Shown here piece after piece: positions 1 to 64,000 of a stretch of DNA of 64,000 nt. The position numbers and the translations under genes are program-made. The stretch lies in the IMG/VR virus record IMGVR_UViG_3300042569_001270, positions 17,340 through 81,339 of that record; one strand, written 5' to 3'. The DNA is from a virus. The notes beneath the pieces are model-generated. The model saw only the letters and a program-made list of their open reading frames with translations, was not told where the DNA came from and did no database searches. Position 1 is the first letter of the stretch; the number at the start of each line of letters is the position of its first letter.

Positions 1-3000
1 TTTCACGTTTTGCCAAAGATGACGATTGATCAGTACCCTGAGCAGCTCAGGACTTTCCTTGGTCCCAGCTTCCAGTACCGCAGCATCGCCACGCAGGACA
101 TCTCCACCCGAGGCGTGGACTACCCAGAGGCTCTTGCCACGCTAGAAGCCATCTTGGCGGGCAAGAAGCAGTTTGCTCCCAACGTGATCATCTCAAACTC
201 TTGGCTGGACGGTGGCCGGGAGTTGGAGGACTTGAAGCGTGCTGAGGGGTTGAACGTCTACGACAGCAAGACAAACCAGTTCATCCCAAACCCCGCACTT
301 TCTGAGCAGGAGTACGAGGACCGTCTGGACAAGCTGATTCCCCAGCTTCGCTTCGTGCAGCTTATTAAAGCTATTCAAGAGAAGTACGGCGCGGCGTTTA
401 TTATTGACGAAGCTCACTCACCGGGCGCGGGTCTTCGTAACGAGAAGAACATCGCCTACAAAGTTTTCCGTCACATGACGGAAGGTGCTGACCACGTTCT
501 GGGTATGACGGCAAACGCTGCGTCGAACGGTGTCAAAGACATCGTGACGATGATGGGAGCGATCAACCCAGAGGCTGTCACCGAAGACGTGCGCAGACTG
601 CAGGAGCAGTATGCCTCCGTTTCGATAGTCCCTAAGCTGGATGCTGACGGAAACCCGACTGGACAGCGGGTTCGTCAGTACAGCAACCTCGACAGCTTCA
701 TGCGCGGCTCAAAAGACTTGATGCCGTTCTTTTATCAAAAAGTAAAAAGCGATCCTGACGTGCGGGCGGAGCTTGAGTCTGCAGGCTTTACAGTCCCGCA
801 GATGCGCATCCGTCGGCGCAACCACCCAGTGAGTCCCCTTCTGTCACAGTACCTCTCGATGGCCGAGAACGGGCACGACGACTACGTTCGGCTTGAGAAG
901 GCTCGCATCCGTAACGAACGCAATATCAATCGTTATCGCAATTTTCTTGCAGGCCACAATCCTTATTACGCAGACAAGAACCTCTACCCAGACGAGGCTC
1001 TTTGGTCTCTTCGTACTGTGACTCGTGCGCAGAAGGACGACGATGGTAATTTTTATCGTGATCCCGTCACGGGTGAGTACGCACTCTACGAACAGCCTGT
1101 CGCACAGGACTACAAGTTCAAGCCTCCGCGTAAAGACGTTCCCCTTCGCTGGGACGATGTGAAGGACGACAACACCAAAGCTGCCTTGTACAAGTACAAT
1201 CTTGCTAAAAAGATTCGTCTTGACCCCGCTATGGTCTGGGGCAACGCCATGCCCGAGGCCCATCGTGGGGCCGCGTTTGGCAAGGTTGAAGCTGCTGTCG
1301 AGGCAGTGCTTGAGCACATGAACAGCCCCGTCACGAACGACGGCTGCATCATCTTGGCCGTCGAAAGCGTGCAGGCGATGAAGGTGATTCGCGACCGGCT
1401 TCGCGAGGAGGGCGTTGACAGCCCGCTGATCGCTGAGTTCCGTGGTGACGGAGACAGCACCGTCGTTGACAAGCGCTTGGCTTCAGACCGTGACGCTGCT
1501 GCTAAGCTTATTAACAAGAAGCAGATAAAAGTCGCGCTGATGTCCATCCGACTGGCCGTCGGTCTGAACCTTCAGCACGCCTCCAAGATGGTGATGATTG
1601 AAGAGCCGAGCACCGTGCACCACATGGATCAAACTTTGGGGCGCATCAGCCGCATCGGCGGTAACTCACTGGCAGAGATTGAAATCCTGAACCTGAACAC
1701 AGACGTGGACTTTAAGGCTCTCCGCAACCGTTATGAGAAAGCCTTGCAGGTCCTTCCGCTGTTCCAGCACGACGAGTTGCTGGCCACTTCCGACGCGCTA
1801 CCCGCCCTCATCAACCACATCGAGGCGGGGCTTGAGCGGCTGGGCCTGCCGACGGGTCCTGACTACCACGACGAGATGAAGCCGGTGGCCGACCGCGTAG
1901 CCCTTGCAGAGCAGCAGGACCGTCTCGGGCTGGGGGGTATCCCTCACGATCTTTCGCGCTTCAAACAGGTTATTAACGGTCCTGCCTCAAAGTTCTTGCG
2001 TATTCCTGCTTCAGCCACCGAGCAGGTCATCCGCTACGCTAAGAACGGCCTCAGCATGATTAACCAAAAAGCTGAAGCAAACGAAATTCTTTATCAAGAA
2101 AAAAAGCGCAGCAAGGACGACTACGAAAAGGTTAAAGAGGCTGTTGATCGCGACCGTGACTTGTTTATGATGACAACGTCTTTGTTTGGGCAGCAGAACA
2201 TCGTTGTACCGGGCAAGTACAGTGCCGTCGTTCCTCAGTACGCGAGCTTCGAGTCCACGAGCGACATCAACCCGTTTGCGGTTCTGGTTTCACAGGCCCA
2301 GACACCGGATGCTCGACTCAAGCGCAAGGTCGTCACGAGCTTGATTGATACGCCTAATTCTGTGATCTCAGACTCAGACGTTCCGGGCGGCAACGACATT
2401 TACATTCACTACTACGCGTGGGAGCTTATTCATAAGTACGGTCTGAAGTCTGTTGCGGAGCTTGTTGAAGGACACGAGCGACAGATCGCAGAAGCTATGG
2501 GGCTTTGGAACGACACCTATCGACTGACTCGGTATGTGAAGTACACCAACATGCTGCGAGACTGGGCGAAGCAGGGCTACATTCGCTGGACGGGTACTGA
2601 GCCTGCACAGCTGCCGTTGAAGACCCCAGAGCTTGGCGAGGTTCGTGGGATTCGGCCCGCAAGGCCTCCGCCTTACCTGACTGCGGAAGAGGCCCTCCTC
2701 CGCTTCATGCTGGCCACGTCCAAGGACCCAAACATGCTTGAGGCCATGCGGCAGTCGCCGGGCATCCAGCAGGAACTGAAGCACCTTGGACTTGAGCACA
2801 AGGACCCCGAGAAGACAGTGCTGACGCCGGGGGCCGCTGCTCACACCCCTACATTTGATCCTGTTTCTGTGTGGGACGGACGGCAGCACCTCACGGTGAC
2901 GCCTGCGGAGTTGGGTCAGTTCTGGAGCAACGTGAAGGCGTACCTCGATGGCGGAGGCTCAATCAGTAGCGTGGACGAGGCGCATCGTGCGTTGACGGGC

Positions 3001-3354
3001 AGCACTGGTCCTGTAGGGGAAAGTGCTCAAGCAACGCGCATTATTATGTACGAGTTCGAGAAGCGTGGACTGACTCGCTCGACGTACACGCCAAGCGTTC
3101 CTCAGATTCGCGTCTCTCGTATCGGCAAGCACAACCTTCCCAACTTTGAAGACCTTCCTGCAGAGGGCAAAGTTATTAAAGGCGACGACCTTGAACACTA
3201 CTGGGAGACGCTCTACAACTACTTGGACGCAGGCAACAGTCTGACGAGCCACGAAGGCCTCGCATCCGTTCTCGGGCTGAAACCAGAAGACCAATCACTG
3301 ACACGCCACATCATGGACGAGTTCATCCGCCAGCGACTCGTCGTGAGGAGCTAA
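1..3354 (+). CDS. C-terminal part of a giant SF2/SNF2-like helicase protein (DarB-like or polyvalent virion protein); probably starts before the window
   Basis: Motifs IIDEAH (II), GMTA (III), VGLNLQHAS (V), QTLGRISRIG (VI). No Walker A in the window and the frame is open from base 1. Duplicated helical domain at the C-terminus. Confidence 0.75.
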   Translation, partial: FHVLPKMTIDQYPEQLRTFLGPSFQYRSIATQDISTRGVDYPEALATLEAILAGKKQFAPNVIISNSWLDGGRELEDLKRAEGLNVYDSKTNQFIPNPALSEQEYEDRLDKLIPQLRFVQLIKAIQEKYGAAFIIDEAHSPGAGLRNEKNIAYKVFRHMTEGADHVLGMTANAASNGVKDIVTMMGAINPEAVTEDVRRLQEQYASVSIVPKLDADGNPTGQRVRQYSNLDSFMRGSKDLMPFFYQKVKSDPDVRAELESAGFTVPQMRIRRRNHPVSPLLSQYLSMAENGHDDYVRLEKARIRNERNINRYRNFLAGHNPYYADKNLYPDEALWSLRTVTRAQKDDDGNFYRDPVTGEYALYEQPVAQDYKFKPPRKDVPLRWDDVKDDNTKAALYKYNLAKKIRLDPAMVWGNAMPEAHRGAAFGKVEAAVEAVLEHMNSPVTNDGCIILAVESVQAMKVIRDRLREEGVDSPLIAEFRGDGDSTVVDKRLASDRDAAAKLINKKQIKVALMSIRLAVGLNLQHASKMVMIEEPSTVHHMDQTLGRISRIGGNSLAEIEILNLNTDVDFKALRNRYEKALQVLPLFQHDELLATSDALPALINHIEAGLERLGLPTGPDYHDEMKPVADRVALAEQQDRLGLGGIPHDLSRFKQVINGPASKFLRIPASATEQVIRYAKNGLSMINQKAEANEILYQEKKRSKDDYEKVKEAVDRDRDLFMMTTSLFGQQNIVVPGKYSAVVPQYASFESTSDINPFAVLVSQAQTPDARLKRKVVTSLIDTPNSVISDSDVPGGNDIYIHYYAWELIHKYGLKSVAELVEGHERQIAEAMGLWNDTYRLTRYVKYTNMLRDWAKQGYIRWTGTEPAQLPLKTPELGEVRGIRPARPPPYLTAEEALLRFMLATSKDPNMLEAMRQSPGIQQELKHLGLEHKDPEKTVLTPGAAAHTPTFDPVSVWDGRQHLTVTPAELGQFWSNVKAYLDGGGSISSVDEAHRALTGSTGPVGESAQATRIIMYEFEKRGLTRSTYTPSVPQIRVSRIGKHNLPNFEDLPAEGKVIKGDDLEHYWETLYNYLDAGNSLTSHEGLASVLGLKPEDQSLTRHIMDEFIRQRLVVRS

Positions 3355-3355
3355 C

Positions 3356-3766
3356 ATGGGCAAGGCCAAAGACCCGTCGATACTCAACGAGCCTGCCTAC
3401 GCTGTTGAGATCATACTTAAAGGAGAGAAACCATCTGTGCGGCTCCTCAGCGTAGAGAAGGTTCTTGGCGGACGTGTGCACGACAAGGAAAGCCTGCTGT
3501 ACGAACTGGTCAAGCGTCAGCACAACTCGCTGAACTTCCACCACTCGGACATCACGTCTCGACGGTGGCACCTTGAGTACGAACGACCTGCCCTCCGTTT
3601 TTATTGTAAACACTACGGGGTGCCGGTTCCGGGGTGGCTTGAAGGCTGCGGAGGCTACGAAGACTGCAGTGAGGAGACTTTCACGCGTCTGTTTGGTACT
3701 CGTCCCCTACACCCCGTCGAGTTCAAGACGTGGGGCGGTCTGTTTCCCGAGTTGAAGCCTCAATGA
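3356..3766 (+). CDS. hypothetical protein
   Basis: 136 aa ORF, GAGGAG RBS, starts 1 nt after the upstream stop. Confidence 0.7.
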   Translation: MGKAKDPSILNEPAYAVEIILKGEKPSVRLLSVEKVLGGRVHDKESLLYELVKRQHNSLNFHHSDITSRRWHLEYERPALRFYCKHYGVPVPGWLEGCGGYEDCSEETFTRLFGTRPLHPVEFKTWGGLFPELKPQ

Positions 3767-3797
3767 TCTTCCAGTACTTTCACGTTTGGAGCCACCC

Positions 3798-4667
3798 GTG
3801 ACCCAGTTTGCTGAGGGCGTAAAGTCTGGCGAGGTTCAGCTGGAGCACCCGACTGAACACGGGCGCAACGGCGCGAAGATCGTCACGTTCGTGAACGGCG
3901 CAAAGGCCGTGGTGAAGGAGCGCTTCTTCGGGGACAAGGTCTTTCGCGGTGTACCGAAGCGTTTTGATCACCTAAATGAGGTGGCGGCTTACCAGCTTGA
4001 CCAGCGGTTGTTCCGCTTCAACCTCGTGCCTGAGACGCTGCTCACCAAGCACAACGGCACCACTGCCAGCGCACAGGAGTTTCACAAGGGTGCCACCGCC
4101 CCGGACATCTCCCCCGGCGTGTTCAACTCCGACGACCCGAACTGGAAGTCCAAGATTGCCAAGTTTTTCTGTCAGGTTGATCCTGACCGTCTTGCTCAGG
4201 TGGTGGTGTTTGACCTCGTGCTCAACAACACCGACCGGCACGGACGCAACCTGCTCTTCACGAAGGGCAAGGATGGGCTGGTCAGCGGTGGCAGGGTCTG
4301 GGCCATCGACAACGGCGGTATCTTCGGTCAGGACTTGAAGTACTACCGGAACGTGTACCACAAGTATTTGTTTCGTAATAACTTTCCGTTTCACTCTTCT
4401 TTGTTTGATCTGCTTCACAGTTTCAAGCTGGAAGACTTTGAGGCCATCCTGAAGCCTCTGTACGGCGACAGCCGGTTCGCAGAGGACTGCATGGCTCGTA
4501 CTCGGTGGATTATTCGGCACCGACGTCACTTGGCCTTCAAGATCGTCTCAGAGGGTCACTTTGACAAAAACGACTTTCCTTCGCACAAGGAAGAACTGGA
4601 CGCGCTTCGCCACACTCGCGGCCTCGTAGCAGACGAAGGCGTCTTTGGAGCGTCAGATGCAGCTTGA
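3798..4667 (+). CDS. HipA/PI3-PI4-kinase-like protein kinase
   Basis: AVVK, NEVAAYQLD, LVPET, FDLVLNNTDRHGRN (catalytic loop), WAIDNG. GTG at 3798 follows GGAG. Confidence 0.8.
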   Translation: MTQFAEGVKSGEVQLEHPTEHGRNGAKIVTFVNGAKAVVKERFFGDKVFRGVPKRFDHLNEVAAYQLDQRLFRFNLVPETLLTKHNGTTASAQEFHKGATAPDISPGVFNSDDPNWKSKIAKFFCQVDPDRLAQVVVFDLVLNNTDRHGRNLLFTKGKDGLVSGGRVWAIDNGGIFGQDLKYYRNVYHKYLFRNNFPFHSSLFDLLHSFKLEDFEAILKPLYGDSRFAEDCMARTRWIIRHRRHLAFKIVSEGHFDKNDFPSHKEELDALRHTRGLVADEGVFGASDAA

Positions 4668-5484
4668 TGACATCGTCAAAGCAGATGGGTCCTTCACAGC
4701 TTGGCAGCCCGTGGATGGCACGCTGTTGAAGGCAGAGCCGAAAGGCTCTCCGTACCTCGCCAAGATTCAGGGCTACTGCTCCACGGAGAAGAAGGATCGT
4801 CAAGACGAGGTCCTGCTTCAGCGCGGCCTCGACTTCGACGACTTCGTCAGGTACGGCTTCTTCAACGATAACCACGCACAGGAGACCGGTGCGCAGGTGG
4901 GTGTTCCGCTGATGGCCGAGTACCACCCCGGACGAGGCTGGTACACGGAGGGCTACCTCCTGAAGTCTCCGAGATCAGAACGCATTTATGATCTTGCAAA
5001 AGCCTTGGTCGGTACCAACCGGAAGCTGGGCTTTTCGGTCGAGGGCAAGGTCGAGGGCCGCGAAGGCAAGACCATCGTTAAGGCAAAGATTCGTCACGTC
5101 GCAATCACCCACTGCCCTGTAAACCCTGAGTGCACATGGGAGATCGTGGCAAAGGCACTCAGCGCCGGAGGCACTGCCGGAGGTAGCGCCAACGGTGCTA
5201 CGATCTACAGCAACGGTGATACTGATCTCGAACGCGACAGCCCTCTTCCCGGCGAGGATGGCAAGCACCGTTGTCATCACAAAGGCTGTCGCACTGTTAA
5301 GAAGTCTCAGAAGGCCCTTGATCTTCACCTCAAGGAAGTGCATGGTCAGGCCCACGGCTTGAAAGTGAAACGTGACAGTGACATTGTGAAGGGCTACAGT
5401 CGGGAAGAGGCGCTAGAGTTTATCCGTCGAGTGCGACCAAACTGGCCCGAAGGATTGATTATTAACGCGTTGTCGAGGCGCTAA
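4657..5484 (+). CDS. prohead protease
   Basis: IQGYCST..DRQDE, FNDNH, LGFSVEG, VAITHCPVNPECTW. Lies upstream of scaffold and capsid genes. Confidence 0.85.
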   Translation: MQLDDIVKADGSFTAWQPVDGTLLKAEPKGSPYLAKIQGYCSTEKKDRQDEVLLQRGLDFDDFVRYGFFNDNHAQETGAQVGVPLMAEYHPGRGWYTEGYLLKSPRSERIYDLAKALVGTNRKLGFSVEGKVEGREGKTIVKAKIRHVAITHCPVNPECTWEIVAKALSAGGTAGGSANGATIYSNGDTDLERDSPLPGEDGKHRCHHKGCRTVKKSQKALDLHLKEVHGQAHGLKVKRDSDIVKGYSREEALEFIRRVRPNWPEGLIINALSRR

Positions 5485-5502
5485 CTCGACGAGGAGAAGC
5501 AG

Positions 5503-5793
5503 ATGGCTGATTTCGCTCGCTCTAAGCATGATCCGGTTCTTGCGTCTGGCACGGTTGTGACCAGCGCCTCGACCGGTTCGGTCCAGTTCGCCAGCCCCTT
5601 TCCGGGGCAGGACATCAGCGTGGGTCTGACCCAGAAGGGTGCTTCGGCCCCCGCTGACGCGCTCTCCTACGAACTCGACGCGTCCAAGTCGTTGATCACG
5701 GTCTACGCGTGGAAGTCCACTGCGGCGGACAACACTGCGCTGATCGCTGCCTCGACTGCCGTCACGGTGGACGTGCAGGTCATTCGGCAGTAA
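5503..5793 (+). CDS. small virion protein (possible head decoration)
   Basis: Strong GAGGAG RBS, beta-rich 96 aa, codon bias like the capsid gene. Confidence 0.55.
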   Translation: MADFARSKHDPVLASGTVVTSASTGSVQFASPFPGQDISVGLTQKGASAPADALSYELDASKSLITVYAWKSTAADNTALIAASTAVTVDVQVIRQ

Positions 5794-5831
5794 CAACACC
5801 CACGGGCCACGCCCAAGAAAGGATGTCTCAC

Positions 5832-6830
5832 ATGTCTGACGTGATTGATGATTTCTTCTCCGACGAGGAGCTTCTGAAGTCGATCTCAGAGCTTGACAAC
5901 GAACTGGTCAAGGGCGTGAAGGGCTACGGCGGCGACGACGACTCCGGTACGCCGGAAGGCGACAGCGAGTCTGATGACTCGTCGGACGAGTCGGACGAGT
6001 CGGACTCGTCGATGACTGCCGACGGCGACAGCGAGACTGCCTCGCCTCCCCCCTTCGCCAAGAAGTCGGTCAAGAAGGGCCTGCTCGGCGGCAAGGTCGT
6101 GAATCAGTCGAAGGACGGTCACGGTCCCGTTGACGAGGACGCCCCGAAGAACGAGATCACCCACGGTGGCCACAAGGGCAACAACATGGGCAAGGCGAGC
6201 CTGCCTGCCCAGAACGCTGCTCCGGGGATGGTCGCTCCGGGTTCCAAGAAGAAGGAACTCTTCCGCTCGCAGGACGAGGCTACCTCGGACGACGAGTCCT
6301 CGACCGGTCACGGCAAGGGCGGCCTCGCCAAGTCGTTCAGCGACGTGGCTTCGCCGGAAGCCGAGCGCACGCTCGACGTCACCCCGTTCCTCGCCGCGCA
6401 GGCTGAGACCCTCGACAGCATCGCGGAGGGGATCAATGCCCTCGCGAAGTCGCTCGACGGCTTCGGTCAGCAGGACGCCCTCGCGAAGTCGGTCGTTGAC
6501 CTTGGTCGCGGGATGATCGACACTCGCAACCAGATCAAGGAGCTGTTTGAGTCGATCAACGACATCCGCAAGGGTCTTCGCCTGCCGGTTCGTCAGGCCC
6601 CGAAGGCTTCGCTCTCGAAGAGCGTGAGCGCGGAGCAGGTCGAGCGGTTTGAGCAGAGCGCTCCGTCGCTCAGCAAGTCGCAGACGGCGGCCATCATCAG
6701 CGACCTCGTCATCAAGGGTGATGTTGATCCGATGGCGGTTTCGGCTTACGAGGCCACCGGCTGGATGGATCGGGCCACGGAGCAGGCGGTTCAGGCGGCA
6801 ATTTCGGCGCGGTTTGCGCGCAGGGCGTAA
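5832..6830 (+). CDS. capsid scaffold-like protein
   Basis: Acidic low-complexity N-terminus, repeated LxKS/LxKG motifs, coiled coil, directly before the major capsid gene. Confidence 0.7.
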   Translation: MSDVIDDFFSDEELLKSISELDNELVKGVKGYGGDDDSGTPEGDSESDDSSDESDESDSSMTADGDSETASPPPFAKKSVKKGLLGGKVVNQSKDGHGPVDEDAPKNEITHGGHKGNNMGKASLPAQNAAPGMVAPGSKKKELFRSQDEATSDDESSTGHGKGGLAKSFSDVASPEAERTLDVTPFLAAQAETLDSIAEGINALAKSLDGFGQQDALAKSVVDLGRGMIDTRNQIKELFESINDIRKGLRLPVRQAPKASLSKSVSAEQVERFEQSAPSLSKSQTAAIISDLVIKGDVDPMAVSAYEATGWMDRATEQAVQAAISARFARRA

Positions 6831-6889
6831 GGGTCAGAGGCAACTTTCACAAAGGTGGTCTCTGACCACCAGACAGACAGGAGAGATCG

Positions 6890-8386
6890 ATGGACAACAT
6901 GGTTTCGATGAATGACTACGCCGATCTGCTCGGCGGAGCCGTCGCTGGTGGCGCTGCCTCCCCGGAGCAGGTCGATCAGCTGAACAAGGCCCTCTCGGCT
7001 GGTACCGCCCGTGGCGGTAACGAAGGAAGCGCGAACGCTGGCGACGGCTCGTCGCTCCGCATGGAGTCCCTTGAGGAGACCCTCAAGGTGATCACCTACC
7101 GCGAGGAGATGATCAAGCTCTGGCGGCGAGTGAAGAAGAAGGCCGCGTACAACACGGTCGAGGAGTACAACCTTCTCAAGGAGTACGGCGGCGACGCTGG
7201 CGTGTTCACCCTTGAGGGTGAGCTTCCTGAGACGGTGGACTCCACGCTGGAGCGCAAGACCGCTCTGGTGAAGTTCCTCGGCGTCGTGGGCGAGGTCACC
7301 CACCCGATGATGCTCGTGCGTTCGGCGCACGGCAACGTCGTGGCGCTTGAGATTCAGAACAAGACGCGCCACCTCCTCCGCCAGATCGAGGTCTCGCTCT
7401 TCAACGGGCGTCAGGACAACGTCTCGGTCGAGTGGGACGGCTACTTCAAGCAGATTTTCGACGGCATTGGGATCACTGATCTCAACACCGGTCTGTACTC
7501 GGCCACCGACGTCATCGGTGGTGACTCGACCTACGGCAAGACGGTCGTGATCGACTGCCGTGGTGGCAAGATTGACGAGGAGAAGATCGAAGCCGCGTCG
7601 AACTTCGGTCTCCAGAACTACGGTCAGCTGAACACCCTGTGGCTCGCGCCGCAGGCCAAGTCGGACCTCGTGAAGGAGTTCTACCCCCGTCAGCGCGTTC
7701 AGCTGCCCCCGCCGGTCAACGGCAAGGTCGGCATGAGCGTCAGCGAGGTCGAGACCTCGGCTGGCCTGATCTCGCTTGAGGCCGACATCTTCCTCCGCTC
7801 GGGAGCGAAGCACGGCGTCAAGACGGCCCCGGTGGCGGCGACGTCGTCCAAGGCCCCGAACGCCCCGTCGAACGCGATCTGGGCGGCTGCCGCGACGAAC
7901 ACGAAGTCGATGTTCAAGGCGGCGGACGCTGGCCTCTACAACTACTCGGTCACGGCTGTGAACCGCTACGGCGAGTCGCTTCCGTTCTCGGTGGTGTCCT
8001 CGGTTGCGCACGAGGCCGGTAAGGCCGCTGTGCTCACGATCACGGACGGTGGCTACGGCTCGGGCGCTGCTGCCGCGACCTGCTACAAGATTTACCGGTC
8101 GGCAGTCGGCGGCGCGGGTGATCGCCAGCTGCTCACCACGGTGAAGCGCGATGCGGCCACGACGGCGTTCACGGACTACAACTGGTTCCTCCCCGGCACG
8201 TCGATGGCGTGGATGAGCGAGGAGGATGACGCGGAGCACCACAGCTTCCGTCAGCTCGCCCCGCTGATGCGCATCCCGCTCGCGACGGTTGCGGCCAGCA
8301 TGCGCTGGATGCAGCTGCTCTACGGCACGCCGCTGCTCTACAAGCCGCGCCAGAACGTGGTGTTCGTAAACGTGAAGGACAGCTAA
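6890..8386 (+). CDS. major capsid protein (SPO1/Twort-like)
   Basis: LNKAL...GSSLRMESLEETLK..., AYNTVEEY, LAPLMRIPLA, YGTPLLYKP; 498 aa; strongest codon bias; GGAG RBS. Confidence 0.9.
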   Translation: MDNMVSMNDYADLLGGAVAGGAASPEQVDQLNKALSAGTARGGNEGSANAGDGSSLRMESLEETLKVITYREEMIKLWRRVKKKAAYNTVEEYNLLKEYGGDAGVFTLEGELPETVDSTLERKTALVKFLGVVGEVTHPMMLVRSAHGNVVALEIQNKTRHLLRQIEVSLFNGRQDNVSVEWDGYFKQIFDGIGITDLNTGLYSATDVIGGDSTYGKTVVIDCRGGKIDEEKIEAASNFGLQNYGQLNTLWLAPQAKSDLVKEFYPRQRVQLPPPVNGKVGMSVSEVETSAGLISLEADIFLRSGAKHGVKTAPVAATSSKAPNAPSNAIWAAAATNTKSMFKAADAGLYNYSVTAVNRYGESLPFSVVSSVAHEAGKAAVLTITDGGYGSGAAAATCYKIYRSAVGGAGDRQLLTTVKRDAATTAFTDYNWFLPGTSMAWMSEEDDAEHHSFRQLAPLMRIPLATVAASMRWMQLLYGTPLLYKPRQNVVFVNVKDS

Positions 8387-8415
8387 GCCTCGGCTGCTGA
8401 TCCCTAATGCGAGCG

Positions 8416-8450
8416 GGCCGGTAGCTGGGAGACTGGCTACCGGCCTTCTC
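8416..8450 (+). terminator. stem-loop after major capsid gene
   Basis: GGCCGGTAGC/GCTACCGGCC stem with GAGA loop; weak U-tract. Confidence 0.6.
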
Positions 8451-8469
8451 GCTTGATAAGGAGTCTGAG

Positions 8470-8697
8470 ATGGGTGTGAAGATCAAGTTTGTGCCTCACG
8501 CGTTCTCTGGCAGTGTCGTCACCTCTGCCGGTGAAGTCGTCGTCGTGGACAACGAGGCCGAGGTGTCGTCGGAGCAGGCAGCTGCTCTCGTTGGCACGGG
8601 TCTCTGGGTGAAGGCGAACTCGACCGCTGGCCTCCCGAAGGTCAACGACCAGATCACCGACGCCGTGACGGCTGCACCGTCGAAGAAGAAGCAGTAA
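8470..8697 (+). CDS. hypothetical virion protein
   Basis: AAGGAG RBS, 75 aa, between capsid and neck genes. Confidence 0.65.
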   Translation: MGVKIKFVPHAFSGSVVTSAGEVVVVDNEAEVSSEQAAALVGTGLWVKANSTAGLPKVNDQITDAVTAAPSKKKQ

Positions 8698-8718
8698 GCT
8701 CGTCGCGAGGAGAGGCCA

Positions 8719-9531
8719 ATGGCGATCCATTCTCTGTTCGGTAAGCTCAGCGATCTCACGCCCGCCTACGTCAAGGGGCGGTACCTTATTGATCTCGCTG
8801 ATAGGCTTGTCCTGCAGGATGGGTCGCCTTGGCCCGACCTTGCTTACGATCACGCCATCGAGACGGCCATCGTGCGGTTTCAGGAGGCGACACAGGTCAA
8901 CATCCTGTCGACTCCCATTGAGCGTGATCCCTACGATTTTGATCTTCGCGACTACAACAACTTCGCGTACTTCAGCCTCAATCAGCGACCCGTAAAGCAT
9001 CTCACCAAGTTCGAGGTGAAATGGCCCTCGTCCGACATCTACACGGAATGGCCTCTGGCGTGGGTGAAGCTGCAGCCCATGAGCGGGCAGCTTCGCCTCG
9101 TGCCCACGGGCGGTACCATCGCGCAGGTGCTGCTTGGGCAGGGATCGCAGTATCTCCCGCTTCTGGCGGGCAACTACTCGCTGGTCCCTCAGCTGTTCTA
9201 CATCAGCTACGTTCCCGGCTTCCCCAACGACGACATTCCGAAGACGATCCTCGACTGCATCTGCAAGATGGCGGTCATCGAGCTTCTGACGGTCGCCAGC
9301 GACACGATCTACAAGCCCGGCGTGACGAGCTACAGCATCGGTAAGGACGGCGTCACTGAGAGCATCGGTATTATGAATAACGGTCGCCTGCCCGCAGTCT
9401 TCGGCAGCCGGATCGGGTTCTACATGCGCCAGTTGTATGGGAACGTCGATTCGTCGATGTGGGACGGCAACGGCGGCGACCTCGGGCACATCAGGAAGAC
9501 GTACCGCACGATGTCGATGTCCGTGGCGTAG
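8719..9531 (+). CDS. head-tail adaptor (neck protein 1)
   Basis: Gene order; ISYVPGF and SYSIGKDGVTESI as in myophage adaptors. Confidence 0.7.
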   Translation: MAIHSLFGKLSDLTPAYVKGRYLIDLADRLVLQDGSPWPDLAYDHAIETAIVRFQEATQVNILSTPIERDPYDFDLRDYNNFAYFSLNQRPVKHLTKFEVKWPSSDIYTEWPLAWVKLQPMSGQLRLVPTGGTIAQVLLGQGSQYLPLLAGNYSLVPQLFYISYVPGFPNDDIPKTILDCICKMAVIELLTVASDTIYKPGVTSYSIGKDGVTESIGIMNNGRLPAVFGSRIGFYMRQLYGNVDSSMWDGNGGDLGHIRKTYRTMSMSVA

Positions 9532-9539
9532 GAGGCAGC

Positions 9540-10292
9540 ATGGCTCTTCTCTCCAAGAACCCCTTCAGCCCGTTCGGCGGCCCTCGTCTGTCTCAAAAGG
9601 ACTTCGAGTCGCTTGGGCGTGAGCAGGGCTATCGGGTTAAGTGGGAGAAGGCGATGTACTGCCCTCGCCGCATCAACAACGACTTTGATAAGCACGACAT
9701 GAACTGCCCTGTGTGCGAGTCGCGCTTTGGTATTATTTATTTTGACCCTAAAGTGACTGACCCTTACGGACAGGACCTTCGGGCCATCGTGACCGGTATT
9801 CCGCAGGAACAGCAGTACCGAGCAGAGGGCTACACCGACGCAGGTTCTGCCTATGTCAGCCTGCCGCCCAAGATGACGCCCAACTACGGCGACCGCATCT
9901 GGCTCCTTGAGTCCCGTATGCGCGTGTCACAGGTCCTGAAGCGCGGTCCTACGGACATCGACAAGCTCAAGTACAAGGCCATCCCTGCGAGCCAGAACGG
10001 CGGCATCCTGTACGTTGTGGACGGCAACGGCGTGAACCACACGGGCAACGTGGTCCTGACACCGGGGAGCGGACAACAGGACGGCTGTGATCTGCAGTGG
10101 GTGCAGAACGCTCCGCCCGAGGGTGCCACCTTCTCTGTGATGTACTACCGTACGCCCGCATACATTATTGTTGATCTTCCTCACATCATCCGCGACAACC
10201 TGCGCGAGGGAGACGACGTTAACGAGGACCTCGGTACGCAGGCGCTTTGCAAGCTCGACTTCCTCATCAGGGACGAGTCTCTCGGAGGCTGA
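9540..10292 (+). CDS. head closure protein (neck protein 2)
   Basis: WEKAMYCP...CPVC zinc motif, GDRI, gene order. Confidence 0.7.
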   Translation: MALLSKNPFSPFGGPRLSQKDFESLGREQGYRVKWEKAMYCPRRINNDFDKHDMNCPVCESRFGIIYFDPKVTDPYGQDLRAIVTGIPQEQQYRAEGYTDAGSAYVSLPPKMTPNYGDRIWLLESRMRVSQVLKRGPTDIDKLKYKAIPASQNGGILYVVDGNGVNHTGNVVLTPGSGQQDGCDLQWVQNAPPEGATFSVMYYRTPAYIIVDLPHIIRDNLREGDDVNEDLGTQALCKLDFLIRDESLGG

Positions 10293-10293
10293 C

Positions 10294-11100
10294 ATGGCTT
10301 CGCGCGACGTTGACGACATTGTTAAGATGGTCGAAGACTTCGCTACCGAGCGGGCGCTAGAGGCTGTTCGTAACTTTATCAACGAACAGCTTGCTGCTTC
10401 TCATGTTGGGGAATGGCGTCGCAAGAAGTACCTCGACGGTCTGCAGCTTCGGTACGACACGCAGAGCAGGGCACTCGACTTTCACTTTACAGACTCGAAG
10501 GCTGAAGAGGTCGAGAAGGGCGTTCCCCCTATTGATCTTAAAAAGCACTTTGCTAAGTCCCCCAAGCTCAAGAAGACGATTTCGACCGAGGCCGGTGAAA
10601 CGAAGAACGGCTGGTACGTCGATGTGCCTTTCTACTTCGCCTCCTCGTCAGAGATGGCCGCTTTCAAGTCAGGCTCTCTGGACGTTGGTAGGAATCTTTT
10701 TTATCAAGCACGCGAAGACACTGAAGCAGCCATGCTGAAGCTCCCTGATGCACTGAAGGAGCGACTGCGGGCTGACAAGGCAACCAAGAAGGGTCCCGCA
10801 ACCGAGGGCACTGAGGTGAAGCTTCGACCAGAGCACCGCGTCGGGCTGCTCGCGGACGTGATGCTTCAGCCCAAGGCAGCGACTGTTATGGGTGGTCTGT
10901 CCATCGACAACCACAAGGGCAACCGCTCGGTTGGTCGTGATCTTGGCCCGATGCACTTCAACACGATCCGCCGCATCGGTAGCGAGTCTCCCGCAGAGTC
11001 TTGGTGGGTCCCGGCTCAACCCGGCCTGAACTTGGAAGACGCAGCACAACGATTATTCTACGACGTCGCCAGCGGGATCATCGACGGCGTAATGACCTGA
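10294..11100 (+). CDS. neck / tail completion protein
   Basis: EKG..PIDLK, GWYVDVPF, RRIGSESPAESWW; gene order. Confidence 0.65.
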   Translation: MASRDVDDIVKMVEDFATERALEAVRNFINEQLAASHVGEWRRKKYLDGLQLRYDTQSRALDFHFTDSKAEEVEKGVPPIDLKKHFAKSPKLKKTISTEAGETKNGWYVDVPFYFASSSEMAAFKSGSLDVGRNLFYQAREDTEAAMLKLPDALKERLRADKATKKGPATEGTEVKLRPEHRVGLLADVMLQPKAATVMGGLSIDNHKGNRSVGRDLGPMHFNTIRRIGSESPAESWWVPAQPGLNLEDAAQRLFYDVASGIIDGVMT

Positions 11101-11108
11101 GGTTAATA

Positions 11109-11753
11109 ATGGCTGCTGTCGCACCAGAAATACTGCTGAGCAACCTGCTCAACGGCGGGTTCGCTGCTCTGAAGGCCGACTACGACCTCGTGTCCGACGT
11201 CTTCTCAACCCTCTCGTCGGGCGAACGCGCAGAGTTGCGGGAGTTCTTTAGTAAAGAGATCATCACCGTCCGCATCGGAAAGCCTCCGCGCGGCCCTGAC
11301 TACCGAGTTCCGCTGGTCGTGATTGAGGCCATCAGCGACGAGGAAGTTGCTGAGCAGGACTTGCTTGGCGATCAACTGTACGACTTTGAAGACAGCATGG
11401 AGTACGGGGCCGCCGAAGGGGTCCGTCTCAGGAGTACCTACAACCTCGTCATGGTCGGTAAGGACAACCGGCAGGCCCGTATCCTCTACAGGACGACAGT
11501 TGCACTGTTGATCCTTTACAGGTACGACCTAGAGAACGCTGGCTTCCAAAACCGGCGAATGAGTGGTAACAGGGACGTTGTCGTTGATCTAGGTGCTGAC
11601 CCGCTTGAAGGCAAAGTGATGAGCATCACGGGCGAGCACTGGTTTTCAGTCAGAAGGTCAGAGAGGCTTTCCCCGTTGGTTATTAACGTTGCAATCACCA
11701 GCGAGGTCCCCGACATCGGCGGGGTCAGTTCGGACGTCAACCCGACTGTGTAG
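11109..11753 (+). CDS. tail terminator-like protein
   Basis: 214 aa directly upstream of the sheath gene. Confidence 0.55.
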   Translation: MAAVAPEILLSNLLNGGFAALKADYDLVSDVFSTLSSGERAELREFFSKEIITVRIGKPPRGPDYRVPLVVIEAISDEEVAEQDLLGDQLYDFEDSMEYGAAEGVRLRSTYNLVMVGKDNRQARILYRTTVALLILYRYDLENAGFQNRRMSGNRDVVVDLGADPLEGKVMSITGEHWFSVRRSERLSPLVINVAITSEVPDIGGVSSDVNPTV

Positions 11754-11797
11754 ACAGTCACGCTTGGTAGCGGTAGCCTTTAACAGAGGAGAGTCCC

Positions 11798-13636
11798 ATG
11801 TCGCAGATCGTCTATTTCAACGGCACTAGGTTGGTTCGCCCCGGCGGTGCCTCGAAGCTCGACGCTTCATCCTTCGAGGGCGTGACTGTCGAGGGCATCG
11901 GCAGCATCGGGATCATCGGTGAGGCCGACAACGGTGAAGATGGTGTCGCCATCGCCTTCACCAACGCCTCCGCGATGGAGCAGTACTTCGGCAGCGGCGC
12001 TCTCGCCAACGCCGCGCGTGTGGCCTTCAGGCCGCTGAGCGACGCTCGCGTGGGCGACGCCAAGGCCCAGACGGTCTACGCCTACAAGACCAACGCGGGT
12101 ACGGCGGCTTCGCTGAACCTCGCTGACGGTACCTCCGTGGTGAAGCTGACGGCTGCCAAGAAGGGCACCATCGGCAACACCTACACGGCGCTGGTCTCGT
12201 ACGACGGCACCACCAAGCGGCGGACGTACACGATCACCCCCAACAGCAGCTCCGGCCTCAGGCAGGAGAGGATCGTTGTTAACGAGGGTGCCAAGCTCAA
12301 GATTTGGTACAAGGGCGCGGGTACGGTTCCCAAGGTCTTTACGACTGCCGACTCGACGAACATCGGCTGGCTGCAGAAGATCACCCTGAACGCGACGACC
12401 ACGCCTGCGGATCAGGACAAGCTGGAGATCGCGTTTGACGACGGGACGATCTCGTCCATTCAGGACCTTGCCACCCGCATCAACGGGTCGCTGAACACCG
12501 CTGGCACCCCTGTGAACGTCTGGGGTGCCACGGTCGTCAGCACGTCGGACGCCCTTCGCTTCCACCCGCGCACGCTCGACACCATCGCTTCCCCCGGCCC
12601 CACCGTGGGTACGGCGGAGGTCAGCGCGACGGACATCTCGGGTCTGCTGCAGGACTCGCTGGATGCGATCAACAACAGCCTGACGCTGGTGACGGCGGCC
12701 CTGCCTGCTTCGTTCACGAAGCGCTCTGTGCCGGTGGCGTTCACCGAGCCGCTGCAGCTGACCGGCGGCGCACTCGGTACGACTGCTGTGGGTGCTCTCC
12801 AGACCGCTCTGGACAGATTCAAGGCCATCGACGTTCCGGGCCTTGTGATCACCAGCACGGACGCTGCGAGCATCAAGCTCCTTGCGAATCACTGCACGGA
12901 GATGTCGAGCACCGGATCAAGCAAGAAGGAGCGCACGGGCTACGCGGGCGTCACTGGCTCCAAGGCGGAGATTCTTGCGTGCGCTGGGCAGAACGCTGGG
13001 TGCGCCGACCTCGTTCTGACCTGTCAGAAGTGGCACACGGTTGATCGCTTTGCGAACAACGTGGTCTACCCTGAGTGGGCTTCCGCTCTTGCTCTTTGCT
13101 CCGCTCGCGCGGGCCTTGAGCCGGGCGAGCCGCTGACGTGGAAGTTCTTCTCGGCCACCGACATCTCGTCGGCCAACACCGCTTGGACTCCGCAGGGCGA
13201 CGCTGAGGACCTCATCCTCGGTGGTGTGTGCGTGTTCGAGCGCAACCGCTCGGGCGTCAAGCTGCTGAAGGGCATCACGACCTACACGCAGTTTGATAAC
13301 GACGTGTTTGTCGAGGAGTCCATCATCACGAACGTGAAGGCCATGTCGAAGGAGTTCCGTGAGCTTCTGGAGCTTCGCTACACGGGCCGCAAGGCCACTC
13401 CGGCGATCCTCGGAGATATGCGGGCCACTGCCGTGGAGTTCTGGGGTCAGAAGCGTGCGCAGGGCCGGATCGTGGACTCCGTCGTCAACGGGCAGACGAC
13501 GAAGTTTGCCTACCGGAACCTCTTGATCTCAGCCAACCGTGATCAGGTGTTCGTGGACGTCGAGATCAGCCCGGTCTCCGGCATCAACTTCCAGCTTGAG
13601 ACGATCCGTCTCGTCCCGGCGACGCTGAGCGTCTAA
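11798..13636 (+). CDS. contractile tail sheath protein
   Basis: YFNG..LVRPG N-terminus, IGIIGEA..G, EPLTWK, KGITT, C-terminal PVSGINF. Confidence 0.9.
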   Translation: MSQIVYFNGTRLVRPGGASKLDASSFEGVTVEGIGSIGIIGEADNGEDGVAIAFTNASAMEQYFGSGALANAARVAFRPLSDARVGDAKAQTVYAYKTNAGTAASLNLADGTSVVKLTAAKKGTIGNTYTALVSYDGTTKRRTYTITPNSSSGLRQERIVVNEGAKLKIWYKGAGTVPKVFTTADSTNIGWLQKITLNATTTPADQDKLEIAFDDGTISSIQDLATRINGSLNTAGTPVNVWGATVVSTSDALRFHPRTLDTIASPGPTVGTAEVSATDISGLLQDSLDAINNSLTLVTAALPASFTKRSVPVAFTEPLQLTGGALGTTAVGALQTALDRFKAIDVPGLVITSTDAASIKLLANHCTEMSSTGSSKKERTGYAGVTGSKAEILACAGQNAGCADLVLTCQKWHTVDRFANNVVYPEWASALALCSARAGLEPGEPLTWKFFSATDISSANTAWTPQGDAEDLILGGVCVFERNRSGVKLLKGITTYTQFDNDVFVEESIITNVKAMSKEFRELLELRYTGRKATPAILGDMRATAVEFWGQKRAQGRIVDSVVNGQTTKFAYRNLLISANRDQVFVDVEISPVSGINFQLETIRLVPATLSV

Positions 13637-13663
13637 GCCCTTCACACGAGAGAGAGGTGACAC

Positions 13664-14173
13664 ATGGCTGTCCTTACTGGTTCACGAGCGTTGTTCAAGA
13701 TGAACGTTGCTGGAGGTGCTGAGGCCAAGGTTGGCTACGCCTTCGGCGTAGACATCGACGAAGAGATCATGCACGAGGAGGTCCAGACGCTGGACTCCCT
13801 CTCGGTCACGGAGCACGTTCCCGTTGCCTACCGCGTGAACATGTCCGCCGAGTTGTTCCGCACCATCCCCACGGGCGGTAAGACCGTCGTCGGTGAGGAC
13901 GGCGTGTCGAAGGACTCGACAGCGCTCGCGCAGGGCATGAAGGAAGCGGGCCTGATGGCGAGGATCGGTAACGGTGACTCTGCCGCCCTCACGCAGGCGC
14001 TTCTCGTGGCCAAGCTGTACGATGCGGGCGCGAACAACGCTGCCATCGGAGAGGTCTCTGGCGTGCGCGTGGTCAGCAATCGCTTCTCGGTGCGTGCCCG
14101 CCAGATCGTTGCTGACAACGTCCGCTTCGTCGCTCGGCGCTTCAAGGACTACTCGGAGTTGTTCCCGACGTAG
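13664..14173 (+). CDS. tail tube protein
   Basis: 169 aa after the sheath; LTGSRA, VGYA, EHVP. Confidence 0.8.
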   Translation: MAVLTGSRALFKMNVAGGAEAKVGYAFGVDIDEEIMHEEVQTLDSLSVTEHVPVAYRVNMSAELFRTIPTGGKTVVGEDGVSKDSTALAQGMKEAGLMARIGNGDSAALTQALLVAKLYDAGANNAAIGEVSGVRVVSNRFSVRARQIVADNVRFVARRFKDYSELFPT

Positions 14174-14203
14174 TGGCGTTATCAAGACGGTTCTGGTAGA
14201 AGG

Positions 14204-14232
14204 AGCCTGCGGAGAAATCCGCAGGCTTTTTT
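14204..14232 (+). terminator. rho-independent terminator
   Basis: AGCCTGCGGA-GAAA-TCCGCAGGCT followed by TTTTT. Confidence 0.85.
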
Positions 14233-14250
14233 CTTAACAAGGGAGCAACC

Positions 14251-14691
14251 ATGACGACCGAGAACGACATCGAGCTGAAGGAAGAGATCGCAGAATACGC
14301 CGAGATCGGTGAGGACCTGAAGCCGGGGCAGACTCGTGTGCAGGCCATCGAGGCCGACGCGAAGGTCAAGCGCTTCAAGAACAGTCACACGTTCCTGTTC
14401 GAGCACAACTCCGCTCTTGATAAGCGCGTGTTCTCTGGGACGATCACAATCAAGCGCCTCAACATCGGTGAGCTGGCTCGGGCCGAGACGGAGATCGCTC
14501 GCCGCAACACTGGCCTCAACCCTAGCGATCCGATTTCGTTCTTCAACGAGCGGCTCATCACTGTGACCTCGCGCGTCGTCGATGGACCGGACTGGGCGAA
14601 GAACGTCGAGAACAGCGACGAGCTTCACGATCCTCTTGTCGTCCAGCGCTTGTGGGAAGAGGTGCAGAAGTACGAAAACTCGTTTCGTTGA
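14251..14691 (+). CDS. tail assembly chaperone (G-like)
   Basis: Between tube and tape measure; VVDGPDW; ends TCG TTT CGT TGA. Confidence 0.75.
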   Translation: MTTENDIELKEEIAEYAEIGEDLKPGQTRVQAIEADAKVKRFKNSHTFLFEHNSALDKRVFSGTITIKRLNIGELARAETEIARRNTGLNPSDPISFFNERLITVTSRVVDGPDWAKNVENSDELHDPLVVQRLWEEVQKYENSFR

Positions 14692-15073
14692 GTTTTATCA
14701 ACAACGACTCAAGGGTCTTCGTAAGATCGCTGAAGAGAATCTGAAGAGCGAGTTCCTCCGTCGGTACATCTGCAAGAAGTACATGATGCCACCGACGGAC
14801 CCTCGCTACCTCGCCTACACGCCAGAAGCCCTCTGGATCGAGTGGTTCGAGGACATGCTGGAGAAGGACCCTGACAAGCTCAAGGAAGCCTTCGTCACCA
14901 AGGAAGAGGCGAACGGAGCGGTCTTCACTGGGAACAAGGCCTTCGACGAGGCTGAGGCTCTGGCCGTGAGCGGCGACTACGCTGCTCTGGACAGGCTTAC
15001 GTCGTCTTGGGACACTGGATCGTCACCCGTCGAAGAGCCTCCAGAAGAAGGGTTTGTCGACGTCTACAAGTAG
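14684..15073 (+). CDS. tail assembly chaperone extension (GT-like), probably reached by +1 frameshift
   Basis: Open +1 frame overlapping the upstream stop; PPTDPRY motif; no good RBS and start before the coding-like part. Confidence 0.65.
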   Translation, partial: FVEFYQQRLKGLRKIAEENLKSEFLRRYICKKYMMPPTDPRYLAYTPEALWIEWFEDMLEKDPDKLKEAFVTKEEANGAVFTGNKAFDEAEALAVSGDYAALDRLTSSWDTGSSPVEEPPEEGFVDVYK

Positions 15074-15082
15074 GGAGCTTCG

Positions 15083-17440
15083 ATGGCAGCGCCTTCTCGT
15101 CCTCTTAATAAAAGGCATGACACCCTTATTCAAGAGGCTCTCAAGCAGCAGAACACCATCTACACTGAAGAGCAGCAGGCTCATGTAGATTACAAAGCTG
15201 CGCTGAAGAACCGCGACAAGGACATCGGGACGTTCCGCGATGCACGGCATAAGCTCAAGCGTGCGGAGGCCGCGTCTAACAAGTACAGCTCTGCCCTGAT
15301 CGACTCTATTAAGACAAACGCCGCTGCGTTTGAGGGCATCTACGATACTTGGGAAGACCTTATTAAAGCCAACCGCCGCTTTGAAGCAAACATGAAGCAG
15401 GCGGGAGGCGACCTCCGCAGGTCACAGCGGAAGAACTCCCAGCAAGGCTTCCAGCGGCAGATGATGCTCCAAGCCGGAGCGCAGGGCGTCAACGCTATCG
15501 CGGAACTGAGCACCGTCAATAGGCTCCCTGTCATCGGTGGTGCCATTCAGAGCGGTGTCGGTACTGCCGTCAACGCGGGCCTCATGGGAGCGGGGGCGAC
15601 AACAGCAGCGGCGATGGGCGGTTTGGCGTTCTTAGGTGCTGGGATCGCTGGAGGCGTTGCTAACGCCTACAACCAGTTCGAGAGCGAGGAGGCTCTTGAG
15701 CGTCAGCTTGGGCAGCGTATGGGCGTCGGCGCAGGCCGAGGCTTCATTCGCGACATGCGCAAGCAGGGTCTCACCCGCGAGCAGATCGGTGGGCTTGGTA
15801 GCGGGCTGTCCCAGACTGTTGGATCAACCAGCGAGGCTGTAGGCGTCTATCAGATGCAGACGGCTTTTGGGATCAATCCAATGGGGGCGATGGGGGCGAT
15901 GGCCTCCACTGGTCAGGGTAGCCAGCTCCGCATGGTTCAAAACGCGATCAGCGTAGGCATGGCGCAAGGCCTTGCTCGTGGTCGCTTTGGCGAGATGGTG
16001 GACGGACTGCAGCACCTCGTTCGTCAGCAGGGGATTGGCGTCGGTGTTGGCGGTGAGGAGCTTGGCGGGACACTCGGCTACATGGGTGCGCTGGGCAGCC
16101 GCATGGGTATCAAGGGTTCACAGTTTATGGGCGTGATGGGGCAGCTGGACGCCTCTGCTCGCGGCAAGACTGGTGGCCTGTCTGAGAGCATTAGCTTCCT
16201 CTCGGCCTACAACTACTTGCAGGCTGGGGGTCGAGGTGCGCTGGAGGGTCTCGGCTCTTCCGGTTCTGGTGGTCGGGTTACACCCTTTGACGTTCAGGAG
16301 ATGATGGAGCGGGGATCAACCGGCAAGGGGGGTATGGGTCGTATTCAAATTACTAACATGCTGGAACAGTACCGGCGCATCGCTGGTACGTCCGCTGCTG
16401 ATATGGAGATGTCAGCACGCAGGGCGAAAACTCCTGAGGAGCAGGCGCAGATTGACGCTGCCAAGGGGCGCTACCAGATGATGCAGCAGGGTCTGGTGAC
16501 CGGTGGCGCTGCTGCCAACCTGACAGTTGCTCGCCAGTTGACCGACGCTTTCCTCACAACCGGAAACATTAGTGATAAAGACATCAAGACTGCGCAGGAC
16601 GCTGGTAAGTCTCAACAAGAAAAGTCGTTCGACGAGATTCACGAGCAGACCGGTCTACAGCAGCGCATTGCCTACGGTATCGAGGCCCTTGGGCGCAGCA
16701 TGCCGGGCACAGGCGGCACGTTTAATCGCACGTTTGAGGGCCTTTTGGCAGGGCTTAACGGTGAAGCCGCTACTAGGTTTATCACTCCGGGCGAGCGGGC
16801 AGCAGGGTACTTTAACAATGACGACTCATCATACGGTGAGGCTCGCTTTTCTGAAGGGCGTGTAAAGCTTTATCAAGAAGCTCAAGCTCGCCGTCGTGCA
16901 GAGTTTAAGAAGCAAGGGTGGGATTACTGGGAAGACCCAAGTGACTTTAACCTTGTTTACGAGCCTTCTAAAGAAGGTCGCGCACTACAAGATTTTAACA
17001 AAAACGGTGTAACCGAGGATTTTAAGTCTCTGCTCTCGACGTTTACTGAGACCATTACTAACGACCCTGCCGTAAGTGAGGAAATGAAGGCCGCCGCTCA
17101 GGCGGCACAAGGTATGCTGCTTCGTGAGATTGCTGACCCCGCAACGGAGCTTCGTAACTTTAAGGGTATGGGCGGCGGCGTAGTCCCCCTCAAGGACTCT
17201 GCAGGCGGACAGTTTACGCCCGAGCAACTGGCAAATATCGCTAACGTTGGCGGCGGACTTGCCGACGTCTTTGTTGGTGGTGTGGGTAGTAGGAGTATTG
17301 AGGACTTGCGGGCTTTGACCTCTCAGTTGGCGAGGGGTGAACTTTCCCTCCCCAGTATTCAGCGGTCAGAAGATGTGATCCAATTTTACGTTAAAAGGCT
17401 CCAAGAGCTTCAGCCCCTCCCCGGTCAAGCCACGAGGTAG
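15083..17440 (+). CDS. tape measure protein
   Basis: 785 aa, Gly/Ala/Met-rich helical, follows the chaperones. Confidence 0.8.
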   Translation: MAAPSRPLNKRHDTLIQEALKQQNTIYTEEQQAHVDYKAALKNRDKDIGTFRDARHKLKRAEAASNKYSSALIDSIKTNAAAFEGIYDTWEDLIKANRRFEANMKQAGGDLRRSQRKNSQQGFQRQMMLQAGAQGVNAIAELSTVNRLPVIGGAIQSGVGTAVNAGLMGAGATTAAAMGGLAFLGAGIAGGVANAYNQFESEEALERQLGQRMGVGAGRGFIRDMRKQGLTREQIGGLGSGLSQTVGSTSEAVGVYQMQTAFGINPMGAMGAMASTGQGSQLRMVQNAISVGMAQGLARGRFGEMVDGLQHLVRQQGIGVGVGGEELGGTLGYMGALGSRMGIKGSQFMGVMGQLDASARGKTGGLSESISFLSAYNYLQAGGRGALEGLGSSGSGGRVTPFDVQEMMERGSTGKGGMGRIQITNMLEQYRRIAGTSAADMEMSARRAKTPEEQAQIDAAKGRYQMMQQGLVTGGAAANLTVARQLTDAFLTTGNISDKDIKTAQDAGKSQQEKSFDEIHEQTGLQQRIAYGIEALGRSMPGTGGTFNRTFEGLLAGLNGEAATRFITPGERAAGYFNNDDSSYGEARFSEGRVKLYQEAQARRRAEFKKQGWDYWEDPSDFNLVYEPSKEGRALQDFNKNGVTEDFKSLLSTFTETITNDPAVSEEMKAAAQAAQGMLLREIADPATELRNFKGMGGGVVPLKDSAGGQFTPEQLANIANVGGGLADVFVGGVGSRSIEDLRALTSQLARGELSLPSIQRSEDVIQFYVKRLQELQPLPGQATR

Positions 17441-17443
17441 CCC

Positions 17444-19195
17444 GTGACCGTCTACGCACAATCTTCGTCCGTCATTGTTAACTTTTTTGGCGGCAGGTCC
17501 ACTGATACCGGCGCTACCAAGAGCAGGCTCGGTGATGTGTCTGCTGACGTCGTAGGGGCGCAGGTACGGCTTACTCGTGCTCCCGCAGAGACTGGCGGTA
17601 ACGGCTTCTCTCTGACCCTCGTCCCTCGCAACCACGACTACCTTGAAGAGGTCTCCGTAGGTGACTGGGTCAGCATCAGCATGTCCAACGGTGAGGTGAC
17701 CGAGTGCCTTATGCTTGGGGTTGTTGATCTTGTAAATAGCAGCGTTAAGACGGCCTCTACCGGCGCTGTCGAGAGCGTCGTCACAATCGCAGGCCGGGAC
17801 TGGTCCAAGGTCCTTGCTGCGACCGAGATGGTCTACGACACCTTCATCGGCTCAGGGATTGAGAAGCAGTACCTCATGCTCGAAGCCGCAAAGTGGATGA
17901 ATTCCCAGAAGGGCGTGAAGTTCTCTCCCTCTGAGTTTGTTGAGTTCCTTCTGCCTTTGTACTTGGGTGGCTCGCTGCCAAAAGCAGGCGGTACTTCTTT
18001 GATCCGACAGTTCTTGGTGCCCACCAATGGCGAGAACGTCATGTCCGCTAAGGGAGAGACCGCCGCTATGGCGGGTACTCTGCTTAACCTCAAACTTTCG
18101 CCCACAAGGGGCAAGGCCCCGCTTATTGTTCAAAACACCTCGCAGAACCTGCTGAGCATGCTCAGGGAAGTCTCGCACCCTATTCTTAATGAGCTTTGGT
18201 ACGAGACTGATCCGAAAGGCCTCAGCGCTGCAAAGCCTTTCGTCGCTACTATGCGCGAGTACCCTTACGCGCGAGACGCTTTCTCTAAACTTGATAATTT
18301 TTCTCTCTCCGACGCTGAGTGTATGTCGGTGTCTCTGGGTGCGCAGAGCGCAGATACTTACAACTGGTTTCGTCTCAGGGCGACGGGTGGTATCGGTGAC
18401 GACTCTGATCTTCTTCAGGGCGCACGACCGGGCGTTTATGTTAAAAACTCTATTCAGAAGTTTGGCCTTAGGCGCTACGAGGCTGCCACCCCTTTTGCCG
18501 TGTTCGCGGACTCGCCTTCAGCCGCTCCAAGCTCAAGCAGCAGCCGAGCTACGGTTGTGCAAGTGGTCGAGCAGTGGGTTGATCTTATTACTTCTTGGTA
18601 CGCTCTCGCCTACACTTACCGGTCTGGTCAGTTCATCTGCCGCTTCCGCCCAGACATTCGGCCGGGACGCAGGCTGGACTACAGCAGCCCGTTCGAGCCG
18701 CATCAGGCAGGCAAGTATTACATCGACGCGGTCACACACAACTTCACCTATCCGGGCGCGGCCACAACTTCAGTGATCGTTTCTCGCGGCGTAGCGTCTG
18801 AAGCACAACTTGATCGCAGTAACGTAGACAGCCTCAGGAAGTGGGCTGGCTACGTTAGGATCAACACTACTGCGCTGACGACAACCGCTGGTGTGGCGAC
18901 TGGTGGAGCCGGTGCACCTACTGAAGGTCGTGTTGATCGCACCCCTGACATGGCCGTCACGTTCACAAACGCCTCTCACGACTGGGTCATTCCGGGTCTT
19001 AACGGTGCTGCCGGTGGGAGCTACCCGAGCAACGCGAACATCCCTCTTGCCAGCAGTCAGAAGGTCAACGTTCAGCGTTGGACCACAGGGCCTTCCGGTA
19101 CGGTGTACGAGGAGGCGTTCTTCACAACAACTGCTGCAGGCTCTAACCAGACTGTTGACTGGAATACTCTGACTTGGAAGCCCACCGGAGGGTAG
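17444..19195 (+). CDS. baseplate hub protein
   Basis: GDWV, IAGRDWSK, NELWYE, IRPGRRL, YYIDAVTHNF..T...V.RG; follows the tape measure. Confidence 0.7.
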   Translation: MTVYAQSSSVIVNFFGGRSTDTGATKSRLGDVSADVVGAQVRLTRAPAETGGNGFSLTLVPRNHDYLEEVSVGDWVSISMSNGEVTECLMLGVVDLVNSSVKTASTGAVESVVTIAGRDWSKVLAATEMVYDTFIGSGIEKQYLMLEAAKWMNSQKGVKFSPSEFVEFLLPLYLGGSLPKAGGTSLIRQFLVPTNGENVMSAKGETAAMAGTLLNLKLSPTRGKAPLIVQNTSQNLLSMLREVSHPILNELWYETDPKGLSAAKPFVATMREYPYARDAFSKLDNFSLSDAECMSVSLGAQSADTYNWFRLRATGGIGDDSDLLQGARPGVYVKNSIQKFGLRRYEAATPFAVFADSPSAAPSSSSSRATVVQVVEQWVDLITSWYALAYTYRSGQFICRFRPDIRPGRRLDYSSPFEPHQAGKYYIDAVTHNFTYPGAATTSVIVSRGVASEAQLDRSNVDSLRKWAGYVRINTTALTTTAGVATGGAGAPTEGRVDRTPDMAVTFTNASHDWVIPGLNGAAGGSYPSNANIPLASSQKVNVQRWTTGPSGTVYEEAFFTTTAAGSNQTVDWNTLTWKPTGG

Positions 19196-19196
19196 C

Positions 19197-19934
19197 ATGC
19201 CCCAGATACCTATCGGACCCTTCGCAGGCTGGCTTGTCGAGGGCGTTGTTGTTAACTTTCGCCCTGCAGGCCACCCGCAGAACATCTACCGAGGTGAGGA
19301 CGAGTACGTCGTTCGCGTGCTCTCCCATGCGAACTTCTTGGACCTCAACCACTGCCGTCTGGCCCAGCGGGTCGGGTACGACAACGGGCAGCAAGAGCAC
19401 CTGCGCGTCGGCACCATTCGTGTAGACCAAAACTCAAACCAGTACGCCTCCAAGGTCCCTGAGACCTCGATGGACGGTGATCGAGTTCTGGTTCAGTTCA
19501 TCGAAGGCGACGTCAACCGTTCGGTGATCACCCACGTTTTGACCCACAGCTTGAATAGGTGGGGAGACACTCACGACTCCTTCCGGGGGGCCGTGGTGCG
19601 CCGCAGGCACGCAGGCACCGAGGTGCTCTACGACGCCAACGGCAACATCGTGGTGACCTTGGGCGACAGCACCGTCCCCGACGTGAAGGGGGCCTCCAAG
19701 ACTGCTACAGTCTTCATGGACGGCACGCAGGCGGCCAAGCTGGAGAAGGACAAGCTCTCGATCTTCAACGGGGACAAGGCCGTGGCTCGCAAGGATGACG
19801 AGGTTACGATCACCGTCAGTGCCGCTGACATCACCGCTCTGGGGTTGGTCAGTCCGAGCGGGAGTGTCACAGGTTCGGGTGGCACCTTGAAGGGTACAGT
19901 CACCGCTGGGTCAGCCAAGTTCTTCACGGAGTAG
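19197..19934 (+). CDS. baseplate central spike (gpV/gp5-like)
   Basis: GDRVLVQFIEGD OB-fold motif; VARKDD and GTVTAGS tip. Confidence 0.7.
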   Translation: MPQIPIGPFAGWLVEGVVVNFRPAGHPQNIYRGEDEYVVRVLSHANFLDLNHCRLAQRVGYDNGQQEHLRVGTIRVDQNSNQYASKVPETSMDGDRVLVQFIEGDVNRSVITHVLTHSLNRWGDTHDSFRGAVVRRRHAGTEVLYDANGNIVVTLGDSTVPDVKGASKTATVFMDGTQAAKLEKDKLSIFNGDKAVARKDDEVTITVSAADITALGLVSPSGSVTGSGGTLKGTVTAGSAKFFTE

Positions 19935-19937
19935 ACG

Positions 19938-22226
19938 ATGAGCATTATTGCTAAAGCCACAGGTCTTGTCGCTCAGACGGCTCCTTCCGCCCAGCAGGCC
20001 TTCTCGGGAGGACTGAACTACGGCTTCTCTGTCTACAACGGGTCTACTGATGCAGGCTCCTTCACACTGCCCGTACCTCCGCAGGAGATCATCGTAGACG
20101 AGCCTCTTGCTACGTCTCTCGTCCCTACGATTGGGGCGTCGAAGTTCGTCGAGCGTCGGGGCAGCATCTTCAAGACTCTGTCAGTCTCCGGCACTTTTGG
20201 TAGTCAGCTTGGTCTGTTTCCTGAGAACTTGGACGAGAACAACACTCGCGTCAGCTCTTATGATAAAGACGGCAACTTTGTACTTGTTCCTCCTTCTGGT
20301 GTAAAGGACGACGTTAGCCTTCGCGCTGATGACGCGGATTCAAACAGGCGCACTATCACCACGTTCAACTCTGCCCGCGCTATCGTCGTTGACTACGGTA
20401 AGACCGCTTACGCAAAGTTTATGGAACTGCGTAACTTCTTCCGTTCTTACGGCTCTCATTTTAACAAAGCAGGTTCGCACACTGGGTACTACATGGTGTG
20501 GACCAACAACAAAGACGGAGACAGCTTTGTAGTTGAGCCTCTCAGCTTCAAGGTGTCCCGCGTCAAGGCTCACCTGTACAGGTATCAGGTTGATCTTCGT
20601 GTTATTGGTAACTACGACGCTATTAATTATCCAGCTGACACGACAGAGAAGACCGTTATTACTAAAGCCAAGGAGGTTCTGACCTCCGTCACTGCGCTAC
20701 AGGCTCTCGCCGCCCCCAAGAAGCCGGGCGACTACTCCCCACCGACAGCCAGTCCATTTCAGCAGGCGCTGGCCTTGGCTACAGGTCCTGCGACCAAGAT
20801 GGCGAACGGTGCGACACAGGTGCAGGCCAACGTCCAGAGCTACGCAGGCAACGCTGTGCTGGTCGCTGGCGTCGTAAACGCGTACCTCAACTCGGTAGCC
20901 CGACTGATGTCAGCTGTGTTTGGTTCTTTTGATAACCTTGCTAACACCGGACAGGCGTTTGTCGGGTTGCTTAGGACCACGGGTTCACTGGCCCAGTCGG
21001 CGGTCAATCAGGCCACGCTTCTCAACAGCAACATTCTGGCGTTCAAGGACACTGGAAAGCAGATTAAAGACGCTTTCAACATCGACACTTCGGCACTGAA
21101 GGGCTTTTGGGGAGACGAGCCTTCCTACAGCAACGCTTCGAGCGAGACGAATAACGAGACGGTGAGCCAAGGAGCAGCCCTCACCGGCACCTCCACCGTG
21201 TCGACGAGCTACGACTCTGCTGGTAACCCCACGAGGCCCGCCACCGCAGGGGGCAACGAGATCGTTGAAACAGGTATCGACTCTTCCGCCGTGACGAGCG
21301 TCAGTACCGTCAGCGTCCTGCCCGACGAAACGGGGGACCGTTTTGCCGCCCGCACTGTCGGCAACCCTGCACTGTGGCCGTTCCTTGCCGCGTTTAACAA
21401 CCTCAAGCCGCCGTACTTTAGCAACGGGCTGGACCGTCTTCCCAACACCGTTCGTCCCGGTGACACACTTTTGATCCCTGTGTTTGGCGGAGCGCCCTCT
21501 CCGACAAACACGATCTCGGCAGGCGACATTCCGAACTTCTCGGAGTTCTCTGTCACCGTGGGCAGGTACACGGTGCAGGGCGGCAAGGGTTACATCTTCG
21601 TGGACGACTATCCGTCGTGGCGGCCTAACCGATGGCTCGGATTCGTTGCAGAGTCCCCCTCCGGCGAGCGCCGACTCGTGGTTGGCAACACGGAGACGTC
21701 TATCATCGTTGCGTCCCCGTTCTCGACGGCTCTTACGCCTCAGGACACCATCGTCATTCGCTCGTACACGGCTGTCGCGCGGCAGGCACAGGCTTTCCAG
21801 AAGTCCTCGGCCATTCGGTCCCTTGGGCGTGATCTGCAGATTCAGTCCGTGGGTGCGGGCGTCAGCAGTCGCGAAGAGCGCACGTTTGATCTTGTTGTTG
21901 GCTCGGGCGATGTCTCCACCGTTCAGGCGGAAGCAAACTTCGTGCAGGCAATAGGGATCAAACTTAGGACACAGATGGGCGATCTTCCTGCACACATGGC
22001 TGGGGATGCCGTGTTTGGTCTTCCGTCACTCATCGGTTTGCCAGTCGATGCCAACTTGCTGTTCGCCTACACGACGCGCCTCAGGACCCAGTTCCTGCGT
22101 GACCCACGGGTTGTCGCTGTTCGGAACGTCAGCGTGGTGGTAGATCGTGACGTTGCGAAGGTCGGTTTGGACGTCTTGCCTCGTGGTGGAACTGAGTACC
22201 AGAGCTACACGGGCAACATCCTTTAA
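19938..22226 (+). CDS. multidomain baseplate protein (tube-initiator-like, LysM/gpX-like and gp25-like domains)
   Basis: LPVPPQEI N-domain; GNPALWPFLAAFNNL..PGDTLLIP; QAIGIKLRTQMGDLPAH..FG..DPRV C-domain. Confidence 0.6.
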   Translation: MSIIAKATGLVAQTAPSAQQAFSGGLNYGFSVYNGSTDAGSFTLPVPPQEIIVDEPLATSLVPTIGASKFVERRGSIFKTLSVSGTFGSQLGLFPENLDENNTRVSSYDKDGNFVLVPPSGVKDDVSLRADDADSNRRTITTFNSARAIVVDYGKTAYAKFMELRNFFRSYGSHFNKAGSHTGYYMVWTNNKDGDSFVVEPLSFKVSRVKAHLYRYQVDLRVIGNYDAINYPADTTEKTVITKAKEVLTSVTALQALAAPKKPGDYSPPTASPFQQALALATGPATKMANGATQVQANVQSYAGNAVLVAGVVNAYLNSVARLMSAVFGSFDNLANTGQAFVGLLRTTGSLAQSAVNQATLLNSNILAFKDTGKQIKDAFNIDTSALKGFWGDEPSYSNASSETNNETVSQGAALTGTSTVSTSYDSAGNPTRPATAGGNEIVETGIDSSAVTSVSTVSVLPDETGDRFAARTVGNPALWPFLAAFNNLKPPYFSNGLDRLPNTVRPGDTLLIPVFGGAPSPTNTISAGDIPNFSEFSVTVGRYTVQGGKGYIFVDDYPSWRPNRWLGFVAESPSGERRLVVGNTETSIIVASPFSTALTPQDTIVIRSYTAVARQAQAFQKSSAIRSLGRDLQIQSVGAGVSSREERTFDLVVGSGDVSTVQAEANFVQAIGIKLRTQMGDLPAHMAGDAVFGLPSLIGLPVDANLLFAYTTRLRTQFLRDPRVVAVRNVSVVVDRDVAKVGLDVLPRGGTEYQSYTGNIL

Positions 22227-22237
22227 CGGAGAAAACG

Positions 22238-24169
22238 ATGCTCACCATCAAGGCTTTTGATCAACTTTACGCGGAGATGAAGGACCGGGTGACCTACGCC
22301 TCCGGTGGAAAGATCACTGACTTCAACGTGGGCAGTGTGATTCGGTCGCTCCTTGAGGCTGCAGCCCTCAACGACTTCGAGCTTTACCTCGGCCTCGCAC
22401 AGCTGAAGCAGTTTAACAACATCAACGCTGTCTTTGGTGACGATCTGGACGAGCGGGCCGTAGAGTTCAACCTGACTCGACTGCCTCCGACGCCGAGCAT
22501 CGCTTCTGTCGTGTTCAGCCTGCCCAACACCATCACGGCTGCCTCCACCGTTCTCAGCACGGCAGTTACGGCTGGAAGCACACCCACGTCACTCGTTGTC
22601 GCTTCCACCAGCGGCTTCCCCTCATCGGGCTTCCTCGTGATTGATCGCGGCTATTCCATGCGTGAGCGCGTTCGCTACACGGGGAAGGCTGCAACCAGCT
22701 TCACTCTGGCGACGGATGCCTTCGCTTGGAACGGGAACTCCCCCTCTCCGACGTTCAACCACAGCGTAGGTGCAGTCATCAGGAGGAGCACGCTCGACAA
22801 CGGGGTTGATCTCGTCATCCCCGCTGGTGCCTCTCTCACCGCGCCTCCGACGCTCGCAGAGCCTGCTGAGGTGCGGTTCTCCACCAACGCCGTTGTCACG
22901 ATCCTCGACGGTGACACTGCGTCCTCCGCTGTGGCGTGCACTTCGCAAGCTTCGGGTCTGTCGCAGAACGTGTCTGCAGGCCGCATCAACGTCATCGACT
23001 CCACGCCCCTCAACGGCTTGCTTGTTACCAACCCGACTGGGAGCGTCGGTGGTGATGAGGTTGAGAGCGACATCAAGTTCAAGAGCCGTCTGGCCCTGTT
23101 TGCTCAGAGTCGGTACGGCGGCACCGCTTACGCTATTGAGCAAGCGGTTAATAATCTCACCTACACCGATCCGCTGACCGGCTCTGTCGCCACTTGCAGG
23201 CTTGCGCAGCTCGTGGAGTCGTTCAGCCCCGAGTTGTACCCCTCGTATCTGTACGTTCACGACGGATCAGACAGCCTCACCTACAAGACCACTGGCTCTG
23301 TCACTACCCCTGAAGCGTTGATCTCTAACGCAGCGTCCGGGCAGCGCCGGGGACGGACCAAGAACCGGCCTTTGCTGTCAGGCTCTCTCGCATCGCCCTC
23401 GCTCCGTTTGATGCTTGCTGTGGACCGCACCGAGCCTGCGTCGAAGCGAGGCTTTGGTAGCGGTGTCGTCAGCGGGCGTGTTCTCACCGACGGGTCGAAA
23501 AGCTGGACGACTAGCTTCGTGGGCTACAAGCTTGTTGATCGGAGCAACAACTTCTTCGACATCGTGGCAAGCAACAGCAACTCCGTGACGGTGGACAGTT
23601 CGACCGTGCTGACGCCTTCCAGCGGGCCGTATGCGCTTATTAATCCGGCTGGTGCTCCTGTGGCGTTTGGCGACTACGTTGCAAACTACTCAAGCGGTGA
23701 GATTGAACTCGTCTCCTCACTGGCGCTGCAGGCTGGTGAGTGGCTTGTGGCAATCGCTGATCCCGCTGTGAGCGGAAGCGCGTCCTACACCTACTACACG
23801 GGATTGATCGCTGAAGTTCAGGCAGTTCTGAATGGGAAGAGCGACGATCCTGAGAACTACCCCGGTGTGAAGTCCTTCGGGTGCGCTGTGTACGCCAGAG
23901 AGCCAACCCTCTCGTTCGTAAACGTCGTGGTCTCGACGACCACGGGGGAGGGCGTGCTTGAGACACAGGAGCAGCAGAACCGAGTTGCCGCCGCCGTTCG
24001 CCAGTATTTTGGGGAGTTGGCCATCGGTGGAAGTTTGATCTACGCTGAGCTTCTGGCTCGTTGTCAGCAGGTCTCAGGGGTCTACGACACGCAGGTTGTC
24101 AGCCCGTCGGCAAACGTGCAGGCTCTTCCGGGCCAGCTGCTTCGGCTTGGAACCCTCACGATCCAGTAA
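22238..24169 (+). CDS. baseplate wedge protein (J-like)
   Basis: ITDFNVGSVIRSLLEA, LDERA, VTNP..GGDEVESD, LAIGGSL, VSGVYD. Confidence 0.85.
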   Translation: MLTIKAFDQLYAEMKDRVTYASGGKITDFNVGSVIRSLLEAAALNDFELYLGLAQLKQFNNINAVFGDDLDERAVEFNLTRLPPTPSIASVVFSLPNTITAASTVLSTAVTAGSTPTSLVVASTSGFPSSGFLVIDRGYSMRERVRYTGKAATSFTLATDAFAWNGNSPSPTFNHSVGAVIRRSTLDNGVDLVIPAGASLTAPPTLAEPAEVRFSTNAVVTILDGDTASSAVACTSQASGLSQNVSAGRINVIDSTPLNGLLVTNPTGSVGGDEVESDIKFKSRLALFAQSRYGGTAYAIEQAVNNLTYTDPLTGSVATCRLAQLVESFSPELYPSYLYVHDGSDSLTYKTTGSVTTPEALISNAASGQRRGRTKNRPLLSGSLASPSLRLMLAVDRTEPASKRGFGSGVVSGRVLTDGSKSWTTSFVGYKLVDRSNNFFDIVASNSNSVTVDSSTVLTPSSGPYALINPAGAPVAFGDYVANYSSGEIELVSSLALQAGEWLVAIADPAVSGSASYTYYTGLIAEVQAVLNGKSDDPENYPGVKSFGCAVYAREPTLSFVNVVVSTTTGEGVLETQEQQNRVAAAVRQYFGELAIGGSLIYAELLARCQQVSGVYDTQVVSPSANVQALPGQLLRLGTLTIQ

Positions 24170-24178
24170 GGAGCGTCC

Positions 24179-24844
24179 ATGCGGTCGCGCTACGGGAAAG
24201 TCCCCTACGGTCTTGGTCCCTACGGAAGAGAGGTGGTCATCGCCTCCATCTCTTCCGTCGTGCCCGTGTCGCCTCCGAGCGGCGGGACCGGCGTTCCCCG
24301 TCGCCCCCGCTTCGTCGTTGTCGTGCTGCCTCCAGACGGTGCTGCCTTTGACCTGACGCGATTCTCCCTGTCTGCCGGAGGCTTGAGCCTCGTGGTCGCG
24401 GGTGTGCCCGCTGTGGGTTGGACGATTCGTGTTATTAAGGTCGGTACCGCCTATCGCGTGATCGTGGAAGTTTCAGACTACGCGACAGCCGCCTACCTGC
24501 CCGCTTCTGCTCTGGTCTCGGCGCAGGCGGCCTACAACGGTGTTACGGCAAACTGGGCGTTCACAACCGTAGCACCGTTCTTGTTTACTAAGATTGAAGC
24601 CATCGCAGACTCGCTGGTCCGGGTCTGGTTCAACCGGCCTCCTGCGGACAACAACGTCACTCGTAATCCGAGCAGTCACAGCTTCGTGGCTCGCGGTAAC
24701 GCCTCACCGGTCAGCGCCCGAGCGGTACGCTACAACGCTGGTGATCTTTTTATTCTCCTCCCTCTGGCACGCTCGATCCAGAAGACCGGCCTCTACACGT
24801 TCAAGACAGCACTCACGGACGTCAACGGCGAGAGCGTGGAGTAG
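24179..24844 (+). CDS. baseplate-associated Ig-like protein
   Basis: AAGGAG RBS; YG..PYG..PYG start; beta-rich. Confidence 0.55.
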   Translation: MRSRYGKVPYGLGPYGREVVIASISSVVPVSPPSGGTGVPRRPRFVVVVLPPDGAAFDLTRFSLSAGGLSLVVAGVPAVGWTIRVIKVGTAYRVIVEVSDYATAAYLPASALVSAQAAYNGVTANWAFTTVAPFLFTKIEAIADSLVRVWFNRPPADNNVTRNPSSHSFVARGNASPVSARAVRYNAGDLFILLPLARSIQKTGLYTFKTALTDVNGESVE

Positions 24845-24847
24845 CCA

Positions 24848-25831
24848 ATGCCCGATACCCTTCCACTCGTAGCCCAGTTCGGTACGCACTATCAGACAGA
24901 AAAAATTATCAACAACTGTCCCAGCTGGTGGGACACCACCCCCGGCGGCGGAGAGGATTCCCCCGGATCAAACTTTTACGCTCTTCTCTCTGCGGTAGGT
25001 GAGTCTGACTGGGGCGTAGGAGGCTTCGAGCCGAGGGCCATCGTCGACACGGGTCTGGCGACCTCTGTGGCAGCCAACACGCTGAACGACACCAGCAAGT
25101 CGTGGGACGGCAACAAGTTCGTCGGCATGTGGCTGGAGGACATGTACACGCTGGGTCACACGAAGCGCGTGAAGTACCGCATCACTGCCAACACCGCGAC
25201 GTCCCTGACCATCCAGACAACGACAGCCGCCGACGGCACGGTCATCACGACGCCCCTCAAGGGCGCATACCGGATCATCACTGACAACTCCGCGATGTCC
25301 GACTTGCGGGCCGACATCTTCTTGCGGACGGCTGAGTATCTTGATCTCGACAACAAGGGGTTCAACGTCGCTGTGACCCGGCCCTCGACGGGTATGAGCG
25401 ACACGTTGTACCGAAAGTTGATCCCTCTGCTGTCTTGGGGCCAGAAGCTTCTCAGACCCAGCATCGAGAACGTCCTCGCCGTGCTCTTCGGTACCGCTAA
25501 GGGTGATGGGTGGGACTGCTTTGAGATTCGCAACCGTGAGATTGTTATCGACATTTACACGACAAGTGTCGGCCTTCCGAACGGTCTCGCGTTCTACATG
25601 CGAAGCTCAGTGTCTGTCGCAGGTACCACCAATCCGGTGACCAGCTACCTCGTGTCCGACGTGTACCAGCGGACGGTTCCAGATGGGCTTACTGCTCGCG
25701 GGGCGTTCTTGGCTGGAAAGCTCGTTCTTAATAACGGTGACGTCATTGACGAACGACTGATCCAACTGATACTCAGGCGGTACTGCCGCGCAGCCGGAGT
25801 GGCCGTTAAGGTCAACTTCTTGGGAGCCTAA
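24848..25831 (+). CDS. baseplate wedge protein (I-like)
   Basis: TAEYLDLD, RP..MSDTLYR, RAAGVAV. Confidence 0.65.
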   Translation: MPDTLPLVAQFGTHYQTEKIINNCPSWWDTTPGGGEDSPGSNFYALLSAVGESDWGVGGFEPRAIVDTGLATSVAANTLNDTSKSWDGNKFVGMWLEDMYTLGHTKRVKYRITANTATSLTIQTTTAADGTVITTPLKGAYRIITDNSAMSDLRADIFLRTAEYLDLDNKGFNVAVTRPSTGMSDTLYRKLIPLLSWGQKLLRPSIENVLAVLFGTAKGDGWDCFEIRNREIVIDIYTTSVGLPNGLAFYMRSSVSVAGTTNPVTSYLVSDVYQRTVPDGLTARGAFLAGKLVLNNGDVIDERLIQLILRRYCRAAGVAVKVNFLGA

Positions 25832-27427
25832 ATGTCCACCTCACAGCTCAAGTTCCCCTTCGTCTCGGTGAATCTCCAGCGCTGGGATGCCGCAGATCAG
25901 GCTCTCCTGACCGACTACACCTCCGCACTGGTGCGTGAGTGCTTGAAGGACGTGGTCGTCGGGGACGCTCTCGGGAGGGTCTTCAAGGGCTTTCAGCCGG
26001 TGGTGAACGTTCCGAACAAGACGGTCACGTTCTCGGGCGAAGGCGTGGCCGTGGACAAGGACGGCAACCTGCTGGTTGCCATCTCGTCGTTCAACACCGT
26101 GCTGTCCCTCACTGGGCTGGCTGCCACGAAGCAGTTTTACGTCTTCGCGTACGCCAAGCCCGTGATCGACACTGTGAACAAGGCTGACCGAAAGATTTGG
26201 AACACGAGCACTACTTCTGAGAGTCAGGCGTCTGTTCCTGTCTTCAAGGACTCTGTTATTAACGTTGTTGTAAGCGACGCCTACACAATCGCCCCCAACA
26301 ACGTCAGTGGTTGCCCTGTCAGCTACGTTGATCCGCTCGACGGCAACACCTACACGACGCTGCCGCTGGCTTCCTTCAACACGGACGGCTCCGCAGGGAT
26401 CGTTGACTTTAGGGACATTCGCAAGATGTACGCCGTGGACGGCAACGTCGAGGCGGGCGTCACTGGGTTGCTGACTGAGCTTCCCCATGATTTTACTAAT
26501 ACCGACAAGACGCTTGGCATCAGGACGGTGCGGGACTTCTTCAAGGCCATCGTCAGCCGAGTGAAGGACATCGTCGGCAAGCCGAACTGGTACGACGCCC
26601 CTGATCCCATCAGCCTGTCTTCTATCTACGGACAGATTGGACCCTTTGGGTCAGGCGTCAACCGAGTCCCTTTTGTCAGCAGCACTGCCAGCCTTCCTGC
26701 TACTCCCAACAACCGTGATATTGTCTGGTACACGACCTACAGAAGCCTGTACGTCTATGACTCGTCCTCCACTCAGGGGCCTGATACGGGGGGCTGGTCA
26801 CAGACCCGACGAGTCCTCAAGCGCGATGCCCTCTTGGACACCGATCCGGGTAGGTGGTTCCTGCTGGGATCGGGGTACGGTCTGCTCAAGGCTGTTAATG
26901 GCGTTGCCACGCTTGACGCCAACGCTCTGCTTGAGCAGGACGTTAGGCCCAACTCGATAGGGTCAAACAAGCTTATTAAAGGTGCGTACTTCGTTACTGG
27001 AGTAGTTAGGATCACTCGAACCGGTATTTCTTCCTACACCGCTGAGGTTATTTATAACACTGACCATCCTAGCAATATGGCTGCTACCGTAACTGTTTCT
27101 GGGCAGGGCTTTAGTAAGGTGGCCGTAACTTGGGACGACACCTCTACAGAAGCGAAGTACGGTCGCATTTTGCGTAATCTTCAAGTATCGGACATGTACT
27201 TAGAGACCGACGCTGCAAACCACCTGTTTGAGGGGGCCAGAAGGCTCGTTCCTTACGCTGATACTGGTGATGCAGCCTCTAAACTCGGCCAGTTCTCAGA
27301 CTTTAGTAAGGGTTTTTCCGTTCAGCTTTATGACTACCCTAACGGTGTCCCCACTGCTCTTGTCACTGGCACCCCTTACGGTCCTCAGGCGTGGTTTACA
27401 TTCAGCGTTTTCTCGATGTCAGCCTAG
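25832..27427 (+). CDS. tail fibre / baseplate arm protein
   Basis: 531 aa after the wedge genes; NGVATLDA fibre motif. Confidence 0.55.
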   Translation: MSTSQLKFPFVSVNLQRWDAADQALLTDYTSALVRECLKDVVVGDALGRVFKGFQPVVNVPNKTVTFSGEGVAVDKDGNLLVAISSFNTVLSLTGLAATKQFYVFAYAKPVIDTVNKADRKIWNTSTTSESQASVPVFKDSVINVVVSDAYTIAPNNVSGCPVSYVDPLDGNTYTTLPLASFNTDGSAGIVDFRDIRKMYAVDGNVEAGVTGLLTELPHDFTNTDKTLGIRTVRDFFKAIVSRVKDIVGKPNWYDAPDPISLSSIYGQIGPFGSGVNRVPFVSSTASLPATPNNRDIVWYTTYRSLYVYDSSSTQGPDTGGWSQTRRVLKRDALLDTDPGRWFLLGSGYGLLKAVNGVATLDANALLEQDVRPNSIGSNKLIKGAYFVTGVVRITRTGISSYTAEVIYNTDHPSNMAATVTVSGQGFSKVAVTWDDTSTEAKYGRILRNLQVSDMYLETDAANHLFEGARRLVPYADTGDAASKLGQFSDFSKGFSVQLYDYPNGVPTALVTGTPYGPQAWFTFSVFSMSA

Positions 27428-27445
27428 CAGTCGAAGAGGTGATCA

Positions 27446-28588
27446 ATGTCCGCTAACACCGTGACCGTGAACCAGAACGACGTCTCGCAGGTGCCCCTCG
27501 GTGCCAGTGTGCAGATGGTGCACAACCAGTCTGCCACCACCCGCGAGTGGATGATCCTCTCTGTTCCCGTGGACGCGCCTCAGCCCACGCTGACGGTCTC
27601 CACGACGACGCAGCAGGACGACACGGCGACGTTCGTGGCCGCACGAGAGGGCAGTTACCTGCTCAAGCTGACCGTGGACTTCGGTCTTTCGACCCAGTTC
27701 ATCGGTACGCTCGCAGTGAGCGTTCGTGAGGCTGAGACGGGCGACCGGCTGCCTGCTGTCGGTGAGACGCTTGAGAACGCCGACTGGGCGCACAGCGCCG
27801 TTGATCGCGTTCTTCGTCGGGTCACCCGTCACTCGGACAACGGGACTGTCTTTGGTGTTGTGCCACCCGACCTTGAGCTTGGCTCTGTGGTCTACGCCTA
27901 CAGCACGACCACGATTGGTGATGACAACCGTGTCGTGCCGTTCTTCCTGCAGGCGTTCCCTACCAGCCTCTTCAACATGGCCTACGTCTCTGGCTTCCTC
28001 GGGGTCTACGAATCCGCCTCCGGTGTGGGCGCACGCATCCGTCACACGGGGCTTGTTCGTGGCGTCGTGGACAGCAGCCAGCCTGCACGACAGACGAAGG
28101 TTTACCTCGGCAACGATGGCAAGCCCTCGCTGACCGCCGGTACCATCGAGAGGATCATCGGCTACGTCGTGGGGAGCACCTCGACGACCTTCGACTTCAT
28201 GCTGGCGACATCCACCGCCCAGAGGCCTGCGTCGAGCGGTAACGCCTACGACGTTATGAGCTTTCACAACGGCTTCGTGGGTGCTGGTCAGATTATCATG
28301 GATTTCAAGGCCGTCAGGGCGTTCACGCTCTCTGACGTTATGAGCGAGCACAAGATGTACGCGCTCACCAACGCGCAGCAGGAGGCGGTGTTTACGCTGA
28401 CGCGCAACGGTAACGTCATCTTGATTATGACTTTTGCAGCAAGCTCTGGCATCCCGACTTTCAGCCGCCCATCAGGCAACCCTTCTCTTACGATCAATGC
28501 AAACGACCTCGTGCGACTGACCGGTCCAGCTGTCGCAGACGTCGGTCTGAGCTTCCTGCGCTGGTCCTTCAAGGGCGCTACCGTATGA
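27446..28588 (+). CDS. fibre/adaptor protein, module 1
   Basis: N-terminal PKD/Ig-like GSYLLKLTV; VYLGNDG..L; C-terminal domain shared with 31815-35198. Confidence 0.55.
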   Translation: MSANTVTVNQNDVSQVPLGASVQMVHNQSATTREWMILSVPVDAPQPTLTVSTTTQQDDTATFVAAREGSYLLKLTVDFGLSTQFIGTLAVSVREAETGDRLPAVGETLENADWAHSAVDRVLRRVTRHSDNGTVFGVVPPDLELGSVVYAYSTTTIGDDNRVVPFFLQAFPTSLFNMAYVSGFLGVYESASGVGARIRHTGLVRGVVDSSQPARQTKVYLGNDGKPSLTAGTIERIIGYVVGSTSTTFDFMLATSTAQRPASSGNAYDVMSFHNGFVGAGQIIMDFKAVRAFTLSDVMSEHKMYALTNAQQEAVFTLTRNGNVILIMTFAASSGIPTFSRPSGNPSLTINANDLVRLTGPAVADVGLSFLRWSFKGATV

Positions 28589-28857
28589 GTACGCTCATCT
28601 TCATAACCCCAAGCGAAAGCGAGGGGCCTGCGTCTCCCGCGTACTTGATCATGCACGGGAGTGTAGACTTCCTCGGAAGCTCTCTCGACCTACGCAACAA
28701 CCCCGAGTTCTTCTTACCGGGTACCTACGCGCTGTTCGACGTTGCTGACTGCACCAGCGTTACTAACGAAGCGTCACTGGTTGTCACGCCTCACCCACCG
28801 CGTACGGCAGGGGTGCCGTTCCGCGTTGGTAATCTTATTTGTGTGACGCTGACTTGA
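28585..28857 (+). CDS. small fibre-associated protein, module 1
   Basis: ATGA overlap; paralog of 35199-35480. Confidence 0.6.
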   Translation: MSTLIFITPSESEGPASPAYLIMHGSVDFLGSSLDLRNNPEFFLPGTYALFDVADCTSVTNEASLVVTPHPPRTAGVPFRVGNLICVTLT

Positions 28858-28865
28858 GGTGATCC

Positions 28866-29972
28866 ATGACTGCCTTCTTGTGGAACGGTCCAAATCCCGA
28901 CATCTTTTGGCCCGGAACACTCAACTGGAACGAGCCTCGCAACTGGAACCGCCAAGACCCGTTGAATCCTCCGAGCGGAGGGTTGCGTTTCCCAACCAAC
29001 GGTGACGACGCAGCGTTCGAGTTTGCACCTCCCGGCACCGTCACCGGCAGCATCGCTTTTCAGAATCTCAACGCGGGCGTACCGTCGGGCGGCAGTGGCT
29101 TTGAGGTAAAGCTGTCGGGGGTTAACTGCATTGACGGCTACATCGGTCCTAGTGTTGGTACCGAGATTGATATTGTAGATGGTCGAGGTCAACTCACCGC
29201 CTTTATGCAGGGCGGCAGCGTTGGATCATCGGGACTGATTCAGGGTTGTATTCTTACAGTTAAAAACGCTCCTCCTCTTGATACAGGGCTAGGGGGCAAC
29301 ATCTTTCAAAATTTTGATGACGTAGTTTTTAAGCTTATTAATCCAGGTGGGTTTGTCGAGATTTTTGGTAACGTTACTGGGTTCTCCCCCCTGCAAGTTG
29401 GCCTACGAACATCAGCCTTCAGCAACGGCAGGAACGCAGAGCTTGACGTGTGGGGCGGCGGATCATTTACGGGAGGAGTCACTTCCGAGTTTTATTACGG
29501 TCTTGTTGATGATCTGCCGTCACTCAACCTCAAGAGCAACGCTGCAGCGGGTGCTGCCGGTCAACCAATTAAACTTCGTGGCGGTAAAGTCACCTTCGCT
29601 GCCAACGGCGGCTACACCACTGCGTGGGCGGGTCACCCGTTAGTCCTCGACGTTGGGGGGTACATTGGTCCCGGCCCCACTGCTGGTCAGTACGGCGTCC
29701 CTCTGGCTGCCTACCTGCCCGACATCAGGTTTACTAACGTCCGCAACTCAGGGGCGACGTGGCACTTGAACTGTTTTGCTGCTGTTGAGCAGCTGTGCGG
29801 TACGGGCAACTTGACCAACGGGTTCGTGGGGCGTAACGACCAGATCAGCGTGAAGCCAACGGGGGCACTGGTTGCCCTCAAGCGAGGGCAGCACTTCCAC
29901 GGAACGCTGTCGTTCGACGGCACTGGAGGCAAGTTCATCTTCCCCAACCCCGCGCTTCCGTACATGCCGTAG
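28866..29972 (+). CDS. putative receptor-binding beta-helix protein, module 1
   Basis: W..PRNW..P..GDDA N-terminal motif, Gly-rich; paralog of 35477-36436. Confidence 0.5.
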   Translation: MTAFLWNGPNPDIFWPGTLNWNEPRNWNRQDPLNPPSGGLRFPTNGDDAAFEFAPPGTVTGSIAFQNLNAGVPSGGSGFEVKLSGVNCIDGYIGPSVGTEIDIVDGRGQLTAFMQGGSVGSSGLIQGCILTVKNAPPLDTGLGGNIFQNFDDVVFKLINPGGFVEIFGNVTGFSPLQVGLRTSAFSNGRNAELDVWGGGSFTGGVTSEFYYGLVDDLPSLNLKSNAAAGAAGQPIKLRGGKVTFAANGGYTTAWAGHPLVLDVGGYIGPGPTAGQYGVPLAAYLPDIRFTNVRNSGATWHLNCFAAVEQLCGTGNLTNGFVGRNDQISVKPTGALVALKRGQHFHGTLSFDGTGGKFIFPNPALPYMP

Positions 29973-30002
29973 TGCAGGCGTCCCGCCTGCTTGGAGGTCC
30001 GT

Positions 30003-30674
30003 ATGAGTCTGAGTCTCGCGAAGCCGCTCCCCAAGGGAGCCGAGTACCTTGCCGATGTCGCCGCCAAGGCTGGCGCTGACAACGGGATCAGTCCGTACCT
30101 GCTGCTGGGCATCTGCTACGCCGAGAGCAACTTCGGCGCGGCCCTGAAGCCCCCCGGACCCACTGGGACGGGTGACTTCATCCCTCGCGTGGCCGACAAG
30201 GACACGAACGAGAAGATGGCCAAGAACCCCCTGCCCGGCGTCGAGAAGAAAGTCCTGCCCGACGGGATCAAGGCTCGCAAGGTTGCTGGTCCTGTCGAGG
30301 CTTGGGTGCCGACGCACACCGGCTGGGGCTGCGGTCTGCTCCAGTTTGATTACGAAGCGCACTACGAGTTCTGCAAGAGCGGCGCGTGGAAGGAGCCTGC
30401 CAAGGTGTTTGATCAGGCGTGCAAGCTCCTCAAGGGCAACCGCTCGTTCCTCGCCAAGAAGCACCCCGAACTGACGGGCATCGCTCTCGACCGTGCGATG
30501 ATCGCTTCGTACAACGCTGGGGCTGGTCGGGTGAGCAAGTTCCTCACCGACAAGAAGAGCCTTGACGAGTGCACGTTCCATCCGGGCTACATTGATAAGA
30601 TTTGCAAGAAGGCCGATGAGTTTGCCGGTGCCTCCGGCGCGTTCGCCACCCCCTCCACCGCTCCGGTGGCCTAA
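30003..30674 (+). CDS. endolysin, lysozyme-like / SLT transglycosylase fold
   Basis: AESNFG (catalytic Glu), GLLQF, ASYNAG. Confidence 0.8.
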   Translation: MSLSLAKPLPKGAEYLADVAAKAGADNGISPYLLLGICYAESNFGAALKPPGPTGTGDFIPRVADKDTNEKMAKNPLPGVEKKVLPDGIKARKVAGPVEAWVPTHTGWGCGLLQFDYEAHYEFCKSGAWKEPAKVFDQACKLLKGNRSFLAKKHPELTGIALDRAMIASYNAGAGRVSKFLTDKKSLDECTFHPGYIDKICKKADEFAGASGAFATPSTAPVA

Positions 30675-30676
30675 CC

Positions 30677-31021
30677 GTGGGCGAGCAGCTTCTGCAACTC
30701 CTGATGACGGTCATCGGTGTGCTTGGCAGCACAACGGCTTTCCGTTTTTATGATCGAAGGGCTGCTCGCAGGGTGAAAGAGGAAGCGGATATGCGGAAAG
30801 GCGAGCGCGACGATCATAACGCGGTCAGAGATGACCTGCGTGAGCGCGTCGCGTCCCTTGAGAGCAAGCTTGAGGCCGAATATCGGGAAAAGTTCGACCT
30901 CCTCAAGGCGATAGCCGACTTGAAGGCTGAAGTCGCCTCTCTGCGTACAAAGCTGGAGTTGCTGTCTATTCCTCAACCTGCGAAGAAAGGAGCAGCGCCG
31001 AAGCGCAAGAAAGAGAGGTAG
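30677..31021 (+). CDS. holin-like membrane protein
   Basis: N-terminal hydrophobic helix, coiled coil and basic tail; next to the endolysin. Confidence 0.5.
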   Translation: MGEQLLQLLMTVIGVLGSTTAFRFYDRRAARRVKEEADMRKGERDDHNAVRDDLRERVASLESKLEAEYREKFDLLKAIADLKAEVASLRTKLELLSIPQPAKKGAAPKRKKER

Positions 31022-31024
31022 CGC

Positions 31025-31792
31025 ATGGCTGTCTGCAACTGGAAGCTGGACAAGGAGGGCCTCGCGCCCGGCAACAGTCTTTCCCCCGGCGAGGTGTGTG
31101 ATCCTCCTGAGGGCTTCAAAGGCTTCGTTATCGGTTCCGAGATCGTAGACGAGCATGGTCACAAGCTCGACGGCGACTGGGACCCGAAAGGGCGAAACGG
31201 GTGTCAGCACACGGACACCCCAGAGTGGAAGGCGGCCCACAACCAGCACCTCAAGGTGCGTCGCAAGGAGAAGGTCATGGCTGACCATGCTGAAGTCCCC
31301 GTTCCCGTTTCAGTTCCCGTTCCCACCCCCGCGCCCGAGGCCCCTGCCACGGTAGCGAGCGTCGGTGCGCCTGATCTCGTCGGTCAGGTCCAGCAGCTGA
31401 TGCCGAAGGACGGCAACGCCACTGCGGTCACTGCCGTCATGGCGGCTCTCGTGGTCGTCGGTGGCCTGCTCTACAAGCTGGGTCCCAACCTTCTGAAGGC
31501 CCGCAACGAGCGGGAGATGAAGAAGCTGGAGCTTGAAGAGAAGAAGCTGGAGAAGCAGGACGATCAGCACCAGCAGTGCAACGCGGCCCGGCTGCAGCTG
31601 GACGCGAAGATCACCGAGCTTTCGGGTAAGGTGGAGGCTCTGGCTGCGAAGGCCGAGAAGCTGTCTTCGTCCTCCTCGACCCTCGCGTTCGGTGAGGACT
31701 TCGACGCCGAGGAGTTCGTTGACTGGCGCGAGCAGGTCGATAAGGCTCTGAAGCTGAAGACTGCGAAGAAGGGCAAGAAGCTCGAAGACTAA
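31025..31792 (+). CDS. membrane protein with coiled coil (lysis-associated?)
   Basis: One TM segment (VTAVMAALVVVGGLLY); in-frame internal ATG with AAGGAG at 31277. Confidence 0.55.
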   Translation: MAVCNWKLDKEGLAPGNSLSPGEVCDPPEGFKGFVIGSEIVDEHGHKLDGDWDPKGRNGCQHTDTPEWKAAHNQHLKVRRKEKVMADHAEVPVPVSVPVPTPAPEAPATVASVGAPDLVGQVQQLMPKDGNATAVTAVMAALVVVGGLLYKLGPNLLKARNEREMKKLELEEKKLEKQDDQHQQCNAARLQLDAKITELSGKVEALAAKAEKLSSSSSTLAFGEDFDAEEFVDWREQVDKALKLKTAKKGKKLED

Positions 31793-31814
31793 GTTGATCT
31801 AAAGGAGACACCGC

Positions 31815-34800
31815 ATGTCCTCAATTGTCACTCTGATCCCTGTTCCCACTGATGGCAGTGGTCCGGGTACCGGCGGTGTCTCCGTAGTCAACACGGGCGC
31901 AGGCCTCGTTGGCGGCCCCATTACCGACGTCGGCACCATCGCGATGCCGAACGTCGGTACTCCCCGCACGGGCTACGGCTCTCCGTCCAAGACTGTGACT
32001 GCCAGCACGGACGCGCAGGGCCGTGTCGTCGCTCTTGACGAGAACCCGATCCAGCTTCCGCAGTCGCAGGTTGATAATCTTTCAACCGACCTTTCGACGC
32101 TGACCTCAGCAGTGGCCACGAAGGCTGCAGACTCTGCTGTTGTTCATAACACTGGCGATGAGACGATTGCTGGCGTCAAGACGTTCACTGTTGCCCCTGT
32201 CGTCCCTGCGTCGTCGTTCCCGATTTCGGCTACCGGTGGTCTGCAGGACGCCCTCGACGCGACCGTCCACCTCGCTGGGGCAGAGACGATCACGGGACTC
32301 AAGACGTTCTCAGTGGCCCCTGTTGTCCCCGACAACTCGTTCGCTATCGCCAAGACTGCGGGCCTGCAGACCGCTCTTGACGGCAAGGTGGGCACGAGTG
32401 ATCCCCGCCTGACCGACTCCCGCACTCCGAGCGGTACGGCTGCTGGCGATCTCTCCGGTAGCTACCCCAGCCCTACTGTCGCGAAGATTCGTAACATTCC
32501 CGTGACAGACGTTATGCCCACCGTCGGTCAGCAGATGACCTACGACGGGGACAGCATCGTTTGGGGTTCCCCTGCTGCAGGTGGTTCTGGCGGCGGCGGA
32601 GCCACGGTGTACTTCAATGGCGGCACCGCTGGTGCTGCCCCGATTACTAACCTTCCCACGAACGCCAACACCAAGACCCTGAGCACTGCCCCTGAGGCGA
32701 CTCAGTCTACGATCACCTCTGGCACGCTTCCGCAGGGAGGGACCTACGCCGACGTTGCAGGCTTCGTGTCCGCCGTGGGCTATCCGGGGGTCACTTCCCT
32801 CCCTGCTGGCCTCTGGGACATCAACTTCTGGGCGCTGTCCGCCACGTCCACGGTGCCCAACCAGATTCTGGTCCGTGCGCGTCTGTACAAGTACGACGGT
32901 GTGAACGCACCGACACCGATCACCGAGTTCTCCGACTCGAGTGCGCTCACCTCGCCGACCGTTTCCACGCTGTCAACGGTTGATCTCCTTGTGCCTGCGG
33001 GCGTGACCCTTCTGCCTACTGATCGTCTTTTCGTTCTGTTCAGTGCGACGGCCACGGCGAACAACAAGACCGTCAGCCTGCAGTTCGGTGACGGGACGCC
33101 CTCGCACGCCCACACGACTCTCCCGCTGGTGCGCGGTACCGGCTTCCAGCGTGTGGTCGGCGGGGTGCTTCAGGACAACGCGGCTGCTGTTGATCTCGCT
33201 GGTGGCAGCACCAACGTCACGGGCGTTCTGCCTGTTGCCAACGGTGGCACGGGGCGGACCACCGACACGGCTGGTGGTGATCTCACGGGGACCTACCCCA
33301 ACCCGACCATCGCCGCTGGCGCGGTGACGGACACGAAGGTCGCTACTGCGAACAAGGACGGCCTCCCAGCCACGCCCTCGATGCGTACTCTGGGCACAGG
33401 GGCGCAGCAGGCCGCTGCAGGCAACGACAGCCGCCTCTCCAACGCTCGTACGCCCACTGCTCACGCCTCGACGCACCTCCCCGGTGGCACGGATGCACTG
33501 ACGACTGCCGCCGCCGTTGAGCTTACCGACAGCACCAACTCGGAAGGCGCAGCCGCCAGCTACGCTCGCTCGAACCACACGCACGCCCACGGCAACCGTG
33601 GCGGTGGATCACTGCACGCTGCGGCAACCCAGTCTGTGGCGGGCTTCCTGTCCGCTGCTGACAAGGTCAAGGTCGATACGGCTCTCCAGCCGAGCACGAC
33701 GCCCACTGGAGTTCTCGCCTACCCCGGCAGCACCTACTCTGATCTGAAGGGGCTTGCTCCAGTCAGCAACAGAGTTCCGATCAAATCTTCGGGTGCGGGC
33801 ACCACGACCACGGTCGCGCCGGATGACGAAGCCTCTGGCACTGGTGTCGCGATGGACTATCGCGGCGGCAAAGGAGCCATCGGCGGCAACATCACCGTCA
33901 AGGGCGGTCAGGGCACTGCGGGCAAGGGCGGTGACGCTGTAGTTGATGCAGGTACTGGATCAACTACAAACGGTGTTGTTTCTATTGGCGAAAACGACGC
34001 CACGGCTGTCAACGTCGGGCGTACCGGCACGCAGACCAACCTGCGTGCACGAGTTGCCTTCCGCCCGAGTGACACCATACAGGACATCACCGGCAGCAAC
34101 ACCGTCACCCCCGCGTCGTCTACCGTCAAGCTCAGGTCGGCCAGTGATGTAATCTTTAATGGGGTGCTCTCCTCCACCAACTTTAATGAAGGAGCGCTGG
34201 TTCACCTTGTTAACATTGGCGCGTTCAACATCACGCTTCTGAGCCACGCAACAGGCCAGACCACCAACATCGTTCTTGCTGAGGGCCGTCCGCTGGTCCT
34301 CGGCCCCAACGAGATGGTGACGTTGATGGTTATTAGGAACAACGCCAACGTCACAAGGTGGTGGCAGGTCGATGCGCCTCACGCTGATCTGCCGGGCGGT
34401 AACCTGCACGAGGTCGCCACTCAGTCCGTCGCAGGCTTCCTCTCGGCTGCGGACAAGACCAAGCTCGACAGCGTTGATCCTCTTCTGGCGTACGACTTTC
34501 AGGGCAGTGCTCCTGCCCCGCTTGCTAACGAGGTGCTGTCGCGTTGGCAGGCGACGCGGGACTTCTACCTCGACAACCCCTCTACATGGCGAGCGTACGC
34601 CTCGACGGCTCCCAGCTTCACGACGCAGGTTGCCGTCCTCGTGGACGGTGTGGGTGTCGGTCTCTTCACTTGGGCGGCGGGCGCTACCACGCCGACGATC
34701 ACTCCGTACTTCGGTCAGACGTTCCCGAAGCTTGTGACCGAGGGCCAGCGCGTCACGGTGCAGGTCTCCGGCGGTAGCAACGGAATTGGATCAATATCGT

Positions 34801-35198
34801 GGTCGGTCAAGGGGTACATGACGGGCTACACGTCCGTCGCTAAGCCTTATGATCTCTACGGCTACGCTCCGGGCCTCGTTGGCATCGGGCAGGTCCTGCA
34901 CAGGGACATCTTGGTTCGAGCCGCTTCTTTGGTCTCTCCGGCGGCCTTTGGTAAGGCCTACGCTATGGGCGGACCCAGCGGCGGCGACGTGCGGTTCGAC
35001 CTCAAGCTCAACGACTCTACGATCCTCGCCTACTTTACGATCACCAACACCTCAGGCTCTCCGAGCGGTGGTGTCTGGACGAACGTCGCGACGTTCCCCT
35101 ACGCCTTGGCCGCAGGAGACCGGTTGTCTGTGGTGCAGGACGGCGGCTCTGTGTACGGTATCTCCGAGGTCTTTTTCGGTACGCGAGGGGAGGCCTAA
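31815..35198 (+). CDS. long tail fibre protein, module 2
   Basis: 1127 aa G/T/A-rich with internal repeats (ETIxGxKTF, GDLxGxYPxPT, GFLSAADK), GVLPVANGGTG; AAAGGAG RBS. Confidence 0.8.
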   Translation: MSSIVTLIPVPTDGSGPGTGGVSVVNTGAGLVGGPITDVGTIAMPNVGTPRTGYGSPSKTVTASTDAQGRVVALDENPIQLPQSQVDNLSTDLSTLTSAVATKAADSAVVHNTGDETIAGVKTFTVAPVVPASSFPISATGGLQDALDATVHLAGAETITGLKTFSVAPVVPDNSFAIAKTAGLQTALDGKVGTSDPRLTDSRTPSGTAAGDLSGSYPSPTVAKIRNIPVTDVMPTVGQQMTYDGDSIVWGSPAAGGSGGGGATVYFNGGTAGAAPITNLPTNANTKTLSTAPEATQSTITSGTLPQGGTYADVAGFVSAVGYPGVTSLPAGLWDINFWALSATSTVPNQILVRARLYKYDGVNAPTPITEFSDSSALTSPTVSTLSTVDLLVPAGVTLLPTDRLFVLFSATATANNKTVSLQFGDGTPSHAHTTLPLVRGTGFQRVVGGVLQDNAAAVDLAGGSTNVTGVLPVANGGTGRTTDTAGGDLTGTYPNPTIAAGAVTDTKVATANKDGLPATPSMRTLGTGAQQAAAGNDSRLSNARTPTAHASTHLPGGTDALTTAAAVELTDSTNSEGAAASYARSNHTHAHGNRGGGSLHAAATQSVAGFLSAADKVKVDTALQPSTTPTGVLAYPGSTYSDLKGLAPVSNRVPIKSSGAGTTTTVAPDDEASGTGVAMDYRGGKGAIGGNITVKGGQGTAGKGGDAVVDAGTGSTTNGVVSIGENDATAVNVGRTGTQTNLRARVAFRPSDTIQDITGSNTVTPASSTVKLRSASDVIFNGVLSSTNFNEGALVHLVNIGAFNITLLSHATGQTTNIVLAEGRPLVLGPNEMVTLMVIRNNANVTRWWQVDAPHADLPGGNLHEVATQSVAGFLSAADKTKLDSVDPLLAYDFQGSAPAPLANEVLSRWQATRDFYLDNPSTWRAYASTAPSFTTQVAVLVDGVGVGLFTWAAGATTPTITPYFGQTFPKLVTEGQRVTVQVSGGSNGIGSISWSVKGYMTGYTSVAKPYDLYGYAPGLVGIGQVLHRDILVRAASLVSPAAFGKAYAMGGPSGGDVRFDLKLNDSTILAYFTITNTSGSPSGGVWTNVATFPYALAAGDRLSVVQDGGSVYGISEVFFGTRGEA

Positions 35199-35480
35199 AT
35201 GCCGGTTTCTACAGTTCAGAGATCGCTGTCCAATGCTGAGCGTGACATCGGCAGCATGCTGACCCTCACGGGCACAGTGGACTTCACCAGCTCGTTTGTC
35301 GATCTCACGTCTGTCGCGGGTCTTAGTGAGGGCGTCTACCGGATTATCAACGTGTCGCTCTGCACCTACAGCAACGAGTCGTTGATCTCAATCTTTCTGC
35401 CCGTAGGCTTCCTTGCAACCGGTCCTGCCTTTGCGAGCGGTGGCTTCATCTGCGTGGCGATTCGCCGGAGGCTGACATGA
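35199..35480 (+). CDS. small fibre-associated protein, module 2
   Basis: Paralog of 28585-28857 (G.VDF..S.VDL, G.Y, NE.L, ICV). Confidence 0.6.
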   Translation: MPVSTVQRSLSNAERDIGSMLTLTGTVDFTSSFVDLTSVAGLSEGVYRIINVSLCTYSNESLISIFLPVGFLATGPAFASGGFICVAIRRRLT

Positions 35481-36436
35481 GCATCTACAAGTGGGCCAAC
35501 CCTTACGGCGGGGAGTGGGAGAACACTTACAACTGGCGCGACGCAGACGGTAACACTGTCTACCAGTACCCCGGCCAGTACAGTGGGCAGGGGGACATTG
35601 TTTACTTTGACTATGGTTCTAACTTTTTTGTCTACAGTAACAACCCGTTTTCTGATCTGCATCTTCAGGCTGTGTACTTTAGTAACTCCGTCACCAACGT
35701 GGACTTCCGACAGATTCGGTTTGCTGTTGATACTGCCGCAGGTCTTTCGTCGCTGATTTTTGGTAAAGACCCGTCAGTAGGCGACACCTCTGTTTGCTCC
35801 GCCACGTTCGGTGACGGCACCAACACCGGCTACAACTGCAAGCTGATTGGTCCTGCGCATGTGTTTCAGGGGGAGGGCTTCTCCGCGACGATCAGCTCCA
35901 ACTACGGCGAGGTGGATCAAGACGTAGGAGCGATTCGCGCCGTGAACATGGCGACACTCGTTATCCAGTGTGCGCTTAGCGGTACATCGTCACTGACTGT
36001 CGAGGCGCAGGACAACGGTACGAACCTGACGGTGGCAGGCACGGTGACTCGCCCGAGCATGACGTACAGAACTGCCGTCAGTGCTGTGCTTCACTTCGCC
36101 ACCGTGTTCCTTGGTACCGGCGGGGTAATGCAGCATGCTGGCGGCACCTTTGACTTTATGGGTCAGTCAGGCATCCCGTGGACGGCGTTCACTCAGATGA
36201 TCATGGGAGGCATCAGCCTGCAGGGTATCGCCAGCGGCGAGGAGCCTGTGGGCAAAGGCGTCAGCTGGCAGCTGTTGTTTGATCTTGCCCCTTACGTTCT
36301 GTCTCCCTACATGATCGCAGGTGACTCTTTGCTCGTGCGGCAGGGTGGCCGATTGAACATGGTGCAGGATGACACGCTGGCCTGTAACTTGGCGTTTACA
36401 GCCGGTGAGCAGGGCATCATCAAGTACTTCAGCTAA
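35477..36436 (+). CDS. putative receptor-binding beta-helix protein, module 2
   Basis: W...GEWENTYNW..P...GDIV motif; ATGA overlap. Confidence 0.5.
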   Translation: MSIYKWANPYGGEWENTYNWRDADGNTVYQYPGQYSGQGDIVYFDYGSNFFVYSNNPFSDLHLQAVYFSNSVTNVDFRQIRFAVDTAAGLSSLIFGKDPSVGDTSVCSATFGDGTNTGYNCKLIGPAHVFQGEGFSATISSNYGEVDQDVGAIRAVNMATLVIQCALSGTSSLTVEAQDNGTNLTVAGTVTRPSMTYRTAVSAVLHFATVFLGTGGVMQHAGGTFDFMGQSGIPWTAFTQMIMGGISLQGIASGEEPVGKGVSWQLLFDLAPYVLSPYMIAGDSLLVRQGGRLNMVQDDTLACNLAFTAGEQGIIKYFS

Positions 36437-36449
36437 CTGGGAGGTTGTC

Positions 36450-36752
36450 ATGGATAAGCTGGGTTCGCTTCTCGCAGTTGTTCTGAACGCCCTGAAGGGG
36501 CTTGGCAATCTGGTGGGCAGTCTGCTCGGGAGCTTCCTGCGAAAGACCGACGCGCAGGCGGCCTCTGAGAAGATCAACGAAGCAGTGAAGAACGCCGAGG
36601 CTGCTGCCAACCTCCGTGCGAAGATCGCGGAAGTGAAGCACGCCAAGGTCGAGGCCAAGCTGGCCGAGGAGAAGAGCCGTGATGCAGTCGAAGGTGCGAA
36701 TGATCTGCTTGGTCGTCTCCGTGCTGGTGCTGGCGAGGACAGCAAGGGCTGA
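36450..36752 (+). CDS. i-spanin-like membrane protein
   Basis: GGAGG RBS, hydrophobic N-terminus, Ala/Glu/Lys coiled coil. Confidence 0.45.
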   Translation: MDKLGSLLAVVLNALKGLGNLVGSLLGSFLRKTDAQAASEKINEAVKNAEAAANLRAKIAEVKHAKVEAKLAEEKSRDAVEGANDLLGRLRAGAGEDSKG

Positions 36753-37107
36753 TTGCCGGGAGCCGACGCCGGGGCAGGTCGTGTGCGACAAGGAGTCGTT
36801 CACTCTGCTCTACAAGGCGGCCCTCGACGGTGAGGCGGCCCCCAAGAAGGCCAAGATCGAGGCCGAGAAGACCTCTGCGGACCTCGCAGACGCGCGCAAG
36901 GTCACTGAGCAGTGTCAGAAGGCTCTGGCTGCTGTTCCGGTGCCTCCCAGCCCGAGGCGACTCGCTCTGGGTTACGGGCTTGGCGTCCTGAGCGCGGTCA
37001 CCCTGACGGTCTCTCCCCTTCCCGATTCTACGGACCTGCGCGTTGGACTTGCAGCGGCAGGATTGGCTGGACTGATTAGCGGGTATCTGCTTACTACGCA
37101 TTATTAA
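36700..37107 (+). CDS. exported membrane protein overlapping the previous gene (spanin-like partner)
   Basis: Signal-peptide-like N-terminus, Cys residues, coiled coil, hydrophobic C-terminus. Confidence 0.4.
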   Translation: MICLVVSVLVLARTARADCREPTPGQVVCDKESFTLLYKAALDGEAAPKKAKIEAEKTSADLADARKVTEQCQKALAAVPVPPSPRRLALGYGLGVLSAVTLTVSPLPDSTDLRVGLAAAGLAGLISGYLLTTHY

Positions 37108-37120
37108 GCACCCGTTCTTA

Positions 37121-37150
37121 TTGCTTTCCACCTTGTGCCCGTGCTACCGT
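37121..37150 (+). promoter_or_regulatory. sigma70-like promoter, probably giving a leaderless mRNA
   Basis: TTGCTT-N18-TACCGT with extended TG; -10 ends 7 nt before ATG 37158; no clear SD. Confidence 0.45.
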
Positions 37151-37157
37151 TGGTGGC

Positions 37158-38642
37158 ATGGGCACAACCGTTACTATCGTTAACAACACTCGCGCACTCC
37201 TTGAAACTGATCACGAACTCGTCCGAGACGTAGTGGACGACGCTTTGTCGATCACAATACCCAACGCTTGGAGGTCACCTCAGTACAGGTCTGGACTCTG
37301 GGACGGGAAGAAGCACCTGCTGACCCCGAGCGGCAGCTTCCCTCTGGGTCTGCTGCCTACGGTCGAAGAGGCTCTGACAGCCCAGAAGACCGCCTACGAC
37401 GTGAAGGACGACCGAGACGAGATGCTGCGGTTCCGTGTTCACACGGTGCCGGATCAACTGCTTCAGGCCTCGCCTGCAGACGCCAAGCGCGGTGCGTGGC
37501 AGGACGCCTCTGGGACTTGGTGGCTCAAGCTCGAACTCCACCAGAAGCAGGCCATCGCTGCGGCTCTGAACGAGGGCAGCGGGATCATCTTCTCTGCGAC
37601 GGGTACAGGGAAGACCGAGGTCGCCTGCGGCATCGCTGCGCTGTCTAAGCGGCTGACGAAGGACAGGGTGTCGATCCTGTTCTTCACCCATCGCAGGAAA
37701 CTGGCTCGTGACACCCGGAAGCGCTTCGCCACCCGTCTGGGCATGCCTCTGGAGGACATCGGCCTCATCGCCCACGGCAAGTGGGAAGAGGGCCGGTCGG
37801 GCGTCTACGTTGCGCTGCTCGACACCCTCAAGCAGCCCAAGTACGCCAAGCAGCGGAAGCAGCTATTCAAGGACGTGGACATTCTGATCATCGACGAGTG
37901 CCACCACGCCTCTGCGACCACTTGGTATCAGCTGATCCAAAAGTGCGATGCGCCTCTGCGTCTTGGGTTGTCTGGCACCCCGCTGCATCGGAGCGACCAG
38001 AAGGACGCCATGCTGATTGGGGCCACTGGGAGAGTCATCTTCCAGATGGACATGAAGCAAGCGCAGGCGGCTGGAGTCATTACCCCTGTTGAGATCACCA
38101 CCGTTCCCGTGCGTGACACCACCGTCCCCATGAGTTTCAAGGACGAATGGCGAGACATCTACGTTAAGGGTGTCGTTGATAACTTTGCGTTCCACGAAAC
38201 CGTGGCAGAGAACGTTGAGAAAGACGTTGCGTCAAAGAGGACTACTCTTGTTCTCGTGCAAGAGATCAAACACGCCGAGAACCTGCTCACCGTCTTCGAC
38301 GACTGGGGCATCCGGGCGGAGCTTGTCCACGGGCAGCTTCACGAGACAGAGCAGGACGACGTGGTCTCGAAGTTCGGCAAGGGAGTCTTTCCTGTGTTGA
38401 TCGCAACCACGTTCCTTGGGGAAGGCGTCGACATCCCAGCCGTCGACTCGGTCCACCTGTGCAACTCCGAAAAGGCTGTTATTCCGGTTATTCAGAAGAT
38501 AGGCCGAGGCGTTCGCAAGGGTGTGACCGGCAAGGTCTGCCGTGTGACGGACTACCTGCACATGACCCACAAGACGCTGGCGAAGCACTCGCTTGAGCGC
38601 TTGAAGATTTACAAAGAATGGGGCCTGCTGGGCGAGGAGTAG
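37158..38642 (+). CDS. SF2 DNA helicase (UvsW-like)
   Basis: ATGTGKT, IIDECHH, GLSGTP, EGVDIP, QKIGRGVR. Confidence 0.9.
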   Translation: MGTTVTIVNNTRALLETDHELVRDVVDDALSITIPNAWRSPQYRSGLWDGKKHLLTPSGSFPLGLLPTVEEALTAQKTAYDVKDDRDEMLRFRVHTVPDQLLQASPADAKRGAWQDASGTWWLKLELHQKQAIAAALNEGSGIIFSATGTGKTEVACGIAALSKRLTKDRVSILFFTHRRKLARDTRKRFATRLGMPLEDIGLIAHGKWEEGRSGVYVALLDTLKQPKYAKQRKQLFKDVDILIIDECHHASATTWYQLIQKCDAPLRLGLSGTPLHRSDQKDAMLIGATGRVIFQMDMKQAQAAGVITPVEITTVPVRDTTVPMSFKDEWRDIYVKGVVDNFAFHETVAENVEKDVASKRTTLVLVQEIKHAENLLTVFDDWGIRAELVHGQLHETEQDDVVSKFGKGVFPVLIATTFLGEGVDIPAVDSVHLCNSEKAVIPVIQKIGRGVRKGVTGKVCRVTDYLHMTHKTLAKHSLERLKIYKEWGLLGEE

Positions 38643-38685
38643 AAACCCTTTGCCTTCAGGGCTTTGCGACTCGTGCGTTCTTCGC

Positions 38686-38714
38686 TTGCGGAATGAGGCC
38701 GACCTCTGTACTGT
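38686..38714 (+). promoter_or_regulatory. sigma70-like promoter
   Basis: TTGCGG-N17-TACTGT in the intergenic gap. Confidence 0.45.
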
Positions 38715-38753
38715 GGCGTTGCGTCAACCCACCTACCGAGAGGCATACCCCGC

Positions 38754-39329
38754 ATGCGACCGTCATGGGCCAAGAACTACAAGCGCAAGACAGCAGTGAC
38801 CGTGACGCCCGAGATTGAGAGGACCGCAAACAGCGTAGCGGCTGCGTACCGCACCTTCCTCAAAACCAATCAGCCTTTCGCACAGCCGTGGCACCCCTCG
38901 ACGCCCCCCAAGGACACTCAGTTCTGGGGGGCTTTCGTTAAGGCCGCTGAGATCATCATCGAGCTGGGTGCCACTCCTCACGACTACGTTCAGGCTCAGT
39001 GGGAGGGGATCAAAAAGATTGCCAAGCACCGCTCAGACCGGATGCTGTTCCCTCAGATGCTCATCACCGACAACGCTCGCCTCCGCTACCTCAGCTTCGC
39101 GGACACGCAGACGAACAAGGCGAAGCGTACCGTCACCAAGAAGCAGCTGGTCAACGCGGACCCGTTCATGCGGGACAACCGCCGCCTCAAGAAGCTGATG
39201 AAGGACTACGACGGTGTTGAGGAGTGCGAGGTGATCAAGCTCCACTGCCTCGACTTCTCGCGTGGCTTCCTCAAGAGCAAGGGCGTCTGGTCAGACGTTG
39301 CCTCCGAATACGAATCCTCCCTGTCCTAA
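38754..39329 (+). CDS. hypothetical replication-module protein (possible helicase loader or initiator)
   Basis: GAGG RBS, directly before the DnaB-like gene; function from position only. Confidence 0.5.
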   Translation: MRPSWAKNYKRKTAVTVTPEIERTANSVAAAYRTFLKTNQPFAQPWHPSTPPKDTQFWGAFVKAAEIIIELGATPHDYVQAQWEGIKKIAKHRSDRMLFPQMLITDNARLRYLSFADTQTNKAKRTVTKKQLVNADPFMRDNRRLKKLMKDYDGVEECEVIKLHCLDFSRGFLKSKGVWSDVASEYESSLS

Positions 39330-39341
39330 GGTTCACAACTA

Positions 39342-40787
39342 ATGTTCACAACTGCCACGCTTCAGAAGCGTAGGAAGGGTCTTCCCTTCGACGCTGACTT
39401 CCAAAGGCGTCTTGTCCGCACCCTCTATCAGGACGCTGCCTTCGCAGCCTCGCTTGTCGGTCTCCTCGACGCAGAGGCTTTCGAGTCGCGTGTTCTTCGA
39501 TGGGTGATTGATAAGATTTTCTGGTACCACGATCAGTACAAGACTCACCCCACCAAGATGGTGCTGGAGCGGGAGGCCAAGAAGGCCGTCCGCTTCGGTG
39601 CCGTTCAAGGTGCCGACATTACGGCTCTCGCCCGTACGCTGGACACGCTCGACAACCCGACCCCTGACCGCTCGTACCTTGAGGACGAGGTCTACAAGTT
39701 TATCAAACGGTCTGAGACTGCGAAGGCTCTGCACGCTATCGAGAAGGCGATACGCACCAACGACTTTGACGCCGTTGATGCGGAGATGACGAAGGCCTCC
39801 TCGTTCAAGCCTGCGAGGACCAATGAGTTCGGTAAGACCGCTGCGCACAACGTGAAGGAGCGCGTGAAGCGCCGCCTCCGGCAGCAGGAGTTCGGCATCA
39901 CGAGCGGTACGCCCATTGATCGCGTAATGAAGTCTGAGGGCATCCAGCGCAAGCAGGTCGGCATCGTCATCGGTCCCACGGGTCGCGGTAAGACCGCCAC
40001 GCTGGTTCACAACGCCTGCGCCGCTGCGGAGGACGGGAGCAAGGTTCTCTACATTTCGCTGGAGCTTGACGAGGACGACATTCTTGATCGTATCGACGCT
40101 CGCCTCTGCAGCATCGACATGAACAATCTCAAGAAGAAGCCCAAGACGATTCAGGAAATGTACATGAACAAGCTTGCCACCGTGGGCGAGCGCATCCACA
40201 CGAAGTACTACCCACCGGGATCACTGTCTGTGGGTGGCCTCCGCGCCTACATCAAGAAGCTGGAGACCATCGGCTTCTACCCTGACCTGATCGTCTGCGA
40301 CTACGTTGACCTTATGAAACCGACGCTGCGCTTCGAGGCCGGTGACGACTACGCCGCCCAAGGCTCCGTCGTCCGTGAGATGCGCGGTCTCATGGGTGAG
40401 CTGAACATGGCTTGCTGGACCGCCTCACAGGCCAACCGTGGCGCTCTGGACGTTGAGGTTGTTGATAAACAGCACGTCGCTGACTCGTTCCAGAAGATGT
40501 TTATCGCAGACGTGGTCGTGACCCTCTGTCAGACCTTGGAAGAGAAGAACCGTGGGATCACCCGACTCTTCCTCGCCAAGAACCGAAACGGCTACGACGG
40601 CATGGAGTTCTACGTTAAGCTCAACACCGCGCAGTGCCGCATCATCGAGATGCCCACGCCGGTCAAGCAGCAGGTCAAGCCGAACCAGCCCAAGGCCGCC
40701 CAGAAGATTGGTCAGGCTCTGCGGTCAGGCCCTGTCATCACCCCGACGATTCGACGCAAGAAGACAACCCCTTCCTTGGTGGCGTAA
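39342..40787 (+). CDS. dnaB: replicative DnaB-like (SF4) helicase
   Basis: GPTGRGKT, YISLE, IVCDYVDLM, TASQANR, ADVV, KNRNG. Confidence 0.9.
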   Translation: MFTTATLQKRRKGLPFDADFQRRLVRTLYQDAAFAASLVGLLDAEAFESRVLRWVIDKIFWYHDQYKTHPTKMVLEREAKKAVRFGAVQGADITALARTLDTLDNPTPDRSYLEDEVYKFIKRSETAKALHAIEKAIRTNDFDAVDAEMTKASSFKPARTNEFGKTAAHNVKERVKRRLRQQEFGITSGTPIDRVMKSEGIQRKQVGIVIGPTGRGKTATLVHNACAAAEDGSKVLYISLELDEDDILDRIDARLCSIDMNNLKKKPKTIQEMYMNKLATVGERIHTKYYPPGSLSVGGLRAYIKKLETIGFYPDLIVCDYVDLMKPTLRFEAGDDYAAQGSVVREMRGLMGELNMACWTASQANRGALDVEVVDKQHVADSFQKMFIADVVVTLCQTLEEKNRGITRLFLAKNRNGYDGMEFYVKLNTAQCRIIEMPTPVKQQVKPNQPKAAQKIGQALRSGPVITPTIRRKKTTPSLVA

Positions 40788-41656
40788 TGTTCACAACTTC
40801 CTCGCTCACTCGTAAGCTGACCAGCACGCTGAAGCGCAAGTCTTCAGTCGTCCTCGAAGGAGACGCCTTCGAGTTGATGTCTAAGATCAAAGACAACTCT
40901 GCCGCTGCTTGGATTTTCGACCCTCCGTTCCCGAAGGTTGAAGAGCACAGGGCCACGGGCACGACCACGCGCCTCAAGATCAGCAAGTCCAGCCACAACC
41001 CGTGGTTCGACGCTGCCAAGTTCGCCTACGAGAAGCTGCCTGCCCTCCTGCGACACGCCGACCGAACGCTGGTTGCCGGTGGGCACTTCCTGATGAAGTG
41101 TGACTTTGATCTTCTGCAGGAGGTACTGAAGCTCTACCCTGCCGCCGGAGGTGCTCTGCCGTCGGTGGGTAGCGAGACCAGCCTCGTCCCTCAGAAGCTG
41201 TTGCTCTGGGACAAGCAGGCTCTGGGCACCGGCTACGTCTTTCGATCCCGTCACGAGTACTGGCTTTGGATGGTGAAGGGTTCCAAGCGTCGTCGTGTGC
41301 CGAACGAGAACATGTCCCTCTCGGACGTGTTCCGTTACAAGCGGCTCAAGGGGAAGAAGTACAGCCCTGCTCAGATGCCTCTGGCGATGGCCTACGACTT
41401 GGTCAGTCAGGTCACTCAGGTAGGGGACCTCGTTGTTGATCCGTTCTGCGGTGGCGGCGGGACGGTGCCGGTGGTCACCTCCGTCCTCGGTCGTCGCATC
41501 TGGGCCTGTGAGTTGGACCCCAGCTTCGCCAAGCTTGCCAACGAGAGGGTCGCTCGCGCCCTGTCGAAGAAGGACGACCTCCGGTCAGAGCTTCGTGGCC
41601 TGTCACTTGCTCACCAGCAAGGAGCAGTCCCCGAACACTCAACGATCATGGAGTAA
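40787..41656 (+). CDS. N6A/N4C DNA methyltransferase, beta class
   Basis: GDAFELM, FDPPF (motif IV), WDK, VVDPFCGGG (motif I), ACELDP; start overlaps the dnaB stop (TAATG). Confidence 0.85.
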   Translation: MFTTSSLTRKLTSTLKRKSSVVLEGDAFELMSKIKDNSAAAWIFDPPFPKVEEHRATGTTTRLKISKSSHNPWFDAAKFAYEKLPALLRHADRTLVAGGHFLMKCDFDLLQEVLKLYPAAGGALPSVGSETSLVPQKLLLWDKQALGTGYVFRSRHEYWLWMVKGSKRRRVPNENMSLSDVFRYKRLKGKKYSPAQMPLAMAYDLVSQVTQVGDLVVDPFCGGGGTVPVVTSVLGRRIWACELDPSFAKLANERVARALSKKDDLRSELRGLSLAHQQGAVPEHSTIME

Positions 41657-41658
41657 CA

Positions 41659-42693
41659 GTGCGAGCACCGATCACCAGTCAGCTGCGGGACGCCATCAAG
41701 GCCTTCGACATCGAGAAGTTCCTCAGTGAGCATGCCTCTCTCAAGCCTGCGGGTGACGAGAGGATCATGGACTGTCCTGTCTGTGGAGAGGACGGGCACA
41801 GCGACAAGCTTTGGTTCAATGTTAAGAAGAAAACGGGGTGGTGTTATGTGTGCGAGGAGTCGTGGTCGCTCGTCAAGGTCGTCGGACACTTTCTCAACCT
41901 CGACCTGCGAAAGCCCTCGCAGTACATCAAGATTTGCCAGTTCCTTTATGACGCGACGGGTGTCACGAACACGTCCACATTACGAAGGACGCTCGAAGCT
42001 TCCCAAGCCGCCCTCGCTCCTGAAGAGGTTGAGGTTGAGACTCCGCGTTATGTCGCGCCGCCTGCTCTTGATCTACCTGCGGAATTTGTGACTCTGCCGA
42101 AGAAGCTCCCCGCGTACTTCGCCACACGCAACATCACGAAGGAGCAGGTCAAGCGTCACGGAATCGGCTGGTGTGAGCGCGGGTACTTTAAGAACCGTAT
42201 GATTATTCCAGTCGTTATGAACAAGAAGGTCGTCAGCTACATCGCTCGCTACATGGGCAAGCCGCCCGAAGGCGTGAAGAAGTACCTGTACCCAAAAGGG
42301 AACCCGACCGGTAAGACGTTCTTCAACTTTGATAACGCCAAGAAGTTCAAGACCGTCGTGCTGACGGAGGGCTACCTCGACGCTGTTGCAGTCGGTCTCG
42401 ACGCGATGGGGCTGGGCGGCAAGAGCCTTTCAGACCAGCAAGCCCTGCTGCTGGCGAGTCTCGACTTGGACGAGGTCATCGTCATGCTGGACGGCGATTC
42501 TGCGGGGCGGGAGGGGGCCACGAAGGTGGCTCGCAAGCTGTCGTCGTTCGTGCCATCTGTGCGCATCGCCTCGCTGCCGGATGGCAAGGACCCCGACGAG
42601 TTGACCGAGGAGGAACTGGCCGCTATCCGAGAGGACGCTTTGCCTCTGAACAGCACGGTTCCTAAGATCAAAATTGACCTAGAAGATTTTTGA
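41659..42693 (+). CDS. DNA primase (zinc finger plus TOPRIM)
   Basis: CPVC..CYVC, RMIIPV, KYL, TEGYLDA, MLDGDSAG, KDPDE. Confidence 0.9.
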   Translation: MRAPITSQLRDAIKAFDIEKFLSEHASLKPAGDERIMDCPVCGEDGHSDKLWFNVKKKTGWCYVCEESWSLVKVVGHFLNLDLRKPSQYIKICQFLYDATGVTNTSTLRRTLEASQAALAPEEVEVETPRYVAPPALDLPAEFVTLPKKLPAYFATRNITKEQVKRHGIGWCERGYFKNRMIIPVVMNKKVVSYIARYMGKPPEGVKKYLYPKGNPTGKTFFNFDNAKKFKTVVLTEGYLDAVAVGLDAMGLGGKSLSDQQALLLASLDLDEVIVMLDGDSAGREGATKVARKLSSFVPSVRIASLPDGKDPDELTEEELAAIREDALPLNSTVPKIKIDLEDF

Positions 42694-42768
42694 CCTCTAC
42701 AGGTTGTGGTGCTGAGGAGCACCTACACAAGGGGCAGCGGACCCTTATTTCCGCGCAGGAGTGATCCC

Positions 42769-44730
42769 ATGCAGCCTTCTCAGCAGTTCGTCTACGTCCG
42801 CACCTACGCCCGCTGGCTCCCCGATCTGGAGCGTCGGGAACTCTCGTGGGAGGAAACGGTTGATCGCTACCTCAGCTTCATGCGTGGCACCTACGGCGAC
42901 AAGGTCCCTGCGAAGGTTTGGGACAAGATCGCCAAGCACATGAAGGAGCTTGGGTCTGTCGGCTCGATGCGGGCGACGTGGACTGCTGGGTCGGCCCTGA
43001 GCGAGAACCACATCTCGGCGTACAACTGTGCCTACCTGCCCTACATTGATCTCAAAGCAGTGGCCGAGCACCTCTACATTCTCATGCATGGGACAGGCGT
43101 CGGCTTCAGCACCGAGAAGGAATACATCGATCAGATGCCTGAGGTCCCGATGCAGTCTTCTGCGGGGGCTGGTGTTCATGTCGTGGCCGACTCCAAGGAG
43201 GGCTGGGCTGAGGCCCTGCATTTCGGTCTCTCGGCTTGGTTTCTTGGGCTGGACGCCGAGTTCGACTACTCACAGGTCCGCCCCCGTGGTGCACGGCTCA
43301 AGAAGTTTGGGGGCCGCGCCTCTGGACCGGACCCGCTGAAGAAGCTGCTGGAGTTCGTGCGCGCCACGATCATGGGTGCACAGGGTCGTAAGCTCACTTC
43401 GCTGGAGTGGCTCGACATCGGCAACATGATCGGTGAGGTCGTCGTCGTTGGCGGCGTTCGTCGCTCTGCGGAGATCAACTTCAGCGATCTCAACGACCAG
43501 CTCATTCGGGACGCCAAGAAGCACCCGTTCCCAGTGCACCGCTACATGAGCAACAACAGCGTGGCCTACAAGGTCAAGCCCTCCGTCGTGGAGTTTATGA
43601 AGGAGTGGACGGCTCTGGCCGAGAGCGGCTCCGGTGAGCGCGGCATCTTCAACCTGCACGCCATCGAGAACCATCTCGCCAAGCATGCCAAGCGGCGTAA
43701 GTTTGATGCCGACTTCCGCTCGAACCCGTGCGGAGAGATCATTCTTCGCCCGTTCCAGTTCTGTAACCTCTCGGAGATTATCGTTCGCTCTGACGACGAC
43801 TTCGACAACTTGATCGAGAAGGTCGAGGTGGCGACGTGGCTGGGCACCATGCAGGCCGGTCTGACGGACTTCAAGTGGTTGCGTCCTGAGTGGAAGAAGA
43901 ACTGCGAGGAGGAAGCCCTCCTCGGCGTCAGTCTCACCGGTCAGATGGACAACATGGAGCTGATGACCCCAGAGAAGCTCGCCATTCTCAAGGCCTATGC
44001 AGTCAAAGTGAACGCCAAGGCCGCTGCGGCTATCGGGATCAACGCTTCTGCGGCCATTACCACCGGCAAGCCCTCGGGCACGGTCTCCCAGCTGGCTCTC
44101 TGCGGCTCGGGGGCGCACCCGTGGTACGACCAGTACTTCATCCGTCGGTACCGGATCAGCGCTACTGATCCCGTCTTCCGCATGCTGCGCGATCAGGGCT
44201 TCAAGTTCGTCCCTGAGAACGGGCAGGGGCCGCTGGACGTTGAACGCCGACGGCACGCCCTCATGGGAGAAGGCTGGTCTCCGTCGCAGATTGAAGCCCT
44301 TGCCCCAGCGTGGACCGAAGAGCAGGTCAATACTTGGGTGGTCGAGTTCCCCACGGAGGCCCCTCAGGGCGCAGTCACCCGTCACGAGGTCTCCTGCATC
44401 GACCAGCTGGAATGGTACCTGCGGATTATGAAGCACTGGTGCGAGCACAACCAGTCGATCACCGTTTATGTGAAGGACGACGAGTGGTTGAAGGTCGGTG
44501 CTTGGGTTTACGATCACTTTGAGGAGCTAGTCGGTGTGAGCTTCCTCCCGTACGACGGCGGCAACTACACGCTGGCTCCATACGAGACGATCACGAAGGC
44601 GGAGTACTTCCTTCTGAAGGGCCGTCAGCCCGAGATCGACTGGTCGCAGCTTCCCGTCTACGAGAAGATGGACATGACCGAGGGGGCCAAGACGCTCGCC
44701 TGTACTGGAAACACTTGCGAGATGACTTGA
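42769..44730 (+). CDS. nrdJ: class II (B12-dependent) ribonucleotide reductase
   Basis: YNCAY, GTGVGFS, GGVRRSA, NPCGEI, CNLSE, KPSGTVS, C-terminal ACTGNTCE; no beta subunit nearby. Confidence 0.85.
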   Translation: MQPSQQFVYVRTYARWLPDLERRELSWEETVDRYLSFMRGTYGDKVPAKVWDKIAKHMKELGSVGSMRATWTAGSALSENHISAYNCAYLPYIDLKAVAEHLYILMHGTGVGFSTEKEYIDQMPEVPMQSSAGAGVHVVADSKEGWAEALHFGLSAWFLGLDAEFDYSQVRPRGARLKKFGGRASGPDPLKKLLEFVRATIMGAQGRKLTSLEWLDIGNMIGEVVVVGGVRRSAEINFSDLNDQLIRDAKKHPFPVHRYMSNNSVAYKVKPSVVEFMKEWTALAESGSGERGIFNLHAIENHLAKHAKRRKFDADFRSNPCGEIILRPFQFCNLSEIIVRSDDDFDNLIEKVEVATWLGTMQAGLTDFKWLRPEWKKNCEEEALLGVSLTGQMDNMELMTPEKLAILKAYAVKVNAKAAAAIGINASAAITTGKPSGTVSQLALCGSGAHPWYDQYFIRRYRISATDPVFRMLRDQGFKFVPENGQGPLDVERRRHALMGEGWSPSQIEALAPAWTEEQVNTWVVEFPTEAPQGAVTRHEVSCIDQLEWYLRIMKHWCEHNQSITVYVKDDEWLKVGAWVYDHFEELVGVSFLPYDGGNYTLAPYETITKAEYFLLKGRQPEIDWSQLPVYEKMDMTEGAKTLACTGNTCEMT

Positions 44731-44788
44731 TAACTGGCATGGTTATCGACGCGGGCATTGAGGCCTACGTCGCCTAACCGCACTTTCT

Positions 44789-44820
44789 GGGCCGCCTCCG
44801 GTTGTGGGGCGGCCCTTTTT
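44789..44820 (+). terminator. rho-independent terminator
   Basis: GGGCCGCCTC/GGGGCGGCCC stem followed by TTTTT. Confidence 0.75.
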
Positions 44821-44840
44821 CAATCACAGAGGATCACATA

Positions 44841-45704
44841 ATGAGTTTCATGCACGCCAAGATTGTTAAGGATTCTATCAGCGAGGCTGGCCGGAGGATC
44901 ACAACCTTCGAGTTGAAGTACCCTCGGATCATTCATGCTGAGCTGAAGACCCACCGCATCCTCAGCACCAACTCGGCTTCGTCGAGGGCCATCCCCGTGA
45001 AGAGGATGATCCAAGGTGTCATCGAGGAGACGTTCATCCCTTGGCACTGGGGTGCCAACCAGCCGGGGATGCAGGCGCGGCAGGAGATCGGTGAGTCCGC
45101 TAAGTCCCTCGCCAAGTCCATCTGGGTCGCTTCTGCGAACGACGCCATCCACACGGCACGGAAGCTGGCTGACCTTGGGCTTCACAAGCAGATCGTGAAC
45201 CGTGTGCTGGAGCCGTACCAGTACATCACGACCCTCGTCACCGGCACTGAGTTCAACCACTTCCTCGCTCTGCGGAACGACGAGGAGGCAGAGGACCATT
45301 TCCATGATCTCGCGTTCATGGTGAAGGGCGAACTGGACCGGAGCACTCCGACCCTCTTGCCGGTGGGCGGTTGGCACCTTCCGTACATTGACGAGGACGA
45401 CCGCGACTTCGTCTGGATGCACAAGGGCGACGTGAACGGTGACCTCACGGAGATGCAGGCCCTGCTGGTGAAGCTGTGCGTGGCCCGCTGCGCCCGTGTC
45501 AGCTACCTGACCCACGACAAGAAGCGGCCCTCTCTGGAGGAGGATTTGGCCCTCTACGAGCGATTGACGAGCCACTGGCCCATCCACGCCTCCCCGCTTG
45601 AGCACGCTGCCTACGCCCTGCCGGATGCGAACGAGCAGAGCGGTAACTTCAAGGGCTGGTTCCAGCACCGGAAGCAGCTTCAGAAGGAGTTCGTACCGGG
45701 CTGA
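44841..45704 (+). CDS. thyX: flavin-dependent thymidylate synthase-like protein
   Basis: YPRIIHAELKTHR..STNSASSRAIP, HKQIVNRVLEP, CARVSY, HASPLEH. Confidence 0.8.
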   Translation: MSFMHAKIVKDSISEAGRRITTFELKYPRIIHAELKTHRILSTNSASSRAIPVKRMIQGVIEETFIPWHWGANQPGMQARQEIGESAKSLAKSIWVASANDAIHTARKLADLGLHKQIVNRVLEPYQYITTLVTGTEFNHFLALRNDEEAEDHFHDLAFMVKGELDRSTPTLLPVGGWHLPYIDEDDRDFVWMHKGDVNGDLTEMQALLVKLCVARCARVSYLTHDKKRPSLEEDLALYERLTSHWPIHASPLEHAAYALPDANEQSGNFKGWFQHRKQLQKEFVPG

Positions 45705-45719
45705 GAAGCGGAGAAATAG

Positions 45720-45764
45720 AAAAAAGCCCCCCGCCTACGATGTTCCGTAGGCGGGGGGCTTTTT
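45720..45764. terminator. bidirectional terminator between convergent arms
   Basis: A6 - 14 bp perfect stem GCCCCCCGCCTACG/CGTAGGCGGGGGGC - T5. Confidence 0.9.
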
Positions 45765-45765
45765 A

Positions 45766-46152
45766 TTACTTGATGTTGACGATACGACCGACCGGATGCT
45801 TCGAGTCACCGCAGGACTTCACGGTGGACTTGGTGTCACTTGCGATCAAGCAACCGCACTTCAGCTTGAGCTTCTTCGCCGGAGGAGCGGATACCGTGAG
45901 TCCCTGAGCAGCGGCACGGGCTGCGTAGTCCTTGCCAAGTACCTCTTCAGCGGTCTTCCAGCCCCGCATCTTGTACTTGTTCTCGTACCACTCCTTGGCT
46001 TGGTTGTAGGCCTTGATCGAGTGAAGGTTCTCTTGGAGCCCCTTCTCCGTGTCGATGCGAGAGATCGTCAAGCTGCAGGAGTTGAACAGCTCTTTGATCG
46101 CATGAGAGTCTTGGCTGGTCTCAATCGCCAGTCGCATCTTCTCAACGTCCAT
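45766..46152 (-). CDS. hypothetical protein with C-terminal Cys/His cluster
   Basis: ATG overlaps the upstream stop (TGATG); KCGC..C...H. Confidence 0.6.
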   Translation of the reverse strand: MDVEKMRLAIETSQDSHAIKELFNSCSLTISRIDTEKGLQENLHSIKAYNQAKEWYENKYKMRGWKTAEEVLGKDYAARAAAQGLTVSAPPAKKLKLKCGCLIASDTKSTVKSCGDSKHPVGRIVNIK

Positions 46153-46814
46153 CAGTCGGCCTCTTCCCAGTCCGTAGAGAGCATGTCGGTCTGCGAGGCG
46201 AGCCAAGGAACGTAGTCACCCTGCGCCGTGTGCATGAAGATGTACGGGAGGGTCATCTTGCTGAGATCAGTCGGGCGCTGCAGTCCGATGAACATACCCT
46301 TGCCGTTCCAGCCCTTACGACGGAACACCCACCTGTTGTCGTTGAGGTTGTTGAGGCACCGCAGCACCCAGCCAAAGGAGCCGTGGTCCCGCTCCTTGAG
46401 GTAGTTGATCTCATCCCTCTGTCGCCGGATGGTCTCGGTGAGGTTGGTAGCCTGCAGGGCCATCGCCTCCTCACCCATCTTGAGGTTCGCACGGAGCATC
46501 TCGATGGTACTCGTGTGGCTGATGATCTCGGCGCGGAGCTTGGCGGACGCTGCTCCGAACTCCGCCTTCGCGGCGTACCAGTCTTTCTTGTAGGTCTCTG
46601 CCTTGGCTTCTGCTGCAAGGCACTGTTCCTCGGCTGAGGCCCGCTCTCGCTCTGCGTCGAGGGCGCGGGCCATCCACGATCCTTCCTTAGAGGCGTCCAG
46701 CACGTTAGCCAGCTGGGCTGTCAGCTTCTCGATGGTGACTCCCGCCATGCGGAGCCACTCCTCGTTGCTGATCACAACCGGTGTCATATCTTCCGTCTTG
46801 GTCTCTTCAGACAT
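46152..46814 (-). CDS. coiled-coil protein fused to a DUF2829/Tad2-like domain
   Basis: C-terminal SFGW.L..L...[37 protein letters not shown]. Confidence 0.8.
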
Positions 46815-46855
46815 TGGTCTTCTCCTTCAAAAGCGTTTTTAGACGTTTGATCTCT

Positions 46856-47116
46856 TCAATCAACCTCTGAGCCGTTTGCGTCGAAACCGCATGCCACCGG
46901 CTCAGGCCCTTTTCGATCTCCAACAGTTCCTGCTCGCTCATTCGCAGCCCTCCTCACCCTCTCGATCTCGTCCTGCAGACGAGACTGGTTGTGAACAACC
47001 TCGACCAGTCGGACAGAGAAGGTTCGCATGTCCCAGAGAAGCGAACTGATCTTCTCCGCAAGCTGCTGCATCTGCACAACCTTCTCACCGAACTCCTGCA
47101 TCTCTTCTCTCGTCAT
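46856..47116 (-). CDS. hypothetical coiled-coil protein
   Basis: 86 aa from ATG 47116. Confidence 0.5.
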   Translation of the reverse strand: MTREEMQEFGEKVVQMQQLAEKISSLLWDMRTFSVRLVEVVHNQSRLQDEIERVRRAANERAGTVGDRKGPEPVACGFDANGSEVD

Positions 47117-47234
47117 CGCAAACCCACCGTCCGTGAATGTCGTGTTGAAGGGTGTTCTTGTAGGGGGACTCCCACCTGCACTTTCGGGAGCCACACCCTA
47201 CCGCGAGTAGGGCCACCACGAGAAGCCGGAGCAT
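47085..47234 (-). CDS. small lipoprotein, 49 aa (not in the ORF track)
   Basis: MLRLLVVALLAVG-C lipobox; start overlaps the upstream stop (TGATG). Confidence 0.55.
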   Translation of the reverse strand: MLRLLVVALLAVGCGSRKCRWESPYKNTLQHDIHGRWVCDDERRDAGVR

Positions 47235-47842
47235 CACCGCTCGCCCATGAAGATCGCGTTGTCGTCGTCCATGTGATCCACAAGAGAAAGGATACGCTGT
47301 GCCCGCCCTTCAAAGTCCTCACGGACCTCAAGGATGGGGCCGTGGTAGCTGAAGCCGTTGCGCCGGTTGGGGATACCGTGACCGTCGAGCGTCCTCTCCA
47401 GCCAGCCAAGCTTGGGGTCCTCGGTGCGCTTGCAGAGGACGACCCACTTCTTGGCGTTGTCGCTCTCCATCTTGAGCCGCATCTCCTCCAGCGTTGACTG
47501 CGCCCGTCTGAAGGCTGCCGACGCTGCAGTGCCGAAGTCGATGTCACGCTCCTCTTCCTCTTCCTCAGCCTCCTGAGTCAGAGAGAACATGACCGACTGC
47601 ATCGACTGGCTGGTGTTGGCCAGTTCTTTGGGATCAAGTTTTTCTCCGAGCACTGCAGCTTTCTCTACGATTACTTTGATCTTGTCTCCGGGCTGAGCGG
47701 TCGGGACAATGGACTTCTGTGCCTCGACGAGCTTCTCGATGTTCTCGTTCAGCTTCTCAAGCTGCTTGACGAGGCGGGGCATGGTGCCCTCGTAGAACGT
47801 GCGACCCATGATCGTCTGGAAGAACTCGGGACCGTTAGCCAT
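47234..47842 (-). CDS. hypothetical protein
   Basis: AAGGAG RBS; FFQT.MG..FYEG..PRL N-domain plus second domain RTEDPKLGWLE. Confidence 0.7.
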   Translation of the reverse strand: MANGPEFFQTIMGRTFYEGTMPRLVKQLEKLNENIEKLVEAQKSIVPTAQPGDKIKVIVEKAAVLGEKLDPKELANTSQSMQSVMFSLTQEAEEEEEERDIDFGTAASAAFRRAQSTLEEMRLKMESDNAKKWVVLCKRTEDPKLGWLERTLDGHGIPNRRNGFSYHGPILEVREDFEGRAQRILSLVDHMDDDNAIFMGER

Positions 47843-48032
47843 TGGGAAACTCCTTGAGGATGCGGGTGGGGAGGATGACTGCGTTGTCGATGATCTGAGC
47901 GAGGTTCTTCTTCTGCTCTTCGTTGAGCCGAAGGTTGTCGATCACAAGGGTGTGCAGGCGGAGGTAGCTCCGCATGTCATCCACACCCATCTGATGGGCC
48001 TTCATAAACTTCAGCATCTGTTCTTCGTTCAT
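47835..48032 (-). CDS. hypothetical protein
   Basis: ATG 48032 with GGAG and ATGA overlap. Confidence 0.55.
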   Translation of the reverse strand: MNEEQMLKFMKAHQMGVDDMRSYLRLHTLVIDNLRLNEEQKKNLAQIIDNAVILPTRILKEFPNG

Positions 48033-48208
48033 GGCTTGCTCCGGTTGAGGGCTTTCTTCTTCTTGCTGAACACTCGCTTGACCCGTGGTCTCTTCCACGG
48101 ATCAAACTTCCAAGGAAGGTCATAGACACTGATGAGCTTGGTCCCTTCTGGGAACGTCGGCAGAGCCGTCAGCAGCCTTTGCAACTCACGGTCGATGTCG
48201 TCGCTCAC
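48029..48208 (-). CDS. small basic protein, 59 aa (not in the ORF track)
   Basis: GTGA and ATGA overlaps at both ends, GGAGG RBS. Confidence 0.55.
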   Translation of the reverse strand: MSDDIDRELQRLLTALPTFPEGTKLISVYDLPWKFDPWKRPRVKRVFSKKKKALNRSKP

Positions 48209-48696
48209 GGCTTGCCTCCTTCGACCATGTAAACCGAAAACCTGTGCCCTATGAGTGAGTCGTCTTCTCTTTTGATCTGAAACACGGCGGCCTTGTTGAA
48301 CTTCTCAGCCCCCATGACGTACGCCTCAGCCATGCTCCTGTGAGGGAACGCGTTGAGCAGCGTCGTCGTGGTCACTTCCACCTTCTCGGGGCTGTTATCC
48401 ACGATGGGAGGCATCTCAAGAGACGGCGGCTCGTAAGGCGGAACAGGCACTCCGATAGCCTGAAGACCAGCGTAGGCCGCTGCTTCCGGTGTCTTCTTTG
48501 TGCCAGTAGCCGACGGATGGGAGAGGCTCTTACTACCGGCCTGCCAAGACCAGTAGGTGTCGAGATCATCTCTACCTCGCATGACGCTGACGACGACCTT
48601 GGCAAAGGTGTCCTCATAGACGTAGACAGGGTCGCCGAAGGGGTCTCTTAAAACTTTCCAGCCGGGCATACGGGACATGAAGCCGTTGTTCATCAC
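48205..48696 (-). CDS. hypothetical protein
   Basis: GGAGG RBS, coupled to neighbours. Confidence 0.65.
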   Translation of the reverse strand: MMNNGFMSRMPGWKVLRDPFGDPVYVYEDTFAKVVVSVMRGRDDLDTYWSWQAGSKSLSHPSATGTKKTPEAAAYAGLQAIGVPVPPYEPPSLEMPPIVDNSPEKVEVTTTTLLNAFPHRSMAEAYVMGAEKFNKAAVFQIKREDDSLIGHRFSVYMVEGGKP

Positions 48697-48932
48697 TTGC
48701 CTCCGTTGTCTTCGAGCATCGTGGGGGGTTCGTACTCGTCTTCGATGTGCCGGATGCAGAAGAGGCCGTTGCTGCTGTAGACACAGGTTGCCCTCGTGCC
48801 GTCCAGCAGTTTGATCTCTTTTGTACTCAGCGCATCAGGACCTTTTGCAGTCATCACACACCCGTCGCAGCTTGCGATTGCCAGCAACGCACTGAGGATC
48901 ATAATGACTCCGTTTGGGTTGAGACCGTTCAT
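48693..48932 (-). CDS. putative small lipoprotein
   Basis: AAGGAG RBS; hydrophobic leader ending LAIAS-C. Confidence 0.55.
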   Translation of the reverse strand: MNGLNPNGVIMILSALLAIASCDGCVMTAKGPDALSTKEIKLLDGTRATCVYSSNGLFCIRHIEDEYEPPTMLEDNGGK

Positions 48933-48943
48933 GTTGATCTCCT

Positions 48944-49204
48944 TTAGTCGTCGTCTTCGTTGTATCGGTTCCAGTTGTCGGGCAGGAGTTCGCGTAGCTT
49001 ACCCTGCAAGGCTGAGTTCTCTCCCTTGAGAGGGGGCGCAGCCTTCTTCCGCTTCTCCAGTGCCTCCTCGCACTTCCCGCAGTAGCCCTTCTCGATTCGG
49101 TTTTTGCCGACGAGATTGGCTCCGTCACAGGCCACCATCTTCGTGCAGATGGGAGTGCGGAGGTTGGTGCTGGAGTAGGACGGCTTTTTCTTCGGCTGTG
49201 TCAT
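48944..49204 (-). CDS. small zinc-finger protein (paralog A)
   Basis: C..ACDG..L.G..RIEKG.C..CE. Confidence 0.6.
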   Translation of the reverse strand: MTQPKKKPSYSSTNLRTPICTKMVACDGANLVGKNRIEKGYCGKCEEALEKRKKAAPPLKGENSALQGKLRELLPDNWNRYNEDDD

Positions 49205-49398
49205 ATCTTGGCCCTCAGTCCTCGGGGTTCAACTGCCTTGCCACGCTTCCTCTGAGCATCCTCGCACGCTGTACAGAGGCCCTTCTCTATCCGTGCCCCT
49301 CGCAGTGTCGTTCCGTCACAGGCGATGGCGACTGGGCATCCGATAGCTCGTGCGAACTGCGTGATTGGATCATGTCTGTGCCGACTGGTGTTGCTCAC
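49201..49398 (-). CDS. small zinc-finger protein (paralog B)
   Basis: C...ACDG..L.G.RIEKG.C..CE. Confidence 0.55.
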   Translation of the reverse strand: MSNTSRHRHDPITQFARAIGCPVAIACDGTTLRGARIEKGLCTACEDAQRKRGKAVEPRGLRAKI

Positions 49399-49685
49399 TA
49401 GCCCCTCCACTTCCGACCACGCCGGATAGTCCCTGCTGTTGCGGGATCAAAGTTACCCAAGGTGTCCCTCCCGAGCCAGTCACCGGTCTTGAGCTTGTCG
49501 ATGTACCGGGTGGCTCGCTCCCTCATGGCGGCAAGTTCTTTGTGAGCATTGAAGTCGTCGATAGAAAGCTTTTTGATCATGTGGCAGTGCTGACACTCCT
49601 CGACGTTCATGTTCAGGTCCATCGTGTCGAGGACCTCGTCAATCGAAGCACGCAGCAAAATGAGACGTTCGATGGGTGTTGTCAC
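49398..49685 (-). CDS. hypothetical protein with CxxC
   Basis: AGGAGG RBS before GTG 49685; CQHC. Confidence 0.6.
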   Translation of the reverse strand: MTTPIERLILLRASIDEVLDTMDLNMNVEECQHCHMIKKLSIDDFNAHKELAAMRERATRYIDKLKTGDWLGRDTLGNFDPATAGTIRRGRKWRG

Positions 49686-49772
49686 GGTGAGCCTCCTGTC
49701 CAGCGATGCTGGACGTAAAAGTGCGGCAGACAGATCACTCTGCTGCCGCACAGGTACTTGCGAACTTCGTGC

Positions 49773-50753
49773 CTACTTGCGCTTGTACTTCGCCTTCTTG
49801 GCTTCCTTGGCCGCTTCCACTTCCTTGGCCGAAGGAATCTTCACACCCTTGCCCCACACCACGTCGAAGATGGTCTCACGGAACGACGTGGGAGCCACCT
49901 TGTTTTTGATGATCTTGGCGCGGACTCGGATGCCGGTAGGCTGGTTGTTCGTCTTGAGAATGTCGATCCTGCGAAGGTCCATACGAACCGACGCGTAGAA
50001 CTTGGGACCGAAGCCGCCCGAGGTAGTCTCTGGGTTGCCGAACACCATGCCGACCTTCATGCGAATCTGGTTCGTCATTATGAACAAGCAGTTACGCTTG
50101 CTCGCAATAGACGAACAGGACCGGCACAGCTCGCTGATCAAACGAGCCTGCACGCCCATGCCGCTCTCACCGTCGAGAACCTTCTGAGGCACCATCGCGT
50201 CGAGCGAGTCGAGAACGACGATGTCACAGAGGGCTGCAAGGCTCTTGGAAGCCTCGACAGCCTGCTCTCCGTTGTCCGGTGTGATGACCAGCAGCTTGGA
50301 CACGTTCACACCCAGCTTGCTGGCGTAATGGAGGTCCAGTGCGTGCTCTGCGTCGATGAAGCCGCAGACCGCGCCGTGCTTCTGAGCGGTGGCAATCGTG
50401 GACAGGGCGAGCGTCGTCTTGGAGACCGACTCCGGCCCGAAGATTTCCACCATGCGGCCCTTGGGAAAGCCTCGACCGCTCCCCTTGACGATCTCACCGT
50501 CCTTATCAACGGTGCCGCTGATGAAGTCGTCAATGCCTTGGTGGCCGGTGCTGAAGCACTCCACCTGTGCGAGGTCCTCAAGGGCTTGGACCTTAGCAAA
50601 CTCACTCAGGCCCTTCATCTTGCTGATGGCCTTGAACACCGAGTCAATGTCGATCTCAACCTCCTCCTCGCCAGCAGGAGTCTCGGGAGCCTCCTTCTTC
50701 GTGAGCTTCGCGGTGAAGGTTCCGTGCGCTGTCTTCTTCCTTGGTCTCGGCAT
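49773..50753 (-). CDS. recA: RecA-like recombinase
   Basis: GFPKGRMVEIFGPESVSKTT, FIDAEHALD, NQIRMKVG..FGNPETTSGG, KNKVAP. Confidence 0.95.
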   Translation of the reverse strand: MPRPRKKTAHGTFTAKLTKKEAPETPAGEEEVEIDIDSVFKAISKMKGLSEFAKVQALEDLAQVECFSTGHQGIDDFISGTVDKDGEIVKGSGRGFPKGRMVEIFGPESVSKTTLALSTIATAQKHGAVCGFIDAEHALDLHYASKLGVNVSKLLVITPDNGEQAVEASKSLAALCDIVVLDSLDAMVPQKVLDGESGMGVQARLISELCRSCSSIASKRNCLFIMTNQIRMKVGMVFGNPETTSGGFGPKFYASVRMDLRRIDILKTNNQPTGIRVRAKIIKNKVAPTSFRETIFDVVWGKGVKIPSAKEVEAAKEAKKAKYKRK

Positions 50754-50766
50754 GGTCGTCTCCTCG

Positions 50767-50800
50767 AAAGAAAAGTGGGCGGCCCGTCCACTCCGCCCAC
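50767..50800 (-). terminator. terminator after the ssb gene
   Basis: GTGGGCGG/CCGCCCAC stem followed by TTTTCTTT on the minus strand. Confidence 0.7.
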
Positions 50801-50840
50801 CACGCTGGCTCCTTATCAACCAGCTCCCTTAGTCTGTGAT

Positions 50841-51824
50841 CTACTTCTTGGACTTCTTACCCTTGGCGACCGACTGAAGCTCCTCCTCCAGCGAGGACTT
50901 CTTGGCGACCTTCTTGGGGGGAGGAGCGACCTCTTCCTCCTCCTCTTCCTCAACCTCTTCCTCCTCGACCACCTCGTCTTCCTCTTCCTCGACCGGAGCC
51001 GCCTTCTTCTTCGGCAGCTTGACCTGCAGCTTCTTGGGCTGCTCCTCTTCCTCCTCCTCGACCTTCTCCTCAAGGGCCTCGCCGTTCAGGAGAGCCTCAA
51101 TCTCGTCGGGGGTGTTGGAGGTGATCAGCTTGTCGAGGTCCTTGAGGTCCGTCAGTTCGCTGGTATCGACGCTGGCGAACTTGCGGGTCGGCATGACCTT
51201 GTACTCGGTGTCCATGTCGGAACCGATGCGCTCGATCACGAAGTCGTAGACCGACTCCTCGTCGTAGAAGACGCCCCACTCGATGGTGTCGGTGAAGTAC
51301 GTCAGGACCTGAGTCATGATCTGAGGACCGAAGCTGAACGTCATCCACTCAGCCTCGACTGGCTTCTTGGTAGCCTGATCAATCTCGACAGCGTTGACAG
51401 TGTAACGGGTCTTGCCGCCGACGCGGCCAGCCTGATTCCACTGCTTCTTCATGTTGTTCATGGCCTCCTTGACGGCGGCCTTCTTGTCGCAGGGCTTGCC
51501 CTTCGCCTTGAGGTCAGCAGCCGCCTTCTTGATCAGCTGCTCACGGTCGTTCCACACCTTCTTGCAGGCGGGGCACTCATCACGACCGGGGCAGTTTGCG
51601 GGGGTCTTACCTTCCGGCCCAAGGCCGAAGTGCTGGACAGATTCCTTGTAGAACTCGACGTCGTCCGCCCACGGCGGGGCGAACCGGATGATCTTCTTGT
51701 CGCCGTCGTCCAGCTTGATGTACTTGCCGCCACCGCCACCCTTGCCACCGCCCTTGTTGGCCTTCATGGCGGCGAGCTTCTTGAGGGCAGCCTGCTGTGC
51801 AACCGAACCAATCTGCTTAGCCAT
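50841..51824 (-). CDS. single-stranded DNA-binding protein (gp32-like)
   Basis: IIRFAPP, H..C..CPAC, G.DMDTEY.V, long acidic tail; between recA and the UvsY-like gene. Confidence 0.75.
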   Translation of the reverse strand: MAKQIGSVAQQAALKKLAAMKANKGGGKGGGGGKYIKLDDGDKKIIRFAPPWADDVEFYKESVQHFGLGPEGKTPANCPGRDECPACKKVWNDREQLIKKAAADLKAKGKPCDKKAAVKEAMNNMKKQWNQAGRVGGKTRYTVNAVEIDQATKKPVEAEWMTFSFGPQIMTQVLTYFTDTIEWGVFYDEESVYDFVIERIGSDMDTEYKVMPTRKFASVDTSELTDLKDLDKLITSNTPDEIEALLNGEALEEKVEEEEEEQPKKLQVKLPKKKAAPVEEEEDEVVEEEEVEEEEEEEVAPPPKKVAKKSSLEEELQSVAKGKKSKK

Positions 51825-51841
51825 TGTCTTCTCCTGTGCTC

Positions 51842-52348
51842 TTAGCGAGCGATGTCTGCAGCCTTGCGCTTGAGACTCTCAATGGGCTTCTCCCCGAAAG
51901 AGTCTTTATTAAGCGTCGAGTTTATGCTCTGAAGCATGCTGCTCCGTTGCCTAAACGCTTCTGTGAGGGCAGCGAGTTTTTCGGCTCGCTGTTCAGTGTT
52001 CATAACCTTCGCATGCGCCAATCGCATCTTCGGGTTTTTCTGAACAAGTTGGTTAATGCGGGCCTCACTGACTCCGCCTCTCCCACCATTGGGGTACTGC
52101 TGCCTTAGCTCCTCGTACAGGTCCTCTTCTAGGCAGTGCCTCTCAAACCGTGCCTGTTTCGCCGCAGCGTTGGCCGTTGCTGACAGCTGGGCGTAGTACG
52201 CAAACAGGGACGGCTGCTCTGCCATTTCCTCCAGTAGCTTTGATCGGTCGACGGCCAAGTCTTCCGACGGGTTCACTGCAGACTTCGCGCCAGTCGGTGT
52301 GACTGCTTTTACCACACCGAGTTCTTTGTTATCAAGTTTCTTCGACAA
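51842..52348 (-). CDS. UvsY-like recombination mediator
   Basis: L.VD...L.EE..EQPS.FAYY, SEARI, AF.QR..ML; TTG 52348 after AGGAG. Confidence 0.65.
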   Translation of the reverse strand: MSKKLDNKELGVVKAVTPTGAKSAVNPSEDLAVDRSKLLEEMAEQPSLFAYYAQLSATANAAAKQARFERHCLEEDLYEELRQQYPNGGRGGVSEARINQLVQKNPKMRLAHAKVMNTEQRAEKLAALTEAFRQRSSMLQSINSTLNKDSFGEKPIESLKRKAADIAR

Positions 52349-52362
52349 GCTGTTCTCCTGTT

Positions 52363-52581
52363 CTACCACGGGGGGCGGACATGGCTGGTTTGGGGGCGGG
52401 CTGGTGCCGACGGTGACTGCACTCCGGCCAGTCCTTTTAAGGCTACTCGTATGGAGATACCCAGCTGTGTGAGCCTGATTTTCACAAGGCGAGTGTTGGG
52501 CAGTGCCTGTAGTCCTAGCTTGGCTGAGCGCCAAGCCATTCGCACACCGCTGCGCACCATCGGCCAGTTGGGTTTGATCAC
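52363..52581 (-). CDS. possible small basic protein
   Basis: GTGA overlap with the polA stop, GGAGG upstream; atypical codons. Confidence 0.35.
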   Translation of the reverse strand: MIKPNWPMVRSGVRMAWRSAKLGLQALPNTRLVKIRLTQLGISIRVALKGLAGVQSPSAPARPQTSHVRPPW

Positions 52582-54590
52582 TTTGCCTCCCTCCAGTTGC
52601 TTGCAATCGAGCCGCCAACGCCAATCGGTACCTGCAAGTTCAGTACCCGCATCGGGGCCTCAATCATAATCTTGTTGATCTTGGCCTCGTCTTCCTTGGC
52701 GTCCTTCTCGTCGCACTCGAAGACAAGCTCGTCGTGGACCTGCAGGAGCAGCTGAGATTTGATCTCTCCTCGCTGGTAGGCCGCGTCGAGTTCGCACATG
52801 GAGACTTGGATCACTCGTGCAGCCAGTCCCTGAATCGGGGCGTTGATGGCAGCACGCTCAGCGTGTTCCCTGTGCTTACGGCTCTGCGAGAAGATTTCCG
52901 GCAACCGGCGACGAGTACCAGCCAGCGTCGTGACGTAGCCGTCCTTGCGAGCCTGCTTGACCACGCTGTCCATGTAGACCGCGATGCCGCCGTAGGTGTT
53001 GAAGTAGAGGTCCATGCGCTCAGCGGCCTCCTCTTCAGTGATCTTCATACGCTTGGCATAGGTCTGAACGCTCATGCGGTAGTTCAGCGAGAAGTTCGTC
53101 TGCTTGCCGACGGCGTACTCCTTGTCGTGCTCAGCCTTGAACTTTTCCAGCCACGCCTTGTAGTCCTTCGTCACCTTCTTGGTGATGGGATCAACCTTCA
53201 CCTCTGGGTAGGGAAGGCTGAACAGGGCGGCTGCAGTCTTGGCGTGAGCGTTCTCTCCTCGCTGAAGGAGAGCCACCAGCGTAGCGTCCCCGCTGACCTC
53301 TGCGATACCGGTGAGTTCGATACCGCTGTAGTCCTTGACGATCAGGACCTTGCCCTTCCGAGCTGTGAAGGCCGACCGGATACCGTACGGGTCCTTCTCC
53401 TTACGAGCAGGAATGTTCTGAAGGTTGGGCAGCGGCGGGTCAGCGTTACGGTCACCGGAGGACAGGCGGCCAGTCTTGGCACGAGTCTGGTTGAACCTCG
53501 TGCGGCAGATGCCATCACCTTGCGCTCTGACCTTCATCATCAGTCCGTCGATAAAGGTGTTCTTCAGCGTGGTGACGCCAGCGTGATCAAGGAGCCACTC
53601 AGCCAACTCGAAGCCGTGCTCTTCTTTGTAAATCTGCATGGCCTCAGCGTCGAGTGACGGGTTCTTGTCCCCGCTCTTGGTCTCGTTGCCCAGCTTGACG
53701 ATGGGCCATCCAAGCTCATGGAGCAGCAGCTTCTTCTTCTGATCGTTGGACGCCATGTTGAACAGCGGCTTACCGATCTCACTGCGGAAGACGCACTCAA
53801 TGCGAGCCTGTTGAGCCTCGACCTCCTTGCCGATGGCTTCCATCATGCGAAGGTCAAGCCGGATGCCTCGCTTCTCCATGCGGAGAAGGACGAACGTGAA
53901 CGGGAGTTCCCACTTGCGGTACCACTCCCACGTCCCCTCTTCGATCATCTGCTTCTTGTGCTTGAGGTGAACCATCACCGAAGCCCAAGGGTCCTCGCCG
54001 GAGTACTCGTACAGCTGCTCGCGGGTTGTGGAGATCAACGGATTCTTGTTGGCCCACACCGTCCACAGGTCCTCGACCTCCCACTTGTTCTTGGCCGGTG
54101 TCCCGTCCTTCTTCAGCGGGGCATAGCCGAACAGCTGCTTGAACTGGCTCATGGCATAGCCAGTGACCTCCTTCATGTTCTCCTTCAAGCCGTGGGAGAG
54201 CCTGTTCTCGTCGGTGTAGAAGCTCTCCGTCACCGTGTCTCCAACCCACGACTTCTCGGCTACGGGGAACCCGTTTTCGCGGAAGACTTCGGAGTCGAAC
54301 TGGAGGTTTGATCCAACCTTGCGAGCCTTGGGGTTGGCGAGCCACTTGGCGTAGTGGTGCGTGAGGTTTCCGTGAACAACCACGCGTAGCTTGCGGGAAT
54401 GATCATAGTACGACCAGATGATGATCTGACGCTTACAGCCAGCAGGAGCGTCCCATTCTCTATAAGGACTGTTGGGGTTGGCGGTCTCGGAGTCGAGACC
54501 GTAGAGACTGGTTTCGTCCATCTCAGCGACATCAGCGATTGCCTCCTTGTCTGTCTTGATAACTCTCAGCGGCGGTACGGTGATCGACAT
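52578..54590 (-). CDS. polA: family A DNA polymerase with 3'-5' exonuclease
   Basis: DSET, NLQFD, YSGED; TGRLSS..NLQNIP; DYSGIE; KQTNF..NY; NAPIQG; VHDEL. Confidence 0.92.
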   Translation of the reverse strand: MSITVPPLRVIKTDKEAIADVAEMDETSLYGLDSETANPNSPYREWDAPAGCKRQIIIWSYYDHSRKLRVVVHGNLTHHYAKWLANPKARKVGSNLQFDSEVFRENGFPVAEKSWVGDTVTESFYTDENRLSHGLKENMKEVTGYAMSQFKQLFGYAPLKKDGTPAKNKWEVEDLWTVWANKNPLISTTREQLYEYSGEDPWASVMVHLKHKKQMIEEGTWEWYRKWELPFTFVLLRMEKRGIRLDLRMMEAIGKEVEAQQARIECVFRSEIGKPLFNMASNDQKKKLLLHELGWPIVKLGNETKSGDKNPSLDAEAMQIYKEEHGFELAEWLLDHAGVTTLKNTFIDGLMMKVRAQGDGICRTRFNQTRAKTGRLSSGDRNADPPLPNLQNIPARKEKDPYGIRSAFTARKGKVLIVKDYSGIELTGIAEVSGDATLVALLQRGENAHAKTAAALFSLPYPEVKVDPITKKVTKDYKAWLEKFKAEHDKEYAVGKQTNFSLNYRMSVQTYAKRMKITEEEAAERMDLYFNTYGGIAVYMDSVVKQARKDGYVTTLAGTRRRLPEIFSQSRKHREHAERAAINAPIQGLAARVIQVSMCELDAAYQRGEIKSQLLLQVHDELVFECDEKDAKEDEAKINKIMIEAPMRVLNLQVPIGVGGSIASNWREAK

Positions 54591-54616
54591 GCAGTCCTCC
54601 TTGGTGAGCGTTCACT

Positions 54617-54652
54617 AGAACGCCCCACCCTCCTTGCGGAAGATGGGGCGCT
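54617..54652 (-). terminator. stem-loop upstream of polA
   Basis: GCGCCCCATCTTCC-GCAA-GGAGGGTGGGGCGT on the minus strand. Confidence 0.6.
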
Positions 54653-54671
54653 CCGATCAACGTTCAGCCTG

Positions 54672-55757
54672 TTACTGCGCCTTGACGCGGATCAGCTTCA
54701 GGACACCCTTCTCCTTCAGCTCCTCCGCCACGCCCTTGCACACTTCACCCTGCTCCGCCTTGTCGTCGGAGACAACGAAGACCTTCTGAATGGCCTCAAG
54801 GAAGAGCGGCTGGGTGACGCGCTGGTCCTCAGCAACGCCGTAAAGCTCGTTGACGAGATCAAACGCGCTGTCCGACGCCTTGAGCGGGTTCTCCTCAGAG
54901 ACCAGCTTGACGACGACACCATCACCGAACGGGGCGAAGGGGACGACCTTCTTCGTGAGCGAGGCCGTGACCGACGTAGCCTTGGCAGGGGCAGGAGCGG
55001 CCTTTTCAGCCTTCTTCGGGGCCTCCTTGACGACAGGGGCGGCCTTGGCGGGAGCCTTCTTCGGAGCAGGCTTCTCCTCCTCTTCCTCCTCTTCCTCCTC
55101 CTCTTCGTCCTCGTCGTCGGCTTCCGTGTCCTCGGAACCCTCAAGCTCCTCGTCCTCGTCAACCTCCTCAGCGTCGTCCTCGTCCTCCTCCTCGGTCTCC
55201 TCGACCTCCTCAGCCTCCTCCTCGTCCTCTTCGACCTCCTCGATCTCGTCGTCTTCGAGGGCGATGGTCTCCTCCTCCTCGACCTCCTCCGGCTCGGGGG
55301 CCTTCTTCTTCTTGACCTCCTTGACCGGCTCGACGGGGGCAGCAGCCTTCTTCGCGTTCTTGATGTCCTTGGCCATGATCTTCTTCCTCTCTTCTTTCGT
55401 GAGTCCTTCCTTGGACTCGGTGAGTGACGAACCGCCTTTGATGATTTGCGCTACCGACGTCTGGAGTGTGTGAAAGCACTCAGCGGCGAACGCACACTTC
55501 TCAGCACAGTAAGGCTCCCGTGCAGAAAAGTACCTACCGAAGCACTGCTCTTTACTAACGACGTGTTGTGGTGGCTTCACCTGCTCGTACGGGTGATTCT
55601 TGATTATGGCTCGTCCGTCATCGACTCTCCTATTCTCCATCCATTCCATCATGGTGGAGCGCTGTTCCTCAAGCTCGCCGGTTGCCGGTGTGCCTAGCAG
55701 TCGGACGAGTTTGGGGAGTTGTTCATCGGTGGCTGTTGCGAGTTGTTTGGTGAGCAC
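54672..55757 (-). CDS. protein with Cys cluster and long acidic tract
   Basis: CFG..C...C.....C, then Lys/Ala/Pro segments around a long E/D run. Confidence 0.7.
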   Translation of the reverse strand: MLTKQLATATDEQLPKLVRLLGTPATGELEEQRSTMMEWMENRRVDDGRAIIKNHPYEQVKPPQHVVSKEQCFGRYFSAREPYCAEKCAFAAECFHTLQTSVAQIIKGGSSLTESKEGLTKEERKKIMAKDIKNAKKAAAPVEPVKEVKKKKAPEPEEVEEEETIALEDDEIEEVEEDEEEAEEVEETEEEDEDDAEEVDEDEELEGSEDTEADDEDEEEEEEEEEEEKPAPKKAPAKAAPVVKEAPKKAEKAAPAPAKATSVTASLTKKVVPFAPFGDGVVVKLVSEENPLKASDSAFDLVNELYGVAEDQRVTQPLFLEAIQKVFVVSDDKAEQGEVCKGVAEELKEKGVLKLIRVKAQ

Positions 55758-55766
55758 GGCTGCCTT

Positions 55767-56030
55767 CTAACGCTTCTTCGAGGTTGCGTCAAGCAGCGGG
55801 AGTTGGCCGTTGTTGCTAACAAGTGGATCGACACCAGCCACTTGGTCCCGCTGCTTGAGGAGCCACGTTGCAGAGAGCGTGCCATCGAGCAGCTGAGGCT
55901 TGCGTAACTTTATCAACTTCAAGCAGTCAGGACAGTTCACAAGCCGAATGTCCATCGTGCTGTTACGTCCAGCCTTGCTGCAGTCCACGGACATCTTGTT
56001 GTGGAAGGCAACGCCTCTACTGTGGATCAC
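55767..56030 (-). CDS. small Cys/His protein (start uncertain)
   Basis: H...C...VNCPDC. Confidence 0.45.
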   Translation of the reverse strand: MIHSRGVAFHNKMSVDCSKAGRNSTMDIRLVNCPDCLKLIKLRKPQLLDGTLSATWLLKQRDQVAGVDPLVSNNGQLPLLDATSKKR

Positions 56031-56988
56031 TTTCGGGCTGCTCGCCCGGTACCTCGCTGTCCTCACGGCCCTCTCCTCGTTTGGCGTTGCAACCGAAGCA
56101 CTCGTCCAAGTCGCCGTAGGTGGTTGCTCCACACGGGCAACCCCACATCAGCCCTGCCTTGGTTGCAAGCCGGTCGAGCATAGCGCACTCCTCGTCGTCG
56201 GCCACACTGAAGAGTTCTACGAGAGCCTCAAGATTGATCTCGTTATCCTTCTTGTTCGCTTCGAGAAGCTTGAAGCCTGCTTCCATGTCGAGCTTGGCGG
56301 CTTCAACTTTTGCGTATGCCTCAAGCAAGTCCGTTATCGGGATGCGCTTGAGGATAACGTCCACAGGGAGGTCACTGGCATCGTTAATATCCGCGCACTC
56401 ATCGTTGTTGTAGTACTTGCCGTCAATCATCAGTACCGCAGCGTTACCGTCGGTGCTGCTGTACGTCTCCCCGTCGTCAAGGACGAGTAGCGGCATGGGG
56501 TCGTACTCAGGCTCGGCTGTAGGTACCGTGCACTGGTTGTCGGCGTTCGGCGCTTCGTAGGTGGTCACGGCATCGACGCAGTAGACAAGACCGTCGCGGA
56601 AGACGTACCGCCAAGAGGTGCCGTCCTCGCCCTCTGCCGTAACGTGTCCTTTGTTGTACCAGACCTCTTTCGGGTTGTTATTGACGAACTTTGCGATAGC
56701 TGCAAAGAACCGATCATCAACGTCAGAGTCTCGGTTGTCCATACCGTCGGCATAGTCGATGCTCATAACACCGACGGCGCTTCTGCCGACCTCCCAGCCA
56801 AAGTAGCGGAAGGCGAACGGGATCGAAGAGGCGGCGTCGATCTCGGCCTTGTAGTTCTTGAGGACCGATCCTTTGTAAAAGGAGGTCTCCAGCCACTTGT
56901 CGAACTTGGTGAGAGCCTCGATCACAGCGGGAAAGTCTTTCGCCTCGATGACGAAGCAGGTGTCGATGACGTGTGAGTTATAAGACAT
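56017..56988 (-). CDS. hypothetical protein
   Basis: AAGGAG RBS; GEDG..WRY.F.DG domain; C-terminal C.C..C..C. Confidence 0.7.
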   Translation of the reverse strand: MSYNSHVIDTCFVIEAKDFPAVIEALTKFDKWLETSFYKGSVLKNYKAEIDAASSIPFAFRYFGWEVGRSAVGVMSIDYADGMDNRDSDVDDRFFAAIAKFVNNNPKEVWYNKGHVTAEGEDGTSWRYVFRDGLVYCVDAVTTYEAPNADNQCTVPTAEPEYDPMPLLVLDDGETYSSTDGNAAVLMIDGKYYNNDECADINDASDLPVDVILKRIPITDLLEAYAKVEAAKLDMEAGFKLLEANKKDNEINLEALVELFSVADDEECAMLDRLATKAGLMWGCPCGATTYGDLDECFGCNAKRGEGREDSEVPGEQPESDPQ

Positions 56989-57001
56989 GTTGATCTCCTT
57001 G

Positions 57002-57514
57002 TTACTGGTTGTTGGTAGTGGTTTCGGTGGCTTCTTCAGTCTCGTCAAGTCCGTCGGTCGAACCGAAGACGAGTTCGTAGATGCGGCGGTAGTCTTCACT
57101 CTGCCGGTCGGGGAACTCGTTGATCTCCCACATCTCCTCGTGCTGAGCCGTGACTTCACCGGCAAAGCACATGGCGTCTTCGACCCATGCCATGTGGAAC
57201 GTGAGCGAGGGGTACTTCCTGTGAGTCTTACGGAGCCAGTCAACAGGGGGTGCCCACGCTGTGTCGAAGCTGTAGGTCACGCCGCTGTCGTCGTCATGCT
57301 CGTGAAGCTCGCTGTCGTCGTTCACGTCCCACTTGGTTCCCCAGTTGGCGATGTGCCAGTCGTACCAGTCCATACCTTCCGGCAGAGGGACAGAGCGGTC
57401 GAAGCTCAAGGCTCCGGCGTCGTCCTTGTCCTTCGGCTTGTTCTCTTCCACAAACTTCTTGATGTCTTCGGCGTTGCCCTTGATCTGCAGTTGGTTCGTG
57501 CACCAGTTCGGCAT
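57002..57514 (-). CDS. YubB/DUF1281-like ferredoxin-fold protein
   Basis: MPNWC.N.L, WYDW...NWGTKW, FDTAWAPP. Confidence 0.75.
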   Translation of the reverse strand: MPNWCTNQLQIKGNAEDIKKFVEENKPKDKDDAGALSFDRSVPLPEGMDWYDWHIANWGTKWDVNDDSELHEHDDDSGVTYSFDTAWAPPVDWLRKTHRKYPSLTFHMAWVEDAMCFAGEVTAQHEEMWEINEFPDRQSEDYRRIYELVFGSTDGLDETEEATETTTNNQ

Positions 57515-57537
57515 TGTGATCTCCGTGAAAGTTTGAG

Positions 57538-57590
57538 AAAAAAGAAAAAGGCGAGGCACCCTCCTGCCTTACGGTCAGGGTGCCCCGCCC
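57538..57590 (-). terminator. terminator after the VWA gene
   Basis: GGCGGGGCACCCT...AGGGTGCCTCGCC followed by a long T-tract on the minus strand. Confidence 0.8.
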
Positions 57591-57599
57591 AGTTTGTGA

Positions 57600-60254
57600 C
57601 TACGCGCCGTTACGCTTCATCGCACTCAGCAAGATGCGCTTGAGTTCCGTCGCAGCGAGCAGCGGCGTCTCAGCGACCTCGTTGATAACGATGCATTTGT
57701 CGTAATACTCTTTCGCGGCCTGCTCCTGCATCGACAAGCAGATCACCTCGATACCGGAAGCTTGAACCTGCTTCACGATGTCCTTGAGGTACTGACGGTG
57801 CTTATTGGTGTTGAAGTCTGACGGTTCAGGGATACCGTCGTCCACCATGAAGATCACCTTCCGCTTCTCACGACGAGCAGCAATGTCTTCAGCCACCCTA
57901 CGCAGGGCCTCACCGTCGTAGGTGTTGGAGCGGGGCTGCATGCGGACCATCTTGTGCTTCACAGCGGCCCACCGTTCCTCCCAGCCCTTGTACTCAGTCA
58001 GGATCAGAGCACCGAGTCGGGTGTAGTGGTGAAGCTCACTGCGATTGATGGTTGCCACGGATCGAGCGTTACTGCCGATGACTCCGTACATACCGCTCGC
58101 CGCTGTCGGCTCTGCTGTGTGACCGACGACCCGGAACGGTACGTTCAAGGCCCCCAAGGTCTCACCGAAGATCAACGCCACCTCTCGTGCCAGTTCCATG
58201 CGTGAGAGGTAGCCGTGGCCCATACAGGCACCACGCTTGATGCACTTGGGATCAGTCACAATCCTCTTGGGGCGGTTGTACATGTCCTTTGCGCCAGAAG
58301 GATCAACCACCTCGCACCGAAGATACGAGCCGGTCTGCATTGAACCGGACTCGTTCACACAGAGAGCGACACACACCTCGTTGTTGTTGAAGGTGTACGT
58401 CGTCCGCTTGAAGACCCGACCACTATCGTCGGTGTCTTTCAAGGCGAACTTGTAGAGGTTGGTAAAGTCGAGATCACCATCCTCCAAGTTACGCATGTGG
58501 CGGGGCTTTGACTGCGTGGTCAGGATCGACTGCAGCTTCCGCTTCATCACGCCGATGTGAGCGTCGGCCTTCCTCGACATCTTGTCGTAGGTCGCCTTCT
58601 CTCTCACCTCGTCGATCAGGTAGTTTGGCATGAGGAGTGGCATGAGATCGTCAATGTGACCGACCTTGTCCCACTCGTTGCTAAAGACGCGGTAGCTGTC
58701 GCCGCTGTACTTGCTCTGGCTAAGCTGCGTAGCGGCCTCGTCTTTGATCAAGCTCTCGATGCTGTACTGGTCGCCACTGGTACCGTTGGGGTTGTTCGGG
58801 TCTTCAAGCTCGTCAAAGCCCCACAGATCGTTGGGCCTGACAGGGCTTGCTGACTCCTTGGCGTTAGGATCACCCGCACCTCCCCCTGCGTCGCCTTCCT
58901 CCAAGTTCGCTTTGTACTCCTCGCCGTCCTCGTCCTCGTCGTCACCACCGGACGGGCCTACGCCATCAGAGCCATCACCGTCGTCTCCGTCTCCTCCTTC
59001 TTCGTCGTCCTCTCCATCGCCGTCCTCTCCATCGCCATCATCGTCCTCTTCCTCGTCGCCGCCCCCGCCGCCCTGACCTTCGGCGTCACCATCGCCCTCA
59101 TCACCTTCTCCTTCATCGTCGTCGTCACCGTCTCCATCACTGCCGTCATCGCTTCCGTCACCATCTCCGTCTGAGTCGTCCCCAGCATCTCCCTCGTCAT
59201 CGTCTCCGTCATCTCCGTCGTCATCGTCATCGTCTTCATCATCCCAATCACGTCCTCCACCCTCTGCAGGATCAGAATCTTCTTCATCGTCTCCGTCGTC
59301 TCCGTCGTCGGACTCAGCAGCCACTGCAGATTCGGAAGGCTCGTCTTCATCGTCATTGTCGTTCTCCTGTTGTGCTTGCTTCTTGAGCTTGTTGGCTTCT
59401 TCTTGGATGATCTGTTGAAACGAGGACTGTGCATTGTTGACAAGCTTGAGCTTTTCGATAATCCGCTCAGCGATGTCGTAGCACTCCTTGGTGGACTGCG
59501 CCCTGACACAGGCCGTGATCTCGGGCTTCAGCTCCTCCAGTACCTTCTGGTACAGCGGGTGAAGGCCCTTGAAGTACCAAGACTTTTGGTACTTACCGCC
59601 ACGGTCTGCGATGTCGAGGAAGCAGGTGAGAATCCTCGCAACAGGAGGCAGCTTGCTCCACCTGTCAGGCTCCACCAGCTTCCGTAACGCCCACTCCGAC
59701 TTGTTAGTGAGATCGACAGCAACGCCAGCCCACAGCTCCTTCATCTTCTTCTCGATGAAGGCGTCCTCGACGCAGTTCCAGACGATCTGGTGCATCTTGG
59801 AGCGGTTGACGAACTGACGTTTTTTGATCTCGCTAAAGTCAGTGTAGACGACGTGACCGACTTCGTGGCTCACGAACCCACGGATAGCCTCAAGGAACTC
59901 AGCTGCTCGCTTCTGTTCCTCCGGCGTCATGCCCTTCCGATCAAGGATTGAAAGGTCGGGAATGACGATGAGGTTGCCGTCCGTGTAGCACTCGGTCCCA
60001 CGACAGACCAACCGGACCTTCTTCTTACTGAGAAGACCGGAGAAGACCTCCAGCGCTTTGCGGAAGGTCTGAATCTCGTGGTTGAGGCCGTTGACACCGA
60101 CTCGGGCACCGCGCCCTTGGATGATAATCTCACCCTCAGGCTTCGGCGGCGGCCAGTTGTTGATCTCATCAGCCAGCAAGTTACCGCTTGAGGTCGCTGA
60201 GCTTGATGTTGGTGAAGCTGAACTTGCGCTGTTGGGGCTTTGCGGGCTGCTCAT
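57600..60254 (-). CDS. CobT-like VWA protein with HExxH domain and acidic linker (start possibly TTG 60179)
   Basis: CYTDG, HEVGH, NCVEDAFIE, long D/E/G linker, NESGSM, NTYDGEA, VDDGIP. Confidence 0.8.
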   Translation of the reverse strand: MSSPQSPNSASSASPTSSSATSSGNLLADEINNWPPPKPEGEIIIQGRGARVGVNGLNHEIQTFRKALEVFSGLLSKKKVRLVCRGTECYTDGNLIVIPDLSILDRKGMTPEEQKRAAEFLEAIRGFVSHEVGHVVYTDFSEIKKRQFVNRSKMHQIVWNCVEDAFIEKKMKELWAGVAVDLTNKSEWALRKLVEPDRWSKLPPVARILTCFLDIADRGGKYQKSWYFKGLHPLYQKVLEELKPEITACVRAQSTKECYDIAERIIEKLKLVNNAQSSFQQIIQEEANKLKKQAQQENDNDDEDEPSESAVAAESDDGDDGDDEEDSDPAEGGGRDWDDEDDDDDDGDDGDDDEGDAGDDSDGDGDGSDDGSDGDGDDDDEGEGDEGDGDAEGQGGGGGDEEEDDDGDGEDGDGEDDEEGGDGDDGDGSDGVGPSGGDDEDEDGEEYKANLEEGDAGGGAGDPNAKESASPVRPNDLWGFDELEDPNNPNGTSGDQYSIESLIKDEAATQLSQSKYSGDSYRVFSNEWDKVGHIDDLMPLLMPNYLIDEVREKATYDKMSRKADAHIGVMKRKLQSILTTQSKPRHMRNLEDGDLDFTNLYKFALKDTDDSGRVFKRTTYTFNNNEVCVALCVNESGSMQTGSYLRCEVVDPSGAKDMYNRPKRIVTDPKCIKRGACMGHGYLSRMELAREVALIFGETLGALNVPFRVVGHTAEPTAASGMYGVIGSNARSVATINRSELHHYTRLGALILTEYKGWEERWAAVKHKMVRMQPRSNTYDGEALRRVAEDIAARREKRKVIFMVDDGIPEPSDFNTNKHRQYLKDIVKQVQASGIEVICLSMQEQAAKEYYDKCIVINEVAETPLLAATELKRILLSAMKRNGA

Positions 60255-60663
60255 TCTTGGTCTCCTTGGCCTCGACGGCCTTCGTGGTTTCCTTGGCAGT
60301 GGTCGTGTTCTTGGTGGGCTGAGTGGGCGTCGGCTCCGGCTCCTTCACGGTGGCCGGAGCGGTGGGAGGTGTCACCTTGGCGGGCTTCTTCCCCCCGAGA
60401 CCCACCGAAACAGTGGGCGGCGGAGGGAAGTTCGGTGTCGTGGTTCCACCGCTAACAGCGATGAAGTCAACGGCGCAGGGGTTGTAGTGCATGATCTTGG
60501 AGGTCGTCTTGTTCCAAGCGATCATGCTCCCTACTGGGGCCGCTGAGCCACACACCGAGCACTTGTTGGGGAACTTTGCATTGATCGGAATCCACCCAGC
60601 GGCTCGAAGGTCCGTTCGAGCCTTGGTGTCTTCCGCTGGCGTCAGGTTCTTAGCTGTCTGCAT
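60181..60663 (-). CDS. hypothetical protein with zinc ribbon
   Basis: AAGGAG RBS; AKF..KC..CG...G..I.W...H..C. Confidence 0.7.
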   Translation of the reverse strand: MQTAKNLTPAEDTKARTDLRAAGWIPINAKFPNKCSVCGSAAPVGSMIAWNKTTSKIMHYNPCAVDFIAVSGGTTTPNFPPPPTVSVGLGGKKPAKVTPPTAPATVKEPEPTPTQPTKNTTTAKETTKAVEAKETKNEQPAKPQQRKFSFTNIKLSDLKR

Positions 60664-60678
60664 CGTCGGCTCCTTGGA

Positions 60679-61767
60679 TTAGACGGTTCCCGTGTTGCCC
60701 TGCTCCTCCTCTTCCGGGGTGGAGGAAGAGGGGAAGGCGACACGAATGATCTCAGTAACGGCGGCCTTCGTCGCTTCTGACGGGTAGCCGTTGAGGAAGG
60801 TGAAGAGAGCCGCCACCTGAACGTCACCGAGGTTCTGGTAGGTGTCGACCCAAGCGAGCAACTCACGAGGCGACAGGGACTCGTCAAGTTCGCCGGTCTT
60901 GAACTTCGACCGGATGGCGTCGGCCACCTTCACGAACTTCTTGGCCTCGCGCTTACCAAGGTCAGGGAACTCCTCAGTGAGAACCTTGATCTCGTTCTCT
61001 TCGCTGAGGTAGTCCATCTGAATCTTAATCGGGAAACGCTGACGGTCAGGGACGGACATGACGTTCGTGGTGCGGAACAGACCGGTCTCGTCACCGGCAC
61101 CGAACGTGTTGGCCGTGGCGATAATACGAAAGTCGGGGTGCGCCTTCACCAGCTCACCCGTCTCCGTAATCATAATGTGGGGGTTCTCCTCAAGGACCGA
61201 GCGGAGGACGGCCATGACGTCGGGGTTGGCCGAGTCGATCTCGTCGAGGATGATGCAGGCACCGAAGCGCATCGCCCTAACGAGCGGCGAGTCCACGAAC
61301 AGCGTGTTGCCGTTACGGGCCTGCCAACGACCAACCACCTCGGAGCGGCTGGTGCTGGAGTCGAACGACATACGGGTGAACGGGTACTTGATCGCCGTGA
61401 GGACGTTGACGGCCAGCTGCGTCTTACCGGTACCGGCGTAACCGGCGATCCAGATTCGGTTTCGCTTGGTCCGGTTGAGGGAGAGCAGGACCATCAGCGT
61501 CTCGGTCTCGGGGAAGATGTACTTGGAGTCGGGCTTCACAGCGAACCACTCAGCAGGGGGATCATTCTCGAAGACGTCGATGGCCAACTCGTCGCCCTCA
61601 GCGTCGAGGCGGGAGAAGCCGAACAGCGCCTTGACGGTCTTGCTGGTCTTGTCGCGGGTCCAAGTGATGGTCGGGGTCGTGGTGGTCGTCGCGGTCATGG
61701 TGTTCTCCTCTTCGGTCGTGGTGGTGGGCTTACGGGTGAGGGTGTTGGTGCTGTTCGCGGTGGTCAT
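60679..61767 (-). CDS. MoxR/CobS-like AAA+ ATPase
   Basis: GYAGTGKT, IILDEID, HPDFRIIATANT.G.G, DRQRF, LSPREL. Confidence 0.9.
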   Translation of the reverse strand: MTTANSTNTLTRKPTTTTEEENTMTATTTTTPTITWTRDKTSKTVKALFGFSRLDAEGDELAIDVFENDPPAEWFAVKPDSKYIFPETETLMVLLSLNRTKRNRIWIAGYAGTGKTQLAVNVLTAIKYPFTRMSFDSSTSRSEVVGRWQARNGNTLFVDSPLVRAMRFGACIILDEIDSANPDVMAVLRSVLEENPHIMITETGELVKAHPDFRIIATANTFGAGDETGLFRTTNVMSVPDRQRFPIKIQMDYLSEENEIKVLTEEFPDLGKREAKKFVKVADAIRSKFKTGELDESLSPRELLAWVDTYQNLGDVQVAALFTFLNGYPSEATKAAVTEIIRVAFPSSSTPEEEEQGNTGTV

Positions 61768-61797
61768 TTTGGTTTCCTCTCAGGGGTTGCGGGTTGA

Positions 61798-62298
61798 CTA
61801 GCGCTTCTTGGAGAGGTTCTTGGCCTCTTCCGAGATCATGTCAGCGGTGGAGTGGCTCTTGGTTGCAGCCTTGGGGGGCTGCTTGGTCTTGACCGGCTCG
61901 CTGATGGTGGTGGTGCGGCGGCCAGTCTCCTTGGAAGCCCAAGGGTAGCGGCTCTTGGCCTTCGGAGAGGCCGTACCGCCCAAAGCGGCTTCACGAACAG
62001 CAGCGATCTGTTCGCACTCACGCTTCGCCTTCTGGAACTCAGCGAAGGACATCTCCGGCTTGTGGTCGCTTCGCAGAACACGGGCCTTCTCAGCCTTGGT
62101 GTAAAGCTGATCGACGCCGCTCTGAATAGCCTGCTTCTGGTCGATGGCGATCATCTTGGTCTTGTCACCGAGGAAGACGAGCTTGGTGAAGACCTTGGAG
62201 CCGTCCGACAGGACCTGCATGTTCCACTGGTCGATGCCGGTCTTGTAGGTGCCGCCGTCGAGGGCCTTGAACGTGAAGATGGGTGCTCCGAAAGGCAT
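61798..62298 (-). CDS. hypothetical early protein
   Basis: First gene of the leftward arm; AGGA RBS; basic C-terminus. Confidence 0.65.
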   Translation of the reverse strand: MPFGAPIFTFKALDGGTYKTGIDQWNMQVLSDGSKVFTKLVFLGDKTKMIAIDQKQAIQSGVDQLYTKAEKARVLRSDHKPEMSFAEFQKAKRECEQIAAVREAALGGTASPKAKSRYPWASKETGRRTTTISEPVKTKQPPKAATKSHSTADMISEEAKNLSKKR

Positions 62299-62354
62299 TT
62301 GGTGATCCTGTTGCTCCCGATGTGAGAGCGGTGTTGGGTGACTTGCAGGGAAAA

Positions 62355-62384
62355 ACATTACTAACAACTTGCAAAGGCCGTCAA
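62355..62384 (-). promoter_or_regulatory. sigma70-like promoter of the leftward arm
   Basis: TTGACG-N18-TAATGT with an AT-rich upstream tract. Confidence 0.55.
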
Positions 62385-62430
62385 CTCATTTTCGTAACCT
62401 CCTTTTCTTGGGTGGGTGGCACCGTCGCCG

Positions 62431-62545
62431 CCTCACACCACTTGGCCCCGTTGCAACTTCGGCGGCATACAGGTTTCGTTGCGGGAGGCGCTGCTGGCCC
62501 CCTCACACCACTTGGCCCCGTTGCAACTTCGCTGGCATAGAGGTT
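62431..62545. repeat. two-copy direct repeat, 31 nt identical core, period 70
   Basis: CCTCACACCACTTGGCCCCGTTGCAACTTCG at 62431 and 62501, similarity continues about 14 nt. Confidence 0.9.
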
Positions 62546-62604
62546 CATAAAAACGCTGGCTGGCCCAAGGCGTGCATGCTACGCTGCCCCAAGGAGGCTC
62601 CAAC

Positions 62605-63519
62605 ATGAGCAAAGACTTCGACCTCGTAGTTATCGACGGCAACAACATGGCCCGCCGCCTTCAGTACGCCCACTCCGACCTGAGCATCAACGTGCCTGAC
62701 GGAGAGGGGAAGGTGCGGCCACTCCCCACAGGAGTCCCTTACGGCTTTGTGGTGCAGCTTGTTAAACTCAAAAAGCTGGCTTCTAGGATTATCGTTTGCT
62801 GGGACGGCGGCAGGAAGATTAGGGCCGACATCTACCCTGCCTACAAGCAGCACCGAGTGGCTCCGCCTGAGGAGGCAGAAAAGCTTTATCAAGAAGCCCT
62901 CGCCCTCACTAAGACGCTGCTCACAGACCTCGGCGTGGCGCAGACCCAGTTGAAGGGGCACGAGGCTGACGACGTGGCCTACTCGCTGGCGAAGGACGCA
63001 GCCACCAGCGGAAAGAAGGCTGTGATCGTCTCCAACGACTACGACTTTCTGCAGGCTGTTACTAAAAATCTTTCTGTCTACGCAGCCCGAAAGGGCACCG
63101 ACATTCTCTACACGGAGCAGAGCTTCACGGAGGAGTACGGGTTTCACCCCAAGCACTGGCTCGACGTCATGTCTCTCTGTGGCGACAGGACCGACAACAT
63201 TCCGGGCGTCAAAGGTGTGGGCGAGAAGTCGGCCATAGACATTGTTAAGAGCGACACCGGCTTCGTGAAGGCTGTCTGTGCTGGCACGGCTCCTGCACCC
63301 TCGTCGCTGCCGAAGCGTTTGCAGACGTTGATGCAGAAGGCCGTGGACGCCGCCGACGATGTTCGGCTGGCTCGTGAGCTTGCAAGGCTGCGTCTGCTGC
63401 GGCCCATAAAGATCACAGAAGGAGCACTCGACGCGAAGAAGGTAAGGCTCACCCTCAACAGGCTCAACATCCAAAGCGTACTCACCGACAACGAGCAGTG
63501 GAACGCACTCATCAACTAG
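62605..63519 (+). CDS. 5'-3' exonuclease / flap endonuclease
   Basis: IDGNN, WDG..R...YP.YK..R, EADD, SND.D..Q, GDRTDNIPGVKGVGEK. Confidence 0.92.
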   Translation: MSKDFDLVVIDGNNMARRLQYAHSDLSINVPDGEGKVRPLPTGVPYGFVVQLVKLKKLASRIIVCWDGGRKIRADIYPAYKQHRVAPPEEAEKLYQEALALTKTLLTDLGVAQTQLKGHEADDVAYSLAKDAATSGKKAVIVSNDYDFLQAVTKNLSVYAARKGTDILYTEQSFTEEYGFHPKHWLDVMSLCGDRTDNIPGVKGVGEKSAIDIVKSDTGFVKAVCAGTAPAPSSLPKRLQTLMQKAVDAADDVRLARELARLRLLRPIKITEGALDAKKVRLTLNRLNIQSVLTDNEQWNALIN

Positions 63520-63527
63520 GAGACAAA

Positions 63528-64000
63528 GTGATCATCCCCATCATCTCAGACATTCACGTTCACAACTGGCGGGAGTTCTCGAAGCTGGACTCCGACGGCG
63601 TACCAACCCGACTCAAGGACACACTCAAGCCGTTCCAAGAGCTTCGCGCTTACATGAAGAGGAACGACCTCACCACGGCGTTCTGTGCCGGTGACGTTTT
63701 CCATAAGCGCAACGTGATTCAGACGCAGAGCTTCAACCTCGCCTTCAACACGGTCGCTCGCTTTGCACAGGAGAACCTTGACCTGTTTATGATCCCCGGC
63801 AATCACGACCAAACGACCAAGGACGGGCAGCTTCACTCACTGCAGCCTATGGCCGAGGTCGCTGCGGTGTTCAGTACGCCTATTGAAAAGGACTTCGGGG
63901 ACACGACCGTTGTCTTCATGCCGTTCTTGGACGACGCACAGGCCACGAAGGACTTTCTCAACGGTCTGCAGCGGCCCAAGAAGGCCAAGCGGGTCATCCT
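63528..64000 (+). CDS. metallophosphoesterase, SbcD/Mre11-like nuclease subunit (partial)
   Basis: ISDIH, AGDVFH, IPGNHD read directly from DNA; AGGAG RBS before GTG; runs off the window. Confidence 0.85.
   Translation, partial: MIIPIISDIHVHNWREFSKLDSDGVPTRLKDTLKPFQELRAYMKRNDLTTAFCAGDVFHKRNVIQTQSFNLAFNTVARFAQENLDLFMIPGNHDQTTKDGQLHSLQPMAEVAAVFSTPIEKDFGDTTVVFMPFLDDAQATKDFLNGLQRPKKAKRVI

Follow-up and report, generated by a model that had tools for sequence, protein, structure and literature searches.

The motif and its setting

The window, as we call the whole 64,000-nt stretch analyzed here, has a GC content of 58.7% and belongs to a phage genome of 81,339 bp. It includes a gene (11798-13636) whose product shares 24-29% identity with tail sheath proteins, an SNF2-like gene, and, at 40787-41656 on the plus strand, the gene of an orphan beta-class N6-adenine/N4-cytosine DNA methyltransferase (PF01555, E 6e-14). 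Between positions 362 and 63065 the window contains 33 copies of the 7-bp palindrome TTANTAA, which start at 362, 1508, 1970, 3173, 5459, 11103, 11248, 11680, 15105, 15360, 16350, 17055, 20659, 23148, 23637, 24432, 24585, 25728, 26256, 26493, 26973, 27111, 27303, 28760, 29335, 29731, 32644, 35679, 37101, 51906, 55552, 62358 and 63059. The half-degenerate forms TTNNTAA and TTANNAA make up a field of 138 sites running from 1 to 64000, approximately one per 460 bp and irregularly spaced.

Individual sites illustrate how the word is accommodated. At 13293-13299 (plus strand) in the sheath gene a TTGATAA, noticed previously and real, is read as TTT GAT AAC. At 1508-1517 (plus strand) a TTATTAA starting at 1508 overlaps a TTAACAA that starts 3 bp later, at 1511, and the genome has seven such pairs. 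The TTATTAA at 3173-3179 (plus strand; genome position 20512) in the SNF2-like gene required two residues to differ from an orthologue of 90% identity, the phage having V-I-K where the latter has V-V-T. Several of the copies previously placed at gene junctions consist of two stop codons in tandem (TGA TAA) or fall within spacers.

Enrichment of the motif ranges from 1.2 to 3.3 fold in each 5-kb bin, with a spacing CV of 1.13. No periodicity was detected (vector strength at most 0.26 at periods of 10-24 bp; 68 pair distances), nor are the sites concentrated at promoters or gene ends; with spacing this irregular, their placement implies no specific function. Sites for a coating or lattice-binding protein, with regular or helically phased spacing, were rejected on the same CV and lack of periodicity.

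Over-representation of TTANTAA

A sequence-only reading of the window had proposed that TTGATAA and its complement TTATCAA form a second code laid over the coding sequence. All 29 positions that it gave for the two words are occupied; one more copy, at 55910, had been missed, and the window holds 15 copies of each, 30 in total. The two or three expected there from base composition agree with our computed value of 2.90. Expectations were also derived from synonymous shuffles holding protein sequence and per-gene codon usage constant, and from a dinucleotide-preserving version of these. The latter predicts 10.9 copies in the window (sd 2.5, maximum 17 in 60 shuffles). Over the whole genome 34 copies compare with 15.4 in the simple and 14.4 in the dinucleotide-preserving shuffles (300 of each type; maxima 22 and 23), and in the 31 genes that reach 300 codons, 20 compare with 4.6. 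Even under a first-order codon-pair model, which we judge over-conservative, 16 main-frame copies are found against 7.5 expected. The enrichment thus survives the codon-aware and codon-pair-aware comparisons proposed in the earlier reading.

TTGATAA is nevertheless not the unit of the signal; it belongs to a wider motif with TTANTAA as its core and TTNNTAA/TTANNAA as half-degenerate forms. The TTATTAA/TTAATAA copies reported at 362, 1508, 1970, 3173, 5459, 11103 and 11680 are all correct, and in the genome these words (25 vs. 5.8-6.8 expected) and TTACTAA/TTAGTAA (17 vs. 6.0-6.6) exceed TTGATAA in enrichment. Among the other words said to recur, TTGTTAA/TTAACAA is modestly enriched (24 vs. 13.8-15.9), but TTGCTAA/TTAGCAA is not significantly so (10 vs. 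6.7-7.7 in the genome). The suggested family of TT-N3-AA relatives was drawn too broadly, since TTGNCAA is depleted (17 vs. 37-38) and TTCNGAA and TTCNCAA occur as often as expected.

TTANTAA occurs 42 times in the genome where codon-aware shuffles predict 12.6 (z 8.3), and 33 times in the window against 9.8; a second-order Markov model gives 84 against 2.8 strand-counts. It is the only strongly enriched word among all palindromes of 4-7 bp, and together with TTNNTAA it heads the ranking of all gapped words with 4-6 fixed bases and a width of at most 9, scanned without bias (null, 60 dinucleotide-preserving synonymous shuffles). The half-degenerate forms number 177 in the genome against 89.7-110.2, and their 138 copies in the window compare with 65.0 (at most 77 in any of 60 shuffles). 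Each of the five fixed bases matters: replacing any one of them brings the observed/expected ratio down to 0.80-1.12, apart from AT..TAA (1.6), TT..TTA (1.5) and TT..TAT (1.25). TTA-N1-TAA is the sole half-site spacing that stands out, and the core TANTA lacking its TT and AA flanks is at expectation (22 vs. about 22) whereas the full word is enriched 3.3 fold. The excess of TTANTAA is real.

Codon choice

Thirty-seven of the 42 palindromes lie in genes, every one of them framed xTT ANT AAx and encoding [FLIV]-[INTS]-[KN]; 156 tripeptides could carry the word, so that 37 of 156 do. Before ANT-AAx, xTT is used in preference to xTC in 37 of 41 cases, as opposed to 50 of 137 before ANT and any other codon (odds ratio 16). 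The same odds ratio is 2.5 with the A half-site alone, 3.3 with the T half-site alone and 0.52 with neither (GNC); both half-sites, TTA and TAA, thus have an effect of their own as well as a joint one. The claim that the word runs against codon bias is borne out: T in the third position before AA is found in 12% of codons overall, while Y-ending codons between xTT and AAx end in T in 100 of 169 cases. Lysine is encoded by AAA in 13 of 20 cases after TTANT and in 176 of 1530 elsewhere. The second frame, xxT TAN NAA, is likewise enriched (11 vs. 3.6-3.9), as is non-coding DNA (16 vs. 3.1; TTANTAA itself, 4 vs. 0.22). The signal is thus not restricted to a single reading frame or to genes.

Context-dependent mutation, or a general tendency of A/T to cluster at synonymous sites, could make the motif simply the commonest codon-compatible A/T-rich word. 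Such clustering exists. All-A/T 7-mers number 127 against 55.8 expected and 7-mers containing no more than one G/C 1292 against 829; third-position A/T is autocorrelated (0.06 at lag 1, fading over about seven codons); and T in the third position is mildly raised at flanking codons. We take the excess of TTA-N4-TAA (12 vs. 4.6) to be part of it. Yet the autocorrelation is weak, strong enrichment is limited to the N1 spacing, the equally A/T-rich TA..TAA and TT..AAA stand at 0.81, and the outcome is a perfect palindrome. The earlier reading had named indifference to the following AA as grounds for abandoning a second code. A preceding xTT does favor T-ending codons outside the AA context (odds ratio 2.1), but before AA the effect is fourfold larger (8.7), and where the preceding codon is xAA only 2 of 25 codons take T before AA. 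Under a codon-pair Markov model TTNNTAA remains in excess (100 vs. 65.1), as does TTANTAA (37 vs. 16.9). As a full explanation A/T clustering is largely refuted and appears improbable to us; clustering of T-ending codons covers only part of the excess. What stands of the proposed second code is a sequence-specific, DNA-level signal opposed to codon preference; its unit had been wrongly drawn.

Related phages and palindrome avoidance

The excess is confined to this lineage. Fifty-seven phage loci of similar composition (GC 0.54-0.64) contain 16 TTANTAA sites in 803 kb, as compared with 42 in 81 kb here, making the word about 26 times rarer in them, and the five closest relatives compared have one site in 227 kb. 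A relative without the motif has a ParB-like gene and its neighbor in common with this phage, which counts against the explanation that we favor below.

Phages avoid palindromes that are restriction sites, and more than 20 other palindromes have been nearly eliminated from this genome. CCWGG has 2 strand-counts against 313 expected and GRGCYC 2 against 160; GGCGCC, GCCGGC, CGATCG and GAGCTC are each absent against 31-35 (31 for CGATCG). Here too short palindromes are the units under pressure, which acts through synonymous codon choice, but TTANTAA has the opposite sign, being raised 3.3 fold while the others are removed. As a restriction target under avoidance it is ruled out, being enriched rather than depleted. 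Its presence in a genome otherwise purged of palindromes cleanly parts the words that the host cuts from a word that the phage wants.

Since avoidance shapes the genome so heavily, and since the genes were called with a crude program that overlooked some, the excess might be a by-product of avoidance or an artefact of the gene calls or null model. This was tested and is not supported. Shuffles forbidden to create 24 avoided site patterns still predict 12.6 TTANTAA and 92.9 degenerate sites; the 31 long genes alone give 30 TTANTAA against 5.6; and the 26-fold difference in raw density from GC-matched loci involves no gene model at all. We regard this alternative as very improbable.

Possible readers of the palindrome

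These results point to a protein or repair process that reads TTANTAA on the DNA of this lake-water phage. The explanation that we favor, and to which we give about an even chance, is that TTANTAA is a dispersed recognition word in double-stranded DNA for a two-fold-symmetric DNA-binding or DNA-modifying protein, written by a weak pressure on site density. The candidate reader would be a sequence-specific protein, dimeric or enzyme-like; a compact 7-bp palindrome centered on N would suit type II methyltransferases and endonucleases, or dimers binding through beta-sheets (the ribbon-helix-helix type). A weak genome-wide pressure would place the word wherever protein sequence permits, mainly at [F/L/I/V]-x-[K/N] tripeptides, drawing on codons disfavored elsewhere: xTT, NNT and even AAA. 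Such pressure may represent selection for a function requiring many dispersed sites, by which the phage chromosome would be marked, protected or modified; the rarity of the word in GC-matched DNA is consistent with this. A site-specific bias in repair or mutation might also produce the excess.

UUANUAA might instead act in RNA, as a site for a ribonuclease or RNA-binding protein, and be palindromic by coincidence. Nearly all sites are transcribed, and on the sense strand the UAA-ending forms are enriched 3.1-3.3 fold over shuffles as against just 1.25-1.28 fold for their reverse complements, which have only the 5′ TTA half-site. That asymmetry, however, is largely due to the motif's own T's in the shuffle pool, and the two half-degenerate orientations have similar internal odds ratios, the 3.3 and 2.5 given above. 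With a chance of about 1.6% that a six-base RNA motif would be a perfect palindrome, a signal in RNA seems to us a shade less probable still than A/T clustering.

For a protein acting on DNA, the most concrete candidate reader is the putative methyltransferase at 40787-41656. Its similarity to CcrM-type and N4C enzymes is distant, partial and far below family cut-offs (49.7 bits against a cut-off of 830 for the CcrM-type family), and a homologue search returned none informative on its target. Beta-class enzymes of the CcrM/HinfI type, with which it shares a Pfam family, recognize GANTC, which is short and palindromic and leaves its central base free, as does the TANTA within TTANTAA. GANTC itself is neither enriched nor avoided in the phage (GAATC, 78 vs. 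78.8; GAGTC, 166 vs. 171.2). If the methyltransferase were the reader, TTANTAA would be a viral counterpart of the "highly iterated palindromes" (HIP) of cyanobacteria.

The palindrome might also have accumulated without serving a function. To account for palindromes in excess, at a density near one per kb, a ratchet has been proposed (Elhai 2015, PMC4390886), whereby the palindrome contains the target of an orphan methyltransferase and methylation-directed or site-specific repair fixes mutations that create the site; the same paper notes that the methyltransferase core by itself is not in excess where the longer palindrome is absent. Here the enzyme could be the phage's or the host's. The phage encodes an orphan PF01555 methyltransferase, its density of 0.52 full and 2.2 degenerate sites per kb is of the required order, and TANTA behaves like the unenriched core. 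But the ratchet needs a methyl-cytosine adjoining a G, and TTANTAA has no fixed G or C; a scan of 60 proteins (of 74 called genes) against Pfam, NCBIfam or PHROGs revealed nothing resembling MutS, MutL, MutH or Vsr; and a methyltransferase of this specificity is only a candidate. We think a functionless ratchet unlikely, though less so than a signal in RNA.

The closest analogue of TTANTAA is HIP1 (Elhai 2015, PMC4390886). Both are short perfect palindromes grossly over-represented throughout a genome, genes included, numbering on the order of one copy per kb; in both, one-off variants are raised, a shorter core shows no enrichment unless the full word surrounds it, and an orphan methyltransferase in the same genome may be the partner. 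The phage word is far above expectation and is written into coding sequence through codon choice, but it is neither GCGATCGC nor a GC-containing variant in a cyanobacterial genome: it resides in a virus, it consists of A/T and N only, in a genome of 59% GC, where HIP1 is GC-rich, its length is odd with a free center, and it offers no methyl-C/G step, the methyltransferase link being a candidate one only.

In a narrower and decidedly speculative version, TTANTAA would be a self-mark of A/T alone and, with that, the first highly iterated palindrome in a virus; the phage's orphan methyltransferase, or a dimeric partner, would recognize and might even methylate it, so that the phage chromosome could be told from GC-rich host DNA. 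The mark would then serve protection, replication or packaging choice, the other short palindromes having been purged to escape host restriction.

Comparison with other dispersed words

In the literature on TTANTAA and on iterated or over-represented phage palindromes we found no report of a phage-specific word written by synonymous codons. Short words multiplied through genomes, such as Chi, uptake sequences, KOPS and HIP1, have each led to DNA-handling machinery. The present signal is strong, seven bases long and lineage-specific, and it predicts that a protein or a modification with specificity for TTANTAA exists. It also cautions that codon usage in this phage is set in part by a DNA-level code rather than by translation.

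Chi, KOPS/SRS and DNA uptake sequences are dispersed words that are asymmetric and skewed in orientation. TTANTAA resembles them as a short word in many copies, often inside genes and, on the reading favored here, kept by weak density selection; unlike them it is palindromic and has no detectable strand or position bias. An oriented word of this kind was excluded because TTANTAA is self-complementary and its half-degenerate forms are raised both ways. The FNR/CRP-type box, whose consensus is TTGAT-N4-ATCAA, was likewise rejected, with 0 occurrences and no half-site spacing of 0-14 enriched. The "stoperators" of mycobacteriophage L5 and the C1 operators of P1 are asymmetric sites of 13-17 bp, mostly intergenic and present in tens of copies. 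They share with TTANTAA, a putative protein-binding word, the distribution of tens of copies across a phage genome; the latter differs in being 7 bp long, symmetric and mostly within codons, with 42-177 sites.

Excess of TTGATAA and TTATCAA

The sequence-only reading had proposed that TTGATAA, its complement TTATCAA and TT-N3-AA relatives are written into the genes against codon bias, and had listed 29 positions. All of these are correct, and one more copy, at position 55910, had been overlooked. The window holds 15 copies of TTGATAA and 15 of TTATCAA, where base composition predicts 2.9. The whole genome, that is, the complete contig, carries 34, the highest number among the 448 strand-merged 7-mers with one G/C (mean 2.6), and TTAATAA/TTATTAA, with 25 copies, heads the 64 all-A/T 7-mers (mean 2.0; runner-up 9).

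Two shuffles were used for comparison: a plain synonymous-codon shuffle inside each gene, and a second in which all dinucleotides are kept, third bases being swapped only between codons sharing the first two bases and the following base. The 34 genomic copies compare with 15.4 in the plain and 14.4 in the dinucleotide-preserving shuffle, the maximum being 23 in 300 shuffles. The window has 30 copies against 10.9 in shuffles, and the 31 genes of at least 300 codons contain 20 against 4.6.

The palindrome TTANTAA

The originally noticed excess is real, and it is sharper than first described. The scan took in all gapped words up to 9 bases wide in which 4-6 bases are fixed, and set them against 60 dinucleotide-preserving shuffles. 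The leaders are TTANTAA, with 84 strand-counts versus 25.2 (42 versus 12.6 sites), and its half-degenerate forms TTNNTAA/TTANNAA (219 versus 103); the other top-ranked words overlap these, with the exception of TTGATC. Apart from TTANTAA (z 8.3), no palindrome of 4-7 bp shows strong enrichment. The runner-up, TANTA (85 versus 48), owes its excess entirely to copies flanked by TT and AA, since the scan and palindrome counts leave approximately 22 copies without these flanks, where approximately 22 are expected.

All five fixed bases count toward the excess. One-base variants of the motif show observed/expected ratios of 0.80-1.12, apart from AT..TAA (1.6), TT..TTA (1.5) and TT..TAT (1.25), and TA..TAA and TT..AAA, which are as A/T-rich as the motif, both stand at 0.81. 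The preferred inner bases are A at position 3, T at position 5 and A/T at position 4. The ratio is 4.1 for TTAWTAA, 2.6 for TTASTAA, 2.5 for TTGATAA, 1.8 for TTGTTAA and about 1.1-1.5 for TTGCTAA, TTGGTAA and TTCCTAA, while TTGNCAA, lacking both of the preferred inner bases, is depleted (17 versus 37-38). When the gap between TTA and TAA is varied, a single base alone stands out (42 versus 12.6); N4 shows a smaller rise (12 versus 4.6).

Codon choice at the sites

Nearly all genic sites lie in the frame xTT NNT AAx, encoding [FLIV]-x-[KN]. T at the third codon position is usually avoided before AA (12% of all codons). Among Y-ending codons before AAx, T was chosen in 100 of 169 cases after xTT and in 25 of 175 after xTC (odds ratio 8.7); the same comparison away from AA gives 2.1. 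The first codon behaves correspondingly: xTT is preferred to xTC in 37 of 41 cases before ANT-AAx versus 50 of 137 before ANT and another codon (odds ratio 16), the odds ratios being 2.5 before AN[CG]-AAx, 3.3 before [CG]NT-AAx and 0.52 before GNC-AAx. Each half-site therefore contributes and the joint effect is more than additive, as predicted if a reader with two-fold symmetry acts on double-stranded DNA. Since the word is perfectly palindromic and its two half-degenerate orientations have similar odds ratios, a motif acting at the RNA level is unlikely.

After TTANT, 13 of 20 lysines have the rare codon AAA, versus 11.5% elsewhere. A second reading frame, xxT TAN NAA, is also enriched (11 versus 3.6-3.9), which rules out a tRNA or codon-pair effect. 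In DNA uncalled as coding, part of which probably represents missed genes, the motif occurs 16 times versus 3.1 and TTANTAA 4 times versus 0.22. With the protein unchanged, 156 tripeptides are able to carry TTANTAA and 37 do so; for TTNNTAA the corresponding figures are 526 and 100. These observations show a sequence-specific, two-fold-symmetric pressure at the level of DNA towards TTANTAA and its half-degenerate forms. Its strength as an odds ratio is approximately 7 per potential site, 24% being realised versus approximately 4.5% expected.

The head-gene block contains three very large genes, encoding proteins of 1581, 1046 and 1736 aa, which lie upstream of the window (L001:6781-14734, in coordinates of the whole contig) and at window positions 1-3354. 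The 1581- and 1046-aa proteins have no Pfam match. The former has zero homologues in a 5.8-billion protein set, which restricted the orthologue test to the 1736-aa protein, which is SNF2-like and for which a 90% identical orthologue exists. As protein, the motif-bearing tripeptides are mostly old: at the motif codons of the SNF2-like protein 36 of 39 residues match this orthologue, and one site requires two residues found in neither of the orthologues compared.

Controls and spacing

The controls and partial ALTERNATIVES comprised a codon-pair model, restriction-constrained shuffles, A/T clustering and binning. Under a codon-pair Markov model conditional on the protein, which soaks up some of the signal and over-predicts T ahead of fixed A-starting codons, TTNNTAA is found 100 times versus 65.1 and TTANTAA 37 times versus 16.9. 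Background clustering of A/T at synonymous sites is real but weaker: runs of seven A/T number 127 versus 55.8, and A/T-rich 7-mers 1292 versus 829, compared with 137 versus 61.6 within the motif; the third-position autocorrelation is 0.06 and gone by about 7 codons. Such clustering accounts for part of the excess without explaining its base-by-base specificity.

The motif is enriched in all 5-kb bins (1.2-3.3 fold), and the two gene blocks both show the excess. Its spacing is irregular (CV 1.13) except for seven pairs of sites that overlap at a distance of 3 bp, and the sites show no helical or longer periodicity; a phased coating lattice was accordingly rejected by the spacing test. FNR, Fur or IHF-type boxes were rejected as well. 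An off-frame stop-codon "ambush" was rejected on the ground that T is generally avoided ahead of AA or AG, and a promoter role on the ground that spacers upstream of genes show no concentration of sites.

Avoided palindromes

Avoidance was measured over the whole genome relative to codon-aware shuffles, and more than 20 short palindromes are extremely avoided. CCWGG occurs in 2 versus 313 strand-counts and GRGCYC in 2 versus 160. GGCGCC, GCCGGC, CGATCG and GAGCTC are absent where 31-35 of each are expected; CTCGAG and CGGCCG occur once each (29-34 expected), CCGCGG 0 times versus 26.5, GTCGAC 9 times versus 42, and TCATGA at 1 site. No copies exist of GGATCC, AGATCT, CCCGGG, CACGTG, TCCGGA, CCATGG, CTTAAG, GGGCCC, TTCGAA, GATATC or GCTAGC. 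This purge points to DNA that meets many type II restriction systems and whose short words evolve efficiently, and it implies a host range rich in such systems. Against this background of purged palindromes one, TTANTAA, has been multiplied. Its excess is no side effect of restriction avoidance, since shuffles barring 24 avoided site patterns give the same expectations, 12.6 and 92.9.

TTGATC/GATCAA, the word that stood apart in the scan, is over-used (162 versus 95, or versus 104 with avoided sites forbidden), and total GATC is at expectation (968 versus 976). The elimination of RGATCY and of CGATCG flanks explains only part of the TGATC shift.

Occurrence in relatives

TTANTAA has a density of 0.52 per kb in this genome. 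The five closest records reached (capsid 47-52% identical; 227,074 bases) contain one copy in total, and 57 phage and metagenome-assembled-genome loci of GC 0.54-0.64 (803 kb) contain 16, or 0.02 per kb; the densest single comparison locus, at 0.34 per kb, looks different in kind. A locus with a distant homologue of the methyltransferase discussed below has 7 copies versus 0.8 expected, in close pairs, and its excess is much weaker. The best relative, G001 (80 kb, 64% GC), strongly avoids CCGCGG, CTCGAG, GCCGGC, GGCGCC and GAGCTC, as this genome does, and has no enriched palindrome. Closer relatives are known from proteins alone (capsid 66-82%, from Logan assemblies; SNF2-like protein 90%). 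Single-protein scans with the polymerase or the methyltransferase found no close relatives in IMG/VR, the capsid-alignment scan found none above 52% identity, and a GTDB scan gave only distant matches, mostly to metagenome-assembled genomes, with no clue to the host.

Candidate readers and interpretation

We infer that a protein reading the word exerts the pressure on TTANTAA. Classical helix-turn-helix dimers need more room than a free-centre palindrome of 7 bp offers; such words are typical of the targets of type II methyltransferases and endonucleases and of beta-sheet (ribbon-helix-helix type) dimers. Scans of 60 proteins against Pfam, NCBIfam and PHROGs, together with one Atlas query, named no sequence-specific binders except a ParB-like protein and a DNA methyltransferase. 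The ParB-like gene and the adjoining 367-aa gene are also present in the motif-free G001. The orphan beta-class methyltransferase (PF01555; 40787-41656, + strand) is the only concrete candidate reader in the genome. Its resemblance to CcrM-type and N4C enzymes is distant and partial; its top representative matches are 66%, 45% and 44% identical, and in IMG/VR no homologue exceeds 29% full-length identity.

The excess may reflect selection for a function, with the sites marking, protecting or organising the phage chromosome; alternatively, a biased-repair ratchet without function may produce it. The nearest described phenomenon is that of the cyanobacterial highly iterated palindromes (HIP), for which Elhai (PMC4390886) put forward selection or, alternatively, a methylation-directed repair ratchet. 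The same paper notes no over-representation of the methyltransferase core of HIP beyond the full palindrome, and the TANTA core behaves likewise here. Our literature search found nothing comparable for phages, and an excess of this kind is unusual for a phage.

Gene content and habitat

The genome is a single contig of 81,339 bp with 58.7% GC, of which 94% is covered by 74 genes in our own crude call; the window takes up its bases 17340-81339. The + strand carries late or structural genes and the - strand a replication block. Family searches named a portal, an SU10-type major capsid protein, a tail sheath and a transglycosylase; UvsW-like and DnaB-like helicases, a toprim primase, a family-A DNA polymerase, SSB, RecA and a 5'-3' exonuclease; a class II ribonucleotide reductase, a ThyX-like protein and a CobT/CobS-like pair; and, besides the methyltransferase and the ParB-like protein, a Tad2-like protein. 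This content indicates a tailed, contractile phage to which described phages are only distant kin (sheath 24-29% identity at best).

Among runs with a larger share, matching pieces come from lake and freshwater metagenomes, and several lake-water metagenomes contain identical ones. For window positions 5800-25799, three of the four metagenome runs examined contain identical fragments, and the fourth, a freshwater run, contains a relative approximately 95% alike, with 582 differences that are balanced (C>T 120, T>C 117). The 40 differences inspected touch 0 motif sites, which is uninformative.

The Tad2-like (anti-Thoeris) domain is C-terminal in a 220-aa protein (46152-46814, - strand; E 5e-19). 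A 326-aa protein (54672-55652, - strand), which may be a sigma-like factor of the phage, shows a strong codon bias and faintly resembles RNA polymerase sigma factors (E 1e-4, far under the cut-off). Between the tail tube gene and a 785-aa gene (15083-17440), two ORFs on the + strand overlap (14251-14691 and 14582-15073), an arrangement typical of tail-assembly chaperones made via programmed frameshift, which may be their role; positions 14692-15082 are without a gene in our call. Two further uncalled stretches of coding-like composition, 36753-37157 (405 bases) and 60255-60678 (424 bases), are probably missed genes. Finally, two 49-nt direct repeats, 92% alike and 70 bp apart (62427-62545), lie in a spacer with the leftward replication block on one side and the rightward 5'-3' exonuclease gene on the other, and are candidate promoter or origin elements.
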